Shown piece by piece: positions 1 through 58,245 of a DNA stretch of 58,245 nucleotides (positions are counted from its first letter, which is position 1; every line of letters starts with the position of its first letter). This stretch comes from a virus. Taxonomy: Duplodnaviria > Caudoviricetes. Where the stretch lies: positions 1 through 58,245 of IMG/VR virus record IMGVR_UViG_3300025070_000036; one strand, written 5' to 3'. The position numbers and the translations under genes were made by a program. The notes beneath the pieces are model-generated. The model saw only the letters and a list, made by a program, of their open reading frames with translations. It ran no database searches and was not told where the DNA came from.

Positions 1-1574
1 CTATTAGAATTACCAACTTCTCTTGCCTCAATCTCAGAAGTGTTTAAAGAAGTACCTAACTTAATTAATGTACCACCTGCTTTAGATAAGTGTAACTGTG
101 AACTAGGATTACTCGTCCCAATACCAAGCCGTTCATCAGCACTCTTCCACACCATTTTTGCCGTTGTGCCTGTGTCCTCGTAGAAGCTGATGTCTCCGTT
201 AGTGTCAATATTCAGTCTTAATAAGTTACTTGTATAAAGCTGTGTCTTATCAGCTGTACTTGCGCCAAACCTAACAGTTGTATTTGTAGCTGATACAAAG
301 CCTGTTGTTGAACCGTCTGTGTCTGTAATAGTAATAGTAGGAGAGGCATCATTTATATTAACATCCCCATCCACAGTAAGCCCATCAGCAGTCACTGTGC
401 CAGTAACGTCTATGCCTGTTGATGTTGTGGCTAGTTTGGCGGCGTTGTCGTGATAAAGCGTAGACGCACCATTAGCTGTAAATGTAGCATAAGATTCTGA
501 GTCTCCACTCATTAGGTACAAAGTATTACTAGCTTTTATTGTCAGGTTTCCTGCGCCTAGTTCGTTTATAAAACTATTATTTCCATCATGGAAAATCTGT
601 AGGTCAGACCCAGCACCGAATATGGCTTTGTCGTTATCACCGAATGTCATATTTCCAGTTGTAGCAAAGCTTGTGCCAGTTATTGCTGTACCTGTAATAG
701 CCGCAGGAGTAGTGCCACCGATGACCACGCCGTCCGCTGTACCACCATTAATGTCGGCTGTTGTAAGAACCGCTGAAGGGACTGTAATGACTCCTGTAGA
801 GTTCGCTATAGTGGCGGCTGCTGTACCGTCATTAGCTGAGATAGACCCAGTTTCTACGTCCGTAGCGTTGACCACATCATCCTTGAGTAACACGCTGTCA
901 ATCGTAACACCGGAACCCGCTGTAGTCTCATCAATAGTATTTGTAGTAATCTTCCGCCCATTATCAACTATGATATTGTTTGAACCTGTGGTGTTACCTA
1001 CTGCCAATACTTCTGCAAGGCTGTCAAACTGACCTACTTTACTGTCTACGTATGCTTTAATAGATTGCTGTGTAGCCAAGGATGTAGCACTATTAGATGC
1101 CATGTTGTCTTCATCGAGTACGGCTGTGACTGTTGTGCTAGTACCCAACTGTAGAGACGTAGTATGTGTGAGAGCCTCAACAACATTTGTGCCATCACAG
1201 AATAAGAATGTAGTACGTCCATTAGGTACAAGAATACCTGTACCAGACGCAGTTTTCACTGTAATATTTTGTCCCGCGGCGTTCTTTACAATGTATATTT
1301 TAGATAGCGCTGGACATATAACCGTACCTGCGCCAGACAATGATGTACCTGTGTCAGTAAGCTCAAGCATAGCACAACGCGATTCAGAAGTTGTTCCGTT
1401 CGCTGAAGTTAACGTATGTGAGTTTGTTGACCAAGTGTTGATAACCGCACGACCTGCGATAGCCTGTTCGACCATAGATGTGATGTTATCGTTTACTACG
1501 TCACCCCATGTACCGCTAAGTTCGCCTTGAACTGGCAGAGCAAGTTTGAGTATCGGTGAATATTGCGTTGTCAT
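1..1574 (-). CDS. Tail fibre / receptor-binding protein, 3'-truncated at the window edge (absent from the ORF track)
   Basis: ATG at 1574 after AAGGAAAAG. Open frame MTTQYSPILKLALPVQGELSGTWGDVVNDN... to the edge. Thr/Gly-rich beta repeats with fibre-type motifs FGDNDKAIFGAGSDLQIFHDG and ERLGIGTSNP. Lies downstream of tail genes. Confidence 0.85.
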   Translation of the reverse strand, partial: MTTQYSPILKLALPVQGELSGTWGDVVNDNITSMVEQAIAGRAVINTWSTNSHTLTSANGTTSESRCAMLELTDTGTSLSGAGTVICPALSKIYIVKNAAGQNITVKTASGTGILVPNGRTTFLFCDGTNVVEALTHTTSLQLGTSTTVTAVLDEDNMASNSATSLATQQSIKAYVDSKVGQFDSLAEVLAVGNTTGSNNIIVDNGRKITTNTIDETTAGSGVTIDSVLLKDDVVNATDVETGSISANDGTAAATIANSTGVITVPSAVLTTADINGGTADGVVIGGTTPAAITGTAITGTSFATTGNMTFGDNDKAIFGAGSDLQIFHDGNNSFINELGAGNLTIKASNTLYLMSGDSESYATFTANGASTLYHDNAAKLATTSTGIDVTGTVTADGLTVDGDVNINDASPTITITDTDGSTTGFVSATNTTVRFGASTADKTQLYTSNLLRLNIDTNGDISFYEDTGTTAKMVWKSADERLGIGTSNPSSQLHLSKAGGTLIKLGTSLNTSEIEAREVGNSN

Positions 1575-1584
1575 GTTCTTTTCC

Positions 1585-2361
1585 TTATGCGGCTATATCT
1601 TGCCAATCTGGAGTTTGTGTTTCAGATGCGGTAGCCCACTTGGGAGTTTGCGCACTGGCGATAGGTGTCCAATTAGGTGTTTGAGTATCATCAACCTCGC
1701 CCCATACGTTAGCGAAACCAATAATTCCCGTAGCTGCAAGCCCTGTAACAGATATATCTGCGTTAGCCGTTGCGGTTACATTACCAAGTTTTATGTCCGC
1801 TTGCAATCCCGTAAGTGATACAGTGATTCCAAGGGCAAAAGTTACGTCTCCGAGATGAATATCGGCTTCTACACCTGTAACTGATATATTAGCTGCGCCG
1901 GTCATAGTAACAGTACCAACAGCGCTGTTAGCTTCTACACCCGTGACTACTACGTTAGCTTCTGCATCTACTGTAGCCGTACCTACAGCTCCATCGGCTT
2001 CTACACCTGTTGGGAAGATATTGGCTGTACCAGTCATTGTAACTGTACCAATTTCACCATCAGCTTCTACACCGACAACTGGTATCTCTGCAGCAGCGCT
2101 AACTGTTACAGTACCTATTGAACCGACTGCGCGAACGGCTTGAACGAGAGTATCTGCTTCGGCGTCTATACCTACAACATTTACATGTCCATCAGCCTCT
2201 ACACCTGTGACGACTACATTAGCTTCTGCATCAACTACAACGGAGCTAATAACGCCCTCTGCTGCAACGCCATCAACAGAAACAATAGTAAGATCGGTAC
2301 TCCAAGCCGTTTGGCCCCAAGCACCCGATCCCCAACCTATATATTCTACTGAAGACGGCAT
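1585..2361 (-). CDS. Virion structural protein, Val/Gly/Ala repeat-rich (tail-associated)
   Basis: GWGSGAWG N-terminus, repeated ~28-aa VTGVEADG-like units, Trp-spaced C-terminus; position among tail genes. Confidence 0.65.
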   Translation of the reverse strand: MPSSVEYIGWGSGAWGQTAWSTDLTIVSVDGVAAEGVISSVVVDAEANVVVTGVEADGHVNVVGIDAEADTLVQAVRAVGSIGTVTVSAAAEIPVVGVEADGEIGTVTMTGTANIFPTGVEADGAVGTATVDAEANVVVTGVEANSAVGTVTMTGAANISVTGVEADIHLGDVTFALGITVSLTGLQADIKLGNVTATANADISVTGLAATGIIGFANVWGEVDDTQTPNWTPIASAQTPKWATASETQTPDWQDIAA

Positions 2362-2370
2362 TTAGCTGTC

Positions 2371-2808
2371 TTACGGAGTAGCAATACGCACAATGGCGTT
2401 CGTAGCATCTGCTGCCGGGAACTGAACTTGAAAGTCACCCGCTGTAGATGTTTTGTCTGCACCAAAGTCTAGCACCGCAACGGCTGGGTTACCCCCACCT
2501 GATTTGTAGATCAATGCACCGCGAGCTGTAATCGTAGCGTCAGTCCATGTTGTATCTGCGAAATCTAAAAACGCCGTAGTACCTGACGATGCAGGGTTTG
2601 CTGAGATAGTAAGTGTGTTACCCCCTGCAGTATAGTTAGTACCCGATACTTCGTTTGTCGTTGCATACGCTGTAGTAGCTGCACTTAATGTAGCTGAACT
2701 TGTATACAATGCTATTTTAAAAGTTTGTGATGTGTTACTGCTAAAATCCATCTCGCCGTCTAATAGAGCGACTTTGAAGGATGTACACATTGCCTGTGTG
2801 ATTGCCAT
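2371..2808 (-). CDS. Conserved virion structural protein
   Basis: AAGGAG RBS; FKIALYTSSA...TNEVSGTNYTAGG...ITARGALIY pattern common in phage tail-region proteins. Confidence 0.7.
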   Translation of the reverse strand: MAITQAMCTSFKVALLDGEMDFSSNTSQTFKIALYTSSATLSAATTAYATTNEVSGTNYTAGGNTLTISANPASSGTTAFLDFADTTWTDATITARGALIYKSGGGNPAVAVLDFGADKTSTAGDFQVQFPAADATNAIVRIATP

Positions 2809-2818
2809 TTCTGTCTCC

Positions 2819-3448
2819 TTAACTTACTGGCACTCGGAACTGTCCCGAGCGATATGCGTCTTCACGTAGTTTGCCGTCTCCGAGAGCCTTCAACAGCGTT
2901 ATAGATTGCAAATACATCTTTTCGTATGTTGCAACAATATCAGGTTCACCTTTCATAAAGCGAATAGCTTCAATCAACGCACCGTTAAGTAGAGCAGAAT
3001 CAAACTCTTCTCCAAGCCATGTAGTACCAGCCGTAACGATTGATTGAGGGTAATACCCATAATGAAGTTCTGAAGTATACCCCGTATCTGGGGTAGGTCC
3101 AACAATAAATGTGTCATCGTCAAAATATGCGTAATGTTTAGGTAACCCTGTAGCTGTAGGATTAGGATATGCTTCACGCATAAAGTTGACATCTTTATTT
3201 AGCAAGAAATGATAATTACCACTACCATCCACCACAGCTAAAGAATATGACCACAAGAAGTCAGAGGGTGTAGACAGATATTTAATGTTGGTAGACATTG
3301 TACCAGTCACATTTTTTCGTAGTGCAGGAATTTGCACTGTGTTGTATATTTTTTGTTCAGCCTGCTGTGTGAACATAGCGAGCTGGTCATCTGTAAACGA
3401 GTTTTCGCAGATGTCTTGAATATTGGTTTTCAGCTCAGTATAATTCAT
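2819..3448 (-). CDS. Head-tail adaptor / tail tubular-like protein
   Basis: MNYTELKTNIQD...GLPKHYA...VGPTPD pattern of podovirus adaptor proteins; synteny. Confidence 0.6.
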   Translation of the reverse strand: MNYTELKTNIQDICENSFTDDQLAMFTQQAEQKIYNTVQIPALRKNVTGTMSTNIKYLSTPSDFLWSYSLAVVDGSGNYHFLLNKDVNFMREAYPNPTATGLPKHYAYFDDDTFIVGPTPDTGYTSELHYGYYPQSIVTAGTTWLGEEFDSALLNGALIEAIRFMKGEPDIVATYEKMYLQSITLLKALGDGKLREDAYRSGQFRVPVS

Positions 3449-3451
3449 ATC

Positions 3452-3634
3452 TTACCCCATTGGCCCTCGTGCAAATAGACCTTTAGTCGCTGCACCTGTG
3501 CCACGTATTTTGATTTTACCACCTTTGGCATAACCTTTTTTAGCCATACCACCTTTTTTAAAACCCATGTTTGCAACGACATCAGGTCTTTCTTTTTTTA
3601 AAGCTGCTAAACCTTTGTTTAACTTCTTAGCCAT
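3452..3634 (-). CDS. Small Lys-rich protein with xxKGG repeats
   Basis: AGGAGA RBS; FKKGGMAKKGYAKGGKIKIRGTGAA. Confidence 0.75.
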   Translation of the reverse strand: MAKKLNKGLAALKKERPDVVANMGFKKGGMAKKGYAKGGKIKIRGTGAATKGLFARGPMG

Positions 3635-3644
3635 GATTCATCTC

Positions 3645-4010
3645 CTATGTTATACTTACGACAACTAAGCCTACCTGACCAGCGCCAATTAAATTATTAG
3701 GTGTAAGGTCATAAAGATCATCACCCCCACCTACAGGATTCCAACCCCATTGTATACCTCTACTACTATACTCTCCAGACTCGCCCAAACTTTGATCGGG
3801 TCGTGGGTCACGTACAGCCTGCGGATCATCTACAGGAAACTCTCCTAACCGCAGTTGCGGTTGATCTGCGTTCCAACATTCAGGACAAGCCTTTATGTTT
3901 GTGTCTTGCCCCTTAACAAAAAGATTACGCAATTCACGTAGTTTGTATTTAAACCCACATACGTCACAAAGCGCGTTAACCTTTTGAGAAGAAGCGAACC
4001 TGTTACTCAT
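3645..4010 (-). CDS. Conserved phage protein with CxxC...CxxC zinc ribbon
   Basis: CDVC...CPEC, DPQAVRDPRP; TGATG coupling to the upstream gene. Confidence 0.7.
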   Translation of the reverse strand: MSNRFASSQKVNALCDVCGFKYKLRELRNLFVKGQDTNIKACPECWNADQPQLRLGEFPVDDPQAVRDPRPDQSLGESGEYSSRGIQWGWNPVGGGDDLYDLTPNNLIGAGQVGLVVVSIT

Positions 4011-4699
4011 CAGCCAATCCTAGCAATGCGAGGTACAAACCGTGCCGAGGTTTTTTCTCTATCTTCTGAAGCAGCCATATCAAACTGTTCGTCATACACA
4101 GACTTTAACATCTGCACGCGATCTACCAACTCAGGAACTTTCATAGCTATATGATAAGCTAGACCTGCAACGAGGCAAGGGAAGAACCTAAAGTTCATGT
4201 CTGCTGTTTCCGTACCTGCACCTGCATCTTGTATTCTACGCATACGCCAGTAGTACAAGACATAATCATTGGTGTCTGGTACAGGCCAAACGTTAACGTG
4301 GGGTTCATCTCGCAGTCGTTCAACATACATTTGTATAGGACGCCCTTGTGATAACTTGTTTGGTATAGATGCGTATGTACTTACACTAATTCTGCTTATC
4401 GTAAGATCAGATTGTGTACTAGCGTTACCACTATTAGTACGTATTTGATGCTCCATTAAGTCTATAGTATCTGCTGGCAACGCGTACCGAGAAGTACCTT
4501 TTACTAGATTTACAGTGCCAGAGTCTATAGTCCACATGTTAATACCACGGTTCTGCCACTCAATCGTCATCAAGTTCATAGACCGCCTAGCCGTACGTAG
4601 ATCATATCCTGAACGCATTTCACGTCCCGCACGTTCCCATGCTTCTTCAGCAATCTCCGTGAAGTCCATATTAAACGCTGTGGTACCTGATGTCGTCAT
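4010..4699 (-). CDS. Tail tubular / adaptor-like virion protein
   Basis: EEAWERAG...ARRSMNL...EWQNRGINMWT...VWPVPD pattern; AAGGA RBS. Confidence 0.6.
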   Translation of the reverse strand: MTTSGTTAFNMDFTEIAEEAWERAGREMRSGYDLRTARRSMNLMTIEWQNRGINMWTIDSGTVNLVKGTSRYALPADTIDLMEHQIRTNSGNASTQSDLTISRISVSTYASIPNKLSQGRPIQMYVERLRDEPHVNVWPVPDTNDYVLYYWRMRRIQDAGAGTETADMNFRFFPCLVAGLAYHIAMKVPELVDRVQMLKSVYDEQFDMAASEDREKTSARFVPRIARIG

Positions 4700-4711
4700 G
4701 GTTTAATCCTT

Positions 4712-5041
4712 TTACGTGTACAACGTCTTTTTGCGTCTATTTTCTATTACCGCGCCACAACCCCGTGCTATATCGCGTTTCCGGCGAGCTAGCCCACCAC
4801 CTGATAACTTAACTGTAGCAGCTTTTGTATTTTTTACTACAGTCTTACCTTTAGCGCCTTCGCGCTTCTTTTTCTTTGCCGTAGTGGCGCGTTCGCCCTT
4901 GCTCAGACTGTTAGCTTTACTACGCGGTAAACAACGGTCTGGGTTCTTCTTATCTTTAGAAGTCCCACACGCGCCTTTTATTTTACCGTCGGTACCAACT
5001 CTAACCCAGTCTTGATCCCGCCACTTCTTCAACTCACCCAT
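4712..5041 (-). CDS. Small basic protein (DUF5872-like) with LSGGG motif
   Basis: LKKWRDQDWV...CLP...IARGCGAV; TAATG coupling. Confidence 0.65.
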   Translation of the reverse strand: MGELKKWRDQDWVRVGTDGKIKGACGTSKDKKNPDRCLPRSKANSLSKGERATTAKKKKREGAKGKTVVKNTKAATVKLSGGGLARRKRDIARGCGAVIENRRKKTLYT

Positions 5042-5211
5042 TAGCTTTTCTTCTTTTTCTTGCTTTTACTACCTTTGGCGTAATTAGGGTCTTTACAGTA
5101 TTTAGACGCAGCCATGTTAGCATAAGCGCTAGGGTAAGTATCAAACGTACGTTTAGCCCAAGACTTACCCTTGGAACATATTTTGCCGCCTGATTTGTAA
5201 TACCTACGCAT
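5041..5211 (-). CDS. Small basic protein; probable start 5211 (MRRYYKSGG)
   Basis: TAATG overlap with the upstream stop; YPSAYAN motif. Confidence 0.65.
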   Translation of the reverse strand: MRRYYKSGGKICSKGKSWAKRTFDTYPSAYANMAASKYCKDPNYAKGSKSKKKKKS

Positions 5212-5552
5212 TAACGCATCTTGCAAACTTTGCCGCCACGAGCCAAGCCGTAACCACGAATTTTGCCACCTTTTTTATAGCCTTTTTTAGCCATACCACC
5301 TTTAGCGTAACCTTTTTTCTTAACCTTACCGCCTTTTTTCATCATAGAAGGCATGTTCATACGGTCTTCGTCACGTTTAGCTTTTCCACGCATTTCGTTA
5401 GCACCAGCAGATAAACGATTTTCTTGCGCTCGAGTGAGGTTAGTGTCCGCACGTTGTCTTTTGCTGTCGCCCGGCATCTGAGTTAAAGATTTTTTCTTTT
5501 TTAACATATCAGACATCTTACCGCCTGCTTTGTAACCTTTTTTCTTCATCAT
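5211..5552 (-). CDS. Lys-rich protein with four YxxGG/MxxGG repeats
   Basis: AAGGAG RBS; YKAGG, MKKGG, YAKGG, YKKGG, RGYGLARGG. Confidence 0.75.
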   Translation of the reverse strand: MMKKKGYKAGGKMSDMLKKKKSLTQMPGDSKRQRADTNLTRAQENRLSAGANEMRGKAKRDEDRMNMPSMMKKGGKVKKKGYAKGGMAKKGYKKGGKIRGYGLARGGKVCKMR

Positions 5553-6229
5553 TGGTCTGTCTCCTTGTAAAGATTATTGAACACTCTTTCAGTATCCCAA
5601 ACGTAACCTACGTCTTCTTTTGAGTTATAAGTATGTTGGTTTGGTTTAAAATCTGGAGCGCCTTGCCCTGTCTCAAACCACGCAGGGTGCGTTACACGAA
5701 CCCGATTATTTGGTAATGCTACTATGTTACCTGTATACTCCCCAGCATCTAATAATTCAAGTACGTGGCTTTGTTTGTGTTGTGCAGGATCATCAGCTAC
5801 TTCACTATCAGTGTAATCCACCGTAAATAAATACTTAGCGGGGTAAAACTCACCATCTACTTTGGCTATCCAAGGGGCAGGAGAAGCTCGTTCTAGTTTG
5901 TATACAGAATGGTAATGGGACATACAGTCCCAAGGTTGTGCTAGGTAAGGTGGTAGTTCTGTAGGCCACTCCTCTAAAGGTGTATCAGCTACAAGCGCTG
6001 TAAGCGGTAGCCTAGCCCACATAGCTCCACCATGTATATTTTCTTCGTCTTCATCATCAGACTCACAACCAGTAAAAATAACTTGAAAACTAAGAGTACG
6101 GTTAGGCATTGTAGTGACACCAATAACCATACAGTGCAAAAACTCACCGTGGTACTCTTCTAAGTTTTTGGTGTATTCTCTACGTACCCACGCTTTGAAA
6201 TAGGGAATACTGCTAGTTAAGTAAGGCAT
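5549..6229 (-). CDS. Conserved hypothetical phage protein
   Basis: 226-aa ORF coupled at both ends; QPWDC, YLFTVD, LPNNR motifs. Confidence 0.75.
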   Translation of the reverse strand: MPYLTSSIPYFKAWVRREYTKNLEEYHGEFLHCMVIGVTTMPNRTLSFQVIFTGCESDDEDEENIHGGAMWARLPLTALVADTPLEEWPTELPPYLAQPWDCMSHYHSVYKLERASPAPWIAKVDGEFYPAKYLFTVDYTDSEVADDPAQHKQSHVLELLDAGEYTGNIVALPNNRVRVTHPAWFETGQGAPDFKPNQHTYNSKEDVGYVWDTERVFNNLYKETDQ

Positions 6230-6345
6230 TACTTTTGCAGCTCCTTTTTCTTACGTTTTTTAGCTGCAACCTTTTTTCGTTTTTGTGACAGCTTGGACGC
6301 AGGGTTTTGTATCTGCTTGCTCATCTGTGCGCGTGCTATAGCCAT
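6229..6345 (-). CDS. 38-aa basic peptide MAIARAQMSKQIQNPASKLSQKRKKVAAKKRKKKELQK (below the ORF-track cutoff)
   Basis: Exactly fills the gap: ATG directly after the upstream TAG, and its TAA overlaps the next ATG. Confidence 0.7.
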   Translation of the reverse strand: MAIARAQMSKQIQNPASKLSQKRKKVAAKKRKKKELQK

Positions 6346-6657
6346 CTAACAATTCCACTTCCGTAAACTCTTGTTTATACGACTATCTGGATCATTAGCT
6401 GTCTTAGAGCTTGTATTACGTTTCTTCATACCCTTCATGCGAGCGCAGAAAGATTTACGTCGGTTAGCCGCTTTAGAACCTTTTTTAAGTTTACTAGGCT
6501 TTGTGGTAACCGCTGTTTTTAGTTTACTTCCGGGGTTAGCTTTCCGGTAGCTGGCAACGCCTTTAGCATTGAGACCACCAGATTTACTTTTTCCCTCTTT
6601 ACGAGTCCAAGCAGGAGACTTTTTGACGGAGCCTCCTGATTTGTAATAACTCCGCAT
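6346..6657 (-). CDS. Small basic protein (DUF6321-like)
   Basis: PAWTRKEGK..SGGLNAKG...RRKSFCARM...SLRKWNC; GAGGTG RBS. Confidence 0.75.
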   Translation of the reverse strand: MRSYYKSGGSVKKSPAWTRKEGKSKSGGLNAKGVASYRKANPGSKLKTAVTTKPSKLKKGSKAANRRKSFCARMKGMKKRNTSSKTANDPDSRINKSLRKWNC

Positions 6658-6666
6658 GTATCACCT

Positions 6667-6945
6667 CTAGTTGTAGAAGACTGTCATGGCGGTAATGTTT
6701 GTCATCGCCGTTATTAACACGTCGTTTTGGCAACGTATCCCCGCTTGAGGTATGTTTACCGAGTGAGAGTCTGAAGCTTTAAAATCAAGATCAAGCACCG
6801 TTGTACCGCCAGCACCATCAGTAATGGTCAACCGACCAGCACCGCCACTAGAAGTTAATACTTGTACCTGACGAATGCGTGCCGGCCCTACAGCCAACGA
6901 TGCAGCGCTTGTAACTCGTTTGGTTTGAACGTCAGAATGAGACAT
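6667..6945 (-). CDS. Small virion protein
   Basis: 92-aa beta-rich ORF, AAGGA RBS, downstream of the capsid gene. Confidence 0.7.
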   Translation of the reverse strand: MSHSDVQTKRVTSAASLAVGPARIRQVQVLTSSGGAGRLTITDGAGGTTVLDLDFKASDSHSVNIPQAGIRCQNDVLITAMTNITAMTVFYN

Positions 6946-6948
6946 ACG

Positions 6949-7134
6949 CTATTCCTTCTTTTTTGAAGGACGCCCACGTTTTTTAACTGGTTTTTCTTCC
7001 CACGCCTCATTTACATCAGGTGTAGCAGGGTCATCAGCTTTAAGCGTGCCGTCTTCTTTTCGTGCGCGAACTTTAACAGCGCCGATCCCTCGAGCTGCTA
7101 GTTCTTCTTCAGTTGGGGGTGCAAATCTACTCAT
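6949..7134 (-). CDS. Small protein with a C-terminal AT-hook-like KKRGRP
   Basis: RARKEDGTLKADDPATPDVNEAW...KKRGRPSK. Confidence 0.7.
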   Translation of the reverse strand: MSRFAPPTEEELAARGIGAVKVRARKEDGTLKADDPATPDVNEAWEEKPVKKRGRPSKKKE

Positions 7135-7144
7135 AGTTCACCCC

Positions 7145-7369
7145 TTACGATGCTGCTATTGTAGCACCAGTGTCAGAACGCTTCCAGTTTGTTCCGTCAG
7201 AGAAAGCCAATATTGCGGAGCCGCCAGCTCCATTAGATACAAATACAACAGTACCTGCGCCAGCCGCTGAAGCTGAAGGTGCATTTGCAACTGTGTATGT
7301 TGGGACAACGATGTCACCGATGAAACCGTTGTTAGAGGTCACTGGACCAGAAAATGTAGTATTCGCCAT
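7145..7369 (-). CDS. Minor capsid / decoration-type protein
   Basis: MANTTFSGPV N-terminus and AFSDGTNWKR; GAGGA RBS; follows the MCP gene. Confidence 0.65.
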   Translation of the reverse strand: MANTTFSGPVTSNNGFIGDIVVPTYTVANAPSASAAGAGTVVFVSNGAGGSAILAFSDGTNWKRSDTGATIAAS

Positions 7370-7458
7370 GAATATATCCTCACATGCGAGTTAAGTGAAT
7401 CCGTCTGCATGTCGTCAGTCGGGCCTGTCAGATTCACGGGGTATTCCCGATAATTGTT

Positions 7459-7488
7459 AGCATACCATCGCATAACGTAATATGTCAA
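7459..7488 (-). promoter_or_regulatory. sigma70-like promoter TTGACA-18-TATGCT
   Basis: Minus strand TTGACA tattacgttatgcgatgg TATGCT, directly after the MCP terminator. Confidence 0.6.
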
Positions 7489-7489
7489 C

Positions 7490-7520
7490 AAAAAGAAAGG
7501 GGCCACCGAAGCAGCCCCTC
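7490..7520 (-). terminator. Rho-independent terminator after the major capsid gene
   Basis: AGGGGCTGC-TTCG-GTGGCCCCT followed by TTCTTTTT. Confidence 0.85.
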
Positions 7521-7541
7521 TCCAAAACAAATGTTCTAAGC

Positions 7542-8450
7542 TTATGCGCCCGGAGAACCAAAGATTCCTAATGGATCAGATACACCAAACGAGTAACGCT
7601 CACGAGCTTTGTAGCGGCTGTTGCCAGTATCAAAGTCAGCATCCATCGAAGTAGCCATTGGGCTACGTGTGAAGTGTTTTAGACCATTTGGAACGTCTGT
7701 CATCAAGAACCACGCATCAGTGTCTGTTAGATAGTGGTTTACAGTGTAACCACCCGGAACAGAACCGTTGTTGCGTATAGCGTTGATGTCGTTGTCCGCA
7801 GTACCTAAACGACCTTCTGTTTCTAACAAACGTGTTGCAACGAATTGCAAGTTTGGCGGAATCACAAGTTTCTTAGGTTTTGCTGCAATCAATAGGCCAC
7901 GCTCGTCTGTCCAACCTGCGATTTGAATGATAGCTGCCTCAAGGGAAGTTTCGTTCAAGTCCGCAGCAACTGCTGGTTCATTTGAGTTAGTGCCGCCATC
8001 GATTAGCGGGTGGTCAGTAGCACATAATGACTTGCCGTCACCGTATGTAGTACCAGCAGCGAAAGCATTGTTTAAAATGTTAGCCGCTTTGACCTGCTTA
8101 GTGTACGCCATAGCGCGAGCCAGTGCTTTAGTATAACGAGACGATAGTGAATCGTACAAGTTATCTTCAATAGCTTCCTCAGTGATAGAGAAACCCATTG
8201 CCACTGTTTCGTGTGTGTAGCGTGCAGTGAAAGCTTCTTGAGCATTGTCATACTCAATAGAAGAGCCTTCTGACTTAGTTGGTGCAGCACCAAAGCCAGA
8301 TAGTTTTGTTTCTTCCTCAAAAGAACGATCTGATGATTCAGTTTCAAAAATTTCGGCGTGTTCTTCACCGTATTTTGCATATTCCAAACCGAACAATGCG
8401 TTCAATCCGGGTAACAGTTCTTTTAGTAACTGTGCGCGTGAAATAGCCAT
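7542..8450 (-). CDS. Major capsid protein (HK97 fold, Mu gpT-like)
   Basis: MAISRAQLLKELLPGLNALFGLEY...FSITEEAIEDNLY...RYKARERYSFG; strong AGGAGA RBS; follows scaffold and decoration genes. Confidence 0.9.
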   Translation of the reverse strand: MAISRAQLLKELLPGLNALFGLEYAKYGEEHAEIFETESSDRSFEEETKLSGFGAAPTKSEGSSIEYDNAQEAFTARYTHETVAMGFSITEEAIEDNLYDSLSSRYTKALARAMAYTKQVKAANILNNAFAAGTTYGDGKSLCATDHPLIDGGTNSNEPAVAADLNETSLEAAIIQIAGWTDERGLLIAAKPKKLVIPPNLQFVATRLLETEGRLGTADNDINAIRNNGSVPGGYTVNHYLTDTDAWFLMTDVPNGLKHFTRSPMATSMDADFDTGNSRYKARERYSFGVSDPLGIFGSPGA

Positions 8451-8453
8451 GAA

Positions 8454-9068
8454 TTATTCTCCTACGATACCGGTACCCATTTGGTGGTACGGTGAGTTAA
8501 TTTTCACTAATACATCAGTATAAGCATCGCCAATAGCAGAACCCGGTTTTGTTACAAAACCAACAACTTTAAATGCTTTAGTTGCCGTAGCAGTAGTAGC
8601 ATCGAGTTGTACGTTAGATTTACCAGTAGTTGTGTTTACTGAAGTTGTAGCATTTTGTGCGGCTGATAAAGGCGCATTGTGGCCCAATGCAGCTTGAGCG
8701 ATTGCTCCGTCTGCTTGTACTTGGAAAGTAACATTTGGGTCAGTTACAACATAAGCTGTAGCATTAGCTGTCCCTGAAGGGTAATACTGAGAGAAGATTA
8801 ATTGACCTTGAGCATTTAAATACTCACAGCCAACAAACACTCCTAAAGCACCGATAGCATTACCACCAAGGTTGTTAGTAGTTGCATCTGCGCCAGTACC
8901 AGAGGCTAGTTGTACGTAACCTGCAGCGATCTCAACAACAGAGCCGTAGCCGATGTTCTGAGCCACACCTGCAGGAGTAATTAAAAACGAATCTTGAGCG
9001 CCAGCATAAGGCATACCGTCAGATCGTTTTACGGGTACAAACCCGTATCCTGAACTTGTAGTAGACAT
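8454..9068 (-). CDS. Capsid decoration / cement protein
   Basis: YGFVPV...GVFVGCEY...VVTDPNVTFQVQ; immediately upstream of MCP. Confidence 0.6.
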   Translation of the reverse strand: MSTTSSGYGFVPVKRSDGMPYAGAQDSFLITPAGVAQNIGYGSVVEIAAGYVQLASGTGADATTNNLGGNAIGALGVFVGCEYLNAQGQLIFSQYYPSGTANATAYVVTDPNVTFQVQADGAIAQAALGHNAPLSAAQNATTSVNTTTGKSNVQLDATTATATKAFKVVGFVTKPGSAIGDAYTDVLVKINSPYHQMGTGIVGE

Positions 9069-9095
9069 GATATATGTATCCTATATAGATTAAAT

Positions 9096-9545
9096 TTAAG
9101 TTCCTTTACCGAATGTTACTTTGGTCTTGCGATCATTGAACAACGGCATTCGAGGGTCATTCTCACGCATGAGGTTGTTATCAACAGAACTCATTTGACC
9201 ATCAGTCTGTTGTTGGAAATAGTCGTTTCTTTCATCAACCATTTCTATCGGCGCTTTGCAGAGTAATAAACCACCTATAACTACGTTATCTCTAAAACGT
9301 TCTTGTTCTACAGTAACCATAGAGATTTCTGGGTGATCTTCAGCTCTTACAGGCGTCCAACCTTCACGTAACTTTGACGAGACATTGGTAGCGTCTACTT
9401 GGCCTTGGTTACTTACGCGAATCCATCTGAAGCTATATCCAGCTTGTGGCGCAGGAGACGGTAAAGTCTCTGGGCGTGTCCAAGCCTTCTTGCGGACAGT
9501 TTTTTCACGTTTTTCTAATTCGCGGTCTATGCGATTCTCAGCCAT
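9096..9545 (-). CDS. Conserved head-module protein
   Basis: FRWIR...SKLREGWTPV...IGGLLLCK; lies between scaffold and decoration genes. Confidence 0.7.
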   Translation of the reverse strand: MAENRIDRELEKREKTVRKKAWTRPETLPSPAPQAGYSFRWIRVSNQGQVDATNVSSKLREGWTPVRAEDHPEISMVTVEQERFRDNVVIGGLLLCKAPIEMVDERNDYFQQQTDGQMSSVDNNLMRENDPRMPLFNDRKTKVTFGKGT

Positions 9546-10572
9546 TTGCTTTCCTCATATCTATTGCAACCTGTTTGGCGTATTGTTCGGGTGTCAACCC
9601 CAACTTCTTAGCGATTTGTACCTGAGTGCGTGTCAACGTCACTTTCCGTGCTGCTTGGCTCCGCGTTGCGGGGGCAACCACTTGGGTCTTCTTTCGCTTC
9701 GGTTCAGCATCCTCGAAGTTTTCGGGGAATACTTGACGCATACGAGAGTTAATAGTCTCGTAGTATTCATCACTTTGTGGGCTTACGCCCTGTTTGACAA
9801 GTTTATTGTGCAACCCCAGCGCTAAACTCGTCATTTCGTCGTCGCTTCCAAACCACGTATTGGCTTTTTGCCAGTCTGCAGCTCGGCTATCAACTTGTAC
9901 TGCCGGAGCGGGTTGTTCTGTTTCTACTTCTACAGGGGTTTCTGGTTCCTGTAAAGATGGTAATTTGAAGTTTGCTAGTCTATCAGCCTTTAACTTAGCA
10001 TTGGTTAACTTTTCTTGTGCATCCAATACTGCATCAGAGTCACCAGATTCATACGCTGCTTTATATTCGCGTTTAGCATTTTCTGACTCAATAGAAGCAT
10101 TTTTCTTAGCTTGTTCAAGTAACGCTGTCTGATTCTTACTTACATTACCCTTTAGCTTCTTATTTTCTTCCATAAGTTGCTGAGTGACTCTTTCAAGTTC
10201 TTGACTTTGGCGATGAGCTTCTTCTTTAGCCCTGCGCTCGTCGTGGTAACCTTTGCTAAAATGCTGGATACGTTTACGAACCTTGTCAGAGTAATCTTCA
10301 AGTTCTTCATCCGTAACATCTGCCGGAGGCTCTGAAGCCTTGCGGTTACGATCTGCTTTAGGTGTATCATCTACAACCTCCACTTCAAAGTCGTCTTCCG
10401 AAGTTTCCTCGACTTTTTCCTTAGCTTTTGGCTCAGGAGTCTCTTCTACTTCCATGAAGTCTTCTTTAGTTTTCTTGCCGGATATATCAATTTCAACTGA
10501 ACCAGAATCTTCAATATCTAGTTTGTTGTCCTCTGGCTCCGGAAATTCAAATTCTACTTTCTGAAATGCCAT
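9538..10572 (-). CDS. Capsid scaffolding protein
   Basis: Acidic coiled coil; C-terminal LTRTQVQIAKKLGLTPEQYAK helix-turn-helix; position between portal and capsid. Confidence 0.75.
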   Translation of the reverse strand: MAFQKVEFEFPEPEDNKLDIEDSGSVEIDISGKKTKEDFMEVEETPEPKAKEKVEETSEDDFEVEVVDDTPKADRNRKASEPPADVTDEELEDYSDKVRKRIQHFSKGYHDERRAKEEAHRQSQELERVTQQLMEENKKLKGNVSKNQTALLEQAKKNASIESENAKREYKAAYESGDSDAVLDAQEKLTNAKLKADRLANFKLPSLQEPETPVEVETEQPAPAVQVDSRAADWQKANTWFGSDDEMTSLALGLHNKLVKQGVSPQSDEYYETINSRMRQVFPENFEDAEPKRKKTQVVAPATRSQAARKVTLTRTQVQIAKKLGLTPEQYAKQVAIDMRKANG

Positions 10573-10574
10573 AT

Positions 10575-10952
10575 CTACGCCCTCTGAATGCCTGCTGGAT
10601 CGTCTACAACTGCTTCGATTGAATCATCGTTCATTAGTCGATATTCAACGCCACCTATTGTAAAACGTGTTCCTGAGTTCATACGAAACATAACGAAGTC
10701 GCCTTCCTTACACCAAGGTCCGGTGGGGAAACGTTCGTCATCAGAGTACGCTTGATTACCCATATCCACAACAAGTCCTATGATAGACATGATATGGTCT
10801 TGAGTTTTAGCTGTTTCCGTTTTCAGGATCGATGTCCCTGCTACGGTTTCTTCGGGTTGTGGTAGTGCTACCAACACGCGGTATCCCACGGGTTTAGGTA
10901 GTTGTAGTTCCAATTCAGCATCGCTGATTTTAACTGCTGCTTCAGTCATCAT
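10575..10952 (-). CDS. groES: GroES-like co-chaperonin (probable start near 10952; the track gives 10985)
   Basis: LPKPVGYRVLV...GLVVDMG...WCKEGDFVMF...GVEYRLMNDDSIEAVV is the Cpn10 signature. Confidence 0.85.
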   Translation of the reverse strand: MMTEAAVKISDAELELQLPKPVGYRVLVALPQPEETVAGTSILKTETAKTQDHIMSIIGLVVDMGNQAYSDDERFPTGPWCKEGDFVMFRMNSGTRFTIGGVEYRLMNDDSIEAVVDDPAGIQRA

Positions 10953-11139
10953 CGTTTTCCATATAGTTTTTCGCAAGGTCTTCAATGTATTGTTTGCTGG
11001 CTTCGAGACCCCGAATTAAGCCAACAACTTCCCTAAATTCCGCATAGTCTTTAGGTGACCCTGCGGTTAAGAAACTCTGTGCAGACGAGATGTCCTCGCC
11101 GATTTTACCTTTTAGCACGTCAAAGACGGTTTTAGCCAT
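10942..11139 (-). CDS. Small helical head-module protein
   Basis: 65-aa ORF between portal and GroES; DYAEFREVVGLIRGL. Confidence 0.7.
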   Translation of the reverse strand: MAKTVFDVLKGKIGEDISSAQSFLTAGSPKDYAEFREVVGLIRGLEASKQYIEDLAKNYMENDDD

Positions 11140-11145
11140 GATGTA

Positions 11146-13626
11146 TTATGACTCCTTTTTAGGTTTTTGTTTTGATTGCATCATTCTAGCAGTTTCAAGA
11201 CCGATCTTGTTGCGTTCGGCACGCCCTGCCTGTTCTAACTTAATACCTTTTTCTTCTGCTTCTATCGTAAGTTCTGCTTGATCTATCTTGACGCGTTCGG
11301 CGTCTAACATAGCAGAGGTGAGGTCTTTAGCTTTCTGCAGTTTTAGTTTTTCTTGTTGCAAGGCGCTATCTGCTTGGTCTTTTTGTGCTTTGCGTTGCTC
11401 TTCAGCTTGTTTGATCTGCAGCTCTGCCTGTTTCATCTGTATGATTGGGTCTTGCTGTTGCTGTTGAGCTTTCTGCTGCGCGGCTTGTTTCTGGTTAGCC
11501 TGCGTTAGTTGCTTGCCTGCGTCTGCAACCAGACGTGACAGTTGTACTTCCATATCCTCGTCCATCTCCTCGTTTGGAGCCGGTAGTGGTACACCAAGCT
11601 TCTCTTCGATCTTGGTGCGATATGAGAACCCTAAGTGTTCGGCAATGTGAGCCTGTAGCGAAGCCATGATCTGTTTGGCCTGTGGGTTCTGTCCGATCAT
11701 CTGAGCCATCATAGGGTCTTGCATGAACGAGGTATGCGTAGCTATGTGTGCCTCATGGTCTTGGTAGATAAACGCTTTTACCGGCTTGCCTACTAGGGCA
11801 TCCATATTCTCGCTTATCGGATCGGTTGGTTTTGCGTCGTCCTTAGTTGGAACGAGTTTGTCAGCGTTCTTCACGCCCAATACTTCTATCATCTGGCGAT
11901 GTAGCTGTGGTAAGTCGTATATCTGTGGTGCTTGCGACGACATCTGCAGGACAGTCTGATACTGTACCACACGTTGCGCCATAGTCGAGTTATTAGGGTC
12001 ACTGACAGGGATCACGTCCACCATCATGTAATCTTCCCTTTTAGCTCCTACCTCGCCTCTAGCGGGTATATAAGCGTACTCTTCAGGGGCATACTCTGCC
12101 ATGATTGCTTTGAGTAGTTTAAACTCTTGCTTCATCGCGTAATGTACGCGTGCTTGCACCGCAGCCATAGGTTTTAGTGTGCGCTCTAGTAAGGCTAGTG
12201 TAGTACCCACAGGAGCGTTAGCAGACATGTCAGAGATGTCCATATCGCTTATAGCACCTAGTCGTCGTCCTTCAGTAGTAATCTGATTGAGAAGCGCTAG
12301 GAGCGTCTGTGAAGGCTCTTTGTAAGGTAGCGGCATGATGTTGTCACGGATTGACCCTGACGGCACGTCTACGTCCTTAAATTCACCCGGCTCGATAGGT
12401 GTATCATCTCCCTTGATACGCAATCCACGGGACTTTAACCCTCCCGGGAGGTTGGAGAGCGTACCCGCGTCTACGAGTTGACGTATCAAGGAAGTACCGG
12501 CACGGGCGTACCCACCGATAATATGTATCAGGCCAAGGCCATAAAACCCAAATCCCGGTACATAGTTGTAGTGGACGAAGTGCTGGCGCTTGAGTGTGAG
12601 AGGGTCACCCTCCTCGTAGTTTCTACGGACCGCCAGCACTTCTCCACTTCCACGCTCAATCGTGACGACATATGGTCGAGCAATCCCATCCTCGTCATCA
12701 ATACCTTCTATAAGGAGGTCGGCGTGTATTTCGTAGATAGCGTAGCGGTCATCATCAGTGAGCGAATAGCCCCCTTCTTCCGCTTTCTTCTCTTCGATGT
12801 CTGTGTGGTAAGGCTCTGGCTCCCCAAGGTCTATGTCTCTATAGAACTCTGCGGCCTGTAGCTTCTTCAATTCATTCTTAGTTTTACGCATTACGTGTGT
12901 TACACGCTCTGCAGACTCAATATTCGACGCGCCGTAAGGCACAATCACGTCTTCTGCTGAGATATAAATAGCAGCTTGACGCCCTAAATTAGGGTCAAAA
13001 TACACCTTTTTAAACGCAGAACCTGCTAAACCAAGGCTATACAGCATACGTTCATGTTCTGGTCGGTACTCAACCATGTTTTCAGTCAATTCGTAGTTCA
13101 TATCGGCCATAACACGGGCAGCCGCTTCGTCTTTTTCCTTGGATTCTACCCCAAGTATCTTAGTTTTTACTGGTCCAGCCGCTGGCATGGTCTCACTCAC
13201 GGTCTCAGCTTGGAACCTTATAGCTGCTTCAGCTAAAACAGTAGAGTTTACGCCACATGCACCCTCCCAAGGCTCGGTACGTTCCTCATATTTGAAGCCC
13301 AACACGTCTAAACCTTTAACGAACGTATCTGCCCAGTCCTTACGACCCTCAATATCGGCCTTTACTTGCCCAACAAGCTCACCTGACAGCTCATCAAGGG
13401 CATCTTCACTCATAGATTCAGCTAAATTACCACCAAACTCAGTGAAATCACCCTCCATCCCGGGCATTATGGTTATCTCCATGCTCCCATCGGACAGAGT
13501 TACTGACTCTGGATCAACAATCTCAATCTCCATTTCAGGGATTTCCATCTCTTCCATGCCCTCGAGGTCACCTTCTAAGTCTTTTAGCCCCAGTGGAGCA
13601 GCGTATAGTCCTTTTTCAATAGCCAT
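11146..13626 (-). CDS. Portal protein with long Q/K-rich C-terminal coiled coil
   Basis: Follows TerL; LAGSAFKKVYFD, PGFGFYGLG, LRQLVDAGTLSNLP-like motifs. Confidence 0.88.
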   Translation of the reverse strand: MAIEKGLYAAPLGLKDLEGDLEGMEEMEIPEMEIEIVDPESVTLSDGSMEITIMPGMEGDFTEFGGNLAESMSEDALDELSGELVGQVKADIEGRKDWADTFVKGLDVLGFKYEERTEPWEGACGVNSTVLAEAAIRFQAETVSETMPAAGPVKTKILGVESKEKDEAAARVMADMNYELTENMVEYRPEHERMLYSLGLAGSAFKKVYFDPNLGRQAAIYISAEDVIVPYGASNIESAERVTHVMRKTKNELKKLQAAEFYRDIDLGEPEPYHTDIEEKKAEEGGYSLTDDDRYAIYEIHADLLIEGIDDEDGIARPYVVTIERGSGEVLAVRRNYEEGDPLTLKRQHFVHYNYVPGFGFYGLGLIHIIGGYARAGTSLIRQLVDAGTLSNLPGGLKSRGLRIKGDDTPIEPGEFKDVDVPSGSIRDNIMPLPYKEPSQTLLALLNQITTEGRRLGAISDMDISDMSANAPVGTTLALLERTLKPMAAVQARVHYAMKQEFKLLKAIMAEYAPEEYAYIPARGEVGAKREDYMMVDVIPVSDPNNSTMAQRVVQYQTVLQMSSQAPQIYDLPQLHRQMIEVLGVKNADKLVPTKDDAKPTDPISENMDALVGKPVKAFIYQDHEAHIATHTSFMQDPMMAQMIGQNPQAKQIMASLQAHIAEHLGFSYRTKIEEKLGVPLPAPNEEMDEDMEVQLSRLVADAGKQLTQANQKQAAQQKAQQQQQDPIIQMKQAELQIKQAEEQRKAQKDQADSALQQEKLKLQKAKDLTSAMLDAERVKIDQAELTIEAEEKGIKLEQAGRAERNKIGLETARMMQSKQKPKKES

Positions 13627-13637
13627 TGCTAATCCTT

Positions 13638-15203
13638 TTAATAATATCCGCCTCGGCGTCGTTTAAAGAACCGTTCTTCTTCTGGTTCGTCACTAGGTAA
13701 TCTGATAAATCCGCCCTGCCTAAACCGCATCAGAGCCATAACTGTAGAGTCCACGAGGTCATCATTACTCATAAATGGAAATCCTGCAATCTCTTCGACC
13801 ACTTCTTCAGCCCACCGTGTCTCTGGCACCCAGCAAATCCCAGATGCTACTATGTCTGCAACGGAATTAAGTCTAGCTAACTTATCTCCTGACCCCCTAT
13901 GTGGCGTGTACTCCGATACTGGCAAACCCATACGCCGCATCTCTTGATACAAGGCTACACCAGAACTTTTCTTCTCCACAATAAACGAATCAGGTTCCCA
14001 GTCGTGGTACTCTTCCATCGCAAGTTGTTTAAGTTCTGGGAACTCTATACGACGTTTTATACTATTTAACAATATAATATTGTAAGCTTCGGTCTCTTCG
14101 TTCAAGAAAACACCCCATGTAGTAAGTGCTGTGAAGTCTGCACGGTTATGTTTCTCGGCTGCCGCATCAAGCGACATGATAACATATTCACACGGAGGTG
14201 GTGAGTCGGGTATCCACTTGTTCCACCACTCCCGCTTGACCATAGCGGCCTCTTCGGTAGTGGGTTTCTGTTGATATTGGGAGTTCCATTGGAACACAGG
14301 CATTGATGCTTTGGTACGCAGTAAGGCTTCTAGGTCAAAGAACTCAGGCCATAGCGGTTTCTGTACAGTCTTTTTAGTTTTCTTATCTTCTATATCTAGT
14401 ATTGCAGGGAACTCGACCACATTATACTGGTCAGCTCGCTCATTTTTGCCCATATCACGCACCACTCGACCAGTTAGATCGTCTAAATGCCAACGTGTCT
14501 GTATAATTGCAACACGACCCCCGGGCATCAAACGTGTACGCGCACCGAATGTAAACCACTCATAGGCTTTCTCAAATACACCAAAGTTCCCGTTAATTAC
14601 ATCTTGCTCAGAATGTGGATCGTCCACAAGCAGTAAGTCAGCGCCACGCCCAGCCAGAGCAGAACCAATACCACACGCATAATATTCTCCCCCGACATTT
14701 GTATTCCACCTTCCTGCTGATTTACTATCTTGTGCTAATTTTACTGTAGGGAATATAGATCGGTACGCTTCCATAGCTATTAAGTTACGAACTTTACGTC
14801 CAAAATCCACCGCTAGGTCTGTCGTGTGTGAGACCATCATAACTTTCTTATCTGGGTTCCTACCTAAGAACCATGCTGGAAAGAAGATAGACACAAGCTG
14901 TGACTTACCATGTCGTGGTGGAATGTTGACACATATACGGTCTTCATCCCCAGATTCAATCGCCATAAGCATGTCTGCAAGGATTCTGTGGTGCTTTCCC
15001 ACTATGAACTCCGGCATCATTAGCTTACAAAACTCTATTAGGTCATCATATGCACCCTTATTAACGGCTCTGACGCTGAGTTCATCGACCATACGGTCAA
15101 TCTCAGCAACTTCTTCCTCACTAAACGAGTCTAAGTTGGCCAACATGACCTCAATCTCAGCTTCATCAAAGGCAAGAACGTCAGTCGTCATCATCAAACC
15201 CAA
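13638..15203 (-). CDS. terL: Terminase large subunit (true start probably ~15194)
   Basis: NIPPRHGKS Walker A, LLLVDDP Walker B, QTRWHLDDL, RNase H-like SLDAA...DFTA...DDLVDS. Confidence 0.95.
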   Translation of the reverse strand: MGLMMTTDVLAFDEAEIEVMLANLDSFSEEEVAEIDRMVDELSVRAVNKGAYDDLIEFCKLMMPEFIVGKHHRILADMLMAIESGDEDRICVNIPPRHGKSQLVSIFFPAWFLGRNPDKKVMMVSHTTDLAVDFGRKVRNLIAMEAYRSIFPTVKLAQDSKSAGRWNTNVGGEYYACGIGSALAGRGADLLLVDDPHSEQDVINGNFGVFEKAYEWFTFGARTRLMPGGRVAIIQTRWHLDDLTGRVVRDMGKNERADQYNVVEFPAILDIEDKKTKKTVQKPLWPEFFDLEALLRTKASMPVFQWNSQYQQKPTTEEAAMVKREWWNKWIPDSPPPCEYVIMSLDAAAEKHNRADFTALTTWGVFLNEETEAYNIILLNSIKRRIEFPELKQLAMEEYHDWEPDSFIVEKKSSGVALYQEMRRMGLPVSEYTPHRGSGDKLARLNSVADIVASGICWVPETRWAEEVVEEIAGFPFMSNDDLVDSTVMALMRFRQGGFIRLPSDEPEEERFFKRRRGGYY

Positions 15204-15777
15204 ATTCTTCGTTAATATCTATATCGTTCGGGGTCAAAACCACTGCATCTTCTACTTCAGGCTCTGGATTTACCAGTTTTGCAAGCTTGCTACGTAGTTT
15301 TTCTTTAATATCATCAGTGGTTTGGTGTGTAATCGTCACTTCGGACTTCTCTGTGAACAATCCCACGTCTGAAATCTTACCTAGAAGCTCTAATGCACGC
15401 ATTCGTACACGAGGATCAGGGTTTTCAGTCTCCATGACAAGCTTGTTGGTCACTAAATTGCGTAATTGCTTCGAAGATTCTACCACAGAGTGGTTAAATT
15501 CATCAATTATAGCACCTGTCATCTTAATAGAAGGGGGTGTTAGCTTTGCTGCACGCTTGTGTGTCACTTTTCGGGACGTTTTGTCGGGTTCTTGTGCAAA
15601 TGCGGTAGCCAAAACAGCGGCGACTTCCTTATCTCCCTCATCAGGAGTGGTGTCTAGCCCATGTTTCTCTAATTCTTCGACAGTTTTAGCCATCGCAACT
15701 GCACGATCTGGCAGATGTAACTGCTTTACTTCATCTTCTAAGGGTACACCCATCTCTGGGGTAAGATTCATTGTCAT
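15181..15777 (-). CDS. Probable terminase small subunit (start MTMNL at 15777; the track's 15837 start overlaps the promoter)
   Basis: First gene upstream of TerL; DPRVRMRALELLGKISDVGLFTEK. Confidence 0.6.
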   Translation of the reverse strand: MTMNLTPEMGVPLEDEVKQLHLPDRAVAMAKTVEELEKHGLDTTPDEGDKEVAAVLATAFAQEPDKTSRKVTHKRAAKLTPPSIKMTGAIIDEFNHSVVESSKQLRNLVTNKLVMETENPDPRVRMRALELLGKISDVGLFTEKSEVTITHQTTDDIKEKLRSKLAKLVNPEPEVEDAVVLTPNDIDINEEFGFDDDD

Positions 15778-15808
15778 AACACATCGCAGGTTGTTAACCG
15801 GTAACGTA

Positions 15809-15837
15809 ATAATAGGATACAAAAAATTTTTTATCAA
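15809..15837 (-). promoter_or_regulatory. sigma70-like promoter for the late arm, TTGATA-17-TATTAT
   Basis: Minus strand TTGATA aaaaattttttgtatcc TATTAT, 30 bp upstream of the TerS start. Confidence 0.55.
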
Positions 15838-15971
15838 GGGTTTTCAAAAAGGGGTGGGGGGTTTTCAAAAAATACAACTTTATTCATCCAGATTAGTAAT
15901 AATAGGTACATAGGAGTCCCGTTAACAGACAGCGGTGGGGTGGGGTAGGGTATGCCTTCGATATAACGTTT

Positions 15972-15989
15972 TTCGGGCAGTTGCCCGAA
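15972..15989. repeat. 18-bp palindrome copy 1 (TTCGGGCAGTTGCCCGAA)
   Basis: Read directly; in the divergent intergenic region. Confidence 0.95.
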
Positions 15990-16031
15990 TGGTATTTAAT
16001 GCTGTTTTGTTTGTTTTTATGGGTATACCTG

Positions 16032-16060
16032 TTGAATGGTGTAACATCTTATGGCATAAA
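16032..16060 (+). promoter_or_regulatory. Possible sigma70-like early promoter TTGAAT-17-CATAAA
   Basis: Correct spacing and a TGG before the -10 like the other early promoters; weak -10. Confidence 0.35.
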
Positions 16061-16113
16061 TAACTTATTGGAACGCCACAATGGATAGCCAAGGTTCTTG
16101 AAAGGAACATATT

Positions 16114-16746
16114 ATGTCAAAGACTACTAAAACAACTAAGACTACAGTAACCGCATTAGAAAAGCTTGGTGCAGGTGCAGAGACTATTGGAGCATTCGAA
16201 GCAGGCGCGTTGGTTAAGATAGGCCAAGCGGCAAAAGGGGCAGATGATGTTATCAACCCGCTAATTCAAACTATGTACACCAACGGAATACGTGCTAACG
16301 ATTGGAAAGCAAAAGCGGGATTGCCTGCAGGTTCTAAAATACCTGCTGAACATACTAAAGCTTACCAAGAGCGTCTTGCATTTTTTGGCCAAGGTGTTTG
16401 GAGCGTAGCAGATAAGGTGGCACTAAAACAGCCTGCACCAAAAGTAGGCGACTTCAAAACAAAAGGTGATTTTCTAGCGGCAAAAGCAGAACGCAAAGCA
16501 TTACAAGACAAACCATCAACCAAGATGAAAAACCTTGCAAAACGTTTTGCCACACTAGCCAAGAATGACCCCGATAACAAAGAGGTCAACGGTGCTAATG
16601 ACAAAGCGACGGCGATTGAAACACTAGGAAAGAAAATTGCAGAGTGTATTAAGTTACTACAAAGCGACCGACCATTTCCAGATACGTTTGAACATGATAT
16701 GGCATGTTCAACTCTAATCGCCTACAAAAATACATACATCAAATAA
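16114..16746 (+). CDS. First early gene; basic Ala/Lys-rich hypothetical protein
   Basis: AAAGGA RBS, 210 aa, own terminator; no recognisable family. Confidence 0.8.
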   Translation: MSKTTKTTKTTVTALEKLGAGAETIGAFEAGALVKIGQAAKGADDVINPLIQTMYTNGIRANDWKAKAGLPAGSKIPAEHTKAYQERLAFFGQGVWSVADKVALKQPAPKVGDFKTKGDFLAAKAERKALQDKPSTKMKNLAKRFATLAKNDPDNKEVNGANDKATAIETLGKKIAECIKLLQSDRPFPDTFEHDMACSTLIAYKNTYIK

Positions 16747-16753
16747 TACTACC

Positions 16754-16788
16754 AACCCCAGAGCCAAACGGTTCTGGGGTTTTTCTTT
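16754..16788 (+). terminator. Rho-independent terminator
   Basis: ACCCCAGAGCC-AAAC-GGTTCTGGGGT then TTTTCTTT. Confidence 0.85.
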
Positions 16789-16796
16789 GTCCAAAA

Positions 16797-17103
16797 TTCG
16801 GGCAGCTGCCCGAAACATTTGATACCAGTTCTCTATCAGCGGTACGCATTACATGTTGCATCTGCATACTGCATGTGATAGCAAGTCATTACATTGCACC
16901 ACAATGCCTCACTAGACCCACTTCGGTGGGTCTTTTTTTATTCGGGCAACTGCCCGAAAGTTATGATACCTGTTCCCAGAGTAGTGTTGCGCCTAACACG
17001 TTTAGTCATGTTCCAATGGGGTTTGCATATAAGATGTCACCATATTACACTTCGGGCAACTGCCCGAAACATTTGATACCAGTACCCAGAGTAGTGCTAC
17101 GCC
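16797..17103 (+). repeat. Three ~50-bp direct repeats (16797, 16941, 17051): palindrome copies 2-4 plus (ACATT)TGATACCWGTWCYC...
   Basis: TTCGGGCAGCTGCCCGAAACATTTGATACCAGTTCTC; TTCGGGCAACTGCCCGAAAGTTATGATACCTGTTCCCAGAGTAGTG; TTCGGGCAACTGCCCGAAACATTTGATACCAGTACCCAGAGTAGTG. Confidence 0.95.
16914..16939 (+). terminator. Rho-independent terminator inside the repeat cluster
   Basis: AGACCCAC-TTCG-GTGGGTCT then TTTTTT. Confidence 0.85.
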
Positions 17104-17105
17104 CC

Positions 17106-17341
17106 TAAGTCATTGAAAACAAACAAATGTTCCAAATGTTCCAAGCTTGTTCCAAGCAAATCGGGCGTAAGTCATTGAAAACAAACAAATGTTCCAATGT
17201 TCCAATAATATTTATATATATATACTCCTAAGTTTGGAGAGTAAGAGAGAGGGTCTCTGCCCTAAAAACCACTTCTCAGATTTAGACATATACCTTTGGA
17301 ACAAAGGAACTTTGGAACATTCTTTTAAAATCAATGGGTTA
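17106..17341. other. Putative replication origin: TGTTCCAA iterons, AT-rich tract, IHF-like sites
   Basis: 30-bp direct repeat at 17106 and 17168; TGTTCCAA at 17128, 17137, 17148, 17190, 17198; inverted at 17296, 17312; AT tract 17204-17224; AATCAATGGGTTA at 17329 matches WATCAANNNNTTR. Confidence 0.55.
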
Positions 17342-17410
17342 CATACATACACAACGTCACACGATGTCACAAAGCACCAATCACCACGAGACACCACAAT
17401 TCCCAATTAC

Positions 17411-17439
17411 TTGACATTGCCTACTATATGTGGTAATAT
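17411..17439 (+). promoter_or_regulatory. Strong sigma70 early promoter TTGACA-17-TAATAT with extended TG
   Basis: AATTAC TTGACA ttgcctactatatgtgg TAATAT. Confidence 0.8.
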
Positions 17440-17519
17440 GTTATATGGTTGATAGGTAACAGCCCAACCAAGTCCCAATACCAACGTTACCACTTCCATC
17501 TTTCATTTAACTTTAACCT

Positions 17520-17537
17520 TTCGGGCAACTGCCCGAA
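17520..17537. repeat. Palindrome copy 5, followed by GGAGA RBS and ATG 17554
   Basis: TTCGGGCAACTGCCCGAA tacatGGAGAtacactATG. Confidence 0.95.
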
Positions 17538-17553
17538 TACATGGAGATACACT

Positions 17554-17784
17554 ATGCAACAAACAGTAACAGCCAGAGGTTTCGCTTGGAACTCAAGCAC
17601 ACGTACGTATTCAAATGAGGTACGTTTCGAAGCCCCAAACCTAATCGCCGCCAAGCGGTGGGTTGAAAGTAAATATCTGCAACTCGAGAACTTATCCATA
17701 TTGCAGACAAATGAAGAGTATCTACTACAAAGCTTACTCCTTCATTCTCCCGTGCAAGCTGTAACAAATGAGGTGATCGAATGA
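17554..17784 (+). CDS. Hypothetical early protein (start MQQTV at 17554)
   Basis: GGAGA RBS; ATGA overlap with the next gene. Confidence 0.65.
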   Translation: MQQTVTARGFAWNSSTRTYSNEVRFEAPNLIAAKRWVESKYLQLENLSILQTNEEYLLQSLLLHSPVQAVTNEVIE

Positions 17785-17984
17785 GTAAGAATGTTTGCGA
17801 TTGCTGTGGCGATACATTCTCAGTGCGCCGCGCAAAACTTGGATACACAGTGTGTTTAGATTGCGGTGACAATCAGGCGCAAAGCCAACGTGCAAGTTGG
17901 TGCGTAGTACCGCTTCCCAAACAAGGCTATACACTCGCCACTCGTAAAGAAGATTTGTTGTATCTTAACCAAAAACCACGATAG
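17781..17984 (+). CDS. TraR/DksA-like C4 zinc-finger protein
   Basis: CDCCGDTFSVRRAKLGYTVCLDCG fits CxxCGxxIxxxR-x7-9-CxxC; GAGGTG RBS. Confidence 0.6.
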   Translation: MSKNVCDCCGDTFSVRRAKLGYTVCLDCGDNQAQSQRASWCVVPLPKQGYTLATRKEDLLYLNQKPR

Positions 17985-17990
17985 GAGATT

Positions 17991-18359
17991 GTGATGAAAT
18001 TCGAAAACTACAGTGTAGTGAAATGCCCTATGGGTATAGCTATCAAACCTAACAATGGTGACAGCGATTTAGAAGTGACCTTAACTATAGAAAATGATAC
18101 TCTATGTGTAACTTTGCACGCACACGATAATGATTGGTGTGGCCCTGACCACATCGTAAGTGAAATCCAACACCCAATCAAATCAGCCCACGACGAGCGT
18201 AAGGCTAAAGAAGAAGCTTCTCGCCAACGTATCCAACAGTTTAGCAAAGGTTATTACGATGGTTGGAACAGTGAAGATTTTAAATGTGACAAATGCGGTG
18301 AGCCGTTAGGAGCAGATGATCTTGATGAATGTGGTGATTGCCACGACAATACACAATAA
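17991..18359 (+). CDS. Hypothetical protein with C-terminal zinc ribbon and a scaffold-derived insert
   Basis: AGGAGA RBS; CDKCG...CGDC; HDERKAKEEASRQRIQQFSKGY insert. Confidence 0.7.
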   Translation: MMKFENYSVVKCPMGIAIKPNNGDSDLEVTLTIENDTLCVTLHAHDNDWCGPDHIVSEIQHPIKSAHDERKAKEEASRQRIQQFSKGYYDGWNSEDFKCDKCGEPLGADDLDECGDCHDNTQ

Positions 18360-18397
18360 TACACATAACAACGCGATATACCACAGAACTGAATTAC

Positions 18398-18426
18398 TTG
18401 ACATTCCTCGCTACCTGTGGTATATT
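18398..18426 (+). promoter_or_regulatory. Strong sigma70 early promoter TTGACA-17-TATATT with extended TG
   Basis: AATTAC TTGACA ttcctcgctacctgtgg TATATT; same context as the 17411 promoter. Confidence 0.8.
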
Positions 18427-18465
18427 ATATGTATGGGTCGAACACCCTGAATCTTTTCAAACCCT

Positions 18466-18483
18466 TTCGGGCAGATGCCCGAA
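18466..18483. repeat. Palindrome copy 6 with RBS header
   Basis: TTCGGGCAGATGCCCGAA caacaaacGGAGActactATG (18502). Confidence 0.95.
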
Positions 18484-18501
18484 CAACAAACGGAGACTAC
18501 T

Positions 18502-19485
18502 ATGACAGAACAAAATACGCAGATCGATATTGAAGACTATATCGCGTCCTCGATACACGACGAACTCAATTCTCAGAATACTGCCTCACAACAAAAAGCA
18601 CTCGCAGGGTTGATTACTGAAGCACCAAGTATATCTTCCGCGGCTATGATCGTTGACTTCAATGCTAGTGTATGGACAGCACGTAAGAAAGACATGAAAG
18701 CGTCCGACGATATTGCAGCTATGAATGGCGCTGATGTAGGTATCGCTGATGTACGTAAGAAGTTACTAGGTAACTGTGACGAGCTGATCGCAGTACAGAA
18801 GTTTGCGGCTAACGTACGCAACATACACTATAGTATGACATTACCTTGGTCGGACAATGGGTCTCGCCTACTGACCACGCAACAATACTTCAAGTACAAC
18901 GAAGTTATGAGCCAACTACAAACAGAGTTTCATACTCTTGTTGATAGTTTCTTACAGGCGTACCAATGGGAAGTATCCAAAGCGCAAGCCAAGTTGGGTG
19001 CTATGTTCAATCGTGACGAGTATCCGACAAGTGAAGCTTTGCAAGATAAGTTTCGGTTTCGTGTCTCGTACATACCGCTACCTGACAGTGGTGATTTCCG
19101 TATTGACATTGGCAACGAAGCCTTGGAACAAATACAATCCCAATATCAATCGCATTACACGCAAGCTATCAACTCAGCTATGTCTGATCTATGGCACAAG
19201 TTACATGATAACCTCGTAACACTTGTTCGACAACTCGACGTTAATGAAGAGGGCAAGGGCAATCGCTTGTATGATACTGTCTTTGATCGAGCTATCGAAC
19301 TGGTATCGATGTTGGGTACGTGTAACGTGACAGGCGACAGCCAAATGGAAGCCATGCGCAGAAAACTAGAAGATGCGTTCTATGGACTAAACCTTGATCA
19401 AATCAAGAACTCACCGAGCTTGCGTGAAGATACACGCAGTAAACTATCAGAAGCAATCGCCGCGCTACCAAGCTTGGATATGTAA
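18502..19485 (+). CDS. DUF3150-like helical protein (start 18502; the track gives 18475)
   Basis: SVWTARKKD...TLPWSDNGSRLL...EYPT...KFRF pattern; directly upstream of the AAA/VWA pair. Confidence 0.6.
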   Translation: MTEQNTQIDIEDYIASSIHDELNSQNTASQQKALAGLITEAPSISSAAMIVDFNASVWTARKKDMKASDDIAAMNGADVGIADVRKKLLGNCDELIAVQKFAANVRNIHYSMTLPWSDNGSRLLTTQQYFKYNEVMSQLQTEFHTLVDSFLQAYQWEVSKAQAKLGAMFNRDEYPTSEALQDKFRFRVSYIPLPDSGDFRIDIGNEALEQIQSQYQSHYTQAINSAMSDLWHKLHDNLVTLVRQLDVNEEGKGNRLYDTVFDRAIELVSMLGTCNVTGDSQMEAMRRKLEDAFYGLNLDQIKNSPSLREDTRSKLSEAIAALPSLDM

Positions 19486-19493
19486 TTTAACCT

Positions 19494-19511
19494 TTCGGGC
19501 AGTTGCCCGAA
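19494..19511. repeat. Palindrome copy 7 with RBS header
   Basis: TTCGGGCAGTTGCCCGAA caacaaacGGAGAaagactATG (19531). Confidence 0.95.
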
Positions 19512-19530
19512 CAACAAACGGAGAAAGACT

Positions 19531-20622
19531 ATGCACAACGCAACACAAATGTACGCACTAACCCTTGATCAGTGTGTCAAATCAATCGCCGCAGTGGGTA
19601 CTAAACGTACTATACTTATGCAAGGTGACATGGGTGGTGGCAAATCATCTACATTGCACACACTATCAGCGATGTTTCCTAACCATGTACCATGTTACTT
19701 TGATTGCACCACGAAAGACCTTGGTGACTTGAACTTACCTAACATGGCAGTGATGAATGAGAAGGGCTATGTTACCTTTGTACCTAACGAAGAACTAGGT
19801 GCGCACCTTGGCAAGCCTGTCATTATTATGATTGACGAACTAGGTAAAGCTAACCCTGCTGTTAAGAACGCACTCTTACGTGTGATGCAAGAACGTACAG
19901 TTGGTAGTATCAAGTTACACCCTGACAGTATTGTGTACGCCACAACGAACAAAGGTGCAGAAGGTGTGGGTGACTTGCTTCAACCACATGCACGTAATCG
20001 CATATCAACAGTGATTGTTCGCAAGACCGATCATATGGACTGGATTGAGTGGGGTATCAACAACAATATCGACCCTACTATACTTGGTTGGGTCAAAGAT
20101 AACCCGCAGTTGTTTGCCGCGTTCGAAGATGTAAAAGACCCGTCTGAGAACCCATACATATTCCACCCAAAAGAACAGCGAGCCGCGTTTGTTACACCTC
20201 GTTCATTACATGCGGCCTCTGACATCTTACACGTACGTGATCAATTCGACGACCAGACACTTACGGCTCTACTGATGGGTACTATCGGTGATCGCGGTGC
20301 GATGGACTTGATGGCGTTTGTGAAACTGGCTGATCAACTACCAAGCTTACAGTCTATCAAAGACGACCCGATGAATGCGATTGTTCCTAATAGTGCCGCC
20401 GCTGTGTGTATGGTTGTGTATCGTACACTTGCCGCGTTGGAAAGTACGTGGGTCAATGCGTGGATGGATTACATGCCTCGCCTCGATACAGAAGCACAAG
20501 GTATGTTCGCCAATGGTGTACGTGCGCCTAAGTATTCAAAGCAATCTATGGTTATGACTAACAAGAAATTTACCAAGTGGGCTATGGATAACAACTACAT
20601 GTTTGCCGCAGACAAGAAATAG
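19531..20622 (+). CDS. MoxR-like AAA+ ATPase
   Basis: Walker A GDMGGGKS, Walker B IIMIDE, sensor-1 ATTN, Arg finger NR, sensor-2 TPRS. Confidence 0.88.
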   Translation: MHNATQMYALTLDQCVKSIAAVGTKRTILMQGDMGGGKSSTLHTLSAMFPNHVPCYFDCTTKDLGDLNLPNMAVMNEKGYVTFVPNEELGAHLGKPVIIMIDELGKANPAVKNALLRVMQERTVGSIKLHPDSIVYATTNKGAEGVGDLLQPHARNRISTVIVRKTDHMDWIEWGINNNIDPTILGWVKDNPQLFAAFEDVKDPSENPYIFHPKEQRAAFVTPRSLHAASDILHVRDQFDDQTLTALLMGTIGDRGAMDLMAFVKLADQLPSLQSIKDDPMNAIVPNSAAAVCMVVYRTLAALESTWVNAWMDYMPRLDTEAQGMFANGVRAPKYSKQSMVMTNKKFTKWAMDNNYMFAADKK

Positions 20623-20632
20623 GAGAATGGAA

Positions 20633-21058
20633 ATGAGTAAATATAAACCGTGGACTGACGCAGATGATGCGGAACTGGTATTGATGCGCGAAGCACGCAC
20701 GCCAACGAAAGAAATCGCAATCGCATTGGGTCGAACACCCTCGGCTGTGATGAACCGTATAAGTGCAAAGGGTATACCCTATGGTAAGTTATACACAAAG
20801 GAACAACTAGAAGGTTTCTCACAAACTAAGGCGCGTGACCTAGAAGAACTTACGTTCCGTGAAGTTGTGGATACAGCGTTTGCCAAGCACGAGATCGAGT
20901 TTGGTGCGCCTGATAGAAAGTCCGAAGACCTTGAAAGGTCTAAGCCAAAGGCTGACACATATGGTTTCGGGCGGTTGCCCGAAATGCTTAATCAAATGGA
21001 AAGAGACATCAAGCGTAAACCACAATGGTTCAAAGCTATGATGTGGTGGAGGAAGTAA
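20633..21058 (+). CDS. GcrA/Myb-like N-terminal HTH DNA-binding protein (start MSKYKPW at 20633)
   Basis: WTDADDAELVLMREARTPTKEIAIALGRTPSAVMNR resembles the GcrA N-domain WTxERxxxL...IAxxLGxxxRNAV; AGGAGA RBS. Confidence 0.6.
   Translation: MSKYKPWTDADDAELVLMREARTPTKEIAIALGRTPSAVMNRISAKGIPYGKLYTKEQLEGFSQTKARDLEELTFREVVDTAFAKHEIEFGAPDRKSEDLERSKPKADTYGFGRLPEMLNQMERDIKRKPQWFKAMMWWRK
20966..20983. repeat. Palindrome copy 8 (one mismatch), inside the HTH gene
   Basis: TTCGGGCGGTTGCCCGAA, encoding FGRLPE. Confidence 0.9.
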
Positions 21059-21059
21059 C

Positions 21060-22340
21060 ATGTTATCAATAGGTAAAACACTTACACCCGAACAGCGGTT
21101 ATCGAAAGCCGTTGTTGACATCATGGGTAAAGCCCATGCGTTGTCTGGTGTTATTATGATCGGTGATCGTAGTATCGAATACAATGAAGATAAAGTACCA
21201 ACAGCTTGCACTAATGGACGTGACGAGTGGTATGGTGCTAAGTTTATTGAACCGCTAAACGATGCGCAACTAAGGTTTCTTGTGCTACATGAAGTGTATC
21301 ACAAACTGTATCGACATCTGACAACGTGGCAACACCTGTACAGAATACACCCACAGTTGGCTAACATCGCGTGTGATTATGTAATCAACGTGAAGATCAT
21401 GGACGAGTTCAGCGAGAATGGTTGGGTCGAGATGATCGAAGGTGGTTGCTACGATGTGAAATATCGTGGGTGGGATGCCGCCAAGGTATTCTGGGAACTA
21501 CACAAGCAGTTACAAAAACCACCCCGGGGTGGCGGTGGTTCGGGTTCACCTGATAACGAAGCACAAGATGGTGATGGAACTACCCCTGAGCATTCAACTG
21601 GTTTAGAAAACACAGGAGTAGGTGATCTACCCCAAGGGTTCGATGCGCATGATTGGGACGGTGCGGAAGAAATGACCGCAGACGAACAGCGTGAACTTGC
21701 TCGAGAGATCGACGAAGCAGTACGCCAAGGTGCATTGGTTGCAGGTAAGATGGGTAGCGGTGGTAGCCGTGACCTAGAAGAATTGCTACAACCCAAAGTG
21801 GATTGGCGCGAAGTGTTGCGTGAGTTTGTGCAAGATACATGTGCAGGGTCTGACTATTCAACATGGAAGAAACCAAACAGACGCTATCTAAGCTCTGGCA
21901 TATACATGCCTACTGGTATCAGTGAACAAGTAACATGTTTAGCAGAACACAATGACATGTCTGGTTCAATCGGTGCGCGTGAGCAACAGATAATGATTAG
22001 TGAATTGGTCGGTATCTGTGAAACGGTCAAGCCAGAAGAACTACACGTAAGTTACTGGGACACCGAAGTGACTGGGTATGAGAGGTATGACAACCACGAA
22101 CTACATACAGTGGCAGAACGTACCACACCTGTAGGTGGCGGCGGTACATGTGTTGAATGTGTGCCTGAGTACATGAAGAAAAACAATATCAATCCACAAG
22201 CGTCTATCGTGTTTACAGATGGTGATTTGTATGGCGGTTGGGGCGAGTGGGATCACCCTGTGTTGTGGGTGATTGTCGATAATGAAGGCGCACAGCCTAC
22301 ACATGGTAAAGCGTTACACGTATCCTCGGGAGATTTGTGA
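21060..22340 (+). CDS. Metallopeptidase-VWA protein (DUF2201-like)
   Basis: PTACTNG, HEVYH zincin motif, NIACDYVIN; MIDAS DMSGS...GGGGT...FTDG. Confidence 0.85.
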   Translation: MLSIGKTLTPEQRLSKAVVDIMGKAHALSGVIMIGDRSIEYNEDKVPTACTNGRDEWYGAKFIEPLNDAQLRFLVLHEVYHKLYRHLTTWQHLYRIHPQLANIACDYVINVKIMDEFSENGWVEMIEGGCYDVKYRGWDAAKVFWELHKQLQKPPRGGGGSGSPDNEAQDGDGTTPEHSTGLENTGVGDLPQGFDAHDWDGAEEMTADEQRELAREIDEAVRQGALVAGKMGSGGSRDLEELLQPKVDWREVLREFVQDTCAGSDYSTWKKPNRRYLSSGIYMPTGISEQVTCLAEHNDMSGSIGAREQQIMISELVGICETVKPEELHVSYWDTEVTGYERYDNHELHTVAERTTPVGGGGTCVECVPEYMKKNNINPQASIVFTDGDLYGGWGEWDHPVLWVIVDNEGAQPTHGKALHVSSGDL

Positions 22341-22531
22341 TGAGCAAGATTGGTAACTATGTAGTAGGACTACAGGAGCAAGAGGTGGACGAGCTAGAGC
22401 AGATGTTAGATGATGTATTCTACAAAACATTTGGTCGTCGTCCCCTCAAGGGTGAAGAACTCAAAAAGCTACAGCGTCGTACCTACATGCCCGAGCTAGA
22501 TGATGATGGTAAGTTTCGGAGGGAAGAATGA
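22337..22531 (+). CDS. Hypothetical protein
   Basis: GGAGA RBS; overlaps with both neighbours. Confidence 0.6.
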   Translation: MMSKIGNYVVGLQEQEVDELEQMLDDVFYKTFGRRPLKGEELKKLQRRTYMPELDDDGKFRREE

Positions 22532-22770
22532 CCTTCTGGCACATGCTCATAATATCTTACGCAGTCATACCTGACAGCGGTGTGTTTATCACAAAGGAAT
22601 ACGTGTACAAAGATTACCACACATGTATCCAAGCAAGTGATGAAATGTACCCTGCAATATACGCCACGTACAAAGACAGCATGGCAAGTTGCGTAAAGAC
22701 GAGTCTTATATCTGGTGGTTTGAAGCCACGGTTAAGACCTAAAAACTTAGGGGGCAATCGCGCAAGATAA
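22528..22770 (+). CDS. Small hypothetical protein, hydrophobic N-terminus, two Cys
   Basis: ATGA overlap; MTFWHMLIISYAVIP. Confidence 0.6.
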   Translation: MTFWHMLIISYAVIPDSGVFITKEYVYKDYHTCIQASDEMYPAIYATYKDSMASCVKTSLISGGLKPRLRPKNLGGNRAR

Positions 22771-22862
22771 GTATCGAAACAACAGACTGCCCGTGTGCGG
22801 TTTAAACAGATACTCATCTTGCTTGCCCCTTATAAACAACCTGACAAATACGTCAATAAACT

Positions 22863-22880
22863 TTCGGGCATCTGCCCGAA
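22863..22880. repeat. Palindrome copy 9 with RBS header
   Basis: TTCGGGCATCTGCCCGAA caacaaatGGAGAataactATG (22900). Confidence 0.95.
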
Positions 22881-22899
22881 CAACAAATGGAGAATAACT

Positions 22900-23964
22900 A
22901 TGACTATGGTATACACAAATTTTAAATCTTTCGCGGAAGTGGAGGCACACTACGACAGTATCAAACCACTGGTATCAAAGTGTCACCCACGCGAACAAGA
23001 CATTCGACCCATCGGAGATCGCAAACGAAAACACGAACGTATTAAAAAGATCAATCGTAATTGCTACGTGATGATGGACGGGTACTACAGCGGTGATGAT
23101 GTGTTTCGTTGGTGGTTTCTTAATAAAGACACCGCGATAAACATAACCGAGAAAGAGCTTATTAGGTTAGCTCCTATCGTGTGGCGTAGACACAAGGACG
23201 GTACAGAAACTGTCAAGTTTCGTAATGGTACAGGCCAAGGTCTACACAATGGTAGGTACTCGTTCATAAGACGTAATACACCTAGTGGTATGTACTTTAA
23301 TATATCCAATGGTAAACAGTTTGTTAATGGAGTGTATCTCGCAAAAGGTAGCTCAATCACCAAAGATGATTACACCAGAAAACCTGACGATAGTGGTTAT
23401 GGAAGTTGGTGGCAATCTTACGTGAAGGAATGTACATACCGTGATGATGGGTGTGCTGTTACGTTTAAACTGGTAAAAGTAGATGGTCGAATTGCGCCAG
23501 ATTGGGAAGTAGTAACTGGCGGTAAGCCGTTACCCAAACCACCTAGACAAGTAGTGGACAAGAAAGCAAAGGCTTCTTTGAAAGATCACATAGTTAAGTT
23601 CCGTGAATGGGGTATGACTATGTATCCGATGTTACCAAAAGATACGTACGAGTACGAACAACGTATGCGTAACGAGACCAAAGAATACGTAGCGGATAGA
23701 ATGGGTAACCCTCATTACTATGCTTGGAGTTTACTAAGTATCTTTCTTGATCACCCTACAATCACACGCGAGATTGTAAAAGATGAACAACACCCACTAC
23801 GTCTGCACTTAGCGTATGGTATATTATCAGATTACATGGAGCATACCCTACGTATGGGTGAAGAACAGGGCTTAGACGACAAAGAGATACAGGCAAGAAT
23901 AATGTCTGCATTCAACCATAAAATCAATCGCACATGCGGTTTCTTATCAACAGTGAAAGGTTAA
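22900..23964 (+). CDS. Hypothetical early protein (start 22900; the track gives 22795)
   Basis: RBS header; long ORF with no recognised family. Confidence 0.8.
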   Translation: MTMVYTNFKSFAEVEAHYDSIKPLVSKCHPREQDIRPIGDRKRKHERIKKINRNCYVMMDGYYSGDDVFRWWFLNKDTAINITEKELIRLAPIVWRRHKDGTETVKFRNGTGQGLHNGRYSFIRRNTPSGMYFNISNGKQFVNGVYLAKGSSITKDDYTRKPDDSGYGSWWQSYVKECTYRDDGCAVTFKLVKVDGRIAPDWEVVTGGKPLPKPPRQVVDKKAKASLKDHIVKFREWGMTMYPMLPKDTYEYEQRMRNETKEYVADRMGNPHYYAWSLLSIFLDHPTITREIVKDEQHPLRLHLAYGILSDYMEHTLRMGEEQGLDDKEIQARIMSAFNHKINRTCGFLSTVKG

Positions 23965-23968
23965 AACA

Positions 23969-24892
23969 ATGGGTTATAAACATAAGACAGTAGCGGAAGC
24001 TACAGTGGAGAGTGAAGAGTACGTCGAACGTTCGCGTAGGTATAATCAGCCTACTCAGGGAAAACCAGAACTTGTAGAATTTCGAACGGCTATCGAGAAC
24101 AACCACATCAAGACTATGCACCGTACTGCAAACACAGCATACGTATACATTGAAGGTGAACAGATGGTGCTTGGTTGGATTGGCTATGGAGACTTTCAGT
24201 CTACAATAAGTGGTGCTGATAAGTATGTAGTATATGCAAGAAACATACGTAACATGCGACACGTCGAAGGGACAGATGAATACTTCATGCGTTCAGCACT
24301 ACGTTTAGATAAAGCTATCAAGAACTGTAAGGCCAACTTGATACGGTATACCTCGGAGGAAACGGGTTGTGCATTGGCAAGGCAACCCAAACGAGATTTT
24401 GCAAGGTTATCCCGTGAAGCTGATGAAGCGTACATGGAGGTGCGACGAAACATTGGGTTGGTAGATAGGACAAATACCGAACTGGGTTTGGAGCTTATAA
24501 CATTAGTAAAAAATGGTTACGTGTTCAGACAACCAGAGCTTCACGAGAACATAAGTAAGCTATCGCACTTGAAAGATCAGTACAACAAACACTCAAGAAA
24601 CAACCCACGCCCTATGGACTTTGTGCGTATATACAAAAACCCACGCGAAGAGTTACGTGCTGACGTAGTAAAACTTGTTAACGTGAATGCGTATACCTCA
24701 TGGTCTGATAACAAACCGGTAGCGGATAGGGTATCGGGTAAAGATATGTACCTCGCGGAAACACTACCCGAAAGTATCTTAGGTAAGATTGCAGTTATGG
24801 CTATGTGTGAAGACGGGCAGTTTGTTGAAGACGTTGGCTACAAGGTTGACGACACTATGTTCTACTTCTACCCAGAAGAACCTACTACGTGA
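23969..24892 (+). CDS. Hypothetical protein
   Basis: 307-aa ORF; C-terminal LPESILGKIAVM...VEDVGY resembles the next gene. Confidence 0.8.
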   Translation: MGYKHKTVAEATVESEEYVERSRRYNQPTQGKPELVEFRTAIENNHIKTMHRTANTAYVYIEGEQMVLGWIGYGDFQSTISGADKYVVYARNIRNMRHVEGTDEYFMRSALRLDKAIKNCKANLIRYTSEETGCALARQPKRDFARLSREADEAYMEVRRNIGLVDRTNTELGLELITLVKNGYVFRQPELHENISKLSHLKDQYNKHSRNNPRPMDFVRIYKNPREELRADVVKLVNVNAYTSWSDNKPVADRVSGKDMYLAETLPESILGKIAVMAMCEDGQFVEDVGYKVDDTMFYFYPEEPTT

Positions 24893-25140
24893 GTGTGCTT
24901 GGCGATATAACGTATCACGTACAGATACATAAGCATACTAAACACGTCAATGTATCATCAATAGGTATCGACAGGGTTGACTCGGATGTTTTGCATCACT
25001 ACAATTCTGTAGACGAGCTACCCGAATGGATACAAACTAAGCTGTCGATGCTTATGATGTTAGACCTACCACCTCCACTAAACGATGTGGATGGTGTGGG
25101 TAGTAGGCTAGGCCAGTACACTTACTGGATATATAAATAA
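24889..25140 (+). CDS. Hypothetical protein, resembles the C-terminus of the preceding protein
   Basis: GTGA overlap; DELPEWIQTKLSMLMM...VDGVGSR. Confidence 0.7.
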   Translation: MSVLGDITYHVQIHKHTKHVNVSSIGIDRVDSDVLHHYNSVDELPEWIQTKLSMLMMLDLPPPLNDVDGVGSRLGQYTYWIYK

Positions 25141-25143
25141 CCT

Positions 25144-25161
25144 TTCGGGCAACTGCCCGAA
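25144..25161. repeat. Palindrome copy 10 with RBS header
   Basis: TTCGGGCAACTGCCCGAA actggtatcaacGGAGAattactATG (25185). Confidence 0.95.
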
Positions 25162-25184
25162 ACTGGTATCAACGGAGAATTACT

Positions 25185-25523
25185 ATGACCCCAGAAGCAA
25201 AAGTTAAAAAGACCGCTGTAAAACATCTGAAAGATATAGGTGCTTACTATTTCTTTCCTGCCACTGGTGGCTACGGCAAAAGCGGTGTACCCGACATCAT
25301 AGCATGTTACCAAGGATTATTCTTTGGACTTGAATGCAAAGCAGGCAAGAATACGCCTACACCTCTGCAAGAGAAAAACTTGAAAGAGATCAACGAAGCA
25401 GGTGGGTTTGACTTAGTCGTACACGAAGAAAACGTACACCAACTGTCTCTGCAAATGGATAAATGGGTAACTATCTGTAACAATACCAACGTAATACCCC
25501 AAGCTGTGAGTGGGCGCGATTGA
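25185..25523 (+). CDS. VRR-NUC nuclease / Holliday junction resolvase-like
   Basis: TPEAKVK...GVPDII...GLECKAG...TPLQ...AGG. Confidence 0.85.
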   Translation: MTPEAKVKKTAVKHLKDIGAYYFFPATGGYGKSGVPDIIACYQGLFFGLECKAGKNTPTPLQEKNLKEINEAGGFDLVVHEENVHQLSLQMDKWVTICNNTNVIPQAVSGRD

Positions 25524-25680
25524 CATAGTTCGCATAAACCTCAGCAGTATGGGCAGGACACTCCAATTTCTGTTTGTAATTCAGCAGAAACCTTTCAAGA
25601 CCTGTGACCATACCGACTAGGCCACGTACGGCTAGTCCTATACTCTGCGTATGGGCATTAAATTAAAGGAGATCACATAC

Positions 25681-25866
25681 ATGACGCGTGAAGAAGCCGA
25701 AGACAACTATCGAATAAAGTGGGAGAAACAAATAAAAAAAGATATGGCAGATAACTCTGCACTACGTGCGAGACAAAGACCTATTAGACCCCTCGGTGCA
25801 AGCCAAGAAGGTGGGTCTAAAGGAGGCAAAGCAAATAAGAAAAGACCTTATGTCTCTATCCGTTAG
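25681..25866 (+). CDS. Small basic hypothetical protein (start 25681)
   Basis: AAGGAG RBS before ATG 25681; GGSKGG. Confidence 0.55.
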   Translation: MTREEAEDNYRIKWEKQIKKDMADNSALRARQRPIRPLGASQEGGSKGGKANKKRPYVSIR

Positions 25867-26035
25867 TCACTGCCCTCACTGTGTTAGGAAGTTAGAAGTA
25901 ATAGATTCACGTCCACACTTTGCTTATGGCTTTCCAACAGTAAGACGTAGGCGTGCGTGTACTAAATGTGATTTTAAAATAACAACCATAGAGTTACCGA
26001 TAGAACTAGGTAACGAAATCTTTGAAGATGAATAG
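25850..26035 (+). CDS. Stand-alone NrdR-like zinc ribbon (no ATP cone)
   Basis: CPHC...VIDSR...VRRRRACTKCDFKITTIE matches the NrdR N-terminus CPxC..VxDSR..IRRRRxCxxCxxRFTTxE. Confidence 0.75.
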   Translation: MSLSVSHCPHCVRKLEVIDSRPHFAYGFPTVRRRRACTKCDFKITTIELPIELGNEIFEDE

Positions 26036-26044
26036 GAGAACAAC

Positions 26045-26473
26045 ATGAAAAAATCAAAAGCAGATAAAATCTGGGCTTATAAAATAGCAAACCCATCAGC
26101 TACAAACAGAGAGGTAGCTAACGCATCTGGTGCGCACGTTACGTATGTTGCATCGCTTATGCGTAAGACAGGTACGCCCAAAGAAATACTGGAAGCACCA
26201 AAGTCGCCTAAACGTGGTGACATCTTAGACACTGCTAAAGAATACGTGACTAAAGATCGTGCATCTGATCACGGGGATATGGAAGATAACTTTGAGATGA
26301 TTGCAGATTTTTGGTCAACGTATTTAGATAGGCGTATAGTGGCATATGACGTGGGTGCTATGATGGCGTTATTAAAAGTAGCGCGTATTAGATCAAACCC
26401 TAAACACCCTGACAACTGGGTCGATGGTGCAGGGTACATGGCATGTGGTGGTGAGATTGCAGGTAAACGCTAA
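26045..26473 (+). CDS. N-terminal HTH-like region plus DUF6378-like domain
   Basis: DRASDHG...NFEMIADFW...MMALLKVAR...DNWVDGAGY; AGGAGA RBS. Confidence 0.7.
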   Translation: MKKSKADKIWAYKIANPSATNREVANASGAHVTYVASLMRKTGTPKEILEAPKSPKRGDILDTAKEYVTKDRASDHGDMEDNFEMIADFWSTYLDRRIVAYDVGAMMALLKVARIRSNPKHPDNWVDGAGYMACGGEIAGKR

Positions 26474-26475
26474 AC

Positions 26476-28305
26476 ATGGATTTAATCACACTGGATTTTG
26501 AAACCTATTACGATAAAGATTATTCTTTAAGTAAGATAACTACTGAAGCTTATGTCCGTGACCCTCGTTTTGAGACCGTGGGCGTAAGCGTAAGACTTAA
26601 CAACGGAAAAACGGAGTGGGCTAGTGGTACGCATGAACAGATCAAGAAATACCTCAACACGTTCCCTTGGGATACGTCTATGTTACTTTGTCATAACACT
26701 ATGTTCGATGGTGCTATTCTTGATTGGCGTTATAATATTCGCCCTCGCATGTATACCGATACTTTGTGTATTGCCCGTGCTTTACACGGGGTGGAAGCTC
26801 GTTCAAACCTCGCATCGCTTGCTGAAAGGTATAAGATCGGTAAGAAGGGGACAGAAGTTCTCGACGCACTCGGAAAGCAACGTGCAGATTTTACACCCGA
26901 AGAACTAAGTGCGTACGGGGATTACTGTATCAATGATGTAGAGTTAACCTATAAGCTGTTTAGTATAATGGCACGTAACTTTCCCAAATCTGAATTACGT
27001 TTGATTGACCTGACACTACGCATGTTTACACAACCAACGTTAGAGTTAGATGATGACCTACTAATATCACACCTTAGTGACGTTAAAGCACGTAAGGATA
27101 AGTTGTTAGTAGATGCAGGTATTGATGATAAAAAAGACCTGATGTCCAACCCCAAGTTCGCTGAACTACTTAAAGGGCTTGGCGTAGAACCTCCCATGAA
27201 AATAAGCGCAACCACAGGTAAAGAGACACATGCGTTTGCAAAGTCAGACGAAGGATTTAAAGCATTACTCGAACACGAAAACCCAAAGGTAAAGTCTTTA
27301 GTAGAAGCACGTCTGGGTAACAAGTCTAGTCTTGAAGAGACACGTACACAGAGGTTTATAGACATATCCCAGCGTGGGCTTCTACCCGTACCTGTAAAAT
27401 ATTATGCCGCGCACACCGGACGTTGGGGTGGTTCAGATAAGATCAATCTACAAAACCTACCTAGCCGTGGTGCGAATGGTAAGAAGTTAAAGAGTAGTAT
27501 AGTAGCACCCGAAGGACACACGCTGATTGATTGCGATAGTTCTCAGATCGAAGCTCGCGTGCTTGCATGGTTGGCAGGGCAAACCGATTTAGTTGCACAG
27601 TTCGCGGCAGGTGAAGACGTGTACAAATATATGGCGTCTAGCATATACTCAGTTTCAGTTAAGAACGTTACCAAAGATCAAAGGTTTGTGGGTAAGACTA
27701 CAATTCTGGGTGCAGGGTACGGCATGGGGGCTGTAAAGTTCCAAGCGCAGTTACAAGGGTTTGGTGTTTACATTGAGCTTGATGAAGCACGCCGTATCAT
27801 AGAAATATATCGTGGCACTAATGGAGCTATAAGCCAGTTATGGCGTGACGCTAACAACATGGTGCAGTACATGGCACGCGGAGATAGCATACAGTTTGGC
27901 AAAGAAGGTGTCTTGCAAGTAGACGCACGCAAGAACGCTATCATTTTACCTAATGGTCTACCTATGTTTTATCATGGCTTGGCGGCTGAACGCGGAGAGC
28001 GCGGGTATGAGTATACATACCGAACAAGAAAAGGCCCGAACCGTATATACGGGGGTAAGGTTGTGGAGAACGTATGCCAAGCTATAGCTCGCTGTATCAT
28101 AGGGCATCAAATGATACTCCTTGCCAAGAGGTACAAGGCTGTGTTAACTGTACATGACTCGATTATTACCTGTGTTCCTGACGAAGAGTTGGTTGAAGCA
28201 CAAGCGTACATGGAAGAGTGTATGAGCCAAACGCCTGATTGGGCAAAAGGTTTACCTATAACCTGTGAGAGTGGCACAGGCAAATCATATGGAGAATGTG
28301 AGTGA
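26476..28305 (+). CDS. polA: Family A DNA polymerase with 3'-5' exonuclease; Leu at the 762-equivalent position
   Basis: ExoI DFET, ExoII HNTMFD, ExoIII YCINDV, HTGRW, motif A DSSQIEAR, motif B RFVGKTTILGAGYG, motif C VHDS. Confidence 0.95.
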   Translation: MDLITLDFETYYDKDYSLSKITTEAYVRDPRFETVGVSVRLNNGKTEWASGTHEQIKKYLNTFPWDTSMLLCHNTMFDGAILDWRYNIRPRMYTDTLCIARALHGVEARSNLASLAERYKIGKKGTEVLDALGKQRADFTPEELSAYGDYCINDVELTYKLFSIMARNFPKSELRLIDLTLRMFTQPTLELDDDLLISHLSDVKARKDKLLVDAGIDDKKDLMSNPKFAELLKGLGVEPPMKISATTGKETHAFAKSDEGFKALLEHENPKVKSLVEARLGNKSSLEETRTQRFIDISQRGLLPVPVKYYAAHTGRWGGSDKINLQNLPSRGANGKKLKSSIVAPEGHTLIDCDSSQIEARVLAWLAGQTDLVAQFAAGEDVYKYMASSIYSVSVKNVTKDQRFVGKTTILGAGYGMGAVKFQAQLQGFGVYIELDEARRIIEIYRGTNGAISQLWRDANNMVQYMARGDSIQFGKEGVLQVDARKNAIILPNGLPMFYHGLAAERGERGYEYTYRTRKGPNRIYGGKVVENVCQAIARCIIGHQMILLAKRYKAVLTVHDSIITCVPDEELVEAQAYMEECMSQTPDWAKGLPITCESGTGKSYGECE

Positions 28306-28970
28306 CAAAAGTAGCACCGTGGTCTTTCAGTAAGATTAAAGCATTTGAGCAATGCCCCAAGCAATTCTACCATGACAAGATACTCAAAGAGTTCCCGTTT
28401 AAAGAGACAGATGCTACCCTGTATGGAACAGCTTTTCACAAAGCCGCAGAAGATTTTATTGGTAAGGACACTCCTCTACCTAAGAAGTTTAGCTTTGCGG
28501 AAGAGGCACTGGTATCGCTGAAAAACCGCACAGGCGAAAAACTATGCGAAATAAAACTAGGTATAAACTCTGATTTAGAAGCATGTGATTTCTACGCCAA
28601 AGATGTTTGGTTTCGTGGTATCGCTGACTTAGTTATACTGGACGGTGATCTCGCATGGGTAGTAGATTACAAGACAGGCAAGTCTTCTAAGTATGCAGAC
28701 AAAGGACAGCTAGAGTTAATGGCGTTGGGTTTGTTTGCTAAGTACCCCCAAATTAAGACTGTACGTGCAGGGTTATTTTTTGTTGTATGTAATGACTTGG
28801 TAAAAGACACATACATGGAGTATGATAGCCATAAGCTGTGGGGGAAATGGTTAAGTAAGTACGACCAGATGAAGGCCGCGGCTGAAAACGATGTGTGGAA
28901 CGCACGGCCTAACGGCTTATGCAGACGACACTGCCCTGTAATTGAATGTGTTCACAATGGAGCAAATTAA
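28302..28970 (+). CDS. PD-(D/E)XK exonuclease (RecB/Cas4-like)
   Basis: SFSKI..FEQCP, GTAFH, RGIADL, VDYKTGK, QL, C-terminal Cys cluster. Confidence 0.85.
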   Translation: MTKVAPWSFSKIKAFEQCPKQFYHDKILKEFPFKETDATLYGTAFHKAAEDFIGKDTPLPKKFSFAEEALVSLKNRTGEKLCEIKLGINSDLEACDFYAKDVWFRGIADLVILDGDLAWVVDYKTGKSSKYADKGQLELMALGLFAKYPQIKTVRAGLFFVVCNDLVKDTYMEYDSHKLWGKWLSKYDQMKAAAENDVWNARPNGLCRRHCPVIECVHNGAN

Positions 28971-29242
28971 TGCCATATAAAAATCCCAAAGATCGTAAGA
29001 AACAAAAGAATGCACCTGTAGGTAGTAAGGCGTTTGAGGCACGTATGGAACGGCAACGCGCCAGACGTAAGGTAGATAAGAATGGTGTAGATAAAAACAA
29101 AAACGGTAAAGCCGACAAACGTGAAGGTAAAGATGTTAGTCACAAGAAAGCCTTGTCCAAGGGTGGGTCTAACAAAGATGGTATACGTATAGAAAGTTCA
29201 AGTAAGAACCGCGCACGTAACTATAAAAAGAAGAAAAAATAG
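28970..29242 (+). CDS. Small basic HNH-like protein (start 28970)
   Basis: GKDVSHKKALSKGGSN...SSKNRARN; TAATG coupling. Confidence 0.6.
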   Translation: MPYKNPKDRKKQKNAPVGSKAFEARMERQRARRKVDKNGVDKNKNGKADKREGKDVSHKKALSKGGSNKDGIRIESSSKNRARNYKKKKK

Positions 29243-29260
29243 TTCGGGCAACTGCCCGAA
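29243..29260. repeat. Palindrome copy 11, between the stop codon and the helicase RBS
   Basis: TAG TTCGGGCAACTGCCCGAA AGGAGA actaa GTG (29272). Confidence 0.95.
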
Positions 29261-29271
29261 AGGAGAACTAA

Positions 29272-30807
29272 GTGCGAATTATAGAAGACAAGGCGTTGCT
29301 ATTAAAGCTACGCAATCCAAACCGTGTCACTAAAACAGTCCCAAAGAGTAAAGCTGTACGCGATAACGAAGTGTTAGTTAATTGGGGTATCGACGAGATG
29401 CACGCACTGCACGCACTTAATATTGATGTGCCTTCCCCCATACATGGACAATATACTTGGACGGGTAAGTATGATCCGTTTGCCCACCAAAAGAAAACAG
29501 CCGCGTTCTTAACTATGAACCGGAAAGGTTTTTGCTTCAACGAACAGGGTACAGGTAAAACGGCTAGTGCTATCTGGGCTACGGATTATCTGATGAAACA
29601 GGGCAAGATAAAACGTGCTTTGGTTATATGCCCACTGTCTATTATGGATTCAGCATGGCGTGAAGATTTATTTACTTTTGCACCGCACCGCACTGTGGAT
29701 ATAGCGCATGGTGTATCAAAGAAACGTAAAGCCATCATAGGGCAAGGCGCGGACTTTGTTATAATAAACTATGATGGAGTAGAGATTGTATCGGAAGAGA
29801 TAGCCAAAGGCGGTTTTGATTTAATTATTGTAGACGAAGCAACGCACTACAAGAACGCTCAGTCTAAACGTTGGAAAATATTAAACAAACTCGTTAATGA
29901 AGATACATGGCTGTGGATGATGACTGGTACACCTGCCGCACAATCTCCGTTAGATGCGTACGGATTGGCAAAACTTATTGACCCTACGACTGTACCGAGG
30001 TTCTTTGGTTCGTTTCGTGATATGGTCATGCGTAAGATAACTCAGTTTAGGTGGGTGGTTAAACCTGAAGCTACTGACCTTGTGTTTAACGTGTTACAAC
30101 CTGCCATAAGATTTACAAAGGAAGAGTGTCTTGACCTTCCTGACATGACATATGTGAAGCGTAAGGTAGAGTTAACAAGACAACAACAGAAATACTACAA
30201 CATGTTGAAGAAAAAACTCACAATGAAGATACAAGAAGATGAAGTATCTGCAGTTAACGCCGCTGTTGTTATGAACAAGTTATTACAAATATCAGCAGGG
30301 GCTGTATACACCGATGAAGGTGATACCTTAGAGTTTGATATAAAGCATAGGTATAAGGTGTTACGAGAAGTAATAGACGAAAGTAGCCAAAAAGTGCTTG
30401 TTTTCGTACCTTTCAAACATACCATTGACATACTAACAGATAAGTTACGTAGTGACGGGATTACTACTGACGTTATTCGTGGCGATGTACCTGTAGCTAA
30501 ACGCACAGACATATTTAAACGGTTTCAAACAACGAGCGACCCAAGAGTTTTAGTTATACAACCGCAGTCTGCGGCACATGGTGTTACGTTAACAGCAGCT
30601 AACACAGTAGTCTGGTGGGGGCCAACGCCTTCGTTAGAAACTTATGCTCAAGCAAACGCACGGGTTCATAGGTCTGGACAGAAGCATCCCTGTACTGTTG
30701 TACAGTTGCAAGGTTCTGCCGCGGAAAAGCGTGTTTACGCACTTCTTGACAATAGAATTGATGTACACACAAAAATGATAGATTTATACAAAGAACTACT
30801 TGACTAG
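29272..30807 (+). CDS. SNF2-family (SF2) helicase
   Basis: Q-motif FAHQ, EQGTGKT, IVDEAT, MTGTP, HGVTLT, QANARVHRSGQ. Confidence 0.92.
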   Translation: MRIIEDKALLLKLRNPNRVTKTVPKSKAVRDNEVLVNWGIDEMHALHALNIDVPSPIHGQYTWTGKYDPFAHQKKTAAFLTMNRKGFCFNEQGTGKTASAIWATDYLMKQGKIKRALVICPLSIMDSAWREDLFTFAPHRTVDIAHGVSKKRKAIIGQGADFVIINYDGVEIVSEEIAKGGFDLIIVDEATHYKNAQSKRWKILNKLVNEDTWLWMMTGTPAAQSPLDAYGLAKLIDPTTVPRFFGSFRDMVMRKITQFRWVVKPEATDLVFNVLQPAIRFTKEECLDLPDMTYVKRKVELTRQQQKYYNMLKKKLTMKIQEDEVSAVNAAVVMNKLLQISAGAVYTDEGDTLEFDIKHRYKVLREVIDESSQKVLVFVPFKHTIDILTDKLRSDGITTDVIRGDVPVAKRTDIFKRFQTTSDPRVLVIQPQSAAHGVTLTAANTVVWWGPTPSLETYAQANARVHRSGQKHPCTVVQLQGSAAEKRVYALLDNRIDVHTKMIDLYKELLD

Positions 30808-30828
30808 CGTATTACTAGGTACTAAAGT
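30800..30828 (+). promoter_or_regulatory. Possible sigma70-like promoter TTGACT-17-TAAAGT
   Basis: TAC TTGACT context like the early promoters; lies upstream of the SSB/primase block. Confidence 0.4.
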
Positions 30829-30858
30829 GTAATTCTCGTTAGAGCAGGAGAACATAAA

Positions 30859-31260
30859 ATGAGTGATAACACCGAAGTCCCTGCAGACAAACTTACTAAG
30901 GCTTATATAAAGATAAGAGCAGAAAGAGCCTTACTGTCTGCAGATTACAAAGAAAAAGATGGAAAGTTGGTACGCCAACTAGACACTTTGAAGAAAGCGT
31001 TACTAGATTATTGCGATGCACATAATGTAGAAAGCGTAAGAACCTCTGAAGGTTTGTTTTTTAGGTCTACTAAAACAAAATATTGGACTGGAGATTGGGA
31101 ATCCATGTACTCGTTCATAAAAGAACATGACATGCCCGAATTTTTGGATCGTCGTTTGAACCAGACTAATGTAAAACAGTTCTTGGAGGAAAATCCTGAC
31201 GTGATGCCGAAAGGTCTTAACGTCGATACAGAACATGTAATATCAGTTAGGAAAAAATGA
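30859..31260 (+). CDS. Conserved replication-module coiled-coil protein
   Basis: AGGAGA RBS; ESVRTSEG...DWESMYSFIKEH...PKGLNV. Confidence 0.75.
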   Translation: MSDNTEVPADKLTKAYIKIRAERALLSADYKEKDGKLVRQLDTLKKALLDYCDAHNVESVRTSEGLFFRSTKTKYWTGDWESMYSFIKEHDMPEFLDRRLNQTNVKQFLEENPDVMPKGLNVDTEHVISVRKK

Positions 31261-31505
31261 TGAATGAAGAACCATTTGTGCAGATAGAGGAGTTGTCAAA
31301 GCATTTTGCAGTGTCAATTTCTACAATCCGAGCGTGGGTTAGGCAGGGGCATATCCCTAAATCCACGTATATAAAGATCGGTAATACTTACCGGTTTAAC
31401 AAAACCTCAGTTACAGAAGAACTAACTAAAGCAATACAAGATGTACACGAGGAACCAACCGAAACTCAGCTTGATTTTGATTTCAACGCTGACGACGACG
31501 TATAA
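31257..31505 (+). CDS. Excisionase/MerR-like winged-HTH protein (HTH_17-like)
   Basis: IEELSKHFAVSISTIRAWVRQGHIP...KIGNTYRF. Confidence 0.8.
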   Translation: MMNEEPFVQIEELSKHFAVSISTIRAWVRQGHIPKSTYIKIGNTYRFNKTSVTEELTKAIQDVHEEPTETQLDFDFNADDDV

Positions 31506-31525
31506 CAAGCCAGAAGGAGAACAAC

Positions 31526-32233
31526 ATGGCAGAAACTTACATTATTGAAAACGTAGAAGCATTATGGCCTAAGATCGACAAGACGTATACGTTCGATCAA
31601 AGCGTAAAACGTAGTGTGCCTTGTAGTCCAAGAGACCAGAATGCAGAGTTTTCTATTGCATTTCGTATGGATAGCGCGACAGCTAAAGCGTTATTTATGC
31701 AGATGAAGGCCGCGTATGATGCTAACAAAGAGCCTAAATGGGCAGACAAGTTAGTTAACCCGTTTGTTAAAGATGACAACGGTACATACACTCACAAAGC
31801 AAACCTAAAAGGTGCTTATAAAGGTGAAGTCACTAACAAACCACTCCAAGTGGATTCACAAGGCACACCATTGCCAGAAGATTTTCAATTAACAACAGGT
31901 AGTACAGTAAGTGTAGCTGTGCAGTTGATACCTTATGACTTTGGTGGTAAACAAAGTGTGTCGCTACGACTAAAAGCTGTACAGGTTATTAAGTATGTTC
32001 CTATGGAAGTACGTAATCCGTTTGGTGCTGTAGATGGTGGCTTTGTTATGGAAGACGCTAATCCTTTTGCATCAACACCTAAAGCTGTGAAGAGCAATAA
32101 CGTGTTAGATGAAGCTCCCGCAGATGACGGGTTTGACGAAGAGCCAGTAAAAAGAACCGCTAAAAAAGCGGCGGCTGTGCCACCTTCTGACGACGGAGAC
32201 TTAGGTTCGATCATAGATAATTGGGACGACTAA
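31526..32233 (+). CDS. ssb: Single-stranded DNA-binding protein (T7 gp2.5-like OB fold)
   Basis: LTTGSTV...GVSLRLKAVQVI-like core (QSVSLRLKAVQVI), acidic tail ending in WDD. Confidence 0.7.
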   Translation: MAETYIIENVEALWPKIDKTYTFDQSVKRSVPCSPRDQNAEFSIAFRMDSATAKALFMQMKAAYDANKEPKWADKLVNPFVKDDNGTYTHKANLKGAYKGEVTNKPLQVDSQGTPLPEDFQLTTGSTVSVAVQLIPYDFGGKQSVSLRLKAVQVIKYVPMEVRNPFGAVDGGFVMEDANPFASTPKAVKSNNVLDEAPADDGFDEEPVKRTAKKAAAVPPSDDGDLGSIIDNWDD

Positions 32234-32242
32234 ACTATCCCT

Positions 32243-32276
32243 GCCACGGCTATTTGTTTAGCCGTGGTTAACTTTA
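32243..32276 (+). terminator. Hairpin / weak terminator between ssb and primase
   Basis: GCCACGGCTA-TTTGTT-TAGCCGTGGT followed by AACTTTAT. Confidence 0.5.
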
Positions 32277-32285
32277 TTATGACGA

Positions 32286-35093
32286 GTGGTGACAATGAAA
32301 ACAAAAAACTTTTTAGAATTATTATTAGCAGACGAAGGCCATTACTGCGTTTTTGCAACTAAAGGCGGTGCGCCTAAACAAAGTTTCTACAACAATGTAA
32401 GTGATGTTTTAGATGCCGCATATGATTACGATGCCAACGGACACGACGTGTATTTTGCATTGGCTACGTTAGAGACAGCAGGGTCTCGCAAAGCAGATAA
32501 CGTGCGTGGCATGAAATCTTTTTTCCTAGACCTAGATTGTGGTGAAGGTAAAGAGTTCCCCGACCAAGAAACTGCTATTGTAGAGCTACGTGCTTTCTGT
32601 AAACGACATAAACTACCTAACCCTACACTTGTTAACTCGGGGCGTGGTGTACACGTCTACTGGATTTTGTCTGAGTTGGTATGTAAGGACGATTGGCTAC
32701 CGGTAGCTGAACGCCTCAAACAACTATGCAAAGAAGACGGGTTTGAAGCTGATCCATCTGTTACGTCAGACGTAGCACGAGTTTTGCGGATACCATCTAC
32801 GCATAATCATAAAGGTACTCCACCTATACCCGTAACGTTTTATGGTGTTGAAGAACCTAGGACTATTTCTTTTGATGTTTTTTCTGATTTATTAGGCGGC
32901 GACCTGATACCAGTTCCAACGAAGTACAAAGCTAACAGCACAAGCGCGTTCTTAGATGCTATAAATGAGAATCAAAGAGGTAGCTTCAAACGTTTACTAA
33001 TAAAGACTGCCAAAGGTACGGGTTGTGCGCAGATAAAGTACATAATAGAAAATCAAAAAACTGTATCGCATGATTTGTGGCGTTCGGGTTTATCTATTGC
33101 AAACGTGTGTACAGACGGGGACAAGGGCGCAGAGCTGATGTCCAGTAAACATGACGACTACAGTTTAAGTAGAACATTGCGGAAGATGCAGGATACAGGG
33201 GGGCCGCACTTCTGCAGTACGTTCTCTACACATAACGAGTTATGTGATACGTGTCCTAACAATGGTAAAATATCTACACCTGCTATGCTTACAAAAGAGA
33301 TAGCAGAAGCATCTCCAGAAGATAATATAGTAGAAGAAACTTTTGGCGATACAACAAAGACAGTAGAAATACCTGTGTTTCCAAAGCCTTACTTTCGTGG
33401 ACAAAATGGGGGTGTATACATACGTGGTACAAACGCTGACGGTGACCCAGAAGAGGTTTGTGTATACCATAATGATTTCTATGTGACACGCAGGTTACAT
33501 GATGTAGAGTTAGGTGAAGTAATAGCGTTTGCGTTACACTTACCAAAAGACGGGATAAGGGATTTTATTGTGCCACTATCTGCGGTTACAGCACGGGAAG
33601 AGTTTCGTAGGCATATGTCTATGCAAGGTATAACTACTTTTGGGAAGGATATAGATAAACTAATGTCATACACAGCCGCGTGGATTAACGAGCTTCAACA
33701 AACCACTACAGCCAGTCAAGCACATCAACAGTTTGGGTGGGTTGACGACAAGAAAATGGACGAGTTTGTGTTAGGTGACCAACTCATTAGCGCTCACTCG
33801 ATAGGTTATAATCCCCCCTCTGCAAAAACATCAGGGTATATAGACAGGTTTAAGACCGCAGGTACTAGGGAACGTAACAAAGAAATAATAGATTTTTACG
33901 ATCAAGACGGGATGGAACTACAACAGTTTACTGTATGCGCAGGGTTCGGCACAATTCTTATGCCCTTAACAGGTTTATATGGTCTAGGTATACATCTGTT
34001 TGGAGATACAGGTGGTGGTAAAACAACCGCTATGTATACAGGTACTTCTATATTTGGTGACCCGTTTAAACTAACAGGCACTAAGGCTGATACAGCTAAC
34101 TCTCGTATGAACGTAGCTGAAGTTATGCACAACATGCTTCTTAATACGGACGAGATGACAAATATTCTTGGCAGACACGCCTCGGACTACGCATATCAGT
34201 TGTCTGAAGGGAAGCAGAAAAATCGTATGGCAGGTGGGGGCAACTACGAACGTGTTAGGGGCAAGCCTTGGAGGCTCATAGCTGTATCTTCTGGTAACGT
34301 CAGTATGTATGCACAGATGGCTATGGCAAAAGGCAATACTAAAGCTGAGATGCAACGGTTGTTAGAATTGCGCGTAGACGAGATGAATTTGGTAGAGGTC
34401 GATCTGCTTACAGGGGCTAAACTGTTTGCAGATATACAAGACAATTACGGTCATTACGGGGTTGAGTTTGTGCAGTACGTAATTCAAAACAAGGACACGA
34501 TTAGGGCAGACTACGAAAGTATAAAGGTAAAGCTAGATAAAGCCGCAGGGTTAAACCAGAAGAATCGTTTTTGGTCTGGGGGTTGTTCCGCGATACTGGC
34601 AGGGGCATTAGCCGCAAAGCGTGCAGGTATAATAGACTACGACCTGAAGAAATTGTTTAAGTGGATAGTGTCACAACTAAGAATTACTAAAGCATTTGTA
34701 GACGACAGCACTGCGTCTATTCAGACTTTGGTAACAGAATTTACTACAGAACATTGGGGTAGCATACTTAAAATTAAGAGTACAGAAACTGCGCATTCTA
34801 CAGATGGTGTAGCTCCTATGGTTATACCAGAACAAAACCCACGCGGTATGTTTGTAGCGCGATATGAAACAGATACTCACATGTTATACATAGTGCCGAA
34901 AGTGTTTAAGTCTTGGCTTGGTGAGCAAAAGTTAGATTATGTTAGTGCTGTAGAAGGTATGCAAAAAGAGTTGGGGGGTAAAAAACTAAAGATGCGTTTG
35001 AGTAAGGGTACTAATTTTAACCTGCCGCCTATCTGGGTGTTGGCAGTTAAGTTAGAAGGGTTTACAGGTGTATCAGAAACCTCTGAAGATTGA
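32286..35093 (+). CDS. Primase-helicase: AEP/RepB'-like primase plus DUF927 helicase
   Basis: FFLDLD, SGRGVHVYW, RVLRIP; Cys cluster; Walker A GDTGGGKTT, Walker B LNTDE. Confidence 0.85.
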   Translation: MVTMKTKNFLELLLADEGHYCVFATKGGAPKQSFYNNVSDVLDAAYDYDANGHDVYFALATLETAGSRKADNVRGMKSFFLDLDCGEGKEFPDQETAIVELRAFCKRHKLPNPTLVNSGRGVHVYWILSELVCKDDWLPVAERLKQLCKEDGFEADPSVTSDVARVLRIPSTHNHKGTPPIPVTFYGVEEPRTISFDVFSDLLGGDLIPVPTKYKANSTSAFLDAINENQRGSFKRLLIKTAKGTGCAQIKYIIENQKTVSHDLWRSGLSIANVCTDGDKGAELMSSKHDDYSLSRTLRKMQDTGGPHFCSTFSTHNELCDTCPNNGKISTPAMLTKEIAEASPEDNIVEETFGDTTKTVEIPVFPKPYFRGQNGGVYIRGTNADGDPEEVCVYHNDFYVTRRLHDVELGEVIAFALHLPKDGIRDFIVPLSAVTAREEFRRHMSMQGITTFGKDIDKLMSYTAAWINELQQTTTASQAHQQFGWVDDKKMDEFVLGDQLISAHSIGYNPPSAKTSGYIDRFKTAGTRERNKEIIDFYDQDGMELQQFTVCAGFGTILMPLTGLYGLGIHLFGDTGGGKTTAMYTGTSIFGDPFKLTGTKADTANSRMNVAEVMHNMLLNTDEMTNILGRHASDYAYQLSEGKQKNRMAGGGNYERVRGKPWRLIAVSSGNVSMYAQMAMAKGNTKAEMQRLLELRVDEMNLVEVDLLTGAKLFADIQDNYGHYGVEFVQYVIQNKDTIRADYESIKVKLDKAAGLNQKNRFWSGGCSAILAGALAAKRAGIIDYDLKKLFKWIVSQLRITKAFVDDSTASIQTLVTEFTTEHWGSILKIKSTETAHSTDGVAPMVIPEQNPRGMFVARYETDTHMLYIVPKVFKSWLGEQKLDYVSAVEGMQKELGGKKLKMRLSKGTNFNLPPIWVLAVKLEGFTGVSETSED

Positions 35094-35295
35094 TGATCTC
35101 GACCCCGATAAAATAAAAGTTACCGTGTCGTGGGAAGATATGGTTATAGGTGCGTCTGTTTTTATACCTTGTGTTAACACTGAGAAGGCCAAACAACAGA
35201 TGGAAAAGATTGCAAAAGACAAATCGTGGCAAGTAGCTGTACGCGTTTGCATAGAAAATGAAATGTTTGGGGTTCGCATTTGGAGAATAGTGTGA
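35068..35295 (+). CDS. Small hypothetical protein, last gene of the replication arm
   Basis: W...GASVFIPCVNT...GVRIWR. Confidence 0.65.
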   Translation: MYQKPLKIDDLDPDKIKVTVSWEDMVIGASVFIPCVNTEKAKQQMEKIAKDKSWQVAVRVCIENEMFGVRIWRIV

Positions 35296-35345
35296 TAGTC
35301 TACCCATGACAAGTTTGGACAACTTGTCGTTCTCCGTTCTGAACT

Positions 35346-35389
35346 CCCCCGACTGGCTAGGTTTCGCACTGCAACGTCGGGGGTTTTTT
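35346..35389 (+). terminator. Terminator at the convergence of the two arms
   Basis: CCCCCGAC...GTCGGGGG then TTTTTT; 22-nt internal segment. Confidence 0.65.
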
Positions 35390-38300
35390 ATTTGAACAGT
35401 TGAACGCCTTGATCATACTCTTCTAAACTACGGCGCATCATTGGAGTATACTCTATTCCACCTACCATTTTGCCTGAACGGATGTTAAATGCCCTACGAG
35501 ATTTCTTGATGGTGTCCGATAGTATGATGTTTTTGGCACGAGCGGCACCAGAGAGACCCTTATTATACTTCCTTATGGCCTTTAATGCAGATTTATAAGC
35601 TTCTCTATCATTATTTGCCGCGGCAATATTCGCTCGACGTAAGAGTTTAGTTCGTTTTTTGCTTAGATAACCACTCTTCCGGCGTTCGTTCTTGTTTATC
35701 TCATATTGTTTTATGAGGTCGGCGTTAGCAAACCCAGCAAACTGCCCTAGTACCTGTGCAATACCTATATCTTCAACAACAGCATTACCTCTACGCGTAG
35801 TAACTTCACCCGTGGCTAATTGTTTGCCGCCTTTTATTACGTTTCTAACTGCGGCAGGAGCCATAGCTTCTACACCTTTAAGTACATCACCTTCTCCAAT
35901 AAGATCAATACCACGTTCAGCACTTAAATAGATACCCACAACAGGGCCACCTAGCTGTTCTAATAAAGTCCAAAGTGTGGCTTGATCTTTATCTATAATT
36001 GGTGGGCGATATAGTAAACTATTTAGACCAATACGACTTGCAACGTCTACACCCAAAGCGGTATTTACAAGCCCTTTGTATATACCTTCGCCAACAGATT
36101 TACGCAACATAGCATCAAAATCATCTTCGTCATCATCTACAAACAAGTCATATATAGCCCCGATTGCACCCATCAATGGCATACCTGCAAGACCTGCAAA
36201 TAATCCAGTGGTTACAAAGAACCGCCCTAACTGCCCTTGAGCAATACGCCTGTTCTCTTTTGTTTGTGCATCACCACCTGCTTGAAAAGCGTCGTTCGTC
36301 ATAGTCGCCATCATGTGATATTTACTTATAGCAAAACGTTTGAACAACATTGCTACGTTACCTAAACCCGATTGAGCCATGACAGGACGACCTGCTGATG
36401 CTGTAGCACCAAGGGTAAACTCTGTTTCACTAACTGCCATTCTAGCCGCATCTTGTTTTTGTGTAAGACTAAGCGGTTTACCGGCATTGTTTGCACGTAG
36501 GCGATCTAATTCTAACATGTATGTAGATGTCATAGCAACTTCGCGGTTGTAACGTTCTGCATGGTGGAACAAGAAACTTGTCCAAGAATTTATTTTCTCT
36601 ACTGCATCTTTTGCGTTACCCATATCCAGTTCTTCTTGGTTTAAAGACTGGTTTATCTGTGCGCTGTCTTCAGCTATGTCCGCCAACACTTCTATGTCTT
36701 TTAGTTCTGATGGTAAGTTAGGGTCGGTATAATCATAGTTACCGATAGAGAAACCCGCTTTGCCAGTGTTAACTTTTTCTTTTGCCATTGTACCGTCTGG
36801 TTGCATAACTGCTACCATTTTAGTTTTAGGACTTCGTGCTAGTATAGATGTGGCTTTACCCATAGCTTTGAATGTAGCTTTATCGCCATATTTACCCATT
36901 AATCTAGGTGCTGTACTCATAAACACATCGAACGTAGTAATAGCCGCTGAAGATAGGTTCCAACCCATAGTCCATGCGTACCCACCTGCTGTTAAAGTCT
37001 GTGACCACCTTGGTACATTAGGGCGTTGTGCAAAGTTAACAATTTTAGATATGTTATCTTTATATAATTTTGTAATGTCATCCATAGTCTTGCCCTCAAC
37101 AGGGTCTAAAACATCACGTTTAAACGCTTCTAGTTTTGCACCAAATTCCATTTGTACAAGTTGGCGGTTATAGTCACGACCTTTACTTTCTACAGTATCT
37201 ATTAGGTCATAAGATGTTTCTGCTAAACCTGTTGGAGTTATATCCCCTAAGAAACCTCTAATGTTTTTACGGTTGCGAAGACCTTGCATGAAAGAACGTT
37301 CAGGCATACTGTCTAGTGCGAGGTCAACAATAAGTTGTTGGGTAGCTTTATCTATTCCTTGGCTTTCAAGGGTTTTTAACACATTGTAGATAAAAGAACC
37401 CGATGGTGCTTTACTGTAATCAAACACACTATCTTTAGTTCCCTCTACCCAAGGCATTTCTATCTGCGAACGAACTTTTTTGTTGTTAGGATTTTTTGCA
37501 ATCCACGCATCGTTATATTCTTTAAGGTTTTTCTTAGCTTTTTCTCTTGATCTTACAGTTCTAAAATACTCTACAAACATTTCTGGGTTACCCGTTACAG
37601 GGTCTACAGCAGTGTATTGTAACCTATAATTACCCGTACGAGTTAGTGGAGCAAAAGGTTTAATAACTCCACGTTCCATGTTTAGAAGTTCTGCTATCTT
37701 ATCCCTAGCTTTCTTTTGTAGCTGTGGGTCTTGAACAGTTGCATTAAGTCTAGCGTCTACCGAATCCATAATATCTTTTAGAGCAAATTCAAAAACGTTA
37801 GTAACAGTCTTATATAAGTCTTGTCCTTCTTTACCTAATGCTTTGTATTGCCTTCTTAGTTCCGCATGAACTGCCTTTGCATTTTTTATGTTATATGCTT
37901 CATCACCTTCTTTGTACCCATAAGCTTTGTTAAAGTCTGCTTCTCTCGGATCAATACGGTTGTATGTAGCAGTTGGAACCATTGATTGCAAAGTTAGAAA
38001 CTTTTTTGCTTCACGTTTTCTGTAATTGCGTAGTTTATTAACTACAGGGTCTAAGGAAGCATTGCGCCTACGCAAAGACGAACTCATATTATTTATTATA
38101 GTGTTAAGACCCGTTGCCCCGGGTATACTTGGTTCCGCTAATGCTCCTAAGATGTTAACAGGTTGTAATTTTAACCAGACATCTTTTGCTTTGTTAGGTG
38201 TTTTACTAACCATCCATGATTTACCTTCTTGTACATAATCATAGATTTCTTTTTTAGTGGTGGCCTTAGTCGCGTTAGGCGCACCAAGTTTATTTACTAA

Positions 38301-41300
38301 CTTAGCCGCCCCTGCAGGGGTTGAAGCTTCCATGTATATTTTAGTAGCTGCACGCCCATCGTATGTAGGTGCAATTATTTCTTGTACCAGTTTGTCAACT
38401 GCATCAAATGTAGAAGTCTCAGGTACTGTTGCAATACCCATCTTCGTACGCACAAAGTTAGCCAAGGCTCGAATCAACTGCATCCACGGGTTTCTGCCGT
38501 TAACAGTAGTTGTTTTTAGTTGATTTGAAAACTCAGGGTTAGCTTGATATTCTGCAACAAACTCATCTAAACTGGTTAGGCCGTACTCTCCAGCCAACTG
38601 CTCTTTAACACCTTCAAATATTTTAGTGAGCTTTTTAGTTAGTGGGTGTGACTTGTTAGCTATTGTAGCAGAAGTAACCGCGTGGAACATCTCGTGAAGT
38701 AGTGCGTGCGTGTTGATACCAGCTTCTGCGTCTAACGCTATCGTGTTAGTTTTTGGATCAAAATAACCTGCTAATTTTGTAGACCCATCGTCAGTCTTTA
38801 GGTTCTTCTTAATTACAAGCTTTGTGTTACCTACATTTTCTGCAAATGTTTTGGCTAGTTTAGATGTAGCGCGAGACCCTGCAGTGGCCTGCAACCCAAC
38901 CAACGCATCTTGTAGTTTACCTGCTAGTAGAGCTTTACGTACTTGTGGTCGTAGCGGTAAGTCTATGACTAGCTCTGCAGGTAGTTTAAACACTTTGTTT
39001 ATTGCGTTATCTCGTTCAGCTTCTGCCGCAACTTTTTCTGCTTTAAGGTTTCTACGTTGTTGTTCTTGCTGTTTGATACTAGCTTTTTGTCTGTTGTTTA
39101 TATTCGCATACGCAGTTATAGCCGAGTTTAACTCTGTCTCAATGTAACTTTTTAGGTTTTTAGACCCTTTACCATCTGGTAAAACTCTTACAGCACCTGC
39201 CTTAGTAACATCCACACCAAACCATTTTAGAACTTTAGCACCAGATATTTTACCCATAGAAGGTAAGTTGTTGCTAGGGTCAGCTAAGTAAAACTCACGT
39301 TGCATTACCTGTTGTGGTAGGTCTCCTGATAAGTCGTTACTATCAGCAGTACGTGTTTCTCCGCTAGCAACATCTTCTATAGCTTGTGTTAATGCGGAAT
39401 CAAACGTGGGGAACTGCCCAAAGTATCTTTGTATTGCATTTGTAACTGGCGTACCTTTGGTACGTGTCTTATCCATTTCGGAAAGTACAGCTTTCTTAGC
39501 GGCGTTATCAAACTCATCTATAGTAACTTCAGCATCTAAGTCCTTACCCATACGTTGTACATTAACAGACTTACGTGTGTATACAGCCGCCTGTTTTGCA
39601 TTGAGTTCTTTAGATTCAGACTTGCGTGCTGCAACTTTTTCTTTCTGCGATTCAGCACTCTCTGCTCTTTGTTTAGCAGTAGTCTGTTTAGGTTTATCTT
39701 TAACGTCTTTTGCTTTATCTTCAGGAGCAAGTGCCGTACCCTTTTTACCAAGTACAGGCATAACTTTTCGTACGTCCTTATCTTTTGGTTTATCTTTTGG
39801 TTTAGCTTCTGATTTTGGTTCACGTAGTTTTTCTTCTATGTACATCTCTATCCCTACTTCCATAGGGTCTAAGATACCTTTAGCTTTTTCTCCACCACGA
39901 ATATATTTTATCTCAACAGGTATACTTTCTCTACCACTACTAATTGCTTCGGCAAGTCTATTATTACCTTCAACAATAAATGGAGTACCATCTTCACGCA
40001 CTTCAACCAGTATAGCGCCTAGCTTCGAGTCGTACCCATCTTTTTCTATACTCTTACGTAGTCTATCTGCTTTCACACCTGTACCGCGTGTAGCCTCTTC
40101 GCCTAATGCGCCTTTTACGTTTGCCAGTATCTCAGGGTTTAAATTAACAGTACGGTTGCCATCAGCGTCTTCAAAGTATGCCGAAACTGTTGCAGGTCTT
40201 CCTATGTTACTTTCATAAGTATCTTTCTTTGCAGCCTTCCTACTCTTAGCTGCAGCTTTGTTCTTATCTGCAAGATATTGTTCGTTAGGTACTGATGTCT
40301 CTACAAGTTTAACTCCTGCGGCTTCTAATGCAGTTGGTTTTGCTCTCTTTGTTCCATCAGGCAGTCCAGAGACCACGCTAGTGCTTCCCAATCCGCCATC
40401 TGTAGGTGGTCCAGATTTTTTGGTATCTTTCTTGGCATCGGCATCTCCAGCAGGGTCAATGTTGTTGGCTCCGTCCACATCTTCGCTAGGAGGTCGAACG
40501 CCGTCTCTACCTGCGTCTGGCTTAGCTCCTTTAATCGGTTCATCAGCTTTTCCTCCTTCTTCTGCATTTAACCCTAAATCACTTGACTTTAAACGTGGAT
40601 ATTTTGTTTCTAAGTCTTTTCTTATGTCAAATTCTACAGTTGGTCTTATTTGGTACTGCGATTTTACTTTTGCTTTAGTTTTATCAATCGAGTCGTCTGT
40701 TTCTGGTAAAGCTTCATTTCTAAGAGCTTCCATACGAGCGTCTTCGTCTTCTTTAGCTTTAACTCTACCAGCTTCAGCTTCAACGTTTCGTTGTTCTCGT
40801 GTAAGTACATTACCTTCACTATCAGAAGTCAAACCTAGGCTTTCTGGCCCTTCTATTTGCAAACGATTTTTTAATTCTTCTTCTGCATCAAGTTCTGCTT
40901 TTGCACGTAAAGCTAAGTCGCTACCGCGCTTGCCCATCTCTTCGGATACAACACCCTCAAGTTCTGCAAAAGGTATCCCAGTTTCAGCAACAATGCTTTG
41001 CATTTTCTCAAGCGGTACAGCACCATCTGCATCTAAAGCTTCACCTATTGCAGCTCTAGCTTGTGGTACACGTTGGTCTTCTATCTGTAACGATCCTAAA
41101 CCCTGCCGTTGATCTTCAATACGTTTATCTCGCATATCTTCAATCGCTAGAGGCTGTCCATCTGGACCTGCTTTGCGGCTGTTTGTAAACGCATCAACAA
41201 AGAATTGGATAGTAGCACCTGCACCACCACCTAGCAACGCAGATTCACCTGTACCTTCTAATATAGCTCGCTCTGGATTATACCCACGCTCTGCTAAGTT

Positions 41301-42113
41301 TTGTACAATCTCTGCGGAAGCTTCTTGTGCGGCTTCTCCACCACCAGTTATAGCTGCGTTTTGTATCTTTTGCCCGATAGTTTCTACTGTTTCAGGGCCA
41401 AGGTCTTTGATAAACTTACCGATTACAGGAACATCTACAGAACGCATAAAGCGACCTAGTGGTGCAACTTCTAGTAAACCAAACGGTGCGGCTTGCCGTA
41501 TAGCACGATTACGCTGTTCTTGTGTTGCACCTCCAGCACGAGCGCGTTCACTGGCTTCACCTGCGGCTGTGCCTACACCTAACAACGCACCTGCACCAGT
41601 GGCAATACCTGTAGTAGCGGCGGCTCCGAGAGAAACAGGGGCAGCGGCAATACCTGCGGCAATACCCGCTATAGGAGCAGCAAACCCTGCGATAGAACCA
41701 AACACACTACCAATTTTATACCCAAGGTCGTCTTGGTCACCGCCACTTGGTTTTATGGCATCTGCCACACTTTGTATTTTCTTTCGGGCTGCAAGTTCGT
41801 TTTCTTCACCAAGTAATGTAGCTGCACCGAGAGCAGCCATTTCACCTGTACCTACAAATCCTGCCCCAAACCCAGAAGCAAGATCACCTAGTAATCCTGT
41901 TTCTTCTTCAGCTATAACAGGCTCTTCTATAGGTATAGCTTTAGTTTCCGCTAACCTACTTGCGATAGCTTCATCGCGACGTCTAGTTGGTTCAGGTGTT
42001 TGAAATCTTTGTTGCCTATTAGCTAGCAACAATAACTCATCCAAAGATGTATCTTTGGGAGCCTCTACTTGTACCTGCGAACCATCTTCTAGGTTAAGTG
42101 TATGTATTCCCAT
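35388..42113 (-). CDS. Large polyvalent ejected virion protein (ParB/Srx-like, zincin-like MPTase and PLxRFG-like domains)
   Basis: 2241 aa; PFIVEGNNRLAEA...SIPVEI; GYFDP...HALLHEMFHA...DEFVAE; FAPLTRTGNY; Gly/Ala hydrophobic N-terminal region. Confidence 0.75.
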   Translation of the reverse strand: MGIHTLNLEDGSQVQVEAPKDTSLDELLLLANRQQRFQTPEPTRRRDEAIASRLAETKAIPIEEPVIAEEETGLLGDLASGFGAGFVGTGEMAALGAATLLGEENELAARKKIQSVADAIKPSGGDQDDLGYKIGSVFGSIAGFAAPIAGIAAGIAAAPVSLGAAATTGIATGAGALLGVGTAAGEASERARAGGATQEQRNRAIRQAAPFGLLEVAPLGRFMRSVDVPVIGKFIKDLGPETVETIGQKIQNAAITGGGEAAQEASAEIVQNLAERGYNPERAILEGTGESALLGGGAGATIQFFVDAFTNSRKAGPDGQPLAIEDMRDKRIEDQRQGLGSLQIEDQRVPQARAAIGEALDADGAVPLEKMQSIVAETGIPFAELEGVVSEEMGKRGSDLALRAKAELDAEEELKNRLQIEGPESLGLTSDSEGNVLTREQRNVEAEAGRVKAKEDEDARMEALRNEALPETDDSIDKTKAKVKSQYQIRPTVEFDIRKDLETKYPRLKSSDLGLNAEEGGKADEPIKGAKPDAGRDGVRPPSEDVDGANNIDPAGDADAKKDTKKSGPPTDGGLGSTSVVSGLPDGTKRAKPTALEAAGVKLVETSVPNEQYLADKNKAAAKSRKAAKKDTYESNIGRPATVSAYFEDADGNRTVNLNPEILANVKGALGEEATRGTGVKADRLRKSIEKDGYDSKLGAILVEVREDGTPFIVEGNNRLAEAISSGRESIPVEIKYIRGGEKAKGILDPMEVGIEMYIEEKLREPKSEAKPKDKPKDKDVRKVMPVLGKKGTALAPEDKAKDVKDKPKQTTAKQRAESAESQKEKVAARKSESKELNAKQAAVYTRKSVNVQRMGKDLDAEVTIDEFDNAAKKAVLSEMDKTRTKGTPVTNAIQRYFGQFPTFDSALTQAIEDVASGETRTADSNDLSGDLPQQVMQREFYLADPSNNLPSMGKISGAKVLKWFGVDVTKAGAVRVLPDGKGSKNLKSYIETELNSAITAYANINNRQKASIKQQEQQRRNLKAEKVAAEAERDNAINKVFKLPAELVIDLPLRPQVRKALLAGKLQDALVGLQATAGSRATSKLAKTFAENVGNTKLVIKKNLKTDDGSTKLAGYFDPKTNTIALDAEAGINTHALLHEMFHAVTSATIANKSHPLTKKLTKIFEGVKEQLAGEYGLTSLDEFVAEYQANPEFSNQLKTTTVNGRNPWMQLIRALANFVRTKMGIATVPETSTFDAVDKLVQEIIAPTYDGRAATKIYMEASTPAGAAKLVNKLGAPNATKATTKKEIYDYVQEGKSWMVSKTPNKAKDVWLKLQPVNILGALAEPSIPGATGLNTIINNMSSSLRRRNASLDPVVNKLRNYRKREAKKFLTLQSMVPTATYNRIDPREADFNKAYGYKEGDEAYNIKNAKAVHAELRRQYKALGKEGQDLYKTVTNVFEFALKDIMDSVDARLNATVQDPQLQKKARDKIAELLNMERGVIKPFAPLTRTGNYRLQYTAVDPVTGNPEMFVEYFRTVRSREKAKKNLKEYNDAWIAKNPNNKKVRSQIEMPWVEGTKDSVFDYSKAPSGSFIYNVLKTLESQGIDKATQQLIVDLALDSMPERSFMQGLRNRKNIRGFLGDITPTGLAETSYDLIDTVESKGRDYNRQLVQMEFGAKLEAFKRDVLDPVEGKTMDDITKLYKDNISKIVNFAQRPNVPRWSQTLTAGGYAWTMGWNLSSAAITTFDVFMSTAPRLMGKYGDKATFKAMGKATSILARSPKTKMVAVMQPDGTMAKEKVNTGKAGFSIGNYDYTDPNLPSELKDIEVLADIAEDSAQINQSLNQEELDMGNAKDAVEKINSWTSFLFHHAERYNREVAMTSTYMLELDRLRANNAGKPLSLTQKQDAARMAVSETEFTLGATASAGRPVMAQSGLGNVAMLFKRFAISKYHMMATMTNDAFQAGGDAQTKENRRIAQGQLGRFFVTTGLFAGLAGMPLMGAIGAIYDLFVDDDEDDFDAMLRKSVGEGIYKGLVNTALGVDVASRIGLNSLLYRPPIIDKDQATLWTLLEQLGGPVVGIYLSAERGIDLIGEGDVLKGVEAMAPAAVRNVIKGGKQLATGEVTTRRGNAVVEDIGIAQVLGQFAGFANADLIKQYEINKNERRKSGYLSKKRTKLLRRANIAAANNDREAYKSALKAIRKYNKGLSGAARAKNIILSDTIKKSRRAFNIRSGKMVGGIEYTPMMRRSLEEYDQGVQLFK

Positions 42114-42117
42114 AAAT

Positions 42118-44100
42118 CTACTCGCTGTACGATGTGCTGGTTACCGAATCTTTTTCTATCGTTGGTTCTATACCGTATTGACTCAATACTTGAATTGCAA
42201 ACTGTTCTGCGTCTAACAAGCTAGTACCTGTGGGTTTGCCATCTTCGCCAACACCCCTACCAAACTTGTTCATCATATCTTCAGTCATGGAGAGAGCCAT
42301 CGCTGCAGCTTTATCAAATTTTTCTTGTAAGGCTGCTACCTGTTCAGGCTCTAACCCCATTAGTTCTGCGTTTTCAAGTTCTGTTTTTGCCACCTCTACA
42401 CCGGCTAACGCATTAGCTTCTTTGGCGATCTGTTCTCTAACCTGCAATGTACGGAATATAGTGTTGTTTGCAGCGGTAACTCTTGCGGCTTCTGTAGCAT
42501 TTTTGTCTTTTAGTGCTGCCAAATCTAATTTGTTTTGTTCTATAGCCAATGTAGCGGAACGGTATGCTTGAGTATTGTCGCCTTCTATCTTACGCAATAT
42601 ACGATCTGCATTTTTTTGTGCGTTGGTAAGGTCTTGACCCCTTAGTTGCACACCTGCCTGTAGCGCGGTACGTTGGTTTTGTTGCGCTTGAGAATATAGT
42701 TCACGACCTAAAGTAAGTCCAGATTGTGCCAACCCTGTATCGGTTGTCATCTTATCTTTCTCCATGTTGAACTTATCCATCAGGCGACTTCTTCGATCTC
42801 TACGCTGTGAATTAGCTAAGTTCATAGATGCAGCTCCTGCGGATGCAAAAGTAGTCCCTATGTTTGTTGTACCTGCAGCACCCATCAAGAATGACTTTAA
42901 TCTATCTCTACGTTCTCTGTCTGGGTCGTAGTTTTCTACATCGAACGCAGCCATCTCTGATACCATGTCGTCATACTTAGCGGCTTTTTCCGCACGTCCT
43001 GTATACGCATCTGATTCTGCAAAGCCACGTTGCATAGCAGCATTTGGGTCTTCGGCAGTGAAGCCCATGTTACCCATAAGAGTGTTCATATCTATGCCAC
43101 TACCTGTTGTCGGCGTACCTTCCCCAGCTACGGGTTCTTCTTTGGCAGGAGGAGTCTGATTAGCTTGAACACTATCTTGGCCTAACGTTTCTCCACCCAT
43201 AGGTTCTTTAACAGGGGGAACTAACGTTTGTATTCCTGCTGGAGCATCGAGAGAACCGTCATCTGGCCTCTGTGTAGTAGCGTTACTAGGAGGTAACATA
43301 GCATCAGATAGAGGAACACCTGTGTTTTGAAGTCCTCCGGGATTAGCTAGCCGTAAAGGATCAACACCCTTTTCTGCTTCCGGAGCAAGTGATTCTCCTA
43401 AAATATCTGCTATTTTTTGTTGTGTATCTTTACCTACAGAAAGACTACTTACAGAACCTTTTTCAACTTGGTTTATAAGCCTATCTGCAGTACCACCAAA
43501 TGCTCTTTGGAATGCAGCTTTCTCGTCAAGCGTAAGTTTTCTACCCTTTGAGAACAATCCTTTTTGTCCACTAACACCTTCACCTCCGGCAAAAGCAACT
43601 ATGCCTCCACCAGCCATACGAACGGGGCCACCACTGTTTGCGGCTTGAGCCATACGCGCCCCTGCTAAACCTTGAGCTTGTGGTGGTACGTTAGGACGTG
43701 GTTTACCCATCAACCCTGCTAACCCTGCACCGCCACCCATCTGCGGTTTACTTGCCCCCTGTGCCATACGGCTCATGTTCTTCTTTTGCATAGCTGCTTT
43801 TTGGTCGAGCGTACCTTTTGTACGTCCTGCTAACTCACTAAGAGAACCACCCATAGCGCTTTTTGTGAGTTCAAGTGCTTCTGCTTCACGTTGTTGTGCT
43901 ATAGTGTTAGGGTTTTGTTGTGCTTTAAGTTGCATATCTGCAGCGACTTGTTTCTTTTCAGACGTAAGTTTTTGTAACGCTAGTAAATCAAGCAGCTCTT
44001 TGTTCTGCCCGTAACGTTGTTGAAGTTTTTGTGGGTTGCCTCGGTAGGCATCCATGCGTTGTTCTACTTGTGCGTCTAAACCGCCGTCACCTAAAGCCAT
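42118..44100 (-). CDS. Internal virion / ejection protein
   Basis: Helical, Q/A-rich; RMAGGGIVAFAGG; synteny. Confidence 0.65.
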   Translation of the reverse strand: MALGDGGLDAQVEQRMDAYRGNPQKLQQRYGQNKELLDLLALQKLTSEKKQVAADMQLKAQQNPNTIAQQREAEALELTKSAMGGSLSELAGRTKGTLDQKAAMQKKNMSRMAQGASKPQMGGGAGLAGLMGKPRPNVPPQAQGLAGARMAQAANSGGPVRMAGGGIVAFAGGEGVSGQKGLFSKGRKLTLDEKAAFQRAFGGTADRLINQVEKGSVSSLSVGKDTQQKIADILGESLAPEAEKGVDPLRLANPGGLQNTGVPLSDAMLPPSNATTQRPDDGSLDAPAGIQTLVPPVKEPMGGETLGQDSVQANQTPPAKEEPVAGEGTPTTGSGIDMNTLMGNMGFTAEDPNAAMQRGFAESDAYTGRAEKAAKYDDMVSEMAAFDVENYDPDRERRDRLKSFLMGAAGTTNIGTTFASAGAASMNLANSQRRDRRSRLMDKFNMEKDKMTTDTGLAQSGLTLGRELYSQAQQNQRTALQAGVQLRGQDLTNAQKNADRILRKIEGDNTQAYRSATLAIEQNKLDLAALKDKNATEAARVTAANNTIFRTLQVREQIAKEANALAGVEVAKTELENAELMGLEPEQVAALQEKFDKAAAMALSMTEDMMNKFGRGVGEDGKPTGTSLLDAEQFAIQVLSQYGIEPTIEKDSVTSTSYSE

Positions 44101-44957
44101 TATTTTCCTCCTCCACCGCTAGTAGGGGATTTGCTTCCACCAAATAGAGTATCGTATAACTCCATCATACCGCCGGAAGTACCTAAGATGTTTGATAATT
44201 TGCTTGGCTGTGCGTAAGAGTAAGACTGTGCTTCGATAGGTAAGCCTTGTAGTAAAGATTGCATATACTGCACTTGTTTGTACGGGAAGTCACGTTCTTC
44301 TTCAAACTGTAAACGATCTGCTGTAATACCTTCAGATTCAATACCTCTTTGCGTTGCACCCATATTAGCTAGTGCAGCCAAACCTTCTGTACCATACAAA
44401 TTTACTTTGTCTTGCGCTGTCATTGCACGATCTTGTGCAGTGTTAAACTGTTGTAACCCTCTATCGTACGCATCTGCGTAGCCTTGTCCTGTAATAGCTG
44501 AAAGGTTTTGCCCTAGATTACGGTTAGCCTCTGCATTAAACAAGGCTTGTGCTGATCCTCCGTACGCACCTGCAAACTTATTAGCATTTTGCGCGGCTGT
44601 AATACCTGCTTGGCGTCTAGCCTCTTCTAGCTGTGGGTCTAACGATGCTTGCAGATATGGGTTCATATACTGTTGTGCTACATCCCCTGTAAACTGTTGT
44701 TGTTCATAGCCCCCTACACCCATTGTATCTGTAGGTAATGTTAAACTACCCAACCCTGCAAAAGCCTTATCTTGCAGTTCGGAAGTACCTGCAGTGAGCG
44801 GTCCCATGTATGCGTTGTAGCCTTCGTCTGCAAGAGCTGCACCTTTTCCAAGCATCTCAGTTACATATGGGCCTGCCCAACTAGATAAAGATGATTCTGT
44901 ACCTGTTGCTTTTCCCGCCATTGGGTCTACGGGTGCGGTTACGTCGCCTTCAGCCAT
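44100..44957 (-). CDS. DNA transfer / pilot-type ejection protein
   Basis: QQYMNPY...GAYGGS...GATQR...YKQVQY pattern. Confidence 0.7.
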   Translation of the reverse strand: MAEGDVTAPVDPMAGKATGTESSLSSWAGPYVTEMLGKGAALADEGYNAYMGPLTAGTSELQDKAFAGLGSLTLPTDTMGVGGYEQQQFTGDVAQQYMNPYLQASLDPQLEEARRQAGITAAQNANKFAGAYGGSAQALFNAEANRNLGQNLSAITGQGYADAYDRGLQQFNTAQDRAMTAQDKVNLYGTEGLAALANMGATQRGIESEGITADRLQFEEERDFPYKQVQYMQSLLQGLPIEAQSYSYAQPSKLSNILGTSGGMMELYDTLFGGSKSPTSGGGGK

Positions 44958-44967
44958 GTTCTACCTC

Positions 44968-45711
44968 CTACGCGGGTATAAATTTTTTGGGGTCTATCTC
45001 TTTACCCTGTTTTTCGTTACCTGTACGTGCTTTACGTACTCTATCCATCATGTCTTTTAATACTTTAGCACCTGCATCAGAGTTACCATTGCCAAGATGA
45101 CTTACAACGTCAGCAGGAATAACAAACTCACCATCACTCAATCGTGCTTCTTGCTGTCCATCTATACTTGCAGGTACTTCATCCGCCATACCATCGCTAG
45201 CACCATCTAAGTATTTACCCTTTTTTAGTTCTGCAATACCACCGGTAGCCATTTGTACTACTTCGTTTTCATAAGTAGGAACGGAAGGTATCCCTTCTGA
45301 TGTAGGAGGTTTAGCTTGCATGTTTGCTTGTGTGGCAATTCCCGCGGGTACTCTTGCCCCACCGGGTCTTCTACGCTCTTGTCGTGCAGGATTAGACGCA
45401 TTAAGTGCCGCTAAACCCTCTGCAGACATAGGCTCTGCTGGCGGGGTATCCGCCTTGGGTTTATATTGTGTTTGTGTAAAATACCGTTGTCCACCACTTC
45501 CGGGGCGTCTGTTAGGATCATATGTGCTAGATACTGTTTGCCTTTGCGCAGTGTACTCAGGTATACCACCTTGGTATCCAGTTTGAGGAATTTCCCCACT
45601 TGTAAAATCACCAAATAAACCACTGTTTAGTAGTAACGAACCGCCACCTACAAGAGCAGCTTCTCCTGCATCACTTTTAGCAAAGCCTAATAAATCATCC
45701 CAAAAGCTCAT
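44968..45711 (-). CDS. Internal virion protein
   Basis: MATGGIA...GMADEVPASIDG...RLSDGEFVIPADVV..LGNG..DAGA. Confidence 0.7.
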   Translation of the reverse strand: MSFWDDLLGFAKSDAGEAALVGGGSLLLNSGLFGDFTSGEIPQTGYQGGIPEYTAQRQTVSSTYDPNRRPGSGGQRYFTQTQYKPKADTPPAEPMSAEGLAALNASNPARQERRRPGGARVPAGIATQANMQAKPPTSEGIPSVPTYENEVVQMATGGIAELKKGKYLDGASDGMADEVPASIDGQQEARLSDGEFVIPADVVSHLGNGNSDAGAKVLKDMMDRVRKARTGNEKQGKEIDPKKFIPA

Positions 45712-48700
45712 TATGTTTCTCCAAGTATTCTTAGTAGCATATCATTTTCATCCTCTACCTGTCCACCCTGTGCGAACCCACTAGCACGAGAAAATGGCCT
45801 TAACGTTTGATTTGCAGGTTGCATAACATCGCGTTGTCCAAATGGAGAGCCAAACATACTTTCTTGTTGCGGTGTAGCAAAGATACTTTCTCCACCAATG
45901 TCATATAAATAGTCTAATTTTACTTTGTCTCCAGACTTAACATCTACACGTTGCCCACCAATATCATCTGATTCAGCTAGTAGTTTTTGGAACTCTGCAA
46001 AATTTTGTTGGTTTGTCTGCGTGTTAATCTGTGTGTTCATGTCCGTTATCATATCAGTAACTGCGTCATTCTTTGTATCCATCTCTGCATACAAGCCAGT
46101 GGCAGGGTTAAACATAGAAGTATCCGCAAAGGTAACATCGTTACCCTGTAGCTTATCTGATAACATGTTCTGGTCGTTTATGTCAACGATACCATCACCT
46201 GTAACATCATACTGCGTAATTAACTCTTCGCTAACGTTTTCTTGCGCAATTAAGTCTATAACAAAGTCTATATCTGTCTCAGTAACCTTCCGCGCAGGTT
46301 TACCAATAAGGTCGGCTATAGTATCTACATCCAAGCCTAATGCGGCTAGATCACTAGAAAGAGTACCTATACTTCCTTCTAACCCACTAATCCCAGTTTC
46401 AAACTTCTCTGTAAGGTTAGCTTCTGTAGTGCCAAGTTCCTCAAGAATGTTAGCTTCAGTAGTCCCTAAATCATCAGCAAGTTCGTCTAATGCAGCGTTA
46501 ACATCGCCGTTATTCTCTTCGATAAGTGCGGTTAGGTTTGTTTCTAAGTTACTAACGCTTTCCTCTACACCACTAATCCCAGTTTCAAATTTGTCTGTGA
46601 GGTTAGCTTCTGTAGTACCAAGCTCCTCAAGTATGCTAGCTTCACCCACTCCCATAGCAGTTGCAAGTTCGTCCAACGCAGCAGAAACATCACCGTTATT
46701 CTCTTCGATAAGTTCAGTTAAGCTTGTTTCTAAGTCGGATATAGCCTCTGCATTTACTCCTGTAGCTTCATCAACTATATCTTGAACATCTTCAGAACTA
46801 AGGTTGTTCATATCTGCTAAGGCATCTTCTATTGCAGAGGATACATCCGCATCACTAAGGTTATTCATGCCCGCTAAAGCATCTTCTATTGCAGAGGATA
46901 CATCTTCAGGACTAGCTGATTCTGGTAAATTGCCTATAGCTGTGTCTATAATATCCTTCACATCATCCGCAGTGAGTGGATCATCTACAGGTTCGGATGG
47001 AATAAGTTCATCAACCGAGTCATCAGGAGTAGGGCCAATCGGCATTGGAAAAATAGCGTCGTCACCTACAGGTTCGGATGGAATAAGTTCACCAAAATCA
47101 TCGTCAGGTATATCAGGAAAAGGAGTAAAATCACTTTCACCCTCTTTTGGGTCTTCAACTGGAAGAGTCCCGCTAGCAGGAGGTTTTACTACCCAACCAC
47201 TACCTTCTACAGGGGTATACCCACTGTTAGGAGCGCTGTAAGTTTCACCTGTAATTTCGTTTACATAATCAACCATAACCGGTGAAGTTATACTTCCCGC
47301 TGGTGGGGGTGTAATCCCATCAGGGACTTCTCCAGAAGATGGTTTATCGCCAAAGGGAGGGCGATTATTGTCAAAAATTGGGTCACTATCCCCCATATCA
47401 GGATAATACCCAGCAAACACGTTGTTGCCGTCTGCATCAGTATAAAACAGAGATTTATCTTCTATTTCTGCTATAGCAGCGTTTAAAGCTTCAGTTTCAT
47501 CAGGGTTTTGCCCTACAAATTTTTCAGCCTGCTCGTCTGTAAGAGTTATGCCCGATGCTTCTGCTGCGGCTTTTACTTCGTCTACGTCTAAATAACGTTT
47601 GTCTATATAACTTGCCACTAACGTAGCGACTTCAGAGTCAGGTCTGTTAGATACAAAAGATTCTATTTCTGCTTCTGTAGGTATATAATCAGGGTTTTGA
47701 TTCTCAAACGCTTTTGCAGCTTCTGCAGTGCTTACATATTGTGTATCATATGAAGTGTTTAGTATGTTGTTTAGTATTACATTGTCTGTAATACCTAGTT
47801 CCCCTAAAGCTGCTACAGCAGCAGTGGAATTACCTGCATTCCCCATTGCATTTATAACGCTTGAGTTAACTGACATCAATGTATCAGCTACTGCGTTACC
47901 AGTGTAGATACCTCCTGAAGTTCCCGCACCCGTCAGTTTACCAAGTATTGCTGACCCAGTAACATTACCCGCTACATCGTATGTCGGGTCAATCATAGCC
48001 AAAGACATACCGGTTATAAGTTGTGGTAAACCTTCTTCAATACTTTCAGTGACACCTTCTTTTACAGTTACTGTACCACCTTCTTTTATTTTCTTAAACA
48101 ACGCGTTAAACGCACCTGTTGAAACATCATCAACTTTGTCCCCAAGAACAGATTTTGCAAGAGCTTGTCCACCAATGCCAGCAGTTGCAGCTAGGGTTAT
48201 AACTGCAGTAGTACCCGCCGCTTGCGCAATATCAATAGCATAATCCGTTGCTTCTTGTTCGGACATCCCAGTCTTTATTGCTGTAGCATATGCTTCGTCG
48301 AACGCCCCTGCCGCTGTACCCCCAAAAGCTTCGGTTGCATCTAAAGTAAGAGCTGTCCCAAGTTTTGCCTTAGTAGCTATTTTTGTAGCATATGCTTCTC
48401 CAGCTTCTAGCAAACCTTTTTTAGCTAGATTGCCTACACCGCCAGATGCAAGTAGAAGAGGTACTTCTTGTATTATTTCTTTAACAACGTACTCAGACAA
48501 AAATTCTACAGGGTTATCCCATGCAGCACCATATATAGCTTGTGCCTTTAATAGCACTTTCTTAGCAGTAGAGGGTTCTTGCCCCGGATTATCTTCCCGC
48601 CACTGTTTATCGTAGTCTGCCATTGCATCATCTATTTCTCCAAGAGCATTTGCATACTCTTCAGATCGTAAGTCACCGCTAGCACTAATCAAGTTATCTG

Positions 48701-51059
48701 CAAATTTACCCAGACTGTTATTGGGGTTTGATCCTGCGAGTACAGCCAACCCAGATATAGCTTTTAGCGTTTCGCCCGTTGCTCCACCTATTATACTTGC
48801 GGTGTTTTCTATAACGTCTTTTGCACCTTCAGATACGTAGGCATCGTAAACTTTTTTAGACGCGTCATATATAGGAGTTCCTACGTATTCATCTAAAAGT
48901 TTTCCTGCTGCTGACCCTAAATCTAAAACCGCACTCATAAACCCAGAAGGTATATTTTCGCCTGCATCTACTTTTTTCTTTATTAAATCTGGTAAAGACA
49001 CTGGGGGTAAAACTTCTTCTGATATTAGACCACTACCATTTGGGTATTCTATCTTTGTAACATTACCTTCTGCATCTTTTGTGAGTACAGCATCTTCAGG
49101 TACACTTTTTGCTAACCCGTTAAACATTATTTCTTTGTAGTAATTAGTTTCTCCGGTTAATGCGTCGTATATACCACCTAACTTACCATCAACAAACTCT
49201 GGTTTTTGCCATACGTATTCATTGTTAACGTTAACTAGCTTTGCGTCTCCGTTAGCAATATCTACTGCCGATACTCCTTCACCTTTCGGATACGTTTTTA
49301 CCACTTCACCTGAAGTAAGACTTGCTATTGTCTTTAATTCATTACTAAAGGATTCAAAATCTATGCCTGTAATAGACTCAGGATTTTTTATTTCTTTTAC
49401 AACGTAATCTAATGCGGCTTGCAGTTGATCAGGATTTAGATTTTCTACGTTTATACCTTTATTAGCTAAAGATTGTTTTAACACCGTGTCGTGAAACTTA
49501 TCTAGCATAGTGGCAAAACCGCTTGCATTTGTAGGTAGTTTTTGACTATTTTCTAGGAAATGTCCGTACACGTCTGTGTCAGCATCTAATCCGTGATAAG
49601 CTTTGTATGCGTCTTCATCAAAATCGTTACTCAAAGAAAGAGCTATAGATTTATTTATGGCAGCAGTTGCAGGTTTTAACGTCTCATTGAAGTCTTCATA
49701 CTTAGTATTCATATACTTTAGAGATGTATCATACTCAGAAGTAGCAATATCAAACTCAGTTTTTGCGTCAGGTAGTTGTGCAATGTAGTCTGCATGTGTT
49801 TTGTTGTATGCGTCTAATGCGGGTTTGTATGATACTTCATAATCAGTTGCTAAGTTATCTTTAAACGTATTGTAAGCGTCAGCAGCTTCATTTACTGAAT
49901 TTTTTAAGTTGTCAACAAACTCTGCCGAGTATGGGTTATCCGAACTCATTATGTTTTTGGCGTCATCAAGAATAGCTTTTTTGTCTAAATATTTTTGTTT
50001 TAGCTCATCTTGTTTTGTAATCTTGCCGTTAAGCTCATCTAATAAATCGTTATGTGCATTTTCTGTAACAGATATGTCGTTTATTATTTTGTTATATGCT
50101 TTTGTTTTTTCATCTAAAGCTAAAGCTTTTTCTTCTGTGGCCTTGTAAGCACCACTAACTTTATCTATCGCAGTATTTACGGGTTTATCAATAACTGTTT
50201 TTAACGCTTCTGCACCTGCAGCGGAAATAGAATTAAAGAACGCTTCGCCTGCAGCGTCAGGGTTACCAAGTATTGTTTTTGTAACAGCGGAAGTTACTGC
50301 GTTAGTTAATATAGCTGCTTGAGCCGCATCAAACCCAGCGTTTTCTTGTAAGAATTTTGACATAGTGCCGCCGATAGCAGCGTTTTTCATTATTACGTTA
50401 GACATTGCTTCAGGGGTCAATGCACCTCCGCTTATCTCAGCAGAAACACCAGCGTATATAGAATCTTTGACTCCATCATTTAGATCATCATAGGTACTAC
50501 CAAATTTTTCTTTCATAGTGGTGCTGATTTTGCCTAAACTCGCAGCAACAAAAGCGTTTGCACCACCTGTAACAAAAGCTTTCAAAGGGTCTTGTCCGTA
50601 TACAAGTGCAGTTGTTGCAGACTTCGTACCTGCTTTAACAATATTACTTACAGTAGATGCTGTACTTGCCGATACACTTGCCCCAAGCGCCTCTGTAGCA
50701 GTTGCAGATGCGGCAGTACCTACAGCAGAACCCGCTGCACTAGCGACATAAGATACAGCCGCGGCTTTTGCGGCGTCTTCAAGATCACCACCATCAGCTA
50801 AAACCGCTGCACCATCAATAAGGGGTATTAAGTGTACATTACCTGTAGCTATGGCAGCTATAGTGGCTATGGTCTTTAATGGGTCTTCACCTGCCGCTTC
50901 AAGTATATCTTGTCCCATATCTACAACGGGATCAACTATTTCATCAACAGCCCAATCAATAGCATCTTCTGTTACGTCTATGATCGGTTGAATAATTTCA
51001 TCGTCGATTTTATAGCCAACATCTTTAATTGCATCTTCAATAAAACTACAACAACCCAT
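45711..51059 (-). CDS. Large acidic internal/ejection protein with internal repeats
   Basis: 1782 aa; Ala-rich hydrophobic segments, coiled coil, repeats, DVTGDGIVDIND loop, C-terminal FAQGG. Confidence 0.7.
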   Translation of the reverse strand: MGCCSFIEDAIKDVGYKIDDEIIQPIIDVTEDAIDWAVDEIVDPVVDMGQDILEAAGEDPLKTIATIAAIATGNVHLIPLIDGAAVLADGGDLEDAAKAAAVSYVASAAGSAVGTAASATATEALGASVSASTASTVSNIVKAGTKSATTALVYGQDPLKAFVTGGANAFVAASLGKISTTMKEKFGSTYDDLNDGVKDSIYAGVSAEISGGALTPEAMSNVIMKNAAIGGTMSKFLQENAGFDAAQAAILTNAVTSAVTKTILGNPDAAGEAFFNSISAAGAEALKTVIDKPVNTAIDKVSGAYKATEEKALALDEKTKAYNKIINDISVTENAHNDLLDELNGKITKQDELKQKYLDKKAILDDAKNIMSSDNPYSAEFVDNLKNSVNEAADAYNTFKDNLATDYEVSYKPALDAYNKTHADYIAQLPDAKTEFDIATSEYDTSLKYMNTKYEDFNETLKPATAAINKSIALSLSNDFDEDAYKAYHGLDADTDVYGHFLENSQKLPTNASGFATMLDKFHDTVLKQSLANKGINVENLNPDQLQAALDYVVKEIKNPESITGIDFESFSNELKTIASLTSGEVVKTYPKGEGVSAVDIANGDAKLVNVNNEYVWQKPEFVDGKLGGIYDALTGETNYYKEIMFNGLAKSVPEDAVLTKDAEGNVTKIEYPNGSGLISEEVLPPVSLPDLIKKKVDAGENIPSGFMSAVLDLGSAAGKLLDEYVGTPIYDASKKVYDAYVSEGAKDVIENTASIIGGATGETLKAISGLAVLAGSNPNNSLGKFADNLISASGDLRSEEYANALGEIDDAMADYDKQWREDNPGQEPSTAKKVLLKAQAIYGAAWDNPVEFLSEYVVKEIIQEVPLLLASGGVGNLAKKGLLEAGEAYATKIATKAKLGTALTLDATEAFGGTAAGAFDEAYATAIKTGMSEQEATDYAIDIAQAAGTTAVITLAATAGIGGQALAKSVLGDKVDDVSTGAFNALFKKIKEGGTVTVKEGVTESIEEGLPQLITGMSLAMIDPTYDVAGNVTGSAILGKLTGAGTSGGIYTGNAVADTLMSVNSSVINAMGNAGNSTAAVAALGELGITDNVILNNILNTSYDTQYVSTAEAAKAFENQNPDYIPTEAEIESFVSNRPDSEVATLVASYIDKRYLDVDEVKAAAEASGITLTDEQAEKFVGQNPDETEALNAAIAEIEDKSLFYTDADGNNVFAGYYPDMGDSDPIFDNNRPPFGDKPSSGEVPDGITPPPAGSITSPVMVDYVNEITGETYSAPNSGYTPVEGSGWVVKPPASGTLPVEDPKEGESDFTPFPDIPDDDFGELIPSEPVGDDAIFPMPIGPTPDDSVDELIPSEPVDDPLTADDVKDIIDTAIGNLPESASPEDVSSAIEDALAGMNNLSDADVSSAIEDALADMNNLSSEDVQDIVDEATGVNAEAISDLETSLTELIEENNGDVSAALDELATAMGVGEASILEELGTTEANLTDKFETGISGVEESVSNLETNLTALIEENNGDVNAALDELADDLGTTEANILEELGTTEANLTEKFETGISGLEGSIGTLSSDLAALGLDVDTIADLIGKPARKVTETDIDFVIDLIAQENVSEELITQYDVTGDGIVDINDQNMLSDKLQGNDVTFADTSMFNPATGLYAEMDTKNDAVTDMITDMNTQINTQTNQQNFAEFQKLLAESDDIGGQRVDVKSGDKVKLDYLYDIGGESIFATPQQESMFGSPFGQRDVMQPANQTLRPFSRASGFAQGGQVEDENDMLLRILGET
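46384..47091 (-). repeat. Three in-frame tandem duplications in the 1782-aa gene (periods 186, 57 and 81 nt)
   Basis: 46384/46570 (LGTTEANLTxKFETGISG), 46822/46879 (DVSSAIEDALA), 46985/47066 (ELIPSEPV). Confidence 0.85.
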
Positions 51060-51062
51060 AAG

Positions 51063-51527
51063 CTACACCTCTTCTGGACTAGGGAAAATTCTAAAGTAAA
51101 CCCTATAGCCGTTTTTATTTTTAAATTTGCTTACACCAACACGTATACCAGAATCTTCCAGACGTTTAGTTACTGATTTTATCGCAGGTAGGTAAAAGTC
51201 ATCGTCTATATCAAAAGAGAAATGTGTTACTCCTTTGTCTTGCAATATTTTTAGGTATTGTACGTAGTTTACTATCATGTTTCGTGCAGTATCAACATTA
51301 AACATACGTCCAACCATTTTGTTTTTGTTGGCTTTTTTACCTTTATGCGCTAAGAATACACTGTTACCTACCTGTACAACATCAGCAGTTTCCATAGTCA
51401 TTTCTTTAGCCACAGCTAACAATCGTGCTTGGTCACTGTGTTTACTCCCAGTAGTATTTTTTAAAGCCAACATAACAACACTAGGTGTAGGTAGGGGTTC
51501 TTGTTTACTATCTACTACAGTTTCCAT
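51063..51527 (-). CDS. Hypothetical protein, possibly GNAT-fold
   Basis: GGAGGT RBS; occupies the position between tail and ejection genes where podoviruses often carry an acetyltransferase-like gene. The fold is inferred only. Confidence 0.5.
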   Translation of the reverse strand: METVVDSKQEPLPTPSVVMLALKNTTGSKHSDQARLLAVAKEMTMETADVVQVGNSVFLAHKGKKANKNKMVGRMFNVDTARNMIVNYVQYLKILQDKGVTHFSFDIDDDFYLPAIKSVTKRLEDSGIRVGVSKFKNKNGYRVYFRIFPSPEEV

Positions 51528-51604
51528 TATGTGACCTCCGTAGAAAAGTAATAAGAGTTTGAGGTACTGTACCGCAGTTTAAGTTATTTGGCAACATTCC
51601 TACC

Positions 51605-52225
51605 TCACACATTACTTATGAATGTTATTGCAACCGAAGCTGATGCTACCGCAGGTCTTGGAGATGCTGCTGCATGTGCGTGCAACTCTACGTTAGTGTT
51701 ATCTGTAGACCAAAACACTTCAACATAATCATCAGCTACAAGACCAACAGACCCGTTCCAGTTAGCTATGTCCTTCTTACCACTACCACTTATGCTATAC
51801 TCATGGTCACTATACACCACATCTGTACCGTTTTTCTTCACCCATATCGACACGCTCTTTGCTGACGAATTTGTAGATTCTAACTGCAAAGTTGCTTTTA
51901 TGTGGTACACCCCCGGGTTTGTAACCGTAATTCTGGAGTTACTAACTACACTTATCGCACTGCTAGCTCGTGTGGTGTTGAACGTAACTGCATACCCTGT
52001 GTTAACGACTGAAGCTGTTTGGTCTACAGTGCTATAAAACACTCCGTAGGGCATATATAAGAACTTACCTCCTACATCAGTGCTAAGTAAAGTATTTACT
52101 GTGTTGACAAGGCGGTTGAAAAACAAACGTAGCACGTTGCTATTTTGGTCCATATACGGACGTTCGTAACCTTCAGGTGCTAAAGGAAGCGCAGGTGTAG
52201 CTACCTTGTCAATTTCGTTAGGCAT
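51605..52225 (-). CDS. Tail-associated protein with C1q/TNF-like C-terminal domain
   Basis: LPLAPEGYE...LRLFFN; SRITVTNPGVYHI...IWVKKNG...DYVEVFW. Confidence 0.65.
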   Translation of the reverse strand: MPNEIDKVATPALPLAPEGYERPYMDQNSNVLRLFFNRLVNTVNTLLSTDVGGKFLYMPYGVFYSTVDQTASVVNTGYAVTFNTTRASSAISVVSNSRITVTNPGVYHIKATLQLESTNSSAKSVSIWVKKNGTDVVYSDHEYSISGSGKKDIANWNGSVGLVADDYVEVFWSTDNTNVELHAHAAASPRPAVASASVAITFISNV

Positions 52226-54072
52226 TACCTTCTCCCGTCAGGGCGCATGTCAATTCGTGGCGAACCAAGCTGCCATGTAACACCTTCTCCAGTAGATTCT
52301 ATTTTCATAGCAAGCTGTCTACCTCGCACGCGAGTGTATATTTGTCCCGTGTAAGATTCTACAGGTAGCACAGCCGTACGTGTTATCGTACGTGAATTAT
52401 TGCCGCCCTCTGATGCAGGGCTGTTATACCCAGACCCAGAGTTAGCCAATGGTAGTAGGGTCATAGTCGCACTAGGTGACCCCACAGTAGACCCGTCAAA
52501 CCGGATGTCTGGTAGTACACGCCATATAAACGCAAACTGATGTCCGTCTTCTAAGTCAAATTCAGCAGAAGCCACGTAAGCATGTATTGCTGCAGTAGTT
52601 GCTGTTTCATTGTCGTCTACACCTTCTTCGTGGTTTACAAGGTTGTATGTATACGTAGCCGCTAGTGGGTTACCACGTAGCCCTGAATCAAGCCAAGCAG
52701 TACGAGCCATTGTGCCATAATACCAAATATCTTCTAAATAGTTATACACTACATACCGGTCTACGTCTGTTTGATCTGCGGAACAGTAGAACCACCACAC
52801 TTCATGGTAAGACTCGTTAGTGCCTGCAAACACCTGATCGTATTGCTGTTCGTTAAAGTCACCAAAGATAAACTTGCGCAAATCGCACCGTAGTGGTTGT
52901 GTACGCCCATCGTATTTGTAGAACTTATCCTTACCCATCCAGTAGGCTACACCATTTGCATATGCTACACAGTTCTGGGACGCTGTAGATATGTTTTCAC
53001 CTACAAGCTGTGCTGCCCAAACCACAGGAGCGCCCACATACTGCAGGGAATATAACGCTGCATCAGTCCACACTAGAACCTCTTGGCGAGCTTGTTTGGA
53101 AGCTATAATTTCAGTACCACGAGATAACGTAAGAAATCCTGCCTGTGATGTAACAGAGGGTGTCCAATCTACTGCACTACCTTGATCTGACCACCGTATC
53201 AACATTGGGTTGATCGTAGCTGACCCAAACTCATTTGCACCAAACGCAAAAACAAAACGGTTAATATCTGATATTTCTAGTATACGTTGGCTAGTAGGCA
53301 CGTTACTAGCACCCCCAACAGTTGACAGTCCTACTGCACGCGAAGTTAGCCCACTGGTTGCATCCCAGTAGTATATAGGCCCACCGCGAGGTCCAAAGAT
53401 AAGGTCTTCACCAAAGTTAGATTGGCTCCATAGACGTATAGATTCCGTAGATGTACCACCTACACCCCACGTACCAGAACCCCATGAAGATGCACTCCAC
53501 CCAGTTAACGGAACAGCAAAGGCTGACCCTACGTTAATCTGATACTTTGCGGTAACAGTACCACCACCTGTTGCACTAGAAGAAGCCGCTGCTCCTGCAT
53601 CTATTGTGTATTCGTTAGTGGTGGTAGTAACTGTTAACTGATATTCACCGTTAAGTGTAAGTCCCCCTACTGCACTAGCTCCACTATATGTAACAAAGTC
53701 TCCGTCTGTATAACCACCAGCCGCATCAGTTACGACAACGATAGGAGAACCTGAAGTTGTTTCAAACGGGTTAGTTAACGTCACTGTAGCACGTAATGGG
53801 GTGATGTCATTGTACGCCCCACCGTTTTCAATGTAGAATTTTAAGTTAGTACCCACACCAATAAGGTTTTGACTACCTAAAGTTACCCAGTTCCATAGTG
53901 ACCTAGCTACGCCTTGAAATACTGTAGCAGATATACGTTGCCAACCACCTATCTTTTCAGGTGTACCTTGTCTAAAACGTATTTTATCGCACTCGTACCA
54001 GCCACCTTCGCTCGTATAACGTGTGTTTTCACGGTTCACACCAGACTTCAAAAGTAGCTTTTTTAGGGGCAT
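52225..54072 (-). CDS. Tail nozzle / stabilisation protein (P22 gp10-like beta-propeller); start MPLKK at 54072
   Basis: GWYECDKIRFRQGTPEKIGGW, WSQSNFGEDL, IRWSDQ, RVRGRQ...RPDGRR. Confidence 0.75.
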   Translation of the reverse strand: MPLKKLLLKSGVNRENTRYTSEGGWYECDKIRFRQGTPEKIGGWQRISATVFQGVARSLWNWVTLGSQNLIGVGTNLKFYIENGGAYNDITPLRATVTLTNPFETTSGSPIVVVTDAAGGYTDGDFVTYSGASAVGGLTLNGEYQLTVTTTTNEYTIDAGAAASSSATGGGTVTAKYQINVGSAFAVPLTGWSASSWGSGTWGVGGTSTESIRLWSQSNFGEDLIFGPRGGPIYYWDATSGLTSRAVGLSTVGGASNVPTSQRILEISDINRFVFAFGANEFGSATINPMLIRWSDQGSAVDWTPSVTSQAGFLTLSRGTEIIASKQARQEVLVWTDAALYSLQYVGAPVVWAAQLVGENISTASQNCVAYANGVAYWMGKDKFYKYDGRTQPLRCDLRKFIFGDFNEQQYDQVFAGTNESYHEVWWFYCSADQTDVDRYVVYNYLEDIWYYGTMARTAWLDSGLRGNPLAATYTYNLVNHEEGVDDNETATTAAIHAYVASAEFDLEDGHQFAFIWRVLPDIRFDGSTVGSPSATMTLLPLANSGSGYNSPASEGGNNSRTITRTAVLPVESYTGQIYTRVRGRQLAMKIESTGEGVTWQLGSPRIDMRPDGRR

Positions 54073-54073
54073 T

Positions 54074-54583
54074 TTATACCATCTCCAACGCTTGATGTAG
54101 AGTTTCTTTGTTGCGGCGCGTCCAGCCACGTCCAAATGTTTCAAACGTCTTTAAACTCTTATAGAAGTCCTGACGAACGCCGTAAACATAATTTATTATT
54201 TCTTTTGGGTCTTTCTCCATGATAAGACCTATCGTAGCTGGCCCTATGGCTCCGTCTTGAGTAGCCCCGACTGCACGTTGAATAGCTTTGGAAGGTCTAC
54301 TTTTTCCGGAATTTACAGCCCAATCGAAGGCGCACCAGTCTACCCCAGAAGGAAGTTGATCGCCTTTGACTCGATCCCAATAGTTCTTTTTATATATCGG
54401 GCCTACATCTTCAGGTGTTAAGTCACGCATTTCTTGTTCTGTAGACTCACGACCAACCCACTCGTCATACACTTTTTTAGTAACTCCCAAATTTGTGATA
54501 CCTCCGGGGTCATCGGGATGATTTACAAATCCTCCTTCGTGAGCAAGAAGCATTTTTAAGCATTTATCAAAGTTCTCTTTCAT
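54074..54583 (-). CDS. Endolysin, glycoside hydrolase family 108 plus peptidoglycan-binding domain
   Basis: HEGGFVNHPDDPGGITNLG, FDWAVNSG, FGRGWTRR. Confidence 0.92.
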   Translation of the reverse strand: MKENFDKCLKMLLAHEGGFVNHPDDPGGITNLGVTKKVYDEWVGRESTEQEMRDLTPEDVGPIYKKNYWDRVKGDQLPSGVDWCAFDWAVNSGKSRPSKAIQRAVGATQDGAIGPATIGLIMEKDPKEIINYVYGVRQDFYKSLKTFETFGRGWTRRNKETLHQALEMV

Positions 54584-54984
54584 TTTGTAATTCCTTGTTT
54601 CTTTTCATAGCTACGAAGTCCGCCCAATCCGAGCATTCCCATCATAACAGTCATTAAACTACCCATATCAAACTCTGGTAATGCAGGTATATCAACACCA
54701 GCGGCAGTTACACCAAACACGATTAATGGCTGCAATACAAAGTGGTATGCAAAAGCAACACCGCACACCCAACCTATGAATGGCCGCCACCCACCTTTGA
54801 ACAAAGAACCTGATGCAGCTTCAGCTTTGTTTATTTCTAATTGACCCATTAAAGCTTGCTGGGCATGATTATCGGACATCGTAGCGATCTCGTGGGCTAA
54901 CTTAGCCTTTTGATCTTTGTCCTCAATAACTTTGTCTAATAGCCCAGTAACAGGTCCTACTAGATTACTTACAAGACTCATCAT
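54580..54984 (-). CDS. Holin (GTA 3TM-holin-like)
   Basis: INKAEA...GGWRPFIGWVC...MLGLGGLRSYEK; adjacent to the endolysin. Confidence 0.85.
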   Translation of the reverse strand: MMSLVSNLVGPVTGLLDKVIEDKDQKAKLAHEIATMSDNHAQQALMGQLEINKAEAASGSLFKGGWRPFIGWVCGVAFAYHFVLQPLIVFGVTAAGVDIPALPEFDMGSLMTVMMGMLGLGGLRSYEKKQGITK

Positions 54985-55304
54985 TCGTTATTCGCCTTTC
55001 CTTTTGTGTAGGCTTCTTTACCATAGAAAGCGGCAACGATAGCAGCTACAGAAACAAAATACACACCAGCAATAGAAGCTAGTGAGTTCATGGCTTCATC
55101 AAGATTAGCCACGTTACAAATAATTATAGACAGTGGGTATAGCAACATACCAAACAAAGCGAACCACGCCATCTTGCGCTGGGCATCTCTTTGTGCATCG
55201 TCATCTAGCATTTTTAAGCGCTTATCCTCAAACGCCATGCGATCCCATTCAGCTTGGTCTATCGAACCATTACCGTCTACATCAGCTTTTTCAAACTCAG
55301 TCAT
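54981..55304 (-). CDS. Two-TM membrane protein with an N-terminal EF-hand loop
   Basis: DVDGNGSIDQAE is a canonical 12-residue EF-hand loop; two hydrophobic helices; AGGAGA RBS. Confidence 0.75.
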   Translation of the reverse strand: MTEFEKADVDGNGSIDQAEWDRMAFEDKRLKMLDDDAQRDAQRKMAWFALFGMLLYPLSIIICNVANLDEAMNSLASIAGVYFVSVAAIVAAFYGKEAYTKGKANNE

Positions 55305-55313
55305 ATTAGTCTC

Positions 55314-55823
55314 CTAATCAGCAAGGGGGTTGTCTAATGCCCTTTGTAGTTTATCCATTAACTTTTCTTCAAGTTCTTTCATATCACCGCTTTGCGATAC
55401 TCTAACACGTTCTCGTTGATTTTCAAAGCGAACTTCTGCGCTGTCTATCATCTTACGCACTTTGTCTTCAGATTCACGTACCATGTCCTCCACACGATCT
55501 GTCTGCTTCTCAATGCTCAATATGTCCGAACGTAATCCGTTCTTAATGTCACGACTATATTCTACGGATTCTTCTACCTTTTCCGCAATACCCGTGACTT
55601 TTGCATCCATAACATCCATCGCTTGTTGATAAGCACCTAGGTCTAGCCCCGCGACCTCTTCTATCTTTTGGTACATGACGAACCCACCATATAGACCACC
55701 TACAACTGTAGATAAGAACGCAAAGATAGCCACAATAGAGCCAAACGATAACTTCATGCCGCCTGCCTTAAACTCACGATCTGCAAGCCCATCTATATTA
55801 TCTGCTATTTTGGTAGTATCCAT
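55314..55823 (-). CDS. Single-TM coiled-coil membrane protein
   Basis: SFGSIVAIFAFLSTVVGGLYGGF followed by heptads; ends ALDNPLA. Confidence 0.75.
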   Translation of the reverse strand: MDTTKIADNIDGLADREFKAGGMKLSFGSIVAIFAFLSTVVGGLYGGFVMYQKIEEVAGLDLGAYQQAMDVMDAKVTGIAEKVEESVEYSRDIKNGLRSDILSIEKQTDRVEDMVRESEDKVRKMIDSAEVRFENQRERVRVSQSGDMKELEEKLMDKLQRALDNPLAD

Positions 55824-56221
55824 TAGTTTTCAAACTCCATCTCGCCGCCAGCATTTTGTAAGTTCTTCAGTGCTTCTAACTCATCACGTAGCTTTTGTAT
55901 CTCTAGTCTGCGTTGCGTTAATTCAATCTGATAAAGATCATCGCAGTTAATACGAGCCTTTGGTTTGTCTAAAGGGATAACAATACGAGCGTACACCCCT
56001 ATGTCTTTGCCACGGCTGCTAGTATCTAAACCTGATAGCACACCTGTTACACCATACTCTAAGTTTACACCGCCACCGACAGCATTACTGCACCGCATAC
56101 TACCTGTCGAAAAAGAATCTGACTGATAGTTCATAGGCGGACTTGGCAATGCAAGTGAAAGAGAGCTGTTGTCGGCTACAACAGAACTAGATAATAAACA
56201 AAAGGCAGCTACTAATCTCAT
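55823..56221 (-). CDS. Exported protein (signal peptide, beta-strands, C-terminal coil)
   Basis: MRLVAAFCLLSSSVVA; GVYARIVIPL; INCDDLY. Confidence 0.75.
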   Translation of the reverse strand: MRLVAAFCLLSSSVVADNSSLSLALPSPPMNYQSDSFSTGSMRCSNAVGGGVNLEYGVTGVLSGLDTSSRGKDIGVYARIVIPLDKPKARINCDDLYQIELTQRRLEIQKLRDELEALKNLQNAGGEMEFEN

Positions 56222-56604
56222 GCTGGCTCACCATCTAACCTTGAACATATCCTAGAAGAAATAAGAGTTCTTGACTGGTTGGTCTTTCTTACCTTCGACG
56301 TTGTGCATAGATACACAGCTTCAGGCATATCCCTTTTTCTTATGTAGACATCGAACGCTTTATGTTCTTTATACTCAACCTGCATAATCCTATACGTTGT
56401 AGAGAATGGTATATTCATCCAGTTTAAATCAAACAAATCAATCTGATAATATCTTATTTCTTCCCTAGAGTTAAAGAGAGACATTTCTACTTTAACCACG
56501 TCTTTAACGTGAGATGTTTTTACTTCAGGGTACGCAGGTGTCATCTCGTGCGCAGACGCACCAAAAGTAACAAGCATCCCTAATGTGATTATCCTACTTA
56601 GCAA
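56218..56604 (-). CDS. Exported Ig-like protein, pilus-chaperone-like (probable TTG start 56604)
   Basis: Signal LSRIITLGMLVTFGASA then HEMTP...VEMSLFN...YQI; Cys pair YLCT/RICS. Confidence 0.55.
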   Translation of the reverse strand: MLSRIITLGMLVTFGASAHEMTPAYPEVKTSHVKDVVKVEMSLFNSREEIRYYQIDLFDLNWMNIPFSTTYRIMQVEYKEHKAFDVYIRKRDMPEAVYLCTTSKVRKTNQSRTLISSRICSRLDGEPA

Positions 56605-57082
56605 TGCAACTTGCCTGTACGATGGCCGTGTAAGTGCCTCCCGGAAACGGTTTTGCTGAACCATAAACTGCACTGGATGCAGTGGAGAACCATGTTGATC
56701 CTGCTAGTGTAAGATTAAATTTTGATGTACTGCCTACCATAACTTTAGCGCCATTATACGCAGACATTCCTGATACAGACATCTTTGTTGCTGTTGTACT
56801 GCCTGTCCAAACAAGTGTGTCTGTAAGTGTTGGCGACGAGCTAAAGGATGTTGGGTGCGTTATGTTTGCAGTGTAGGCATCCGCAATAGATACATCAAAT
56901 CTAATTACTGGTAGTACGCCACCATCGGCTGGTGTTGTACTTAGTTTACTAGCAATAGGGTTTCCATACACACCAGCTTTATCTGTTTGTATAACACACT
57001 TAGCTTCCACGCTACCTGTTATTTGAACGTTAGCTAGTGCAGGAAACGCGAATAGTGAAAGTATTGCAATAGAATATTTCAT
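56594..57082 (-). CDS. Exported fimbrial-subunit-like protein (start MKYSI at 57082)
   Basis: Signal peptide ending ALA; NVQITGSVEAKCVI N-terminus; PGGTYTAIVQASC C-terminus; GAGG RBS. Confidence 0.6.
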   Translation of the reverse strand: MKYSIAILSLFAFPALANVQITGSVEAKCVIQTDKAGVYGNPIASKLSTTPADGGVLPVIRFDVSIADAYTANITHPTSFSSSPTLTDTLVWTGSTTATKMSVSGMSAYNGAKVMVGSTSKFNLTLAGSTWFSTASSAVYGSAKPFPGGTYTAIVQASCIAK

Positions 57083-57090
57083 ATTAAACC

Positions 57091-57963
57091 TCATTTGTTA
57101 TACTGCATATCGACCATTTTTTCGTGCAGAATCTGTTGTGCTAAGTTATTACGCAAGGCTTTCTTGTTGTCAGCTATATCTGAATCAGCAAGACCGGGAG
57201 CGTCAGCATACACGCCACCATTGATAGATGCGTTATAATACATAGCTAAGTTTGTTTGTTGGTTAATAGCCAGTATAATATCATCTTGTCCTTGTGTCTT
57301 AAACAGGGTCAAAGCGTTGGCAGACGCCATTAGACCCATCTCAATTCTAGTTTCTTCTTCTTCCTCTTCTTCAGAAAGTATTAGATTGCCATCTTCATCA
57401 TACTGAAAATCTGTATCCGCGTCTATAGCAGCCATAACATCATCATCTTCTAGTACGTCATACAGTTCAACTACAGGGATTACAGGTATAGGTTTGACAT
57501 ATCCCGGACATGCAGGGTTTGACTGTTCATCATAACACTCGTCTATTCTATAGTTATATATAACCATAGCATCTTTGACCGAACCTTCCCCTTCAACATC
57601 AATCGAACCCGCACCCCATTGAGGAGCCGGAATGTTCGAAAGGGGAAACGATCTAACAATAGTGTTTCCGGGAACTCCTGACCAATCGTCTGTCTTTCGA
57701 AAGATATAGCCATCTGCGTCAACATTCTTATTGCCAATATGGACTTTCATGTTAGCGTCAGGGTCTTTTACTGTGGTGTATTTGTATAGTAATCCGTTAA
57801 TATCAATGCCCGGAATATCAGGCAAAACAGAACTCATGCTCCAGCTTAGTGCTGTAGACGCGGCATTCCCTGTTGTCCCATAACTATAAGGGTCACAAGA
57901 AGAGTAAGAAGGCCAGAGTGCTAATAATAACACTAAGACCTGTTTTTGTTTCAATGTTCTCAT
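57091..57963 (-). CDS. Exported acidic protein
   Basis: Signal-like VLVLLLALWPSYS; CYDEQSNPACPGY; poly-Glu; C-terminal LHEKMVDMQY. Confidence 0.7.
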   Translation of the reverse strand: MRTLKQKQVLVLLLALWPSYSSCDPYSYGTTGNAASTALSWSMSSVLPDIPGIDINGLLYKYTTVKDPDANMKVHIGNKNVDADGYIFRKTDDWSGVPGNTIVRSFPLSNIPAPQWGAGSIDVEGEGSVKDAMVIYNYRIDECYDEQSNPACPGYVKPIPVIPVVELYDVLEDDDVMAAIDADTDFQYDEDGNLILSEEEEEEETRIEMGLMASANALTLFKTQGQDDIILAINQQTNLAMYYNASINGGVYADAPGLADSDIADNKKALRNNLAQQILHEKMVDMQYNK

Positions 57964-58245
57964 TGAAAATCTTTCTCATTGGATTATTCTGATCTCTTTG
58001 TATTTCTTCTTTTACGGCTTCCATTTCCCATGCCAGCCTAGCTTTATCCCCCACCAACCCATCCTTGGGACAGGGCGTCCCCGCGTTGAGCATGGCTTCA
58101 AACACTCTTTCGTCTTGGCACATGACTGATACGGCTGCAACTTTCATACCCATATCATACATGGTTTTGGCGTTTTTTAATTTTTCACAGTTCATATCTC
58201 TAACAGTACGACCAGCAGAGATACCAAGTATCTGTGTTTGCACAA
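57893..58245 (-). CDS. Conserved Cys-containing phage protein, 5'-truncated by the window edge
   Basis: QTQILGISAG..RDMNCEKLK...GMKVAAVSVMCQD...AGTPCP; C-terminal hydrophobic anchor. Confidence 0.75.
   Translation of the reverse strand, partial: VQTQILGISAGRTVRDMNCEKLKNAKTMYDMGMKVAAVSVMCQDERVFEAMLNAGTPCPKDGLVGDKARLAWEMEAVKEEIQRDQNNPMRKIFNENIETKTGLSVIISTLAFLLFL

Follow-up and report, generated by a model that had tools for sequence, protein, structure and literature searches.

Lineage-specific palindromes repeated along the left early arm of an uncultured marine phage clade

Eleven copies of a short palindrome punctuate the early region of an uncultured phage known from marine metagenomes, whose whole viral contig of 58,245 nt is the window analysed here. 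The question raised by this arrangement is what the copies are for. The initial annotation had offered three options, namely operators for a dimeric protein, RNA hairpins and recombination anchors, and we weigh these, together with a fourth, against comparative data from related contigs.

A palindrome restricted to the left part of the early arm

A pattern search with the 18-base palindrome TTCGGGCA-NN-TGCCCGAA recovered exactly the 11 copies previously listed, all within 15972-29260 (Table 1), and no further match at up to two mismatches in the 58,245 bases. In 100 dinucleotide shuffles of the window the mean count was 0.02, and 11 was never reached. The remaining particulars of that annotation were largely borne out: ten copies are exact and only the one at 20966 departs (A8 to G), the centres are those it gave (GT, GC, AC, GA, TC), and the copies at 17520, 18466, 19494, 22863, 25144 and 29243 do stand 1-12 nt before GGAGA. 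The longer header that it described at 18466, 19494 and 22863 is present as CTTTCGGGCANNTGCCCGAACAACAAAYGGAGA with ACTATG, although the spacer is 2-3 nt and not 3-4 nt. As it had also stated, the late genes are free of the motif, with no copy in the minus-strand late blocks 1-15837 and 35388-58245, where the sole core-like 12-mer (39408) has one mismatch and lacks the outer arms.

Table 1. Palindrome copies, terminators and promoters in the left part of the early arm
Feature	Position	Strand	Centre	Context
Palindrome copy 1	15972..15989		GT	non-coding gap between leftward terminase genes and first rightward gene
Intrinsic terminator T1	16754..16781	+		12-pair stem and T run, after ORF 16114-16746
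Palindrome copy 2	16797..16814		GC	15 nt past T1 stem; heads tandem unit 1; then GATACCAG at 16821-16828
Intrinsic terminator T2	16914..16933	+		8-pair stem and seven T
Palindrome copy 3	16941..16958		AC	begins where T2 T run ends, 7 nt past T2 stem; heads tandem unit 2; then GATACCTG at 16965-16972
Palindrome copy 4	17051..17068		AC	tandem unit 3; 110 nt after copy 3; then GATACCAG at 17075-17082; centre AC in the unit-3 rows listed
Sigma-70-like promoter TTGACA-17-TAATAT with TG	17411..17439	+		80 nt upstream of copy 5
Palindrome copy 5	17520..17537		AC	GGAGA 5 nt on; ATG 17554
Sigma-70-like promoter TTGACA-17-TATATT with TG	18398..18426	+		11/12; 39 nt upstream of copy 6; promoter type also precedes palindromes in relatives
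Palindrome copy 6	18466..18483		GA	GGAGA 8 nt on; ATG 18502, DUF3150-like product (below Pfam cut-off)
Palindrome copy 7	19494..19511		GT	GGAGA 8 nt on; ATG 19531, AAA ATPase
Palindrome copy 8	20966..20983		GT	one mismatch; in frame within ORF 20603-21058; 76 nt before DUF2201 gene (start 21060)
Palindrome copy 9	22863..22880		TC	GGAGA 8 nt on; ATG 22900
Palindrome copy 10	25144..25161		AC	then CTGGTATC (25163-25170), GGAGA, ATG 25185 of VRR-NUC/Hjc-like nuclease
Palindrome copy 11	29243..29260		AC	abuts stop TAG of ORF 28946-29242; then 1 nt, AGGAGA, GTG 29272 of SNF2 helicase; last copy of arm

A search of related genomes, as had been proposed, found the same motif in more than 100 contigs, again on the left side of the early arm and nowhere else. 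These loci are metagenomic contigs, many of them near-copies of one another. All 323 copies of the window's type (type A below) in relatives map onto window positions 15838-29300; the alignments also cover 210 kb of late DNA and 179 kb of the right part of the early arm, and no copy lies there. Among the matches listed from bacterial genomes the motif does not behave as a multicopy element: every one of them (at least 120 stretches) is a single match, and their number is about equal to the chance expectation, estimated at roughly 140 in 596 billion bases.

The control region of the window, which is non-coding, contains four of the copies: one sits where the gene blocks diverge, and the other three form a tandem array whose spacing (144/146 and 110 bp) is conserved. 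The remaining seven head blocks of tightly packed genes and occupy the gap from the previous stop codon to the RBS. Over 215 non-redundant sites, a start codon follows the palindrome by 10-26 nt in 119 and a stop codon precedes it by at most 2 nt in 70. A strong sigma-70-like promoter is found upstream of 32/203 sites, against 0-5/203 at shifted control positions, which puts those copies in a 5' leader. In these cases 15-80 nt separate the end of the -10 box from the palindrome, so that the sites do not overlap the promoter, and the start predicted for a sigma-70-type promoter would lie 30-45 nt ahead of some copies. Among non-identical tandem units of relatives, 21/24 begin directly after a T run, and the layout of terminator followed by palindrome is also present in a type B genome. 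An iteron-like field with an AT-rich core adjoins the tandem copies.

Constraint on arms and centre, and a system of types

The window and 110 related loci (70-98% nucleotide identity) hold 297 exact type A copies and 40 with one to three mismatches, a count biased towards exact copies since the loci were fetched by exact pattern. Relatives have a second hairpin, of variable sequence, inserted at the site of copy 10; in it, as in the terminators, pairing is kept while the sequence varies. Judged by this comparison, the palindrome is conserved in sequence, beyond structure alone. Its centre had been described as free, and this did not hold: the 297 exact copies have only AC, CC, TC, GG, GA, GT and GC, plus five TG, and AA, AT, AG, CA, CG, CT, TA and TT never occur in them, whereas type B has AA/TT. 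The classes found (AC/GT, CC/GG, TC/GA, GC) are closed under reverse complement, and the eight never found likewise. Rightward genes are preceded by either orientation (166 NC, 105 GN, 21 GC), and the type B centre likewise occurs both ways (7 and 4 in one genome, G005). By these counts the centre is constrained strand-symmetrically, with an orientation independent of transcription.

Other lineages of the clade have other palindromes at the same gaps between stop codon and RBS, making up seven types (A to G, 15-18 bp in total length), each of which recurs within its genome. Of 73 loci that have at least two sites, 72 show a single type; in the remaining one, L039, a perfect B copy accompanies six A-like copies, 4/6 of them degenerate. 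Individual sites can be followed across types. At copy 1, G005 has homologous flanks with the palindrome replaced by the B type; genome G001 has type D copies as the orthologue of copy 9 and at the place of copy 8, between the HTH and DUF2201 genes, about 100 nt short of the latter; and the type in the gap of copy 11 differs by lineage. Loci L247 (type B) and L076 (type A) are 92.4% identical over 7,094 bases with identical flanks at a shared site, where 7/18 palindrome positions differ, as three symmetric pairs and the centre. This is a precise type swap. Types A and B are interleaved in SNF2 and PolA trees. Between types, change is symmetric and compensatory in 7/8 arm pairs, and the RNA hairpin is predicted to be most stable in type A (-11.2 kcal/mol) and least stable in types F and G (-4.5); predicted hairpin strength is not conserved across types.

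The distant Rhizobium phage RHph_TM3_14A, with a gene order as in the window and a PolA 38% identical, has a palindrome GTTACC-N6-GGTAAC in 12 perfect copies (37 with at most two mismatches). About half lie within annotated ORFs and a few in leftward genes, and seven end 2-6 nt before a start codon, with Shine-Dalgarno bases in the loop and 3' arm. In KPP25 we found no repeated palindrome.

Proposed double-stranded DNA sites and the alternatives

Among the three options originally proposed, the dimeric-protein operator is the one best favoured by the comparative data, owing to arms that are invariant in each genome, centres closed under reverse complement, one type per genome and copies placed behind terminators; the centre freedom that came with it has to be given up. 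We suggest, tentatively and at slightly less than an even chance, that the palindromes are double-stranded DNA sites for a symmetric, type-specific factor, likely a phage-supplied dimer, that would control the early arm. Anatomy, types, symmetry of constraint and precise swaps are read directly from the DNA, and from there we infer a protein that reads the sites, its encoding by the phage and an effect on transcription. The sites would mark the left 13 kb of the rightward early/replication arm, and the factor bound at them may act on host RNA polymerase moving along the arm, as a block or silencer or as the relief of one, in the manner of stoperators, with each lineage holding its own palindrome and all copies alike. 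This proposal sits less easily with the fact that copies are tied to translation starts rather than promoters, and that no candidate reader co-varies with type. Moreover, compensatory arm change between types is also expected of an RNA or DNA hairpin, and the uniformity of type in each genome may owe something to linkage or to conversion between copies, and not to selection alone.

The placement in stop-to-RBS gaps, with a start codon shortly after in over half of the sites, would also suit RNA hairpins that head cistron blocks in a polycistronic early transcript, the DNA symmetry being a trace of the stem. Such hairpins would shield the ends (5' or 3') of processed transcripts, keep upstream structure away from the RBS or serve as the binding site of a translational regulator. 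The copies in 5' leaders, the stable type A hairpin, the arms that change in compensating pairs and the seven RHph_TM3_14A copies holding Shine-Dalgarno bases near a start codon are all consistent with this account, which we nevertheless consider unlikely. It is weakened by the symmetry of the centre, since a set closed under reverse complement is not predicted by constraint at the RNA level, and by the drop in predicted energy in other types. The stem is invariant per genome and the loop oriented either way, and known hairpin-binding proteins read RNA in the opposite manner. Two copies lie just past intrinsic terminators, where little transcript is expected, and the RHph_TM3_14A copies within ORFs and in leftward genes fit poorly. 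Among one-mismatch variants, G-U on the sense strand (n=4) is no commoner than A-C (n=4). The palindrome has no Rfam match, and no conserved fold was found within tandem units.

Recombination itself may be what is selected, palindrome and RBS forming a portable, PeSL-like linker for early-gene exchange among co-infecting relatives, with uniformity within a genome arising from conversion between copies. The breakpoint check that had been proposed for this alternative lends it modest support, and we regard it as improbable. Of 375 clustered ends of segments in which relatives are at least 85% identical, 7.7% lie within 30 nt of a motif (3.0% at random) and 20.5% within 100 nt (9.1% at random), an excess of about two-fold that is measured against random places and not against motif-free gene boundaries; some 80% of ends are more than 100 nt from any copy. 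Loci match each other as far as the RBS, upstream flank and palindrome included, and differ beyond it. In L005, compared with L086, an extra gene is inserted exactly after palindrome-RBS-ATG, but the junction falls at RBS/ATG microhomology and not in the palindrome. Flanks (TTAACT, CAACAAAYGGAGA) are alike within a genome too, and sharing of centre class is 0.46 within a locus and 0.29 between loci. However, recombination needs no palindrome, no fixed size of 15-18 bp and no constrained centre, and it leaves unexplained both the non-coding tandem array with its conserved spacing and the lack of copies on the right of the arm, which is just as mosaic. That palindrome-RBS linkers double as junctions for early-gene gain and loss is partly shown by these comparisons, and would be a side effect.

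Most improbable are extruded DNA hairpins or cruciforms, acting as priming or replication-restart entry, as substrates of the VRR-NUC/Hjc-like nuclease or as hairpin promoters of the N4 kind: the strand-symmetric constraint and the neighbouring iteron-like field would suit them, and a VRR-NUC-like nuclease, a DUF927 primase-helicase, an AAA ATPase and a DUF2201 protein occur in both palindrome carriers, the window and RHph_TM3_14A, and were not found in KPP25, but relatives without repeated palindromes also have the VRR-NUC/Hjc-like nuclease gene, at 6-8 bp the arms are short for a cruciform, the ORFs scanned yielded no RNA polymerase, and a hairpin promoter needs a fixed orientation, whereas the centre flips between near-identical loci. 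Junction nucleases are not known to be sequence-specific, so the nuclease version would leave the palindrome types unexplained.

Candidate readers and comparison with known repeats

If the palindromes are double-stranded DNA sites, the occurrence of one kind per genome at shared places points to a type-specific reader. We found none, and no conserved early protein separates type A from type B. Between L247 and L076, PolA, the PD-(D/E)XK nuclease, a 98-aa basic protein, SNF2, the Gam-like protein, the HTH_17 protein and SSB are all 95-100% identical, and TerS of a type B genome falls inside the type A range. None of the four proteins that had been put forward as readers fits: the 16114 protein is hypervariable among genomes with the same palindrome (median 31% identity), the gene for the 20603/20633 HTH protein is missing from type A locus L007, several palindrome-bearing type D loci give no match to the 26045 protein at E 1e-4, and the 31257 HTH protein has the same sequence (100% identity) in a type A and a type B contig. 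The proteins of the left arm vary too much among type A genomes to suit an invariant site. The ORFs scanned, eleven right-hand late ORFs not among them, gave no integrase and no repressor-like or ParB-like protein. For a 2241-aa protein the sole matches are to polyvalent-protein and DarB-like families, with none among PDB sequences.

Many near-identical sites served by one DNA-binding protein are familiar from the conserved inverted repeats of Streptomyces phage phiC31, the P1 C1 operators and parS. In those systems, including parS-ParB, the protein is known, whereas the reader here is a proposed one. Cluster O mycobacteriophages carry more than 30 copies genome-wide of a 17-bp repeat, TGTTCGG-NNN-CCGAACA, for which a dimeric DNA-binding protein is predicted in the cited account, without an assigned protein or function (PMC4351075). 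The likeness, which implies no sequence homology, lies in many copies, often intergenic, with invariant inverted arms and a short variable centre unoriented with respect to transcription, in phages not obviously temperate. In contrast, about one third of Cluster O repeats are in coding regions and they are unlinked to start codons, with few or no rearrangements seen at them (PMC4351075), whereas the copies here are confined to the left of one arm, mostly abut an RBS and fall into mutually exclusive lineage types that the Cluster O account does not report.

Cluster A stoperators (20-30 per genome, mostly outside promoters and between genes) block elongation once repressor is bound, and they too have a lineage-specific consensus, differing between heteroimmune phages (PMC6550527). 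As described there, they are 13-bp asymmetric sites oriented with transcription, in temperate phages with a known repressor (PMC6550527); the sites here are palindromic, with no integrase or repressor in the scanned ORFs and no co-varying partner. PeSL cassettes of T4-like phages (see also PMC2839356), which combine a terminator-like stem-loop with an early promoter (PMC4122927), are likewise short conserved intergenic stem-loop motifs of plastic early regions, at junctions of gene insertion, deletion and replacement (PMC4122927), but our palindrome has no T run and no promoter after it (an upstream promoter in 32/203), and breakpoint enrichment at it is only about two-fold. Finally, the SAS of Cluster K is a 13-mer without symmetry, which includes the Shine-Dalgarno bases and lies 3-7 bp from the start codon, in one orientation, and the ESAS consists of imperfect 17-bp repeats with a 4-13 bp spacer and a consensus differing between subclusters (PMC3203893). 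Like the palindromes, these elements are described only from the non-structural half of the genome, directly upstream of start codons of many unrelated gene families (PMC3203893); the element here, compact and perfectly palindromic, precedes the RBS instead of covering it and also occurs in a non-coding tandem array.

Palindromes on the early arm

All eleven copies of TTCGGGCA-NN-TGCCCGAA listed in the initial annotation between 15972 and 29260 were recovered, ten of them exact and the one at 20966 with a single mismatch, and the window holds no further match with up to two mismatches. Shuffled sequences contained 0.02 copies on average against the 11 observed, which rules out chance as the origin of the palindromes. 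Four copies are non-coding: copy 1 lies in the gap between the divergent gene blocks, and copies 2-4 head three tandem units, with GATACC(A/T)G six bases downstream of each palindrome. Copies 2 and 3 start 15 and 7 nt, respectively, past the stems of two strong intrinsic terminators (T1 and T2). The remaining seven copies precede gene blocks, and between 17452 and 29272 palindromes fill nearly all rightward intergenic gaps of at least about 35 nt, the other gene junctions there being overlapping or a few bases long. The GGAGA found 1-12 nt after six copies and the longer header common to three were both as first described. Copy 8 lies within a small HTH gene; the related proteins are about 100 aa long, share its C-terminal KP.WW..MMWWRK tail and lack the stretch that copy 8 encodes, so this copy seems to lie within an insertion in the coding sequence.

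The window is an entire IMG/VR viral contig (58,245 bases) rated 95% complete, and its gene content is summarized in the table below. Integrase, repressor and RNA polymerase families were absent from the 58 ORFs scanned, a set that excludes eleven ORFs at 51063-58243. Megablast found no cultured close relative among GenBank phages, and the best match by protein has 38% identity. Public runs containing the stretch are marine metagenomes; in two metatranscriptome runs, assembled contigs (Logan) match the arm at 90-99% likeness, where DNA carry-over is possible.

Positions of the palindromes, genes and neighbouring elements in the window
Feature	Position	Strand	Content or remark
Leftward blocks		-	Terminase, portal, capsid, SU10-type adaptors, GroES-like protein, 2241-aa polyvalent protein
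Rightward ORFs	622-1530	+	Two ORFs
SU10-type adaptor genes	2819-3448; 4010-4699	-	Two paralogues
GroES-like Cpn10 gene	10575-10985	-	Adjoins portal region
Palindrome copies 1-11	15972-29260		Early arm
Rightward block	16.1-35.1 kb	+	DUF3150-like protein (below Pfam cut-off), AAA ATPase, small HTH protein, DUF2201/VWA metallopeptidase-like protein, VRR-NUC/Hjc-like nuclease (weak match), DNA polymerase I, PD-(D/E)XK nuclease, SNF2 helicase, HTH_17 protein, SSB-like protein, DUF927 primase-helicase
Eight-base box GATACCAG	16821-16828; 16965-16972; 17075-17082		Six bases after tandem palindromes
Iteron-like field	17129-17319		Possible origin or second operator array
GTTCCA direct repeats (five)	17129; 17138; 17149; 17191; 17199		First three bracketed by two copies of TAAGTCATTGAAAACAAACAAAT
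ORF overlapping iteron-like field	17189-17452		Probably not a gene
AT-rich run	about 17205-17232		Within iteron-like field
GGAAC(A) inverted repeats (three)	17298-17319		
Sigma-70-like promoters	17411-17439; 18398-18426		Upstream of palindrome copies
Zinc-finger ORF	17781-17984	+	67 aa, C-x2-C ... C-x2-C stretch
HTH gene	20603-21058	+	Contains copy 8 in frame, encoding FGRLPE
Inverted box CTGGTATC	25163-25170		Between copy 10 and RBS
Zinc-ribbon ORF	25850-26035	+	61 aa
Polyvalent protein	35388-42113	-	LPD39 domain and DarB-like C-terminal part

An exact-pattern scan of viral contigs returned at least 113 stretches, 110 of which align to the window at 70-98% identity. Together with the window these loci hold 297 exact copies and 40 with one to three mismatches, a ratio biased towards exact copies, since the exact pattern was itself used to retrieve the loci. 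All 323 of the relatives' copies with up to two mismatches map to window positions 15838-29300, and their aligned late DNA (210 kb) and the aligned right part of the early arm (179 kb) contain none. The spacing of the tandem copies (144/146 and 110 bp) is conserved. The window and its relatives together give 215 non-redundant copies: a Shine-Dalgarno word and start codon follow 139, with the start codon 10-26 nt past the palindrome in 119, and in 70 a stop codon ends no more than 2 nt before the palindrome. Of 203 non-redundant copies, 32 have a strong sigma-70-like promoter in the 110 nt upstream, compared with 0-5 of 203 when the positions are shifted as a control; the -10 box of these promoters mostly ends 37-53 nt before the palindrome. 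Judged by eye against consensus sequences, no sigma-54, sigma-28 or sigma-E promoter fitted the palindrome, and no sigma-70 promoter fitted either the palindrome or the GATACC box that follows it. Matches in bacteria were single scattered hits among the 120 stretches listed, which do not support a multicopy host repeat. Contig ends near some palindromes were left aside as evidence.

Palindrome types in the clade

The feature is real and far larger than the window: across the clade, fixed positions on the early arm are occupied by palindromes of mutually exclusive types. Relatives were sampled without bias, through the SNF2 helicase, taking the best 80 of 571 (72-98% amino-acid identity) and reading the gap before the gene. 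Of the 78 relatives whose gap was read, only 6 have the palindrome of the window (type A) there. The types are tallied below over 78 rows, namely the window and 77 relatives with at least 450 SNF2 residues translated; a few variant palindromes occur besides types A-G, and a perfect palindrome is missing from the gap in 43 of the 78 rows.

Palindrome types in the gap before the SNF2 helicase gene
Type	Sequence	Rows of 78
A	TTCGGGCA-NN-TGCCCGAA	7
B	TTTAGGGA-NN-TCCCTAAA	4
C	TTTACGGA-NN-TCCGTAAA	1
D	GTTAGTG-NNN-CACTAAC	11
E	GTTAGTCA-NN-TGACTAAC	Elsewhere in the related locus L293, not in the SNF2 gap
F	GTTAGTAC-NN-GTACTAAC	2
G	GTAGTGA-N-TCACTAC	3

Every type recurs in its own genome. A complete 62-kb type D genome (G001) has seven exact copies and none with one mismatch, all at 302-15666 and ending at the start of SNF2, and type D copies are orthologous in place to window copies 8, 9, 10 and 11. 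A type B genome (G005) has eleven copies, with AA or TT at the centre and in both orientations. The control region of type B and that of the window are homologous, the terminator-palindrome-GATACCAGTA units included, and the palindrome alone is replaced. Among all viral loci examined, 72 of the 73 with two or more copies carry one type only. In the one exceptional locus, L039 (positions 146-163 and 600-2323), a single perfect type B copy stands alongside six A-like ones, of which four are degenerate with one or two mismatches; this locus may be a recombinant in transition or an assembly chimera. More distantly, GTTACC-N6-GGTAAC is carried by the Rhizobium phage RHph_TM3_14A (MN988472.1), whose genes stand in the same order and whose PolA is 38% identical. 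It has 12 perfect copies and 37 with at most two mismatches; the majority are on the early arm, about half fall inside annotated ORFs, and in seven the end is 2-6 nt ahead of a start codon. The Pseudomonas phage KPP25 lacks a repeated palindrome.

Both an SNF2 tree (quick IQ-TREE search) and a PolA tree (FastTree) show types A and B interleaved. Over 7,094 bases the related loci L247 (type B) and L076 (type A) are collinear with 92.4% identity, and the identities between their proteins are PolA 95.4%, nuclease 98.2%, a 98-aa basic protein 100%, SNF2 96.7%, Gam-like protein 99.2%, HTH_17 protein 100% and SSB 96.6%. This pair rules out the 26.2-33.3 kb segment as the place of a type-specific reader, which narrows the candidates to the left early arm and the late genes. 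At the site they share, the flanks are identical and the palindrome differs at 7 of 18 positions, which are three symmetric pairs and the centre. When 13 distinct 18-mer rows (types A, B, C, E and F, two variants and the Rhizobium phage) were compared, both sides had changed in seven of the eight arm pairs and one side alone in none, although the lack of one-sided changes is partly built in, since the rows were picked as perfect palindromes.

Proposed recognition of the palindromes

The centre of the palindrome had been described as free, and this was not borne out. Eight dinucleotides never occur at the centre of type A copies, and those that do are AC (69), CC (50), TC (47), GG (44), GA (37), GT (24), GC (21) and TG (5). 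The classes present and the eight absent are each closed under reverse complement, so that the double-stranded site can be written TTCGGGCAG-D-TGCCCGAA in either orientation. The constraint is thus symmetric between strands, and both orientations of the centre occur in types A and B; the third tandem copy is an exception, having AC in the rows listed. The centre differs between loci with identical flanks, and a relative present in two RNA-library assemblies has TC in place of the GT at 15980-15981. Two copies have the same centre class in 241 of 522 pairs within a locus (0.46) and in 4031 of 14013 pairs between loci (0.29). A sequencing artefact at GGC plus an inverted repeat was considered as the source of this G/C rule and rejected from a comparison of assemblies rather than reads, since the centres are AA/TT in type B assemblies and three CG-rich bases in type D assemblies.

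We rank first, tentatively and from sequence comparison, a symmetric reader that would recognize the palindromes as DNA. Such a reader would account for an arm sequence that is invariant within a type, whereas nearby true hairpins drift with compensation, and for a centre whose constraint is symmetric between strands. It would also be consistent with the placing of two copies behind terminators, with a predicted hairpin energy that goes from -11.2 to -4.5 kcal/mol across types while the size of the site is kept, and with the many intragenic copies of the Rhizobium phage. Ranked second, and in our estimate unlikely, is the reading of the palindromes as hairpins in RNA. Copies are tightly tied to stop codons and RBSs, some stand in leaders behind promoters, the type A hairpin is strong, and the arms vary in compensating pairs between types, all of which a hairpin in mRNA could explain. 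However, the few one-mismatch variants of type A show no preference for G-U over A-C pairs on the sense strand (four of each), and copies 2 and 3 come just behind predicted terminators. On these points the DNA reader is placed above the RNA hairpins. A structured RNA gene in the tandem units was rejected; RNAalifold on 24 and 12 tandem units returned only pairing between successive palindromes and the terminator, and Rfam gave a single weak match, elsewhere (E 0.73).

The initial annotation had proposed a dimeric-protein operator. Repeated symmetric sites and a constraint equal on both strands agree with this, while no co-varying protein was found among the conserved ones: no clade-conserved protein separates types A and B. 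None of the four proteins it had named as possible readers fits. The 16114 protein is too variable, with a median identity of 31% among type A genomes (the left-arm ORFs at 17189 and 17554 have 52% and 42%); the gene of the 20603/20633 HTH protein is missing in the related locus L007; the 26045 protein was unsupported when examined; and the 31257 HTH_17 protein is 100% identical between L247 and L076, which differ in type. Nor is TerS supported, since it does not separate A from B. The ORFs at 22900 and 23969 are hypervariable within type A, and atlas leads for them were at chance level. The zinc-ribbon ORF at 25850, which we take to resemble the NrdR DNA-binding domain without the ATP cone, was not supported as a reader; among the relatives it was found in L109 and L048 alone, the two closest. 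The small zinc-finger protein at 17781, which resembles the TraR/DksA C4 finger but with the stretch at its N terminus, has no Pfam match at E 0.01; it is conserved at 60-76% identity in type A and 53% in type D, and is also present in the type B genome, as read from the DNA.

The missing reader is the main weakness of the DNA reading, and it leaves room for a bolder proposal, which we think improbable. The palindromes, of 15-18 bp and at set places along the early arm, would be a lineage 'barcode' in an uncultured marine podovirus-like clade, one type per genome, swapped precisely within DNA that is 92-95% identical. The reader would then lie outside the conserved early proteins, as a new, small, fast-switching specificity factor, or the copies would need only to match each other. 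A specificity factor, if real, would sort lytic phages into incompatibility or immunity-like groups, much as in repressor-stoperator co-evolution but without lysogeny. In the alternative, copies would pair with each other at the DNA or RNA level, which is conceivable because complementary centres (such as AC and GT) allow a perfect 18-bp duplex.

With hundreds of related contigs, at least seven mutually exclusive types at orthologous positions and pairs of genomes that differ almost solely by type at a shared site, the clade is a natural experiment in which the question of the reader can be tested. If the sites define groups of phages able or unable to share early-gene cassettes or regulators, they would bear on recombination and competition among abundant marine phages. 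If they are plain mRNA hairpins, the type system would still illustrate clearly how short viral elements evolve in concert.

A role as recombination anchors had also been suggested. The ends of high-identity segments are about twice as common near the motif as at random places, a comparison in which gene boundaries as such are uncontrolled, and between the related loci L005 and L086 a gene has been gained exactly after palindrome-RBS-ATG, with a second RBS-like junction on its other side. Together these point to use of the linkers as junctions, but such a role leaves the palindromic form, the types and the tandem array unexplained. Segment ends replaced a k-mer test of flank homology that was too insensitive at 70% identity.

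Known repeat systems and neighbouring elements

Known systems with which the palindromes can be compared include the conserved inverted repeats of phiC31, the C1 operators of P1, parS, the hairpin promoters of N4 and the RNase III sites of T7. No RNA polymerase family was found among the ORFs scanned, the large virion protein included, which sets the window apart from phages with N4-type hairpin promoters. Limited searches of the phage literature found no description of the palindrome. Of the repeats described, the one that comes closest is a 17-bp element found genome-wide in Cluster O mycobacteriophages, with invariant 7-bp arms, an unoriented three-base centre and more than 30 copies; its authors give its function and reader as unknown and predict a dimeric binder (PMC4351075). 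The palindrome system would be a variant of a kind of repeat already described but unexplained, and the mechanism put forward here is a proposal.

Other described elements share some of these traits. The stoperators of Cluster A mycobacteriophages have a similar intergenic spread and a lineage-specific consensus, but they are asymmetric, oriented and bound by a known repressor (PMC6550527), whereas the window site is palindromic with its centre either way. A temperate phage with an immunity repressor is not what the 58 scanned ORFs indicate (the eleven at 51063-58243 lying outside). The SAS/ESAS of Cluster K mycobacteriophages are likewise linked to start codons and confined to non-structural genes, but SAS is asymmetric, contains the Shine-Dalgarno bases and stands 3-7 bp before the start in one orientation (PMC3203893); by comparison, 1-12 nt separate the end of the palindrome from GGAGA, and 10-26 nt separate it from the start. 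PeSLs of T4-like phages stand at junctions, a role that the palindromes may share, but they are composites of terminator and early promoter (PMC4122927). Copies at gene heads have no sense-strand T run and an RBS within 1-12 nt, and promoters, where found, are upstream of the palindrome, unlike the PeSL order.

Several other elements adjoin the palindromes. In the iteron-like field the hexamer varies among relatives (GTACCA, GTTACA, GTTCCA) and the layout is kept, the type B genome included. Genomes of types A and B both conserve the eight-base box, which occurs once without a palindrome in G005 (L325). At the site corresponding to copy 10 at 25144, many relatives (for example L016, L022, L075, L007 and, at position 8824, G001) have a second GC-rich hairpin after the palindrome and ahead of the RBS of the VRR-NUC-like gene; this hairpin, absent from the window, varies in sequence by locus and keeps its pairing (GGGGTGG...CCACCCC, GCGAGGC...GCCTCGC and others). 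In RHph_TM3_14A, small early ORFs share a repeated coding motif, ..AMGAMLLLG.., which corresponds to the direct-repeat families D1, D2, D5 and D7 and suggests a paralogous expansion of its tiny early genes.

Follow-up and report, generated by a model that had tools for sequence, protein, structure and literature searches.

An in-frame, permuted copy of a scaffold-like gene segment in a small early gene of a marine phage

A small early gene of a marine phage contains a copy of a 66-nt segment of the scaffold-like gene, with the two parts of the segment in swapped order. In the scaffold-like gene the segment reads A-B (10272 to 10207, minus strand). In the early gene, about 8 kb away and on the opposite strand, the copy at 18189 to 18254 reads B-A, and it is translated in sense and in frame as 22 codons (Table 1). 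The first-pass annotation had described this permuted geometry, one 66-nt period flanked by CACGA and TACGA, and the sequences read exactly so. The best explanation, which we hold to be probable, is a templated (filler-type) insertion, guided by microhomology, into the hypervariable linker of the early gene. The event is of a known kind; new here are its in-frame and permuted form, its retention, and its later recombination.

All 58,245 bases of an IMG/VR virus record, with an estimated completeness of 95%, make up the stretch of DNA that we analyzed (the window). The structural genes of this marine phage are on the minus strand, in the order terminase, portal, scaffold-like gene, and capsid. 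The block from about 16.1 to 35 kb is coded on the plus strand; small orphan genes come first, and genes for an ATPase, a DNA polymerase, a helicase, and a primase come after them. The early region and the scaffold-like gene had no blastn match among 50,697 phage records. The early ORF is the third and last small ORF between two sigma-70-like promoters, a placement that fits early expression by the host RNA polymerase. At least nine copies of a conserved hairpin, TTCGGGCA-NN-TGCCCGAA, lie between early genes from 15972 to 29260 of the window (for example, at 16941 to 16958, 17520 to 17537, 19494 to 19511, and 25144 to 25161), and they are often followed by CAACAAACGGAGA and a start codon. Relatives have a second hairpin, TTTAGGGA..TCCCTAAA, in a like role. 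Both recurrent hairpins probably serve as punctuation for termination or RNA processing. Large structural genes contain tandem repeats at 1861 to 2247 and 46372 to 46899 (both minus strand; 66-nt period and 186/57-nt periods), which are probably repeat domains of tail or fibre proteins.

Table 1. Coordinates of the donor, the recipient, the insert, and neighboring features in the window
Feature	Position	Strand	Remarks
Major capsid protein gene	7542-8450	-	
Scaffold-like gene	9538-10572	-	344 aa; between the portal and major capsid protein genes
Donor-type segment A-B	10207-10272	-	RIQHFSKGY-HDERRAKEEAHRQ; inside the predicted long helix
Donor B	10245-10207	-	CACGAC...CGCCAA
Donor A	10272-10246	-	CGTATCC...GGTTAC
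Portal	11146-13626	-	
Terminase	13638-15203	-	
Sigma-70-like promoter	17411-17439	+	TTGACA-17-TAATAT, 10/12, TG; also direct repeat D12; 5' of the three-ORF unit ending with the early ORF
Small accessory early ORF	17994-18359	+	121 aa from ATG 17994, GTG 17991 possible; N-terminal beta domain, helix, CxxC...CxxC tail
Native linker	18165-18188	+	EIQHPIKS-A; in register with scaffold A (RIQHFSKGY), weakly similar; inverted repeat I1 extends here at low identity
B copy	18189-18227	+	HDERKAKEEASRQ; 35/39 identical to the window's own scaffold gene, 37/39 to the L006/L086 allele
A copy	18228-18254	+	RIQQFSKGY; 24/27 identical; abuts the end of B, novel B-to-A junction
Target flank	18255-18260	+	TACGAT (YD); echoes the CACGAC that opens the insert; TACGATG is also the flank in insert-free alleles
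Zinc-ribbon-like C-terminal tail	18261-18356	+	WNSEDFKCDKCGEPLGADDLDECGDCHDNTQ; one of several alternative tails in the family
Sigma-70-like promoter	18398-18426	+	TTGACA-17-TATATT, 11/12, TG; directly after the early ORF

The B and A copies are the two longest among 452 inverted-repeat pairs in the record. In a self-blastn comparison, B scored 54.5 bits (E = 1.3e-7) and A scored 43.0 bits (E = 3.9e-4). The best off-diagonal score in 20 dinucleotide shuffles was 39.1 bits, and none of the 20 reached the value of B or A. The other strong matches within the window were regulatory hairpins, promoters, and tandem repeats, and no second capture of this kind was found there by self-comparison. The insert was also present in independent data. 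Logan contigs of 435 nt from runs X10 and X11 (2014, different studies, neither marked as a potential source of the record) match 17955 to 18389 with no differences, and a 321-nt contig from run X13 is identical to 18088 to 18408. Scaffold-gene contigs of X10, X11, and X13 align to B and then A in swapped record order. In X13 record 21, bases 27 to 66 fall on 18188 to 18227 and bases 1 to 26 fall on 18228 to 18253, which displays the permutation directly. The same B-to-A junction occurs in metagenome contigs L087, L088, and L089, all from other projects, and in database proteins P0003, P0006, and P0007. An assembly chimera, which the first-pass annotation had named as a possible pitfall, or a chance or ancient shared motif, is refuted by the independent contigs that span the insert, by scores above all shuffles, and by the 89 to 92% nucleotide identity of the copy to clade-specific scaffold alleles. 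We give these explanations practically no credence.

The sole match of the scaffold-like gene was phrog_28737, which is annotated "unknown function," and the gene has no Pfam family. In an AF2 model, the protein has a disordered acidic N terminus, a very long helix (residues 88 to 176), a second helix (residues 179 to 200), and a C-terminal helix (residues 315 to 343). The gene has the position of a scaffold gene between portal and capsid, and its product has the character of a scaffold protein, namely, a long helical protein with a C-terminal helix-turn-helix-like end; the protein is a member of no annotated scaffold family and has no demonstrated assembly role. The name "scaffold" is a reasonable one from position and predicted structure, with no annotation behind it. 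Distant relatives with 25 to 47% identity are found in marine podophages, including Pelagibacter phages HTVC027P and HTVC023P and Roseobacter phages CRP-901/902. The A-B segment is present once, in A-B order, in all 85 scaffold records (83 distinct contigs), and it is the most conserved stretch in the N-terminal half of the protein. Residues V98, K100, R101, I102, Y109, H110, E112, R113, R114, K116, E117, E118, A119, and R121 are invariant among 21 aligned homologues, and the segment is kept even in the homologue of that alignment that is only 44% identical. Therefore, the scaffold arrangement is old.

The recipient had been read in the first-pass annotation as an ORF of 122 aa from 17991. The reading itself stands; the start is most likely the ATG at 17994, because homologues start at MKFENY. 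The early protein has no Pfam or PHROG family. A tblastn search with it against phage records gave chance-level matches only, Foldseek on its AF2 model found nothing at an E value of ≤0.001 in BFVD or PDB, and the ESM Atlas held no informative neighbor. The AF2 model, from an alignment of 24 sequences, has a mean pLDDT of 69 and contains five strands (residues 6 to 61), a helix (residues 65 to 89), and a low-confidence Cys-rich tail. The helix coincides with the insert (pLDDT of about 70 to 80). The insert is thus predicted to form or extend a single exposed α-helix between the beta domain and the zinc-ribbon tail.

Conservation in the early-gene family is high over the N-terminal 58 or so residues. 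Beyond E-I-[QK]-H-[SP]-[IM]-K, the family diverges into at least six alternative endings. Junctions cluster in this linker, where at least six tails and two types of N-domain occur in shuffled combinations, and the whole ORF is precisely present or absent. Contigs from X10, X11, and X16 join 17984 straight to 18360, and these co-occurring variants lack the ribosome site and ORF (17985 to 18359) or have a replacement of them. Such joints point to a cassette-like accessory gene that is dispensable in nature. The "LEAS[TR]*" tails of L096 and L102 might be taken for remnants of B, a reading that we rejected because their DNA leads directly into the ribosome site and start of the next gene.

B is present in 4 of the 24 DNA homologue records (the window, L087, L088, and L089), and the 20 records without B include the most divergent members. 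Homologues without the insert keep the EI[QK]H[SP]IK core of the native linker. Set beside the A-B order of every scaffold record, this distribution bears out the direction of transfer that the first-pass annotation had assumed, and it indicates that the scaffold gene is the donor and the early gene is the recipient. The annotation had also proposed a comparison with homologues, and the 22 residues are indeed absent from relatives. P0004 and P0005 combine the window-type zinc-ribbon tail with the L087-type N-domain and are exactly 22 residues shorter, reading ...IKPVHDD-WNSED... (protein level only). At the DNA level, L093 is an insert-free allele whose genomic neighborhood matches in both the upstream gene and the downstream promoter, and it reads ...AAA-TAC GAT G...; the sequence AAA TAC GAT G is likewise found in the insert-free alleles L086, L092, L097, and L098. 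L093 also contains a relic of the zinc-ribbon tail (L093:2226-2265; CDKCG-DCHDNTQ*) past a premature stop, with an internal deletion between two TGYGGTGA repeats. This relic records tail decay in the short "YDEVQKNYY" forms.

The size of the insert depends on the empty site chosen for comparison. It is 66 nt against P0004 and P0005 (at the protein level) and 72 nt against the L093-type alleles, and the 72-nt reckoning leaves two codons, TCA GCC, unexplained. P0004 and P0005 may have arisen by a later 66-nt deletion between the CACGA and TACGA repeats. In that case, the order of events in the early-gene family could be reversed: the long form would be older in the zinc-tail branch, the alleles that are 22 residues shorter would be CACGA/TACGA deletions, and the capture from scaffold to early gene would still have happened, only earlier. 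In line with such a history, the codon pair that precedes HD (SA, SV, or PV) is confined to forms that contain HD, a repeat deletion predicts HDG-W, one base from the observed HDD-W, and the same linker has other small repeat-mediated indels, at ATC MAA CAT. However, the rarity of B among the homologue records speaks against it. Moreover, only 5 to 7 of the 66 nt separate the insert from scaffold alleles in the clade of the window, whereas the scaffold alleles, which differ chiefly at synonymous sites (pN 0.065), stand apart at pS 0.74. Therefore, the capture is recent, whichever early-gene state is older. No 66-nt deletion joint was reported in the four runs examined, a result of little weight, as contigs drop rare variants. 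We regard the reversed polarity as unlikely, with a real minority chance of being correct.

The scaffold alleles also allowed the source of the insert to be narrowed. Among 46 distinct scaffold A-B alleles, the nearest to the window insert was that of L006/L086, with 2 differences in the 39 nt of B and 3 in the 27 nt of A; the scaffold protein of L006/L086 is 97% identical to that of the window. The window's own allele was second nearest (4/39 and 3/27), and other alleles had up to about 20 differences. The junction between the end of B and the start of A is identical in all insert-bearing alleles, and the window and L087 share one derived A sequence (27/27 identical). The early B of L088 has 4 differences in 39 from the window's scaffold allele and 9 in 39 from L088's own scaffold. 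Therefore, the L088 insert did not come from L088's own scaffold gene and travelled with the early-gene module. These comparisons indicate a single origin of the insert, with a scaffold allele from the window's own clade as the donor, and spread thereafter.

Two variants of B (..KAKEEASRQ and ..[KR]DKEEACRQ) each occur with the zinc-ribbon tail and with the Cys-rich tail. All four combinations exist, and later recombination is therefore needed. As judged from the alleles, the insert would have come to be linked with two types of N-domain and two C-terminal tails through homologous recombination. In the Cys-tail forms the sequence is ...B-CGT ATC CAA CAT-TAC TGT..., and in the insert-free forms it is GAA ATC MAA CAT-TAC TGT. 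We infer that crossing-over in ATCCAACA, between the A head of the insert and the native EIQH, joined the insert to the Cys-rich tail, and that the Cys-tail forms are exactly 22 residues longer than their insert-free partners because of it.

We suggest that the linker received a copy of the 66 nt for the helix that is most conserved in the scaffold-like protein and that the copy started and ended at one donor position, the TAC-CAC boundary between A and B. The insert begins at donor CAC GAC GAG and ends at donor GGT TAC, directly before that CAC, which is exactly one period. The target YAC GAY G resembles donor CAC GAC G. In the proposed event, one whole period would have been inserted as B-A, flanked by CACGA and TACGA, because entry and exit took place at the same homeologous word. 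Given the B-to-A junction, the donor would therefore have been read head to tail. This could have happened by a 66-nt backward jump of the polymerase within the donor, as part of a multi-step template switch. Alternatively, two neighboring donor pieces, of 39 and 27 nt, could have been captured in swapped order at a break, or a transient tandem or circular copy could have been the template.

Two features are those expected of a templated insertion: the genome holds a high-identity donor with the ancestral order, and close relatives hold an empty-site allele. Microhomology at the junctions gave a mixed picture. The outer junctions share YACGA(Y)G at 5 to 6 of 7 positions. The inner B-to-A join (...CGCCAA to CGTATC...) has microhomology of only about 2 nt (CAA/AAA), and this step is poorly explained. 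A tandem A-B-A-B donor was found in none of the 85 scaffold records, an absence with which a transient form is compatible. The B-to-A junction pattern had no matches in IMG/VR, and no longer protein with a B-A region was found, the latter being weak evidence. The native linker, EIQH.IK..HD, lines up in register with scaffold A followed by HD; this likeness may be a chance one that guided the event, or it may be a trace of an older exchange. A DGR-type mechanism was excluded, because the record has no RVT_1 match as a sign of a reverse transcriptase and the differences between insert and donor (C>T, G>A, CA>TC, G>A, T>G, and C>T) are not adenine-directed.

We then looked at relatives by a self-comparison of 94 sequences, that is, the window and all loci of 3 kb or more. 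It revealed two further captures; the other matches were regulatory hairpins, an RBS/gene-start repeat (L095), and a pair of capsid-like paralogues. In L001 and L002, a small Myb/SANT-like early-block protein (L001:12530-12892, plus strand) has a 54-nt (18-codon) in-frame insert, ...FGEPD-QELKELLPGINAL-FGEPD.... The insert consists of about 41 nt, 90% identical, from the start of the capsid protein gene (the LKELLPGLNALFG arm; L001:126-166, minus strand) on the other strand, and then a 14-nt target duplication. L003 and L095 have the same gene without the 18 codons. In L074, a 33-nt insert (14330 to 14363 versus 10496 to 10529) is 97% identical to L074's own scaffold gene, and L073 is without it. 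The L074 insert belongs to a structural-block protein that is basic and GGK-rich, where it is translated in a frame other than that of the scaffold gene (QPIKQRMSPGT). Both captures are plain one-piece linear fragments, with 0 to 14 nt of target duplication. Therefore, a general copying process is economical for the window event too. RNA-templated, sense-biased copying, to which the sense-in-sense orientation of all three captures could have pointed, was dropped as unsupported (n = 3). Two separate observations concern the capsid arm. A 38-aa basic ORF of the window (6229 to 6345, minus strand) begins with MAIARAQ, compared with MAISRAQ in the capsid protein (8421 to 8450, minus strand), and a second gene of L065 (3319 to 3474 versus 12091 to 12246) matches the capsid N-terminal arm over about 156 nt at 72% identity. 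This arm may be a reused module.

The simple form of these captures also bears on one proposal of the first-pass annotation: excision of a 66-nt circle from the scaffold gene and its integration in Campbell style at YACGA. The geometry fits formally, with a one-period permutation and the same short word at both ends. However, the captures in L001 and L074 are linear, and we saw neither a recombinase site nor a circle or joined form. A Campbell substrate needs more than five bases of imperfect homology, and by general DNA mechanics a duplex circle of 66 bp is much too short to close readily. With neither a circle nor a tandem donor found, the simpler captures in relatives point instead to templated or filler insertion, and we judge the excised circle to be very improbable.

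The first-pass annotation had further suggested that the synonymous differences reflect selection on the captured helix. We counted substitutions by the Nei-Gojobori method and compared them by Fisher's test; all counts are small. Between the early copies of the window and L087 there are 4 synonymous differences in 11.7 sites and 2 nonsynonymous differences in 54.3 sites (P = 0.008). The comparison of the L087 copy with the nearest scaffold allele gave a P value of 0.0015, and that of the window copy with the nearest scaffold allele was not significant (P = 0.22). The synonymous excess is real. Its attribution to selection is less secure, because gene conversion from the scaffold genes could yield the same signal from such small counts. 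The insert is best described as a tolerated, possibly constrained helical linker.

If the helix is under selection, it could be a functional mimic, whereby the early protein would show the scaffold A/B motif and bind a partner (scaffold, portal, or capsid) or a host sensor before the late proteins are made. The synonymous excess would agree with this idea, as would the high conservation of the captured stretch in the scaffold protein, the in-frame insert in seven alleles and its movement onto different tails, and the second in-frame capture in L001, which brings the conserved capsid N-terminal arm into a small early-block protein. However, synonymous variation can be imported by gene conversion, and the window copy itself shows no significant excess against the nearest scaffold allele. 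The halves are swapped, so that the native A-to-B surface is only approximated. Most homologues are without the insert, and the whole gene is missing in some co-occurring variants. The out-of-frame capture in L074 suggests a neutral mutational process, and no family or fold match points to a function of the early protein. A complex prediction for scaffold residues 85 to 205 with the early protein yielded no answer (score of 0.00, without controls) and speaks neither way on binding. We consider a selected mimic improbable. The broader idea that small early proteins of this group repeatedly gain capsid-assembly motifs in frame (the scaffold helix here and the capsid arm in L001), and that these are kept since the early copy titrates a partner or host sensor, is quite improbable too.

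The window event can be compared with known systems. In MMBIR, polymerase template switching at microhomology gives templated insertions, as described in PMC8421209. Like the products of MMBIR/FoSTeS or of filler-DNA capture, the insert is a short stretch copied from the same genome, with empty-site alleles, short imperfect homology at the outer junctions, and, in one relative, a target duplication. Unlike those products, it lies in a phage genome and is an in-frame sense copy kept across diverged alleles. It is also circularly permuted and would need an extra jump or a two-piece capture. In the permutation-by-duplication model of circular permutation in proteins, as set out in PMC3320104, B-A would be the remainder of a head-to-tail A-B-A-B trimmed at both ends. 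However, that model concerns whole genes duplicated in place, whereas here 22 codons entered a different gene. No tandem intermediate was found among the scaffold records or in IMG/VR.

Classical phage mosaicism, by illegitimate or short-homology recombination, exchanges genes or modules between phages. The early-gene linker resembles such a system in being a junction hot spot with shuffled tails and N-domains. It differs in that the piece that moved was smaller than a domain and passed from one gene to an unrelated one within a single genome lineage. In a search of open-access papers, we found no account of such an event in a phage.

The insert looks like a DNA-copying scar that was kept, rather than a proven new device. 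It provides a clean, dated example of how phage accessory proteins gain segments, in which the donor, the recipient, the empty sites, and the recombinants are all visible in environmental data. Together with the two simpler captures in relatives, it suggests a regular mutational input: fast-evolving early genes may quite often receive short templated copies of other genes of the same phage. If there is no mimicry, then in-frame similarity between an early and a late gene can be a copying scar and not a sign of shared ancestry or function. If such copies were kept because they imitate assembly motifs, they would be a new source of regulators or decoys. And if an early copy titrated the partner of its motif or a host sensor, the phage's own late genes would offer a natural route to control of assembly timing or to anti-defence decoys.
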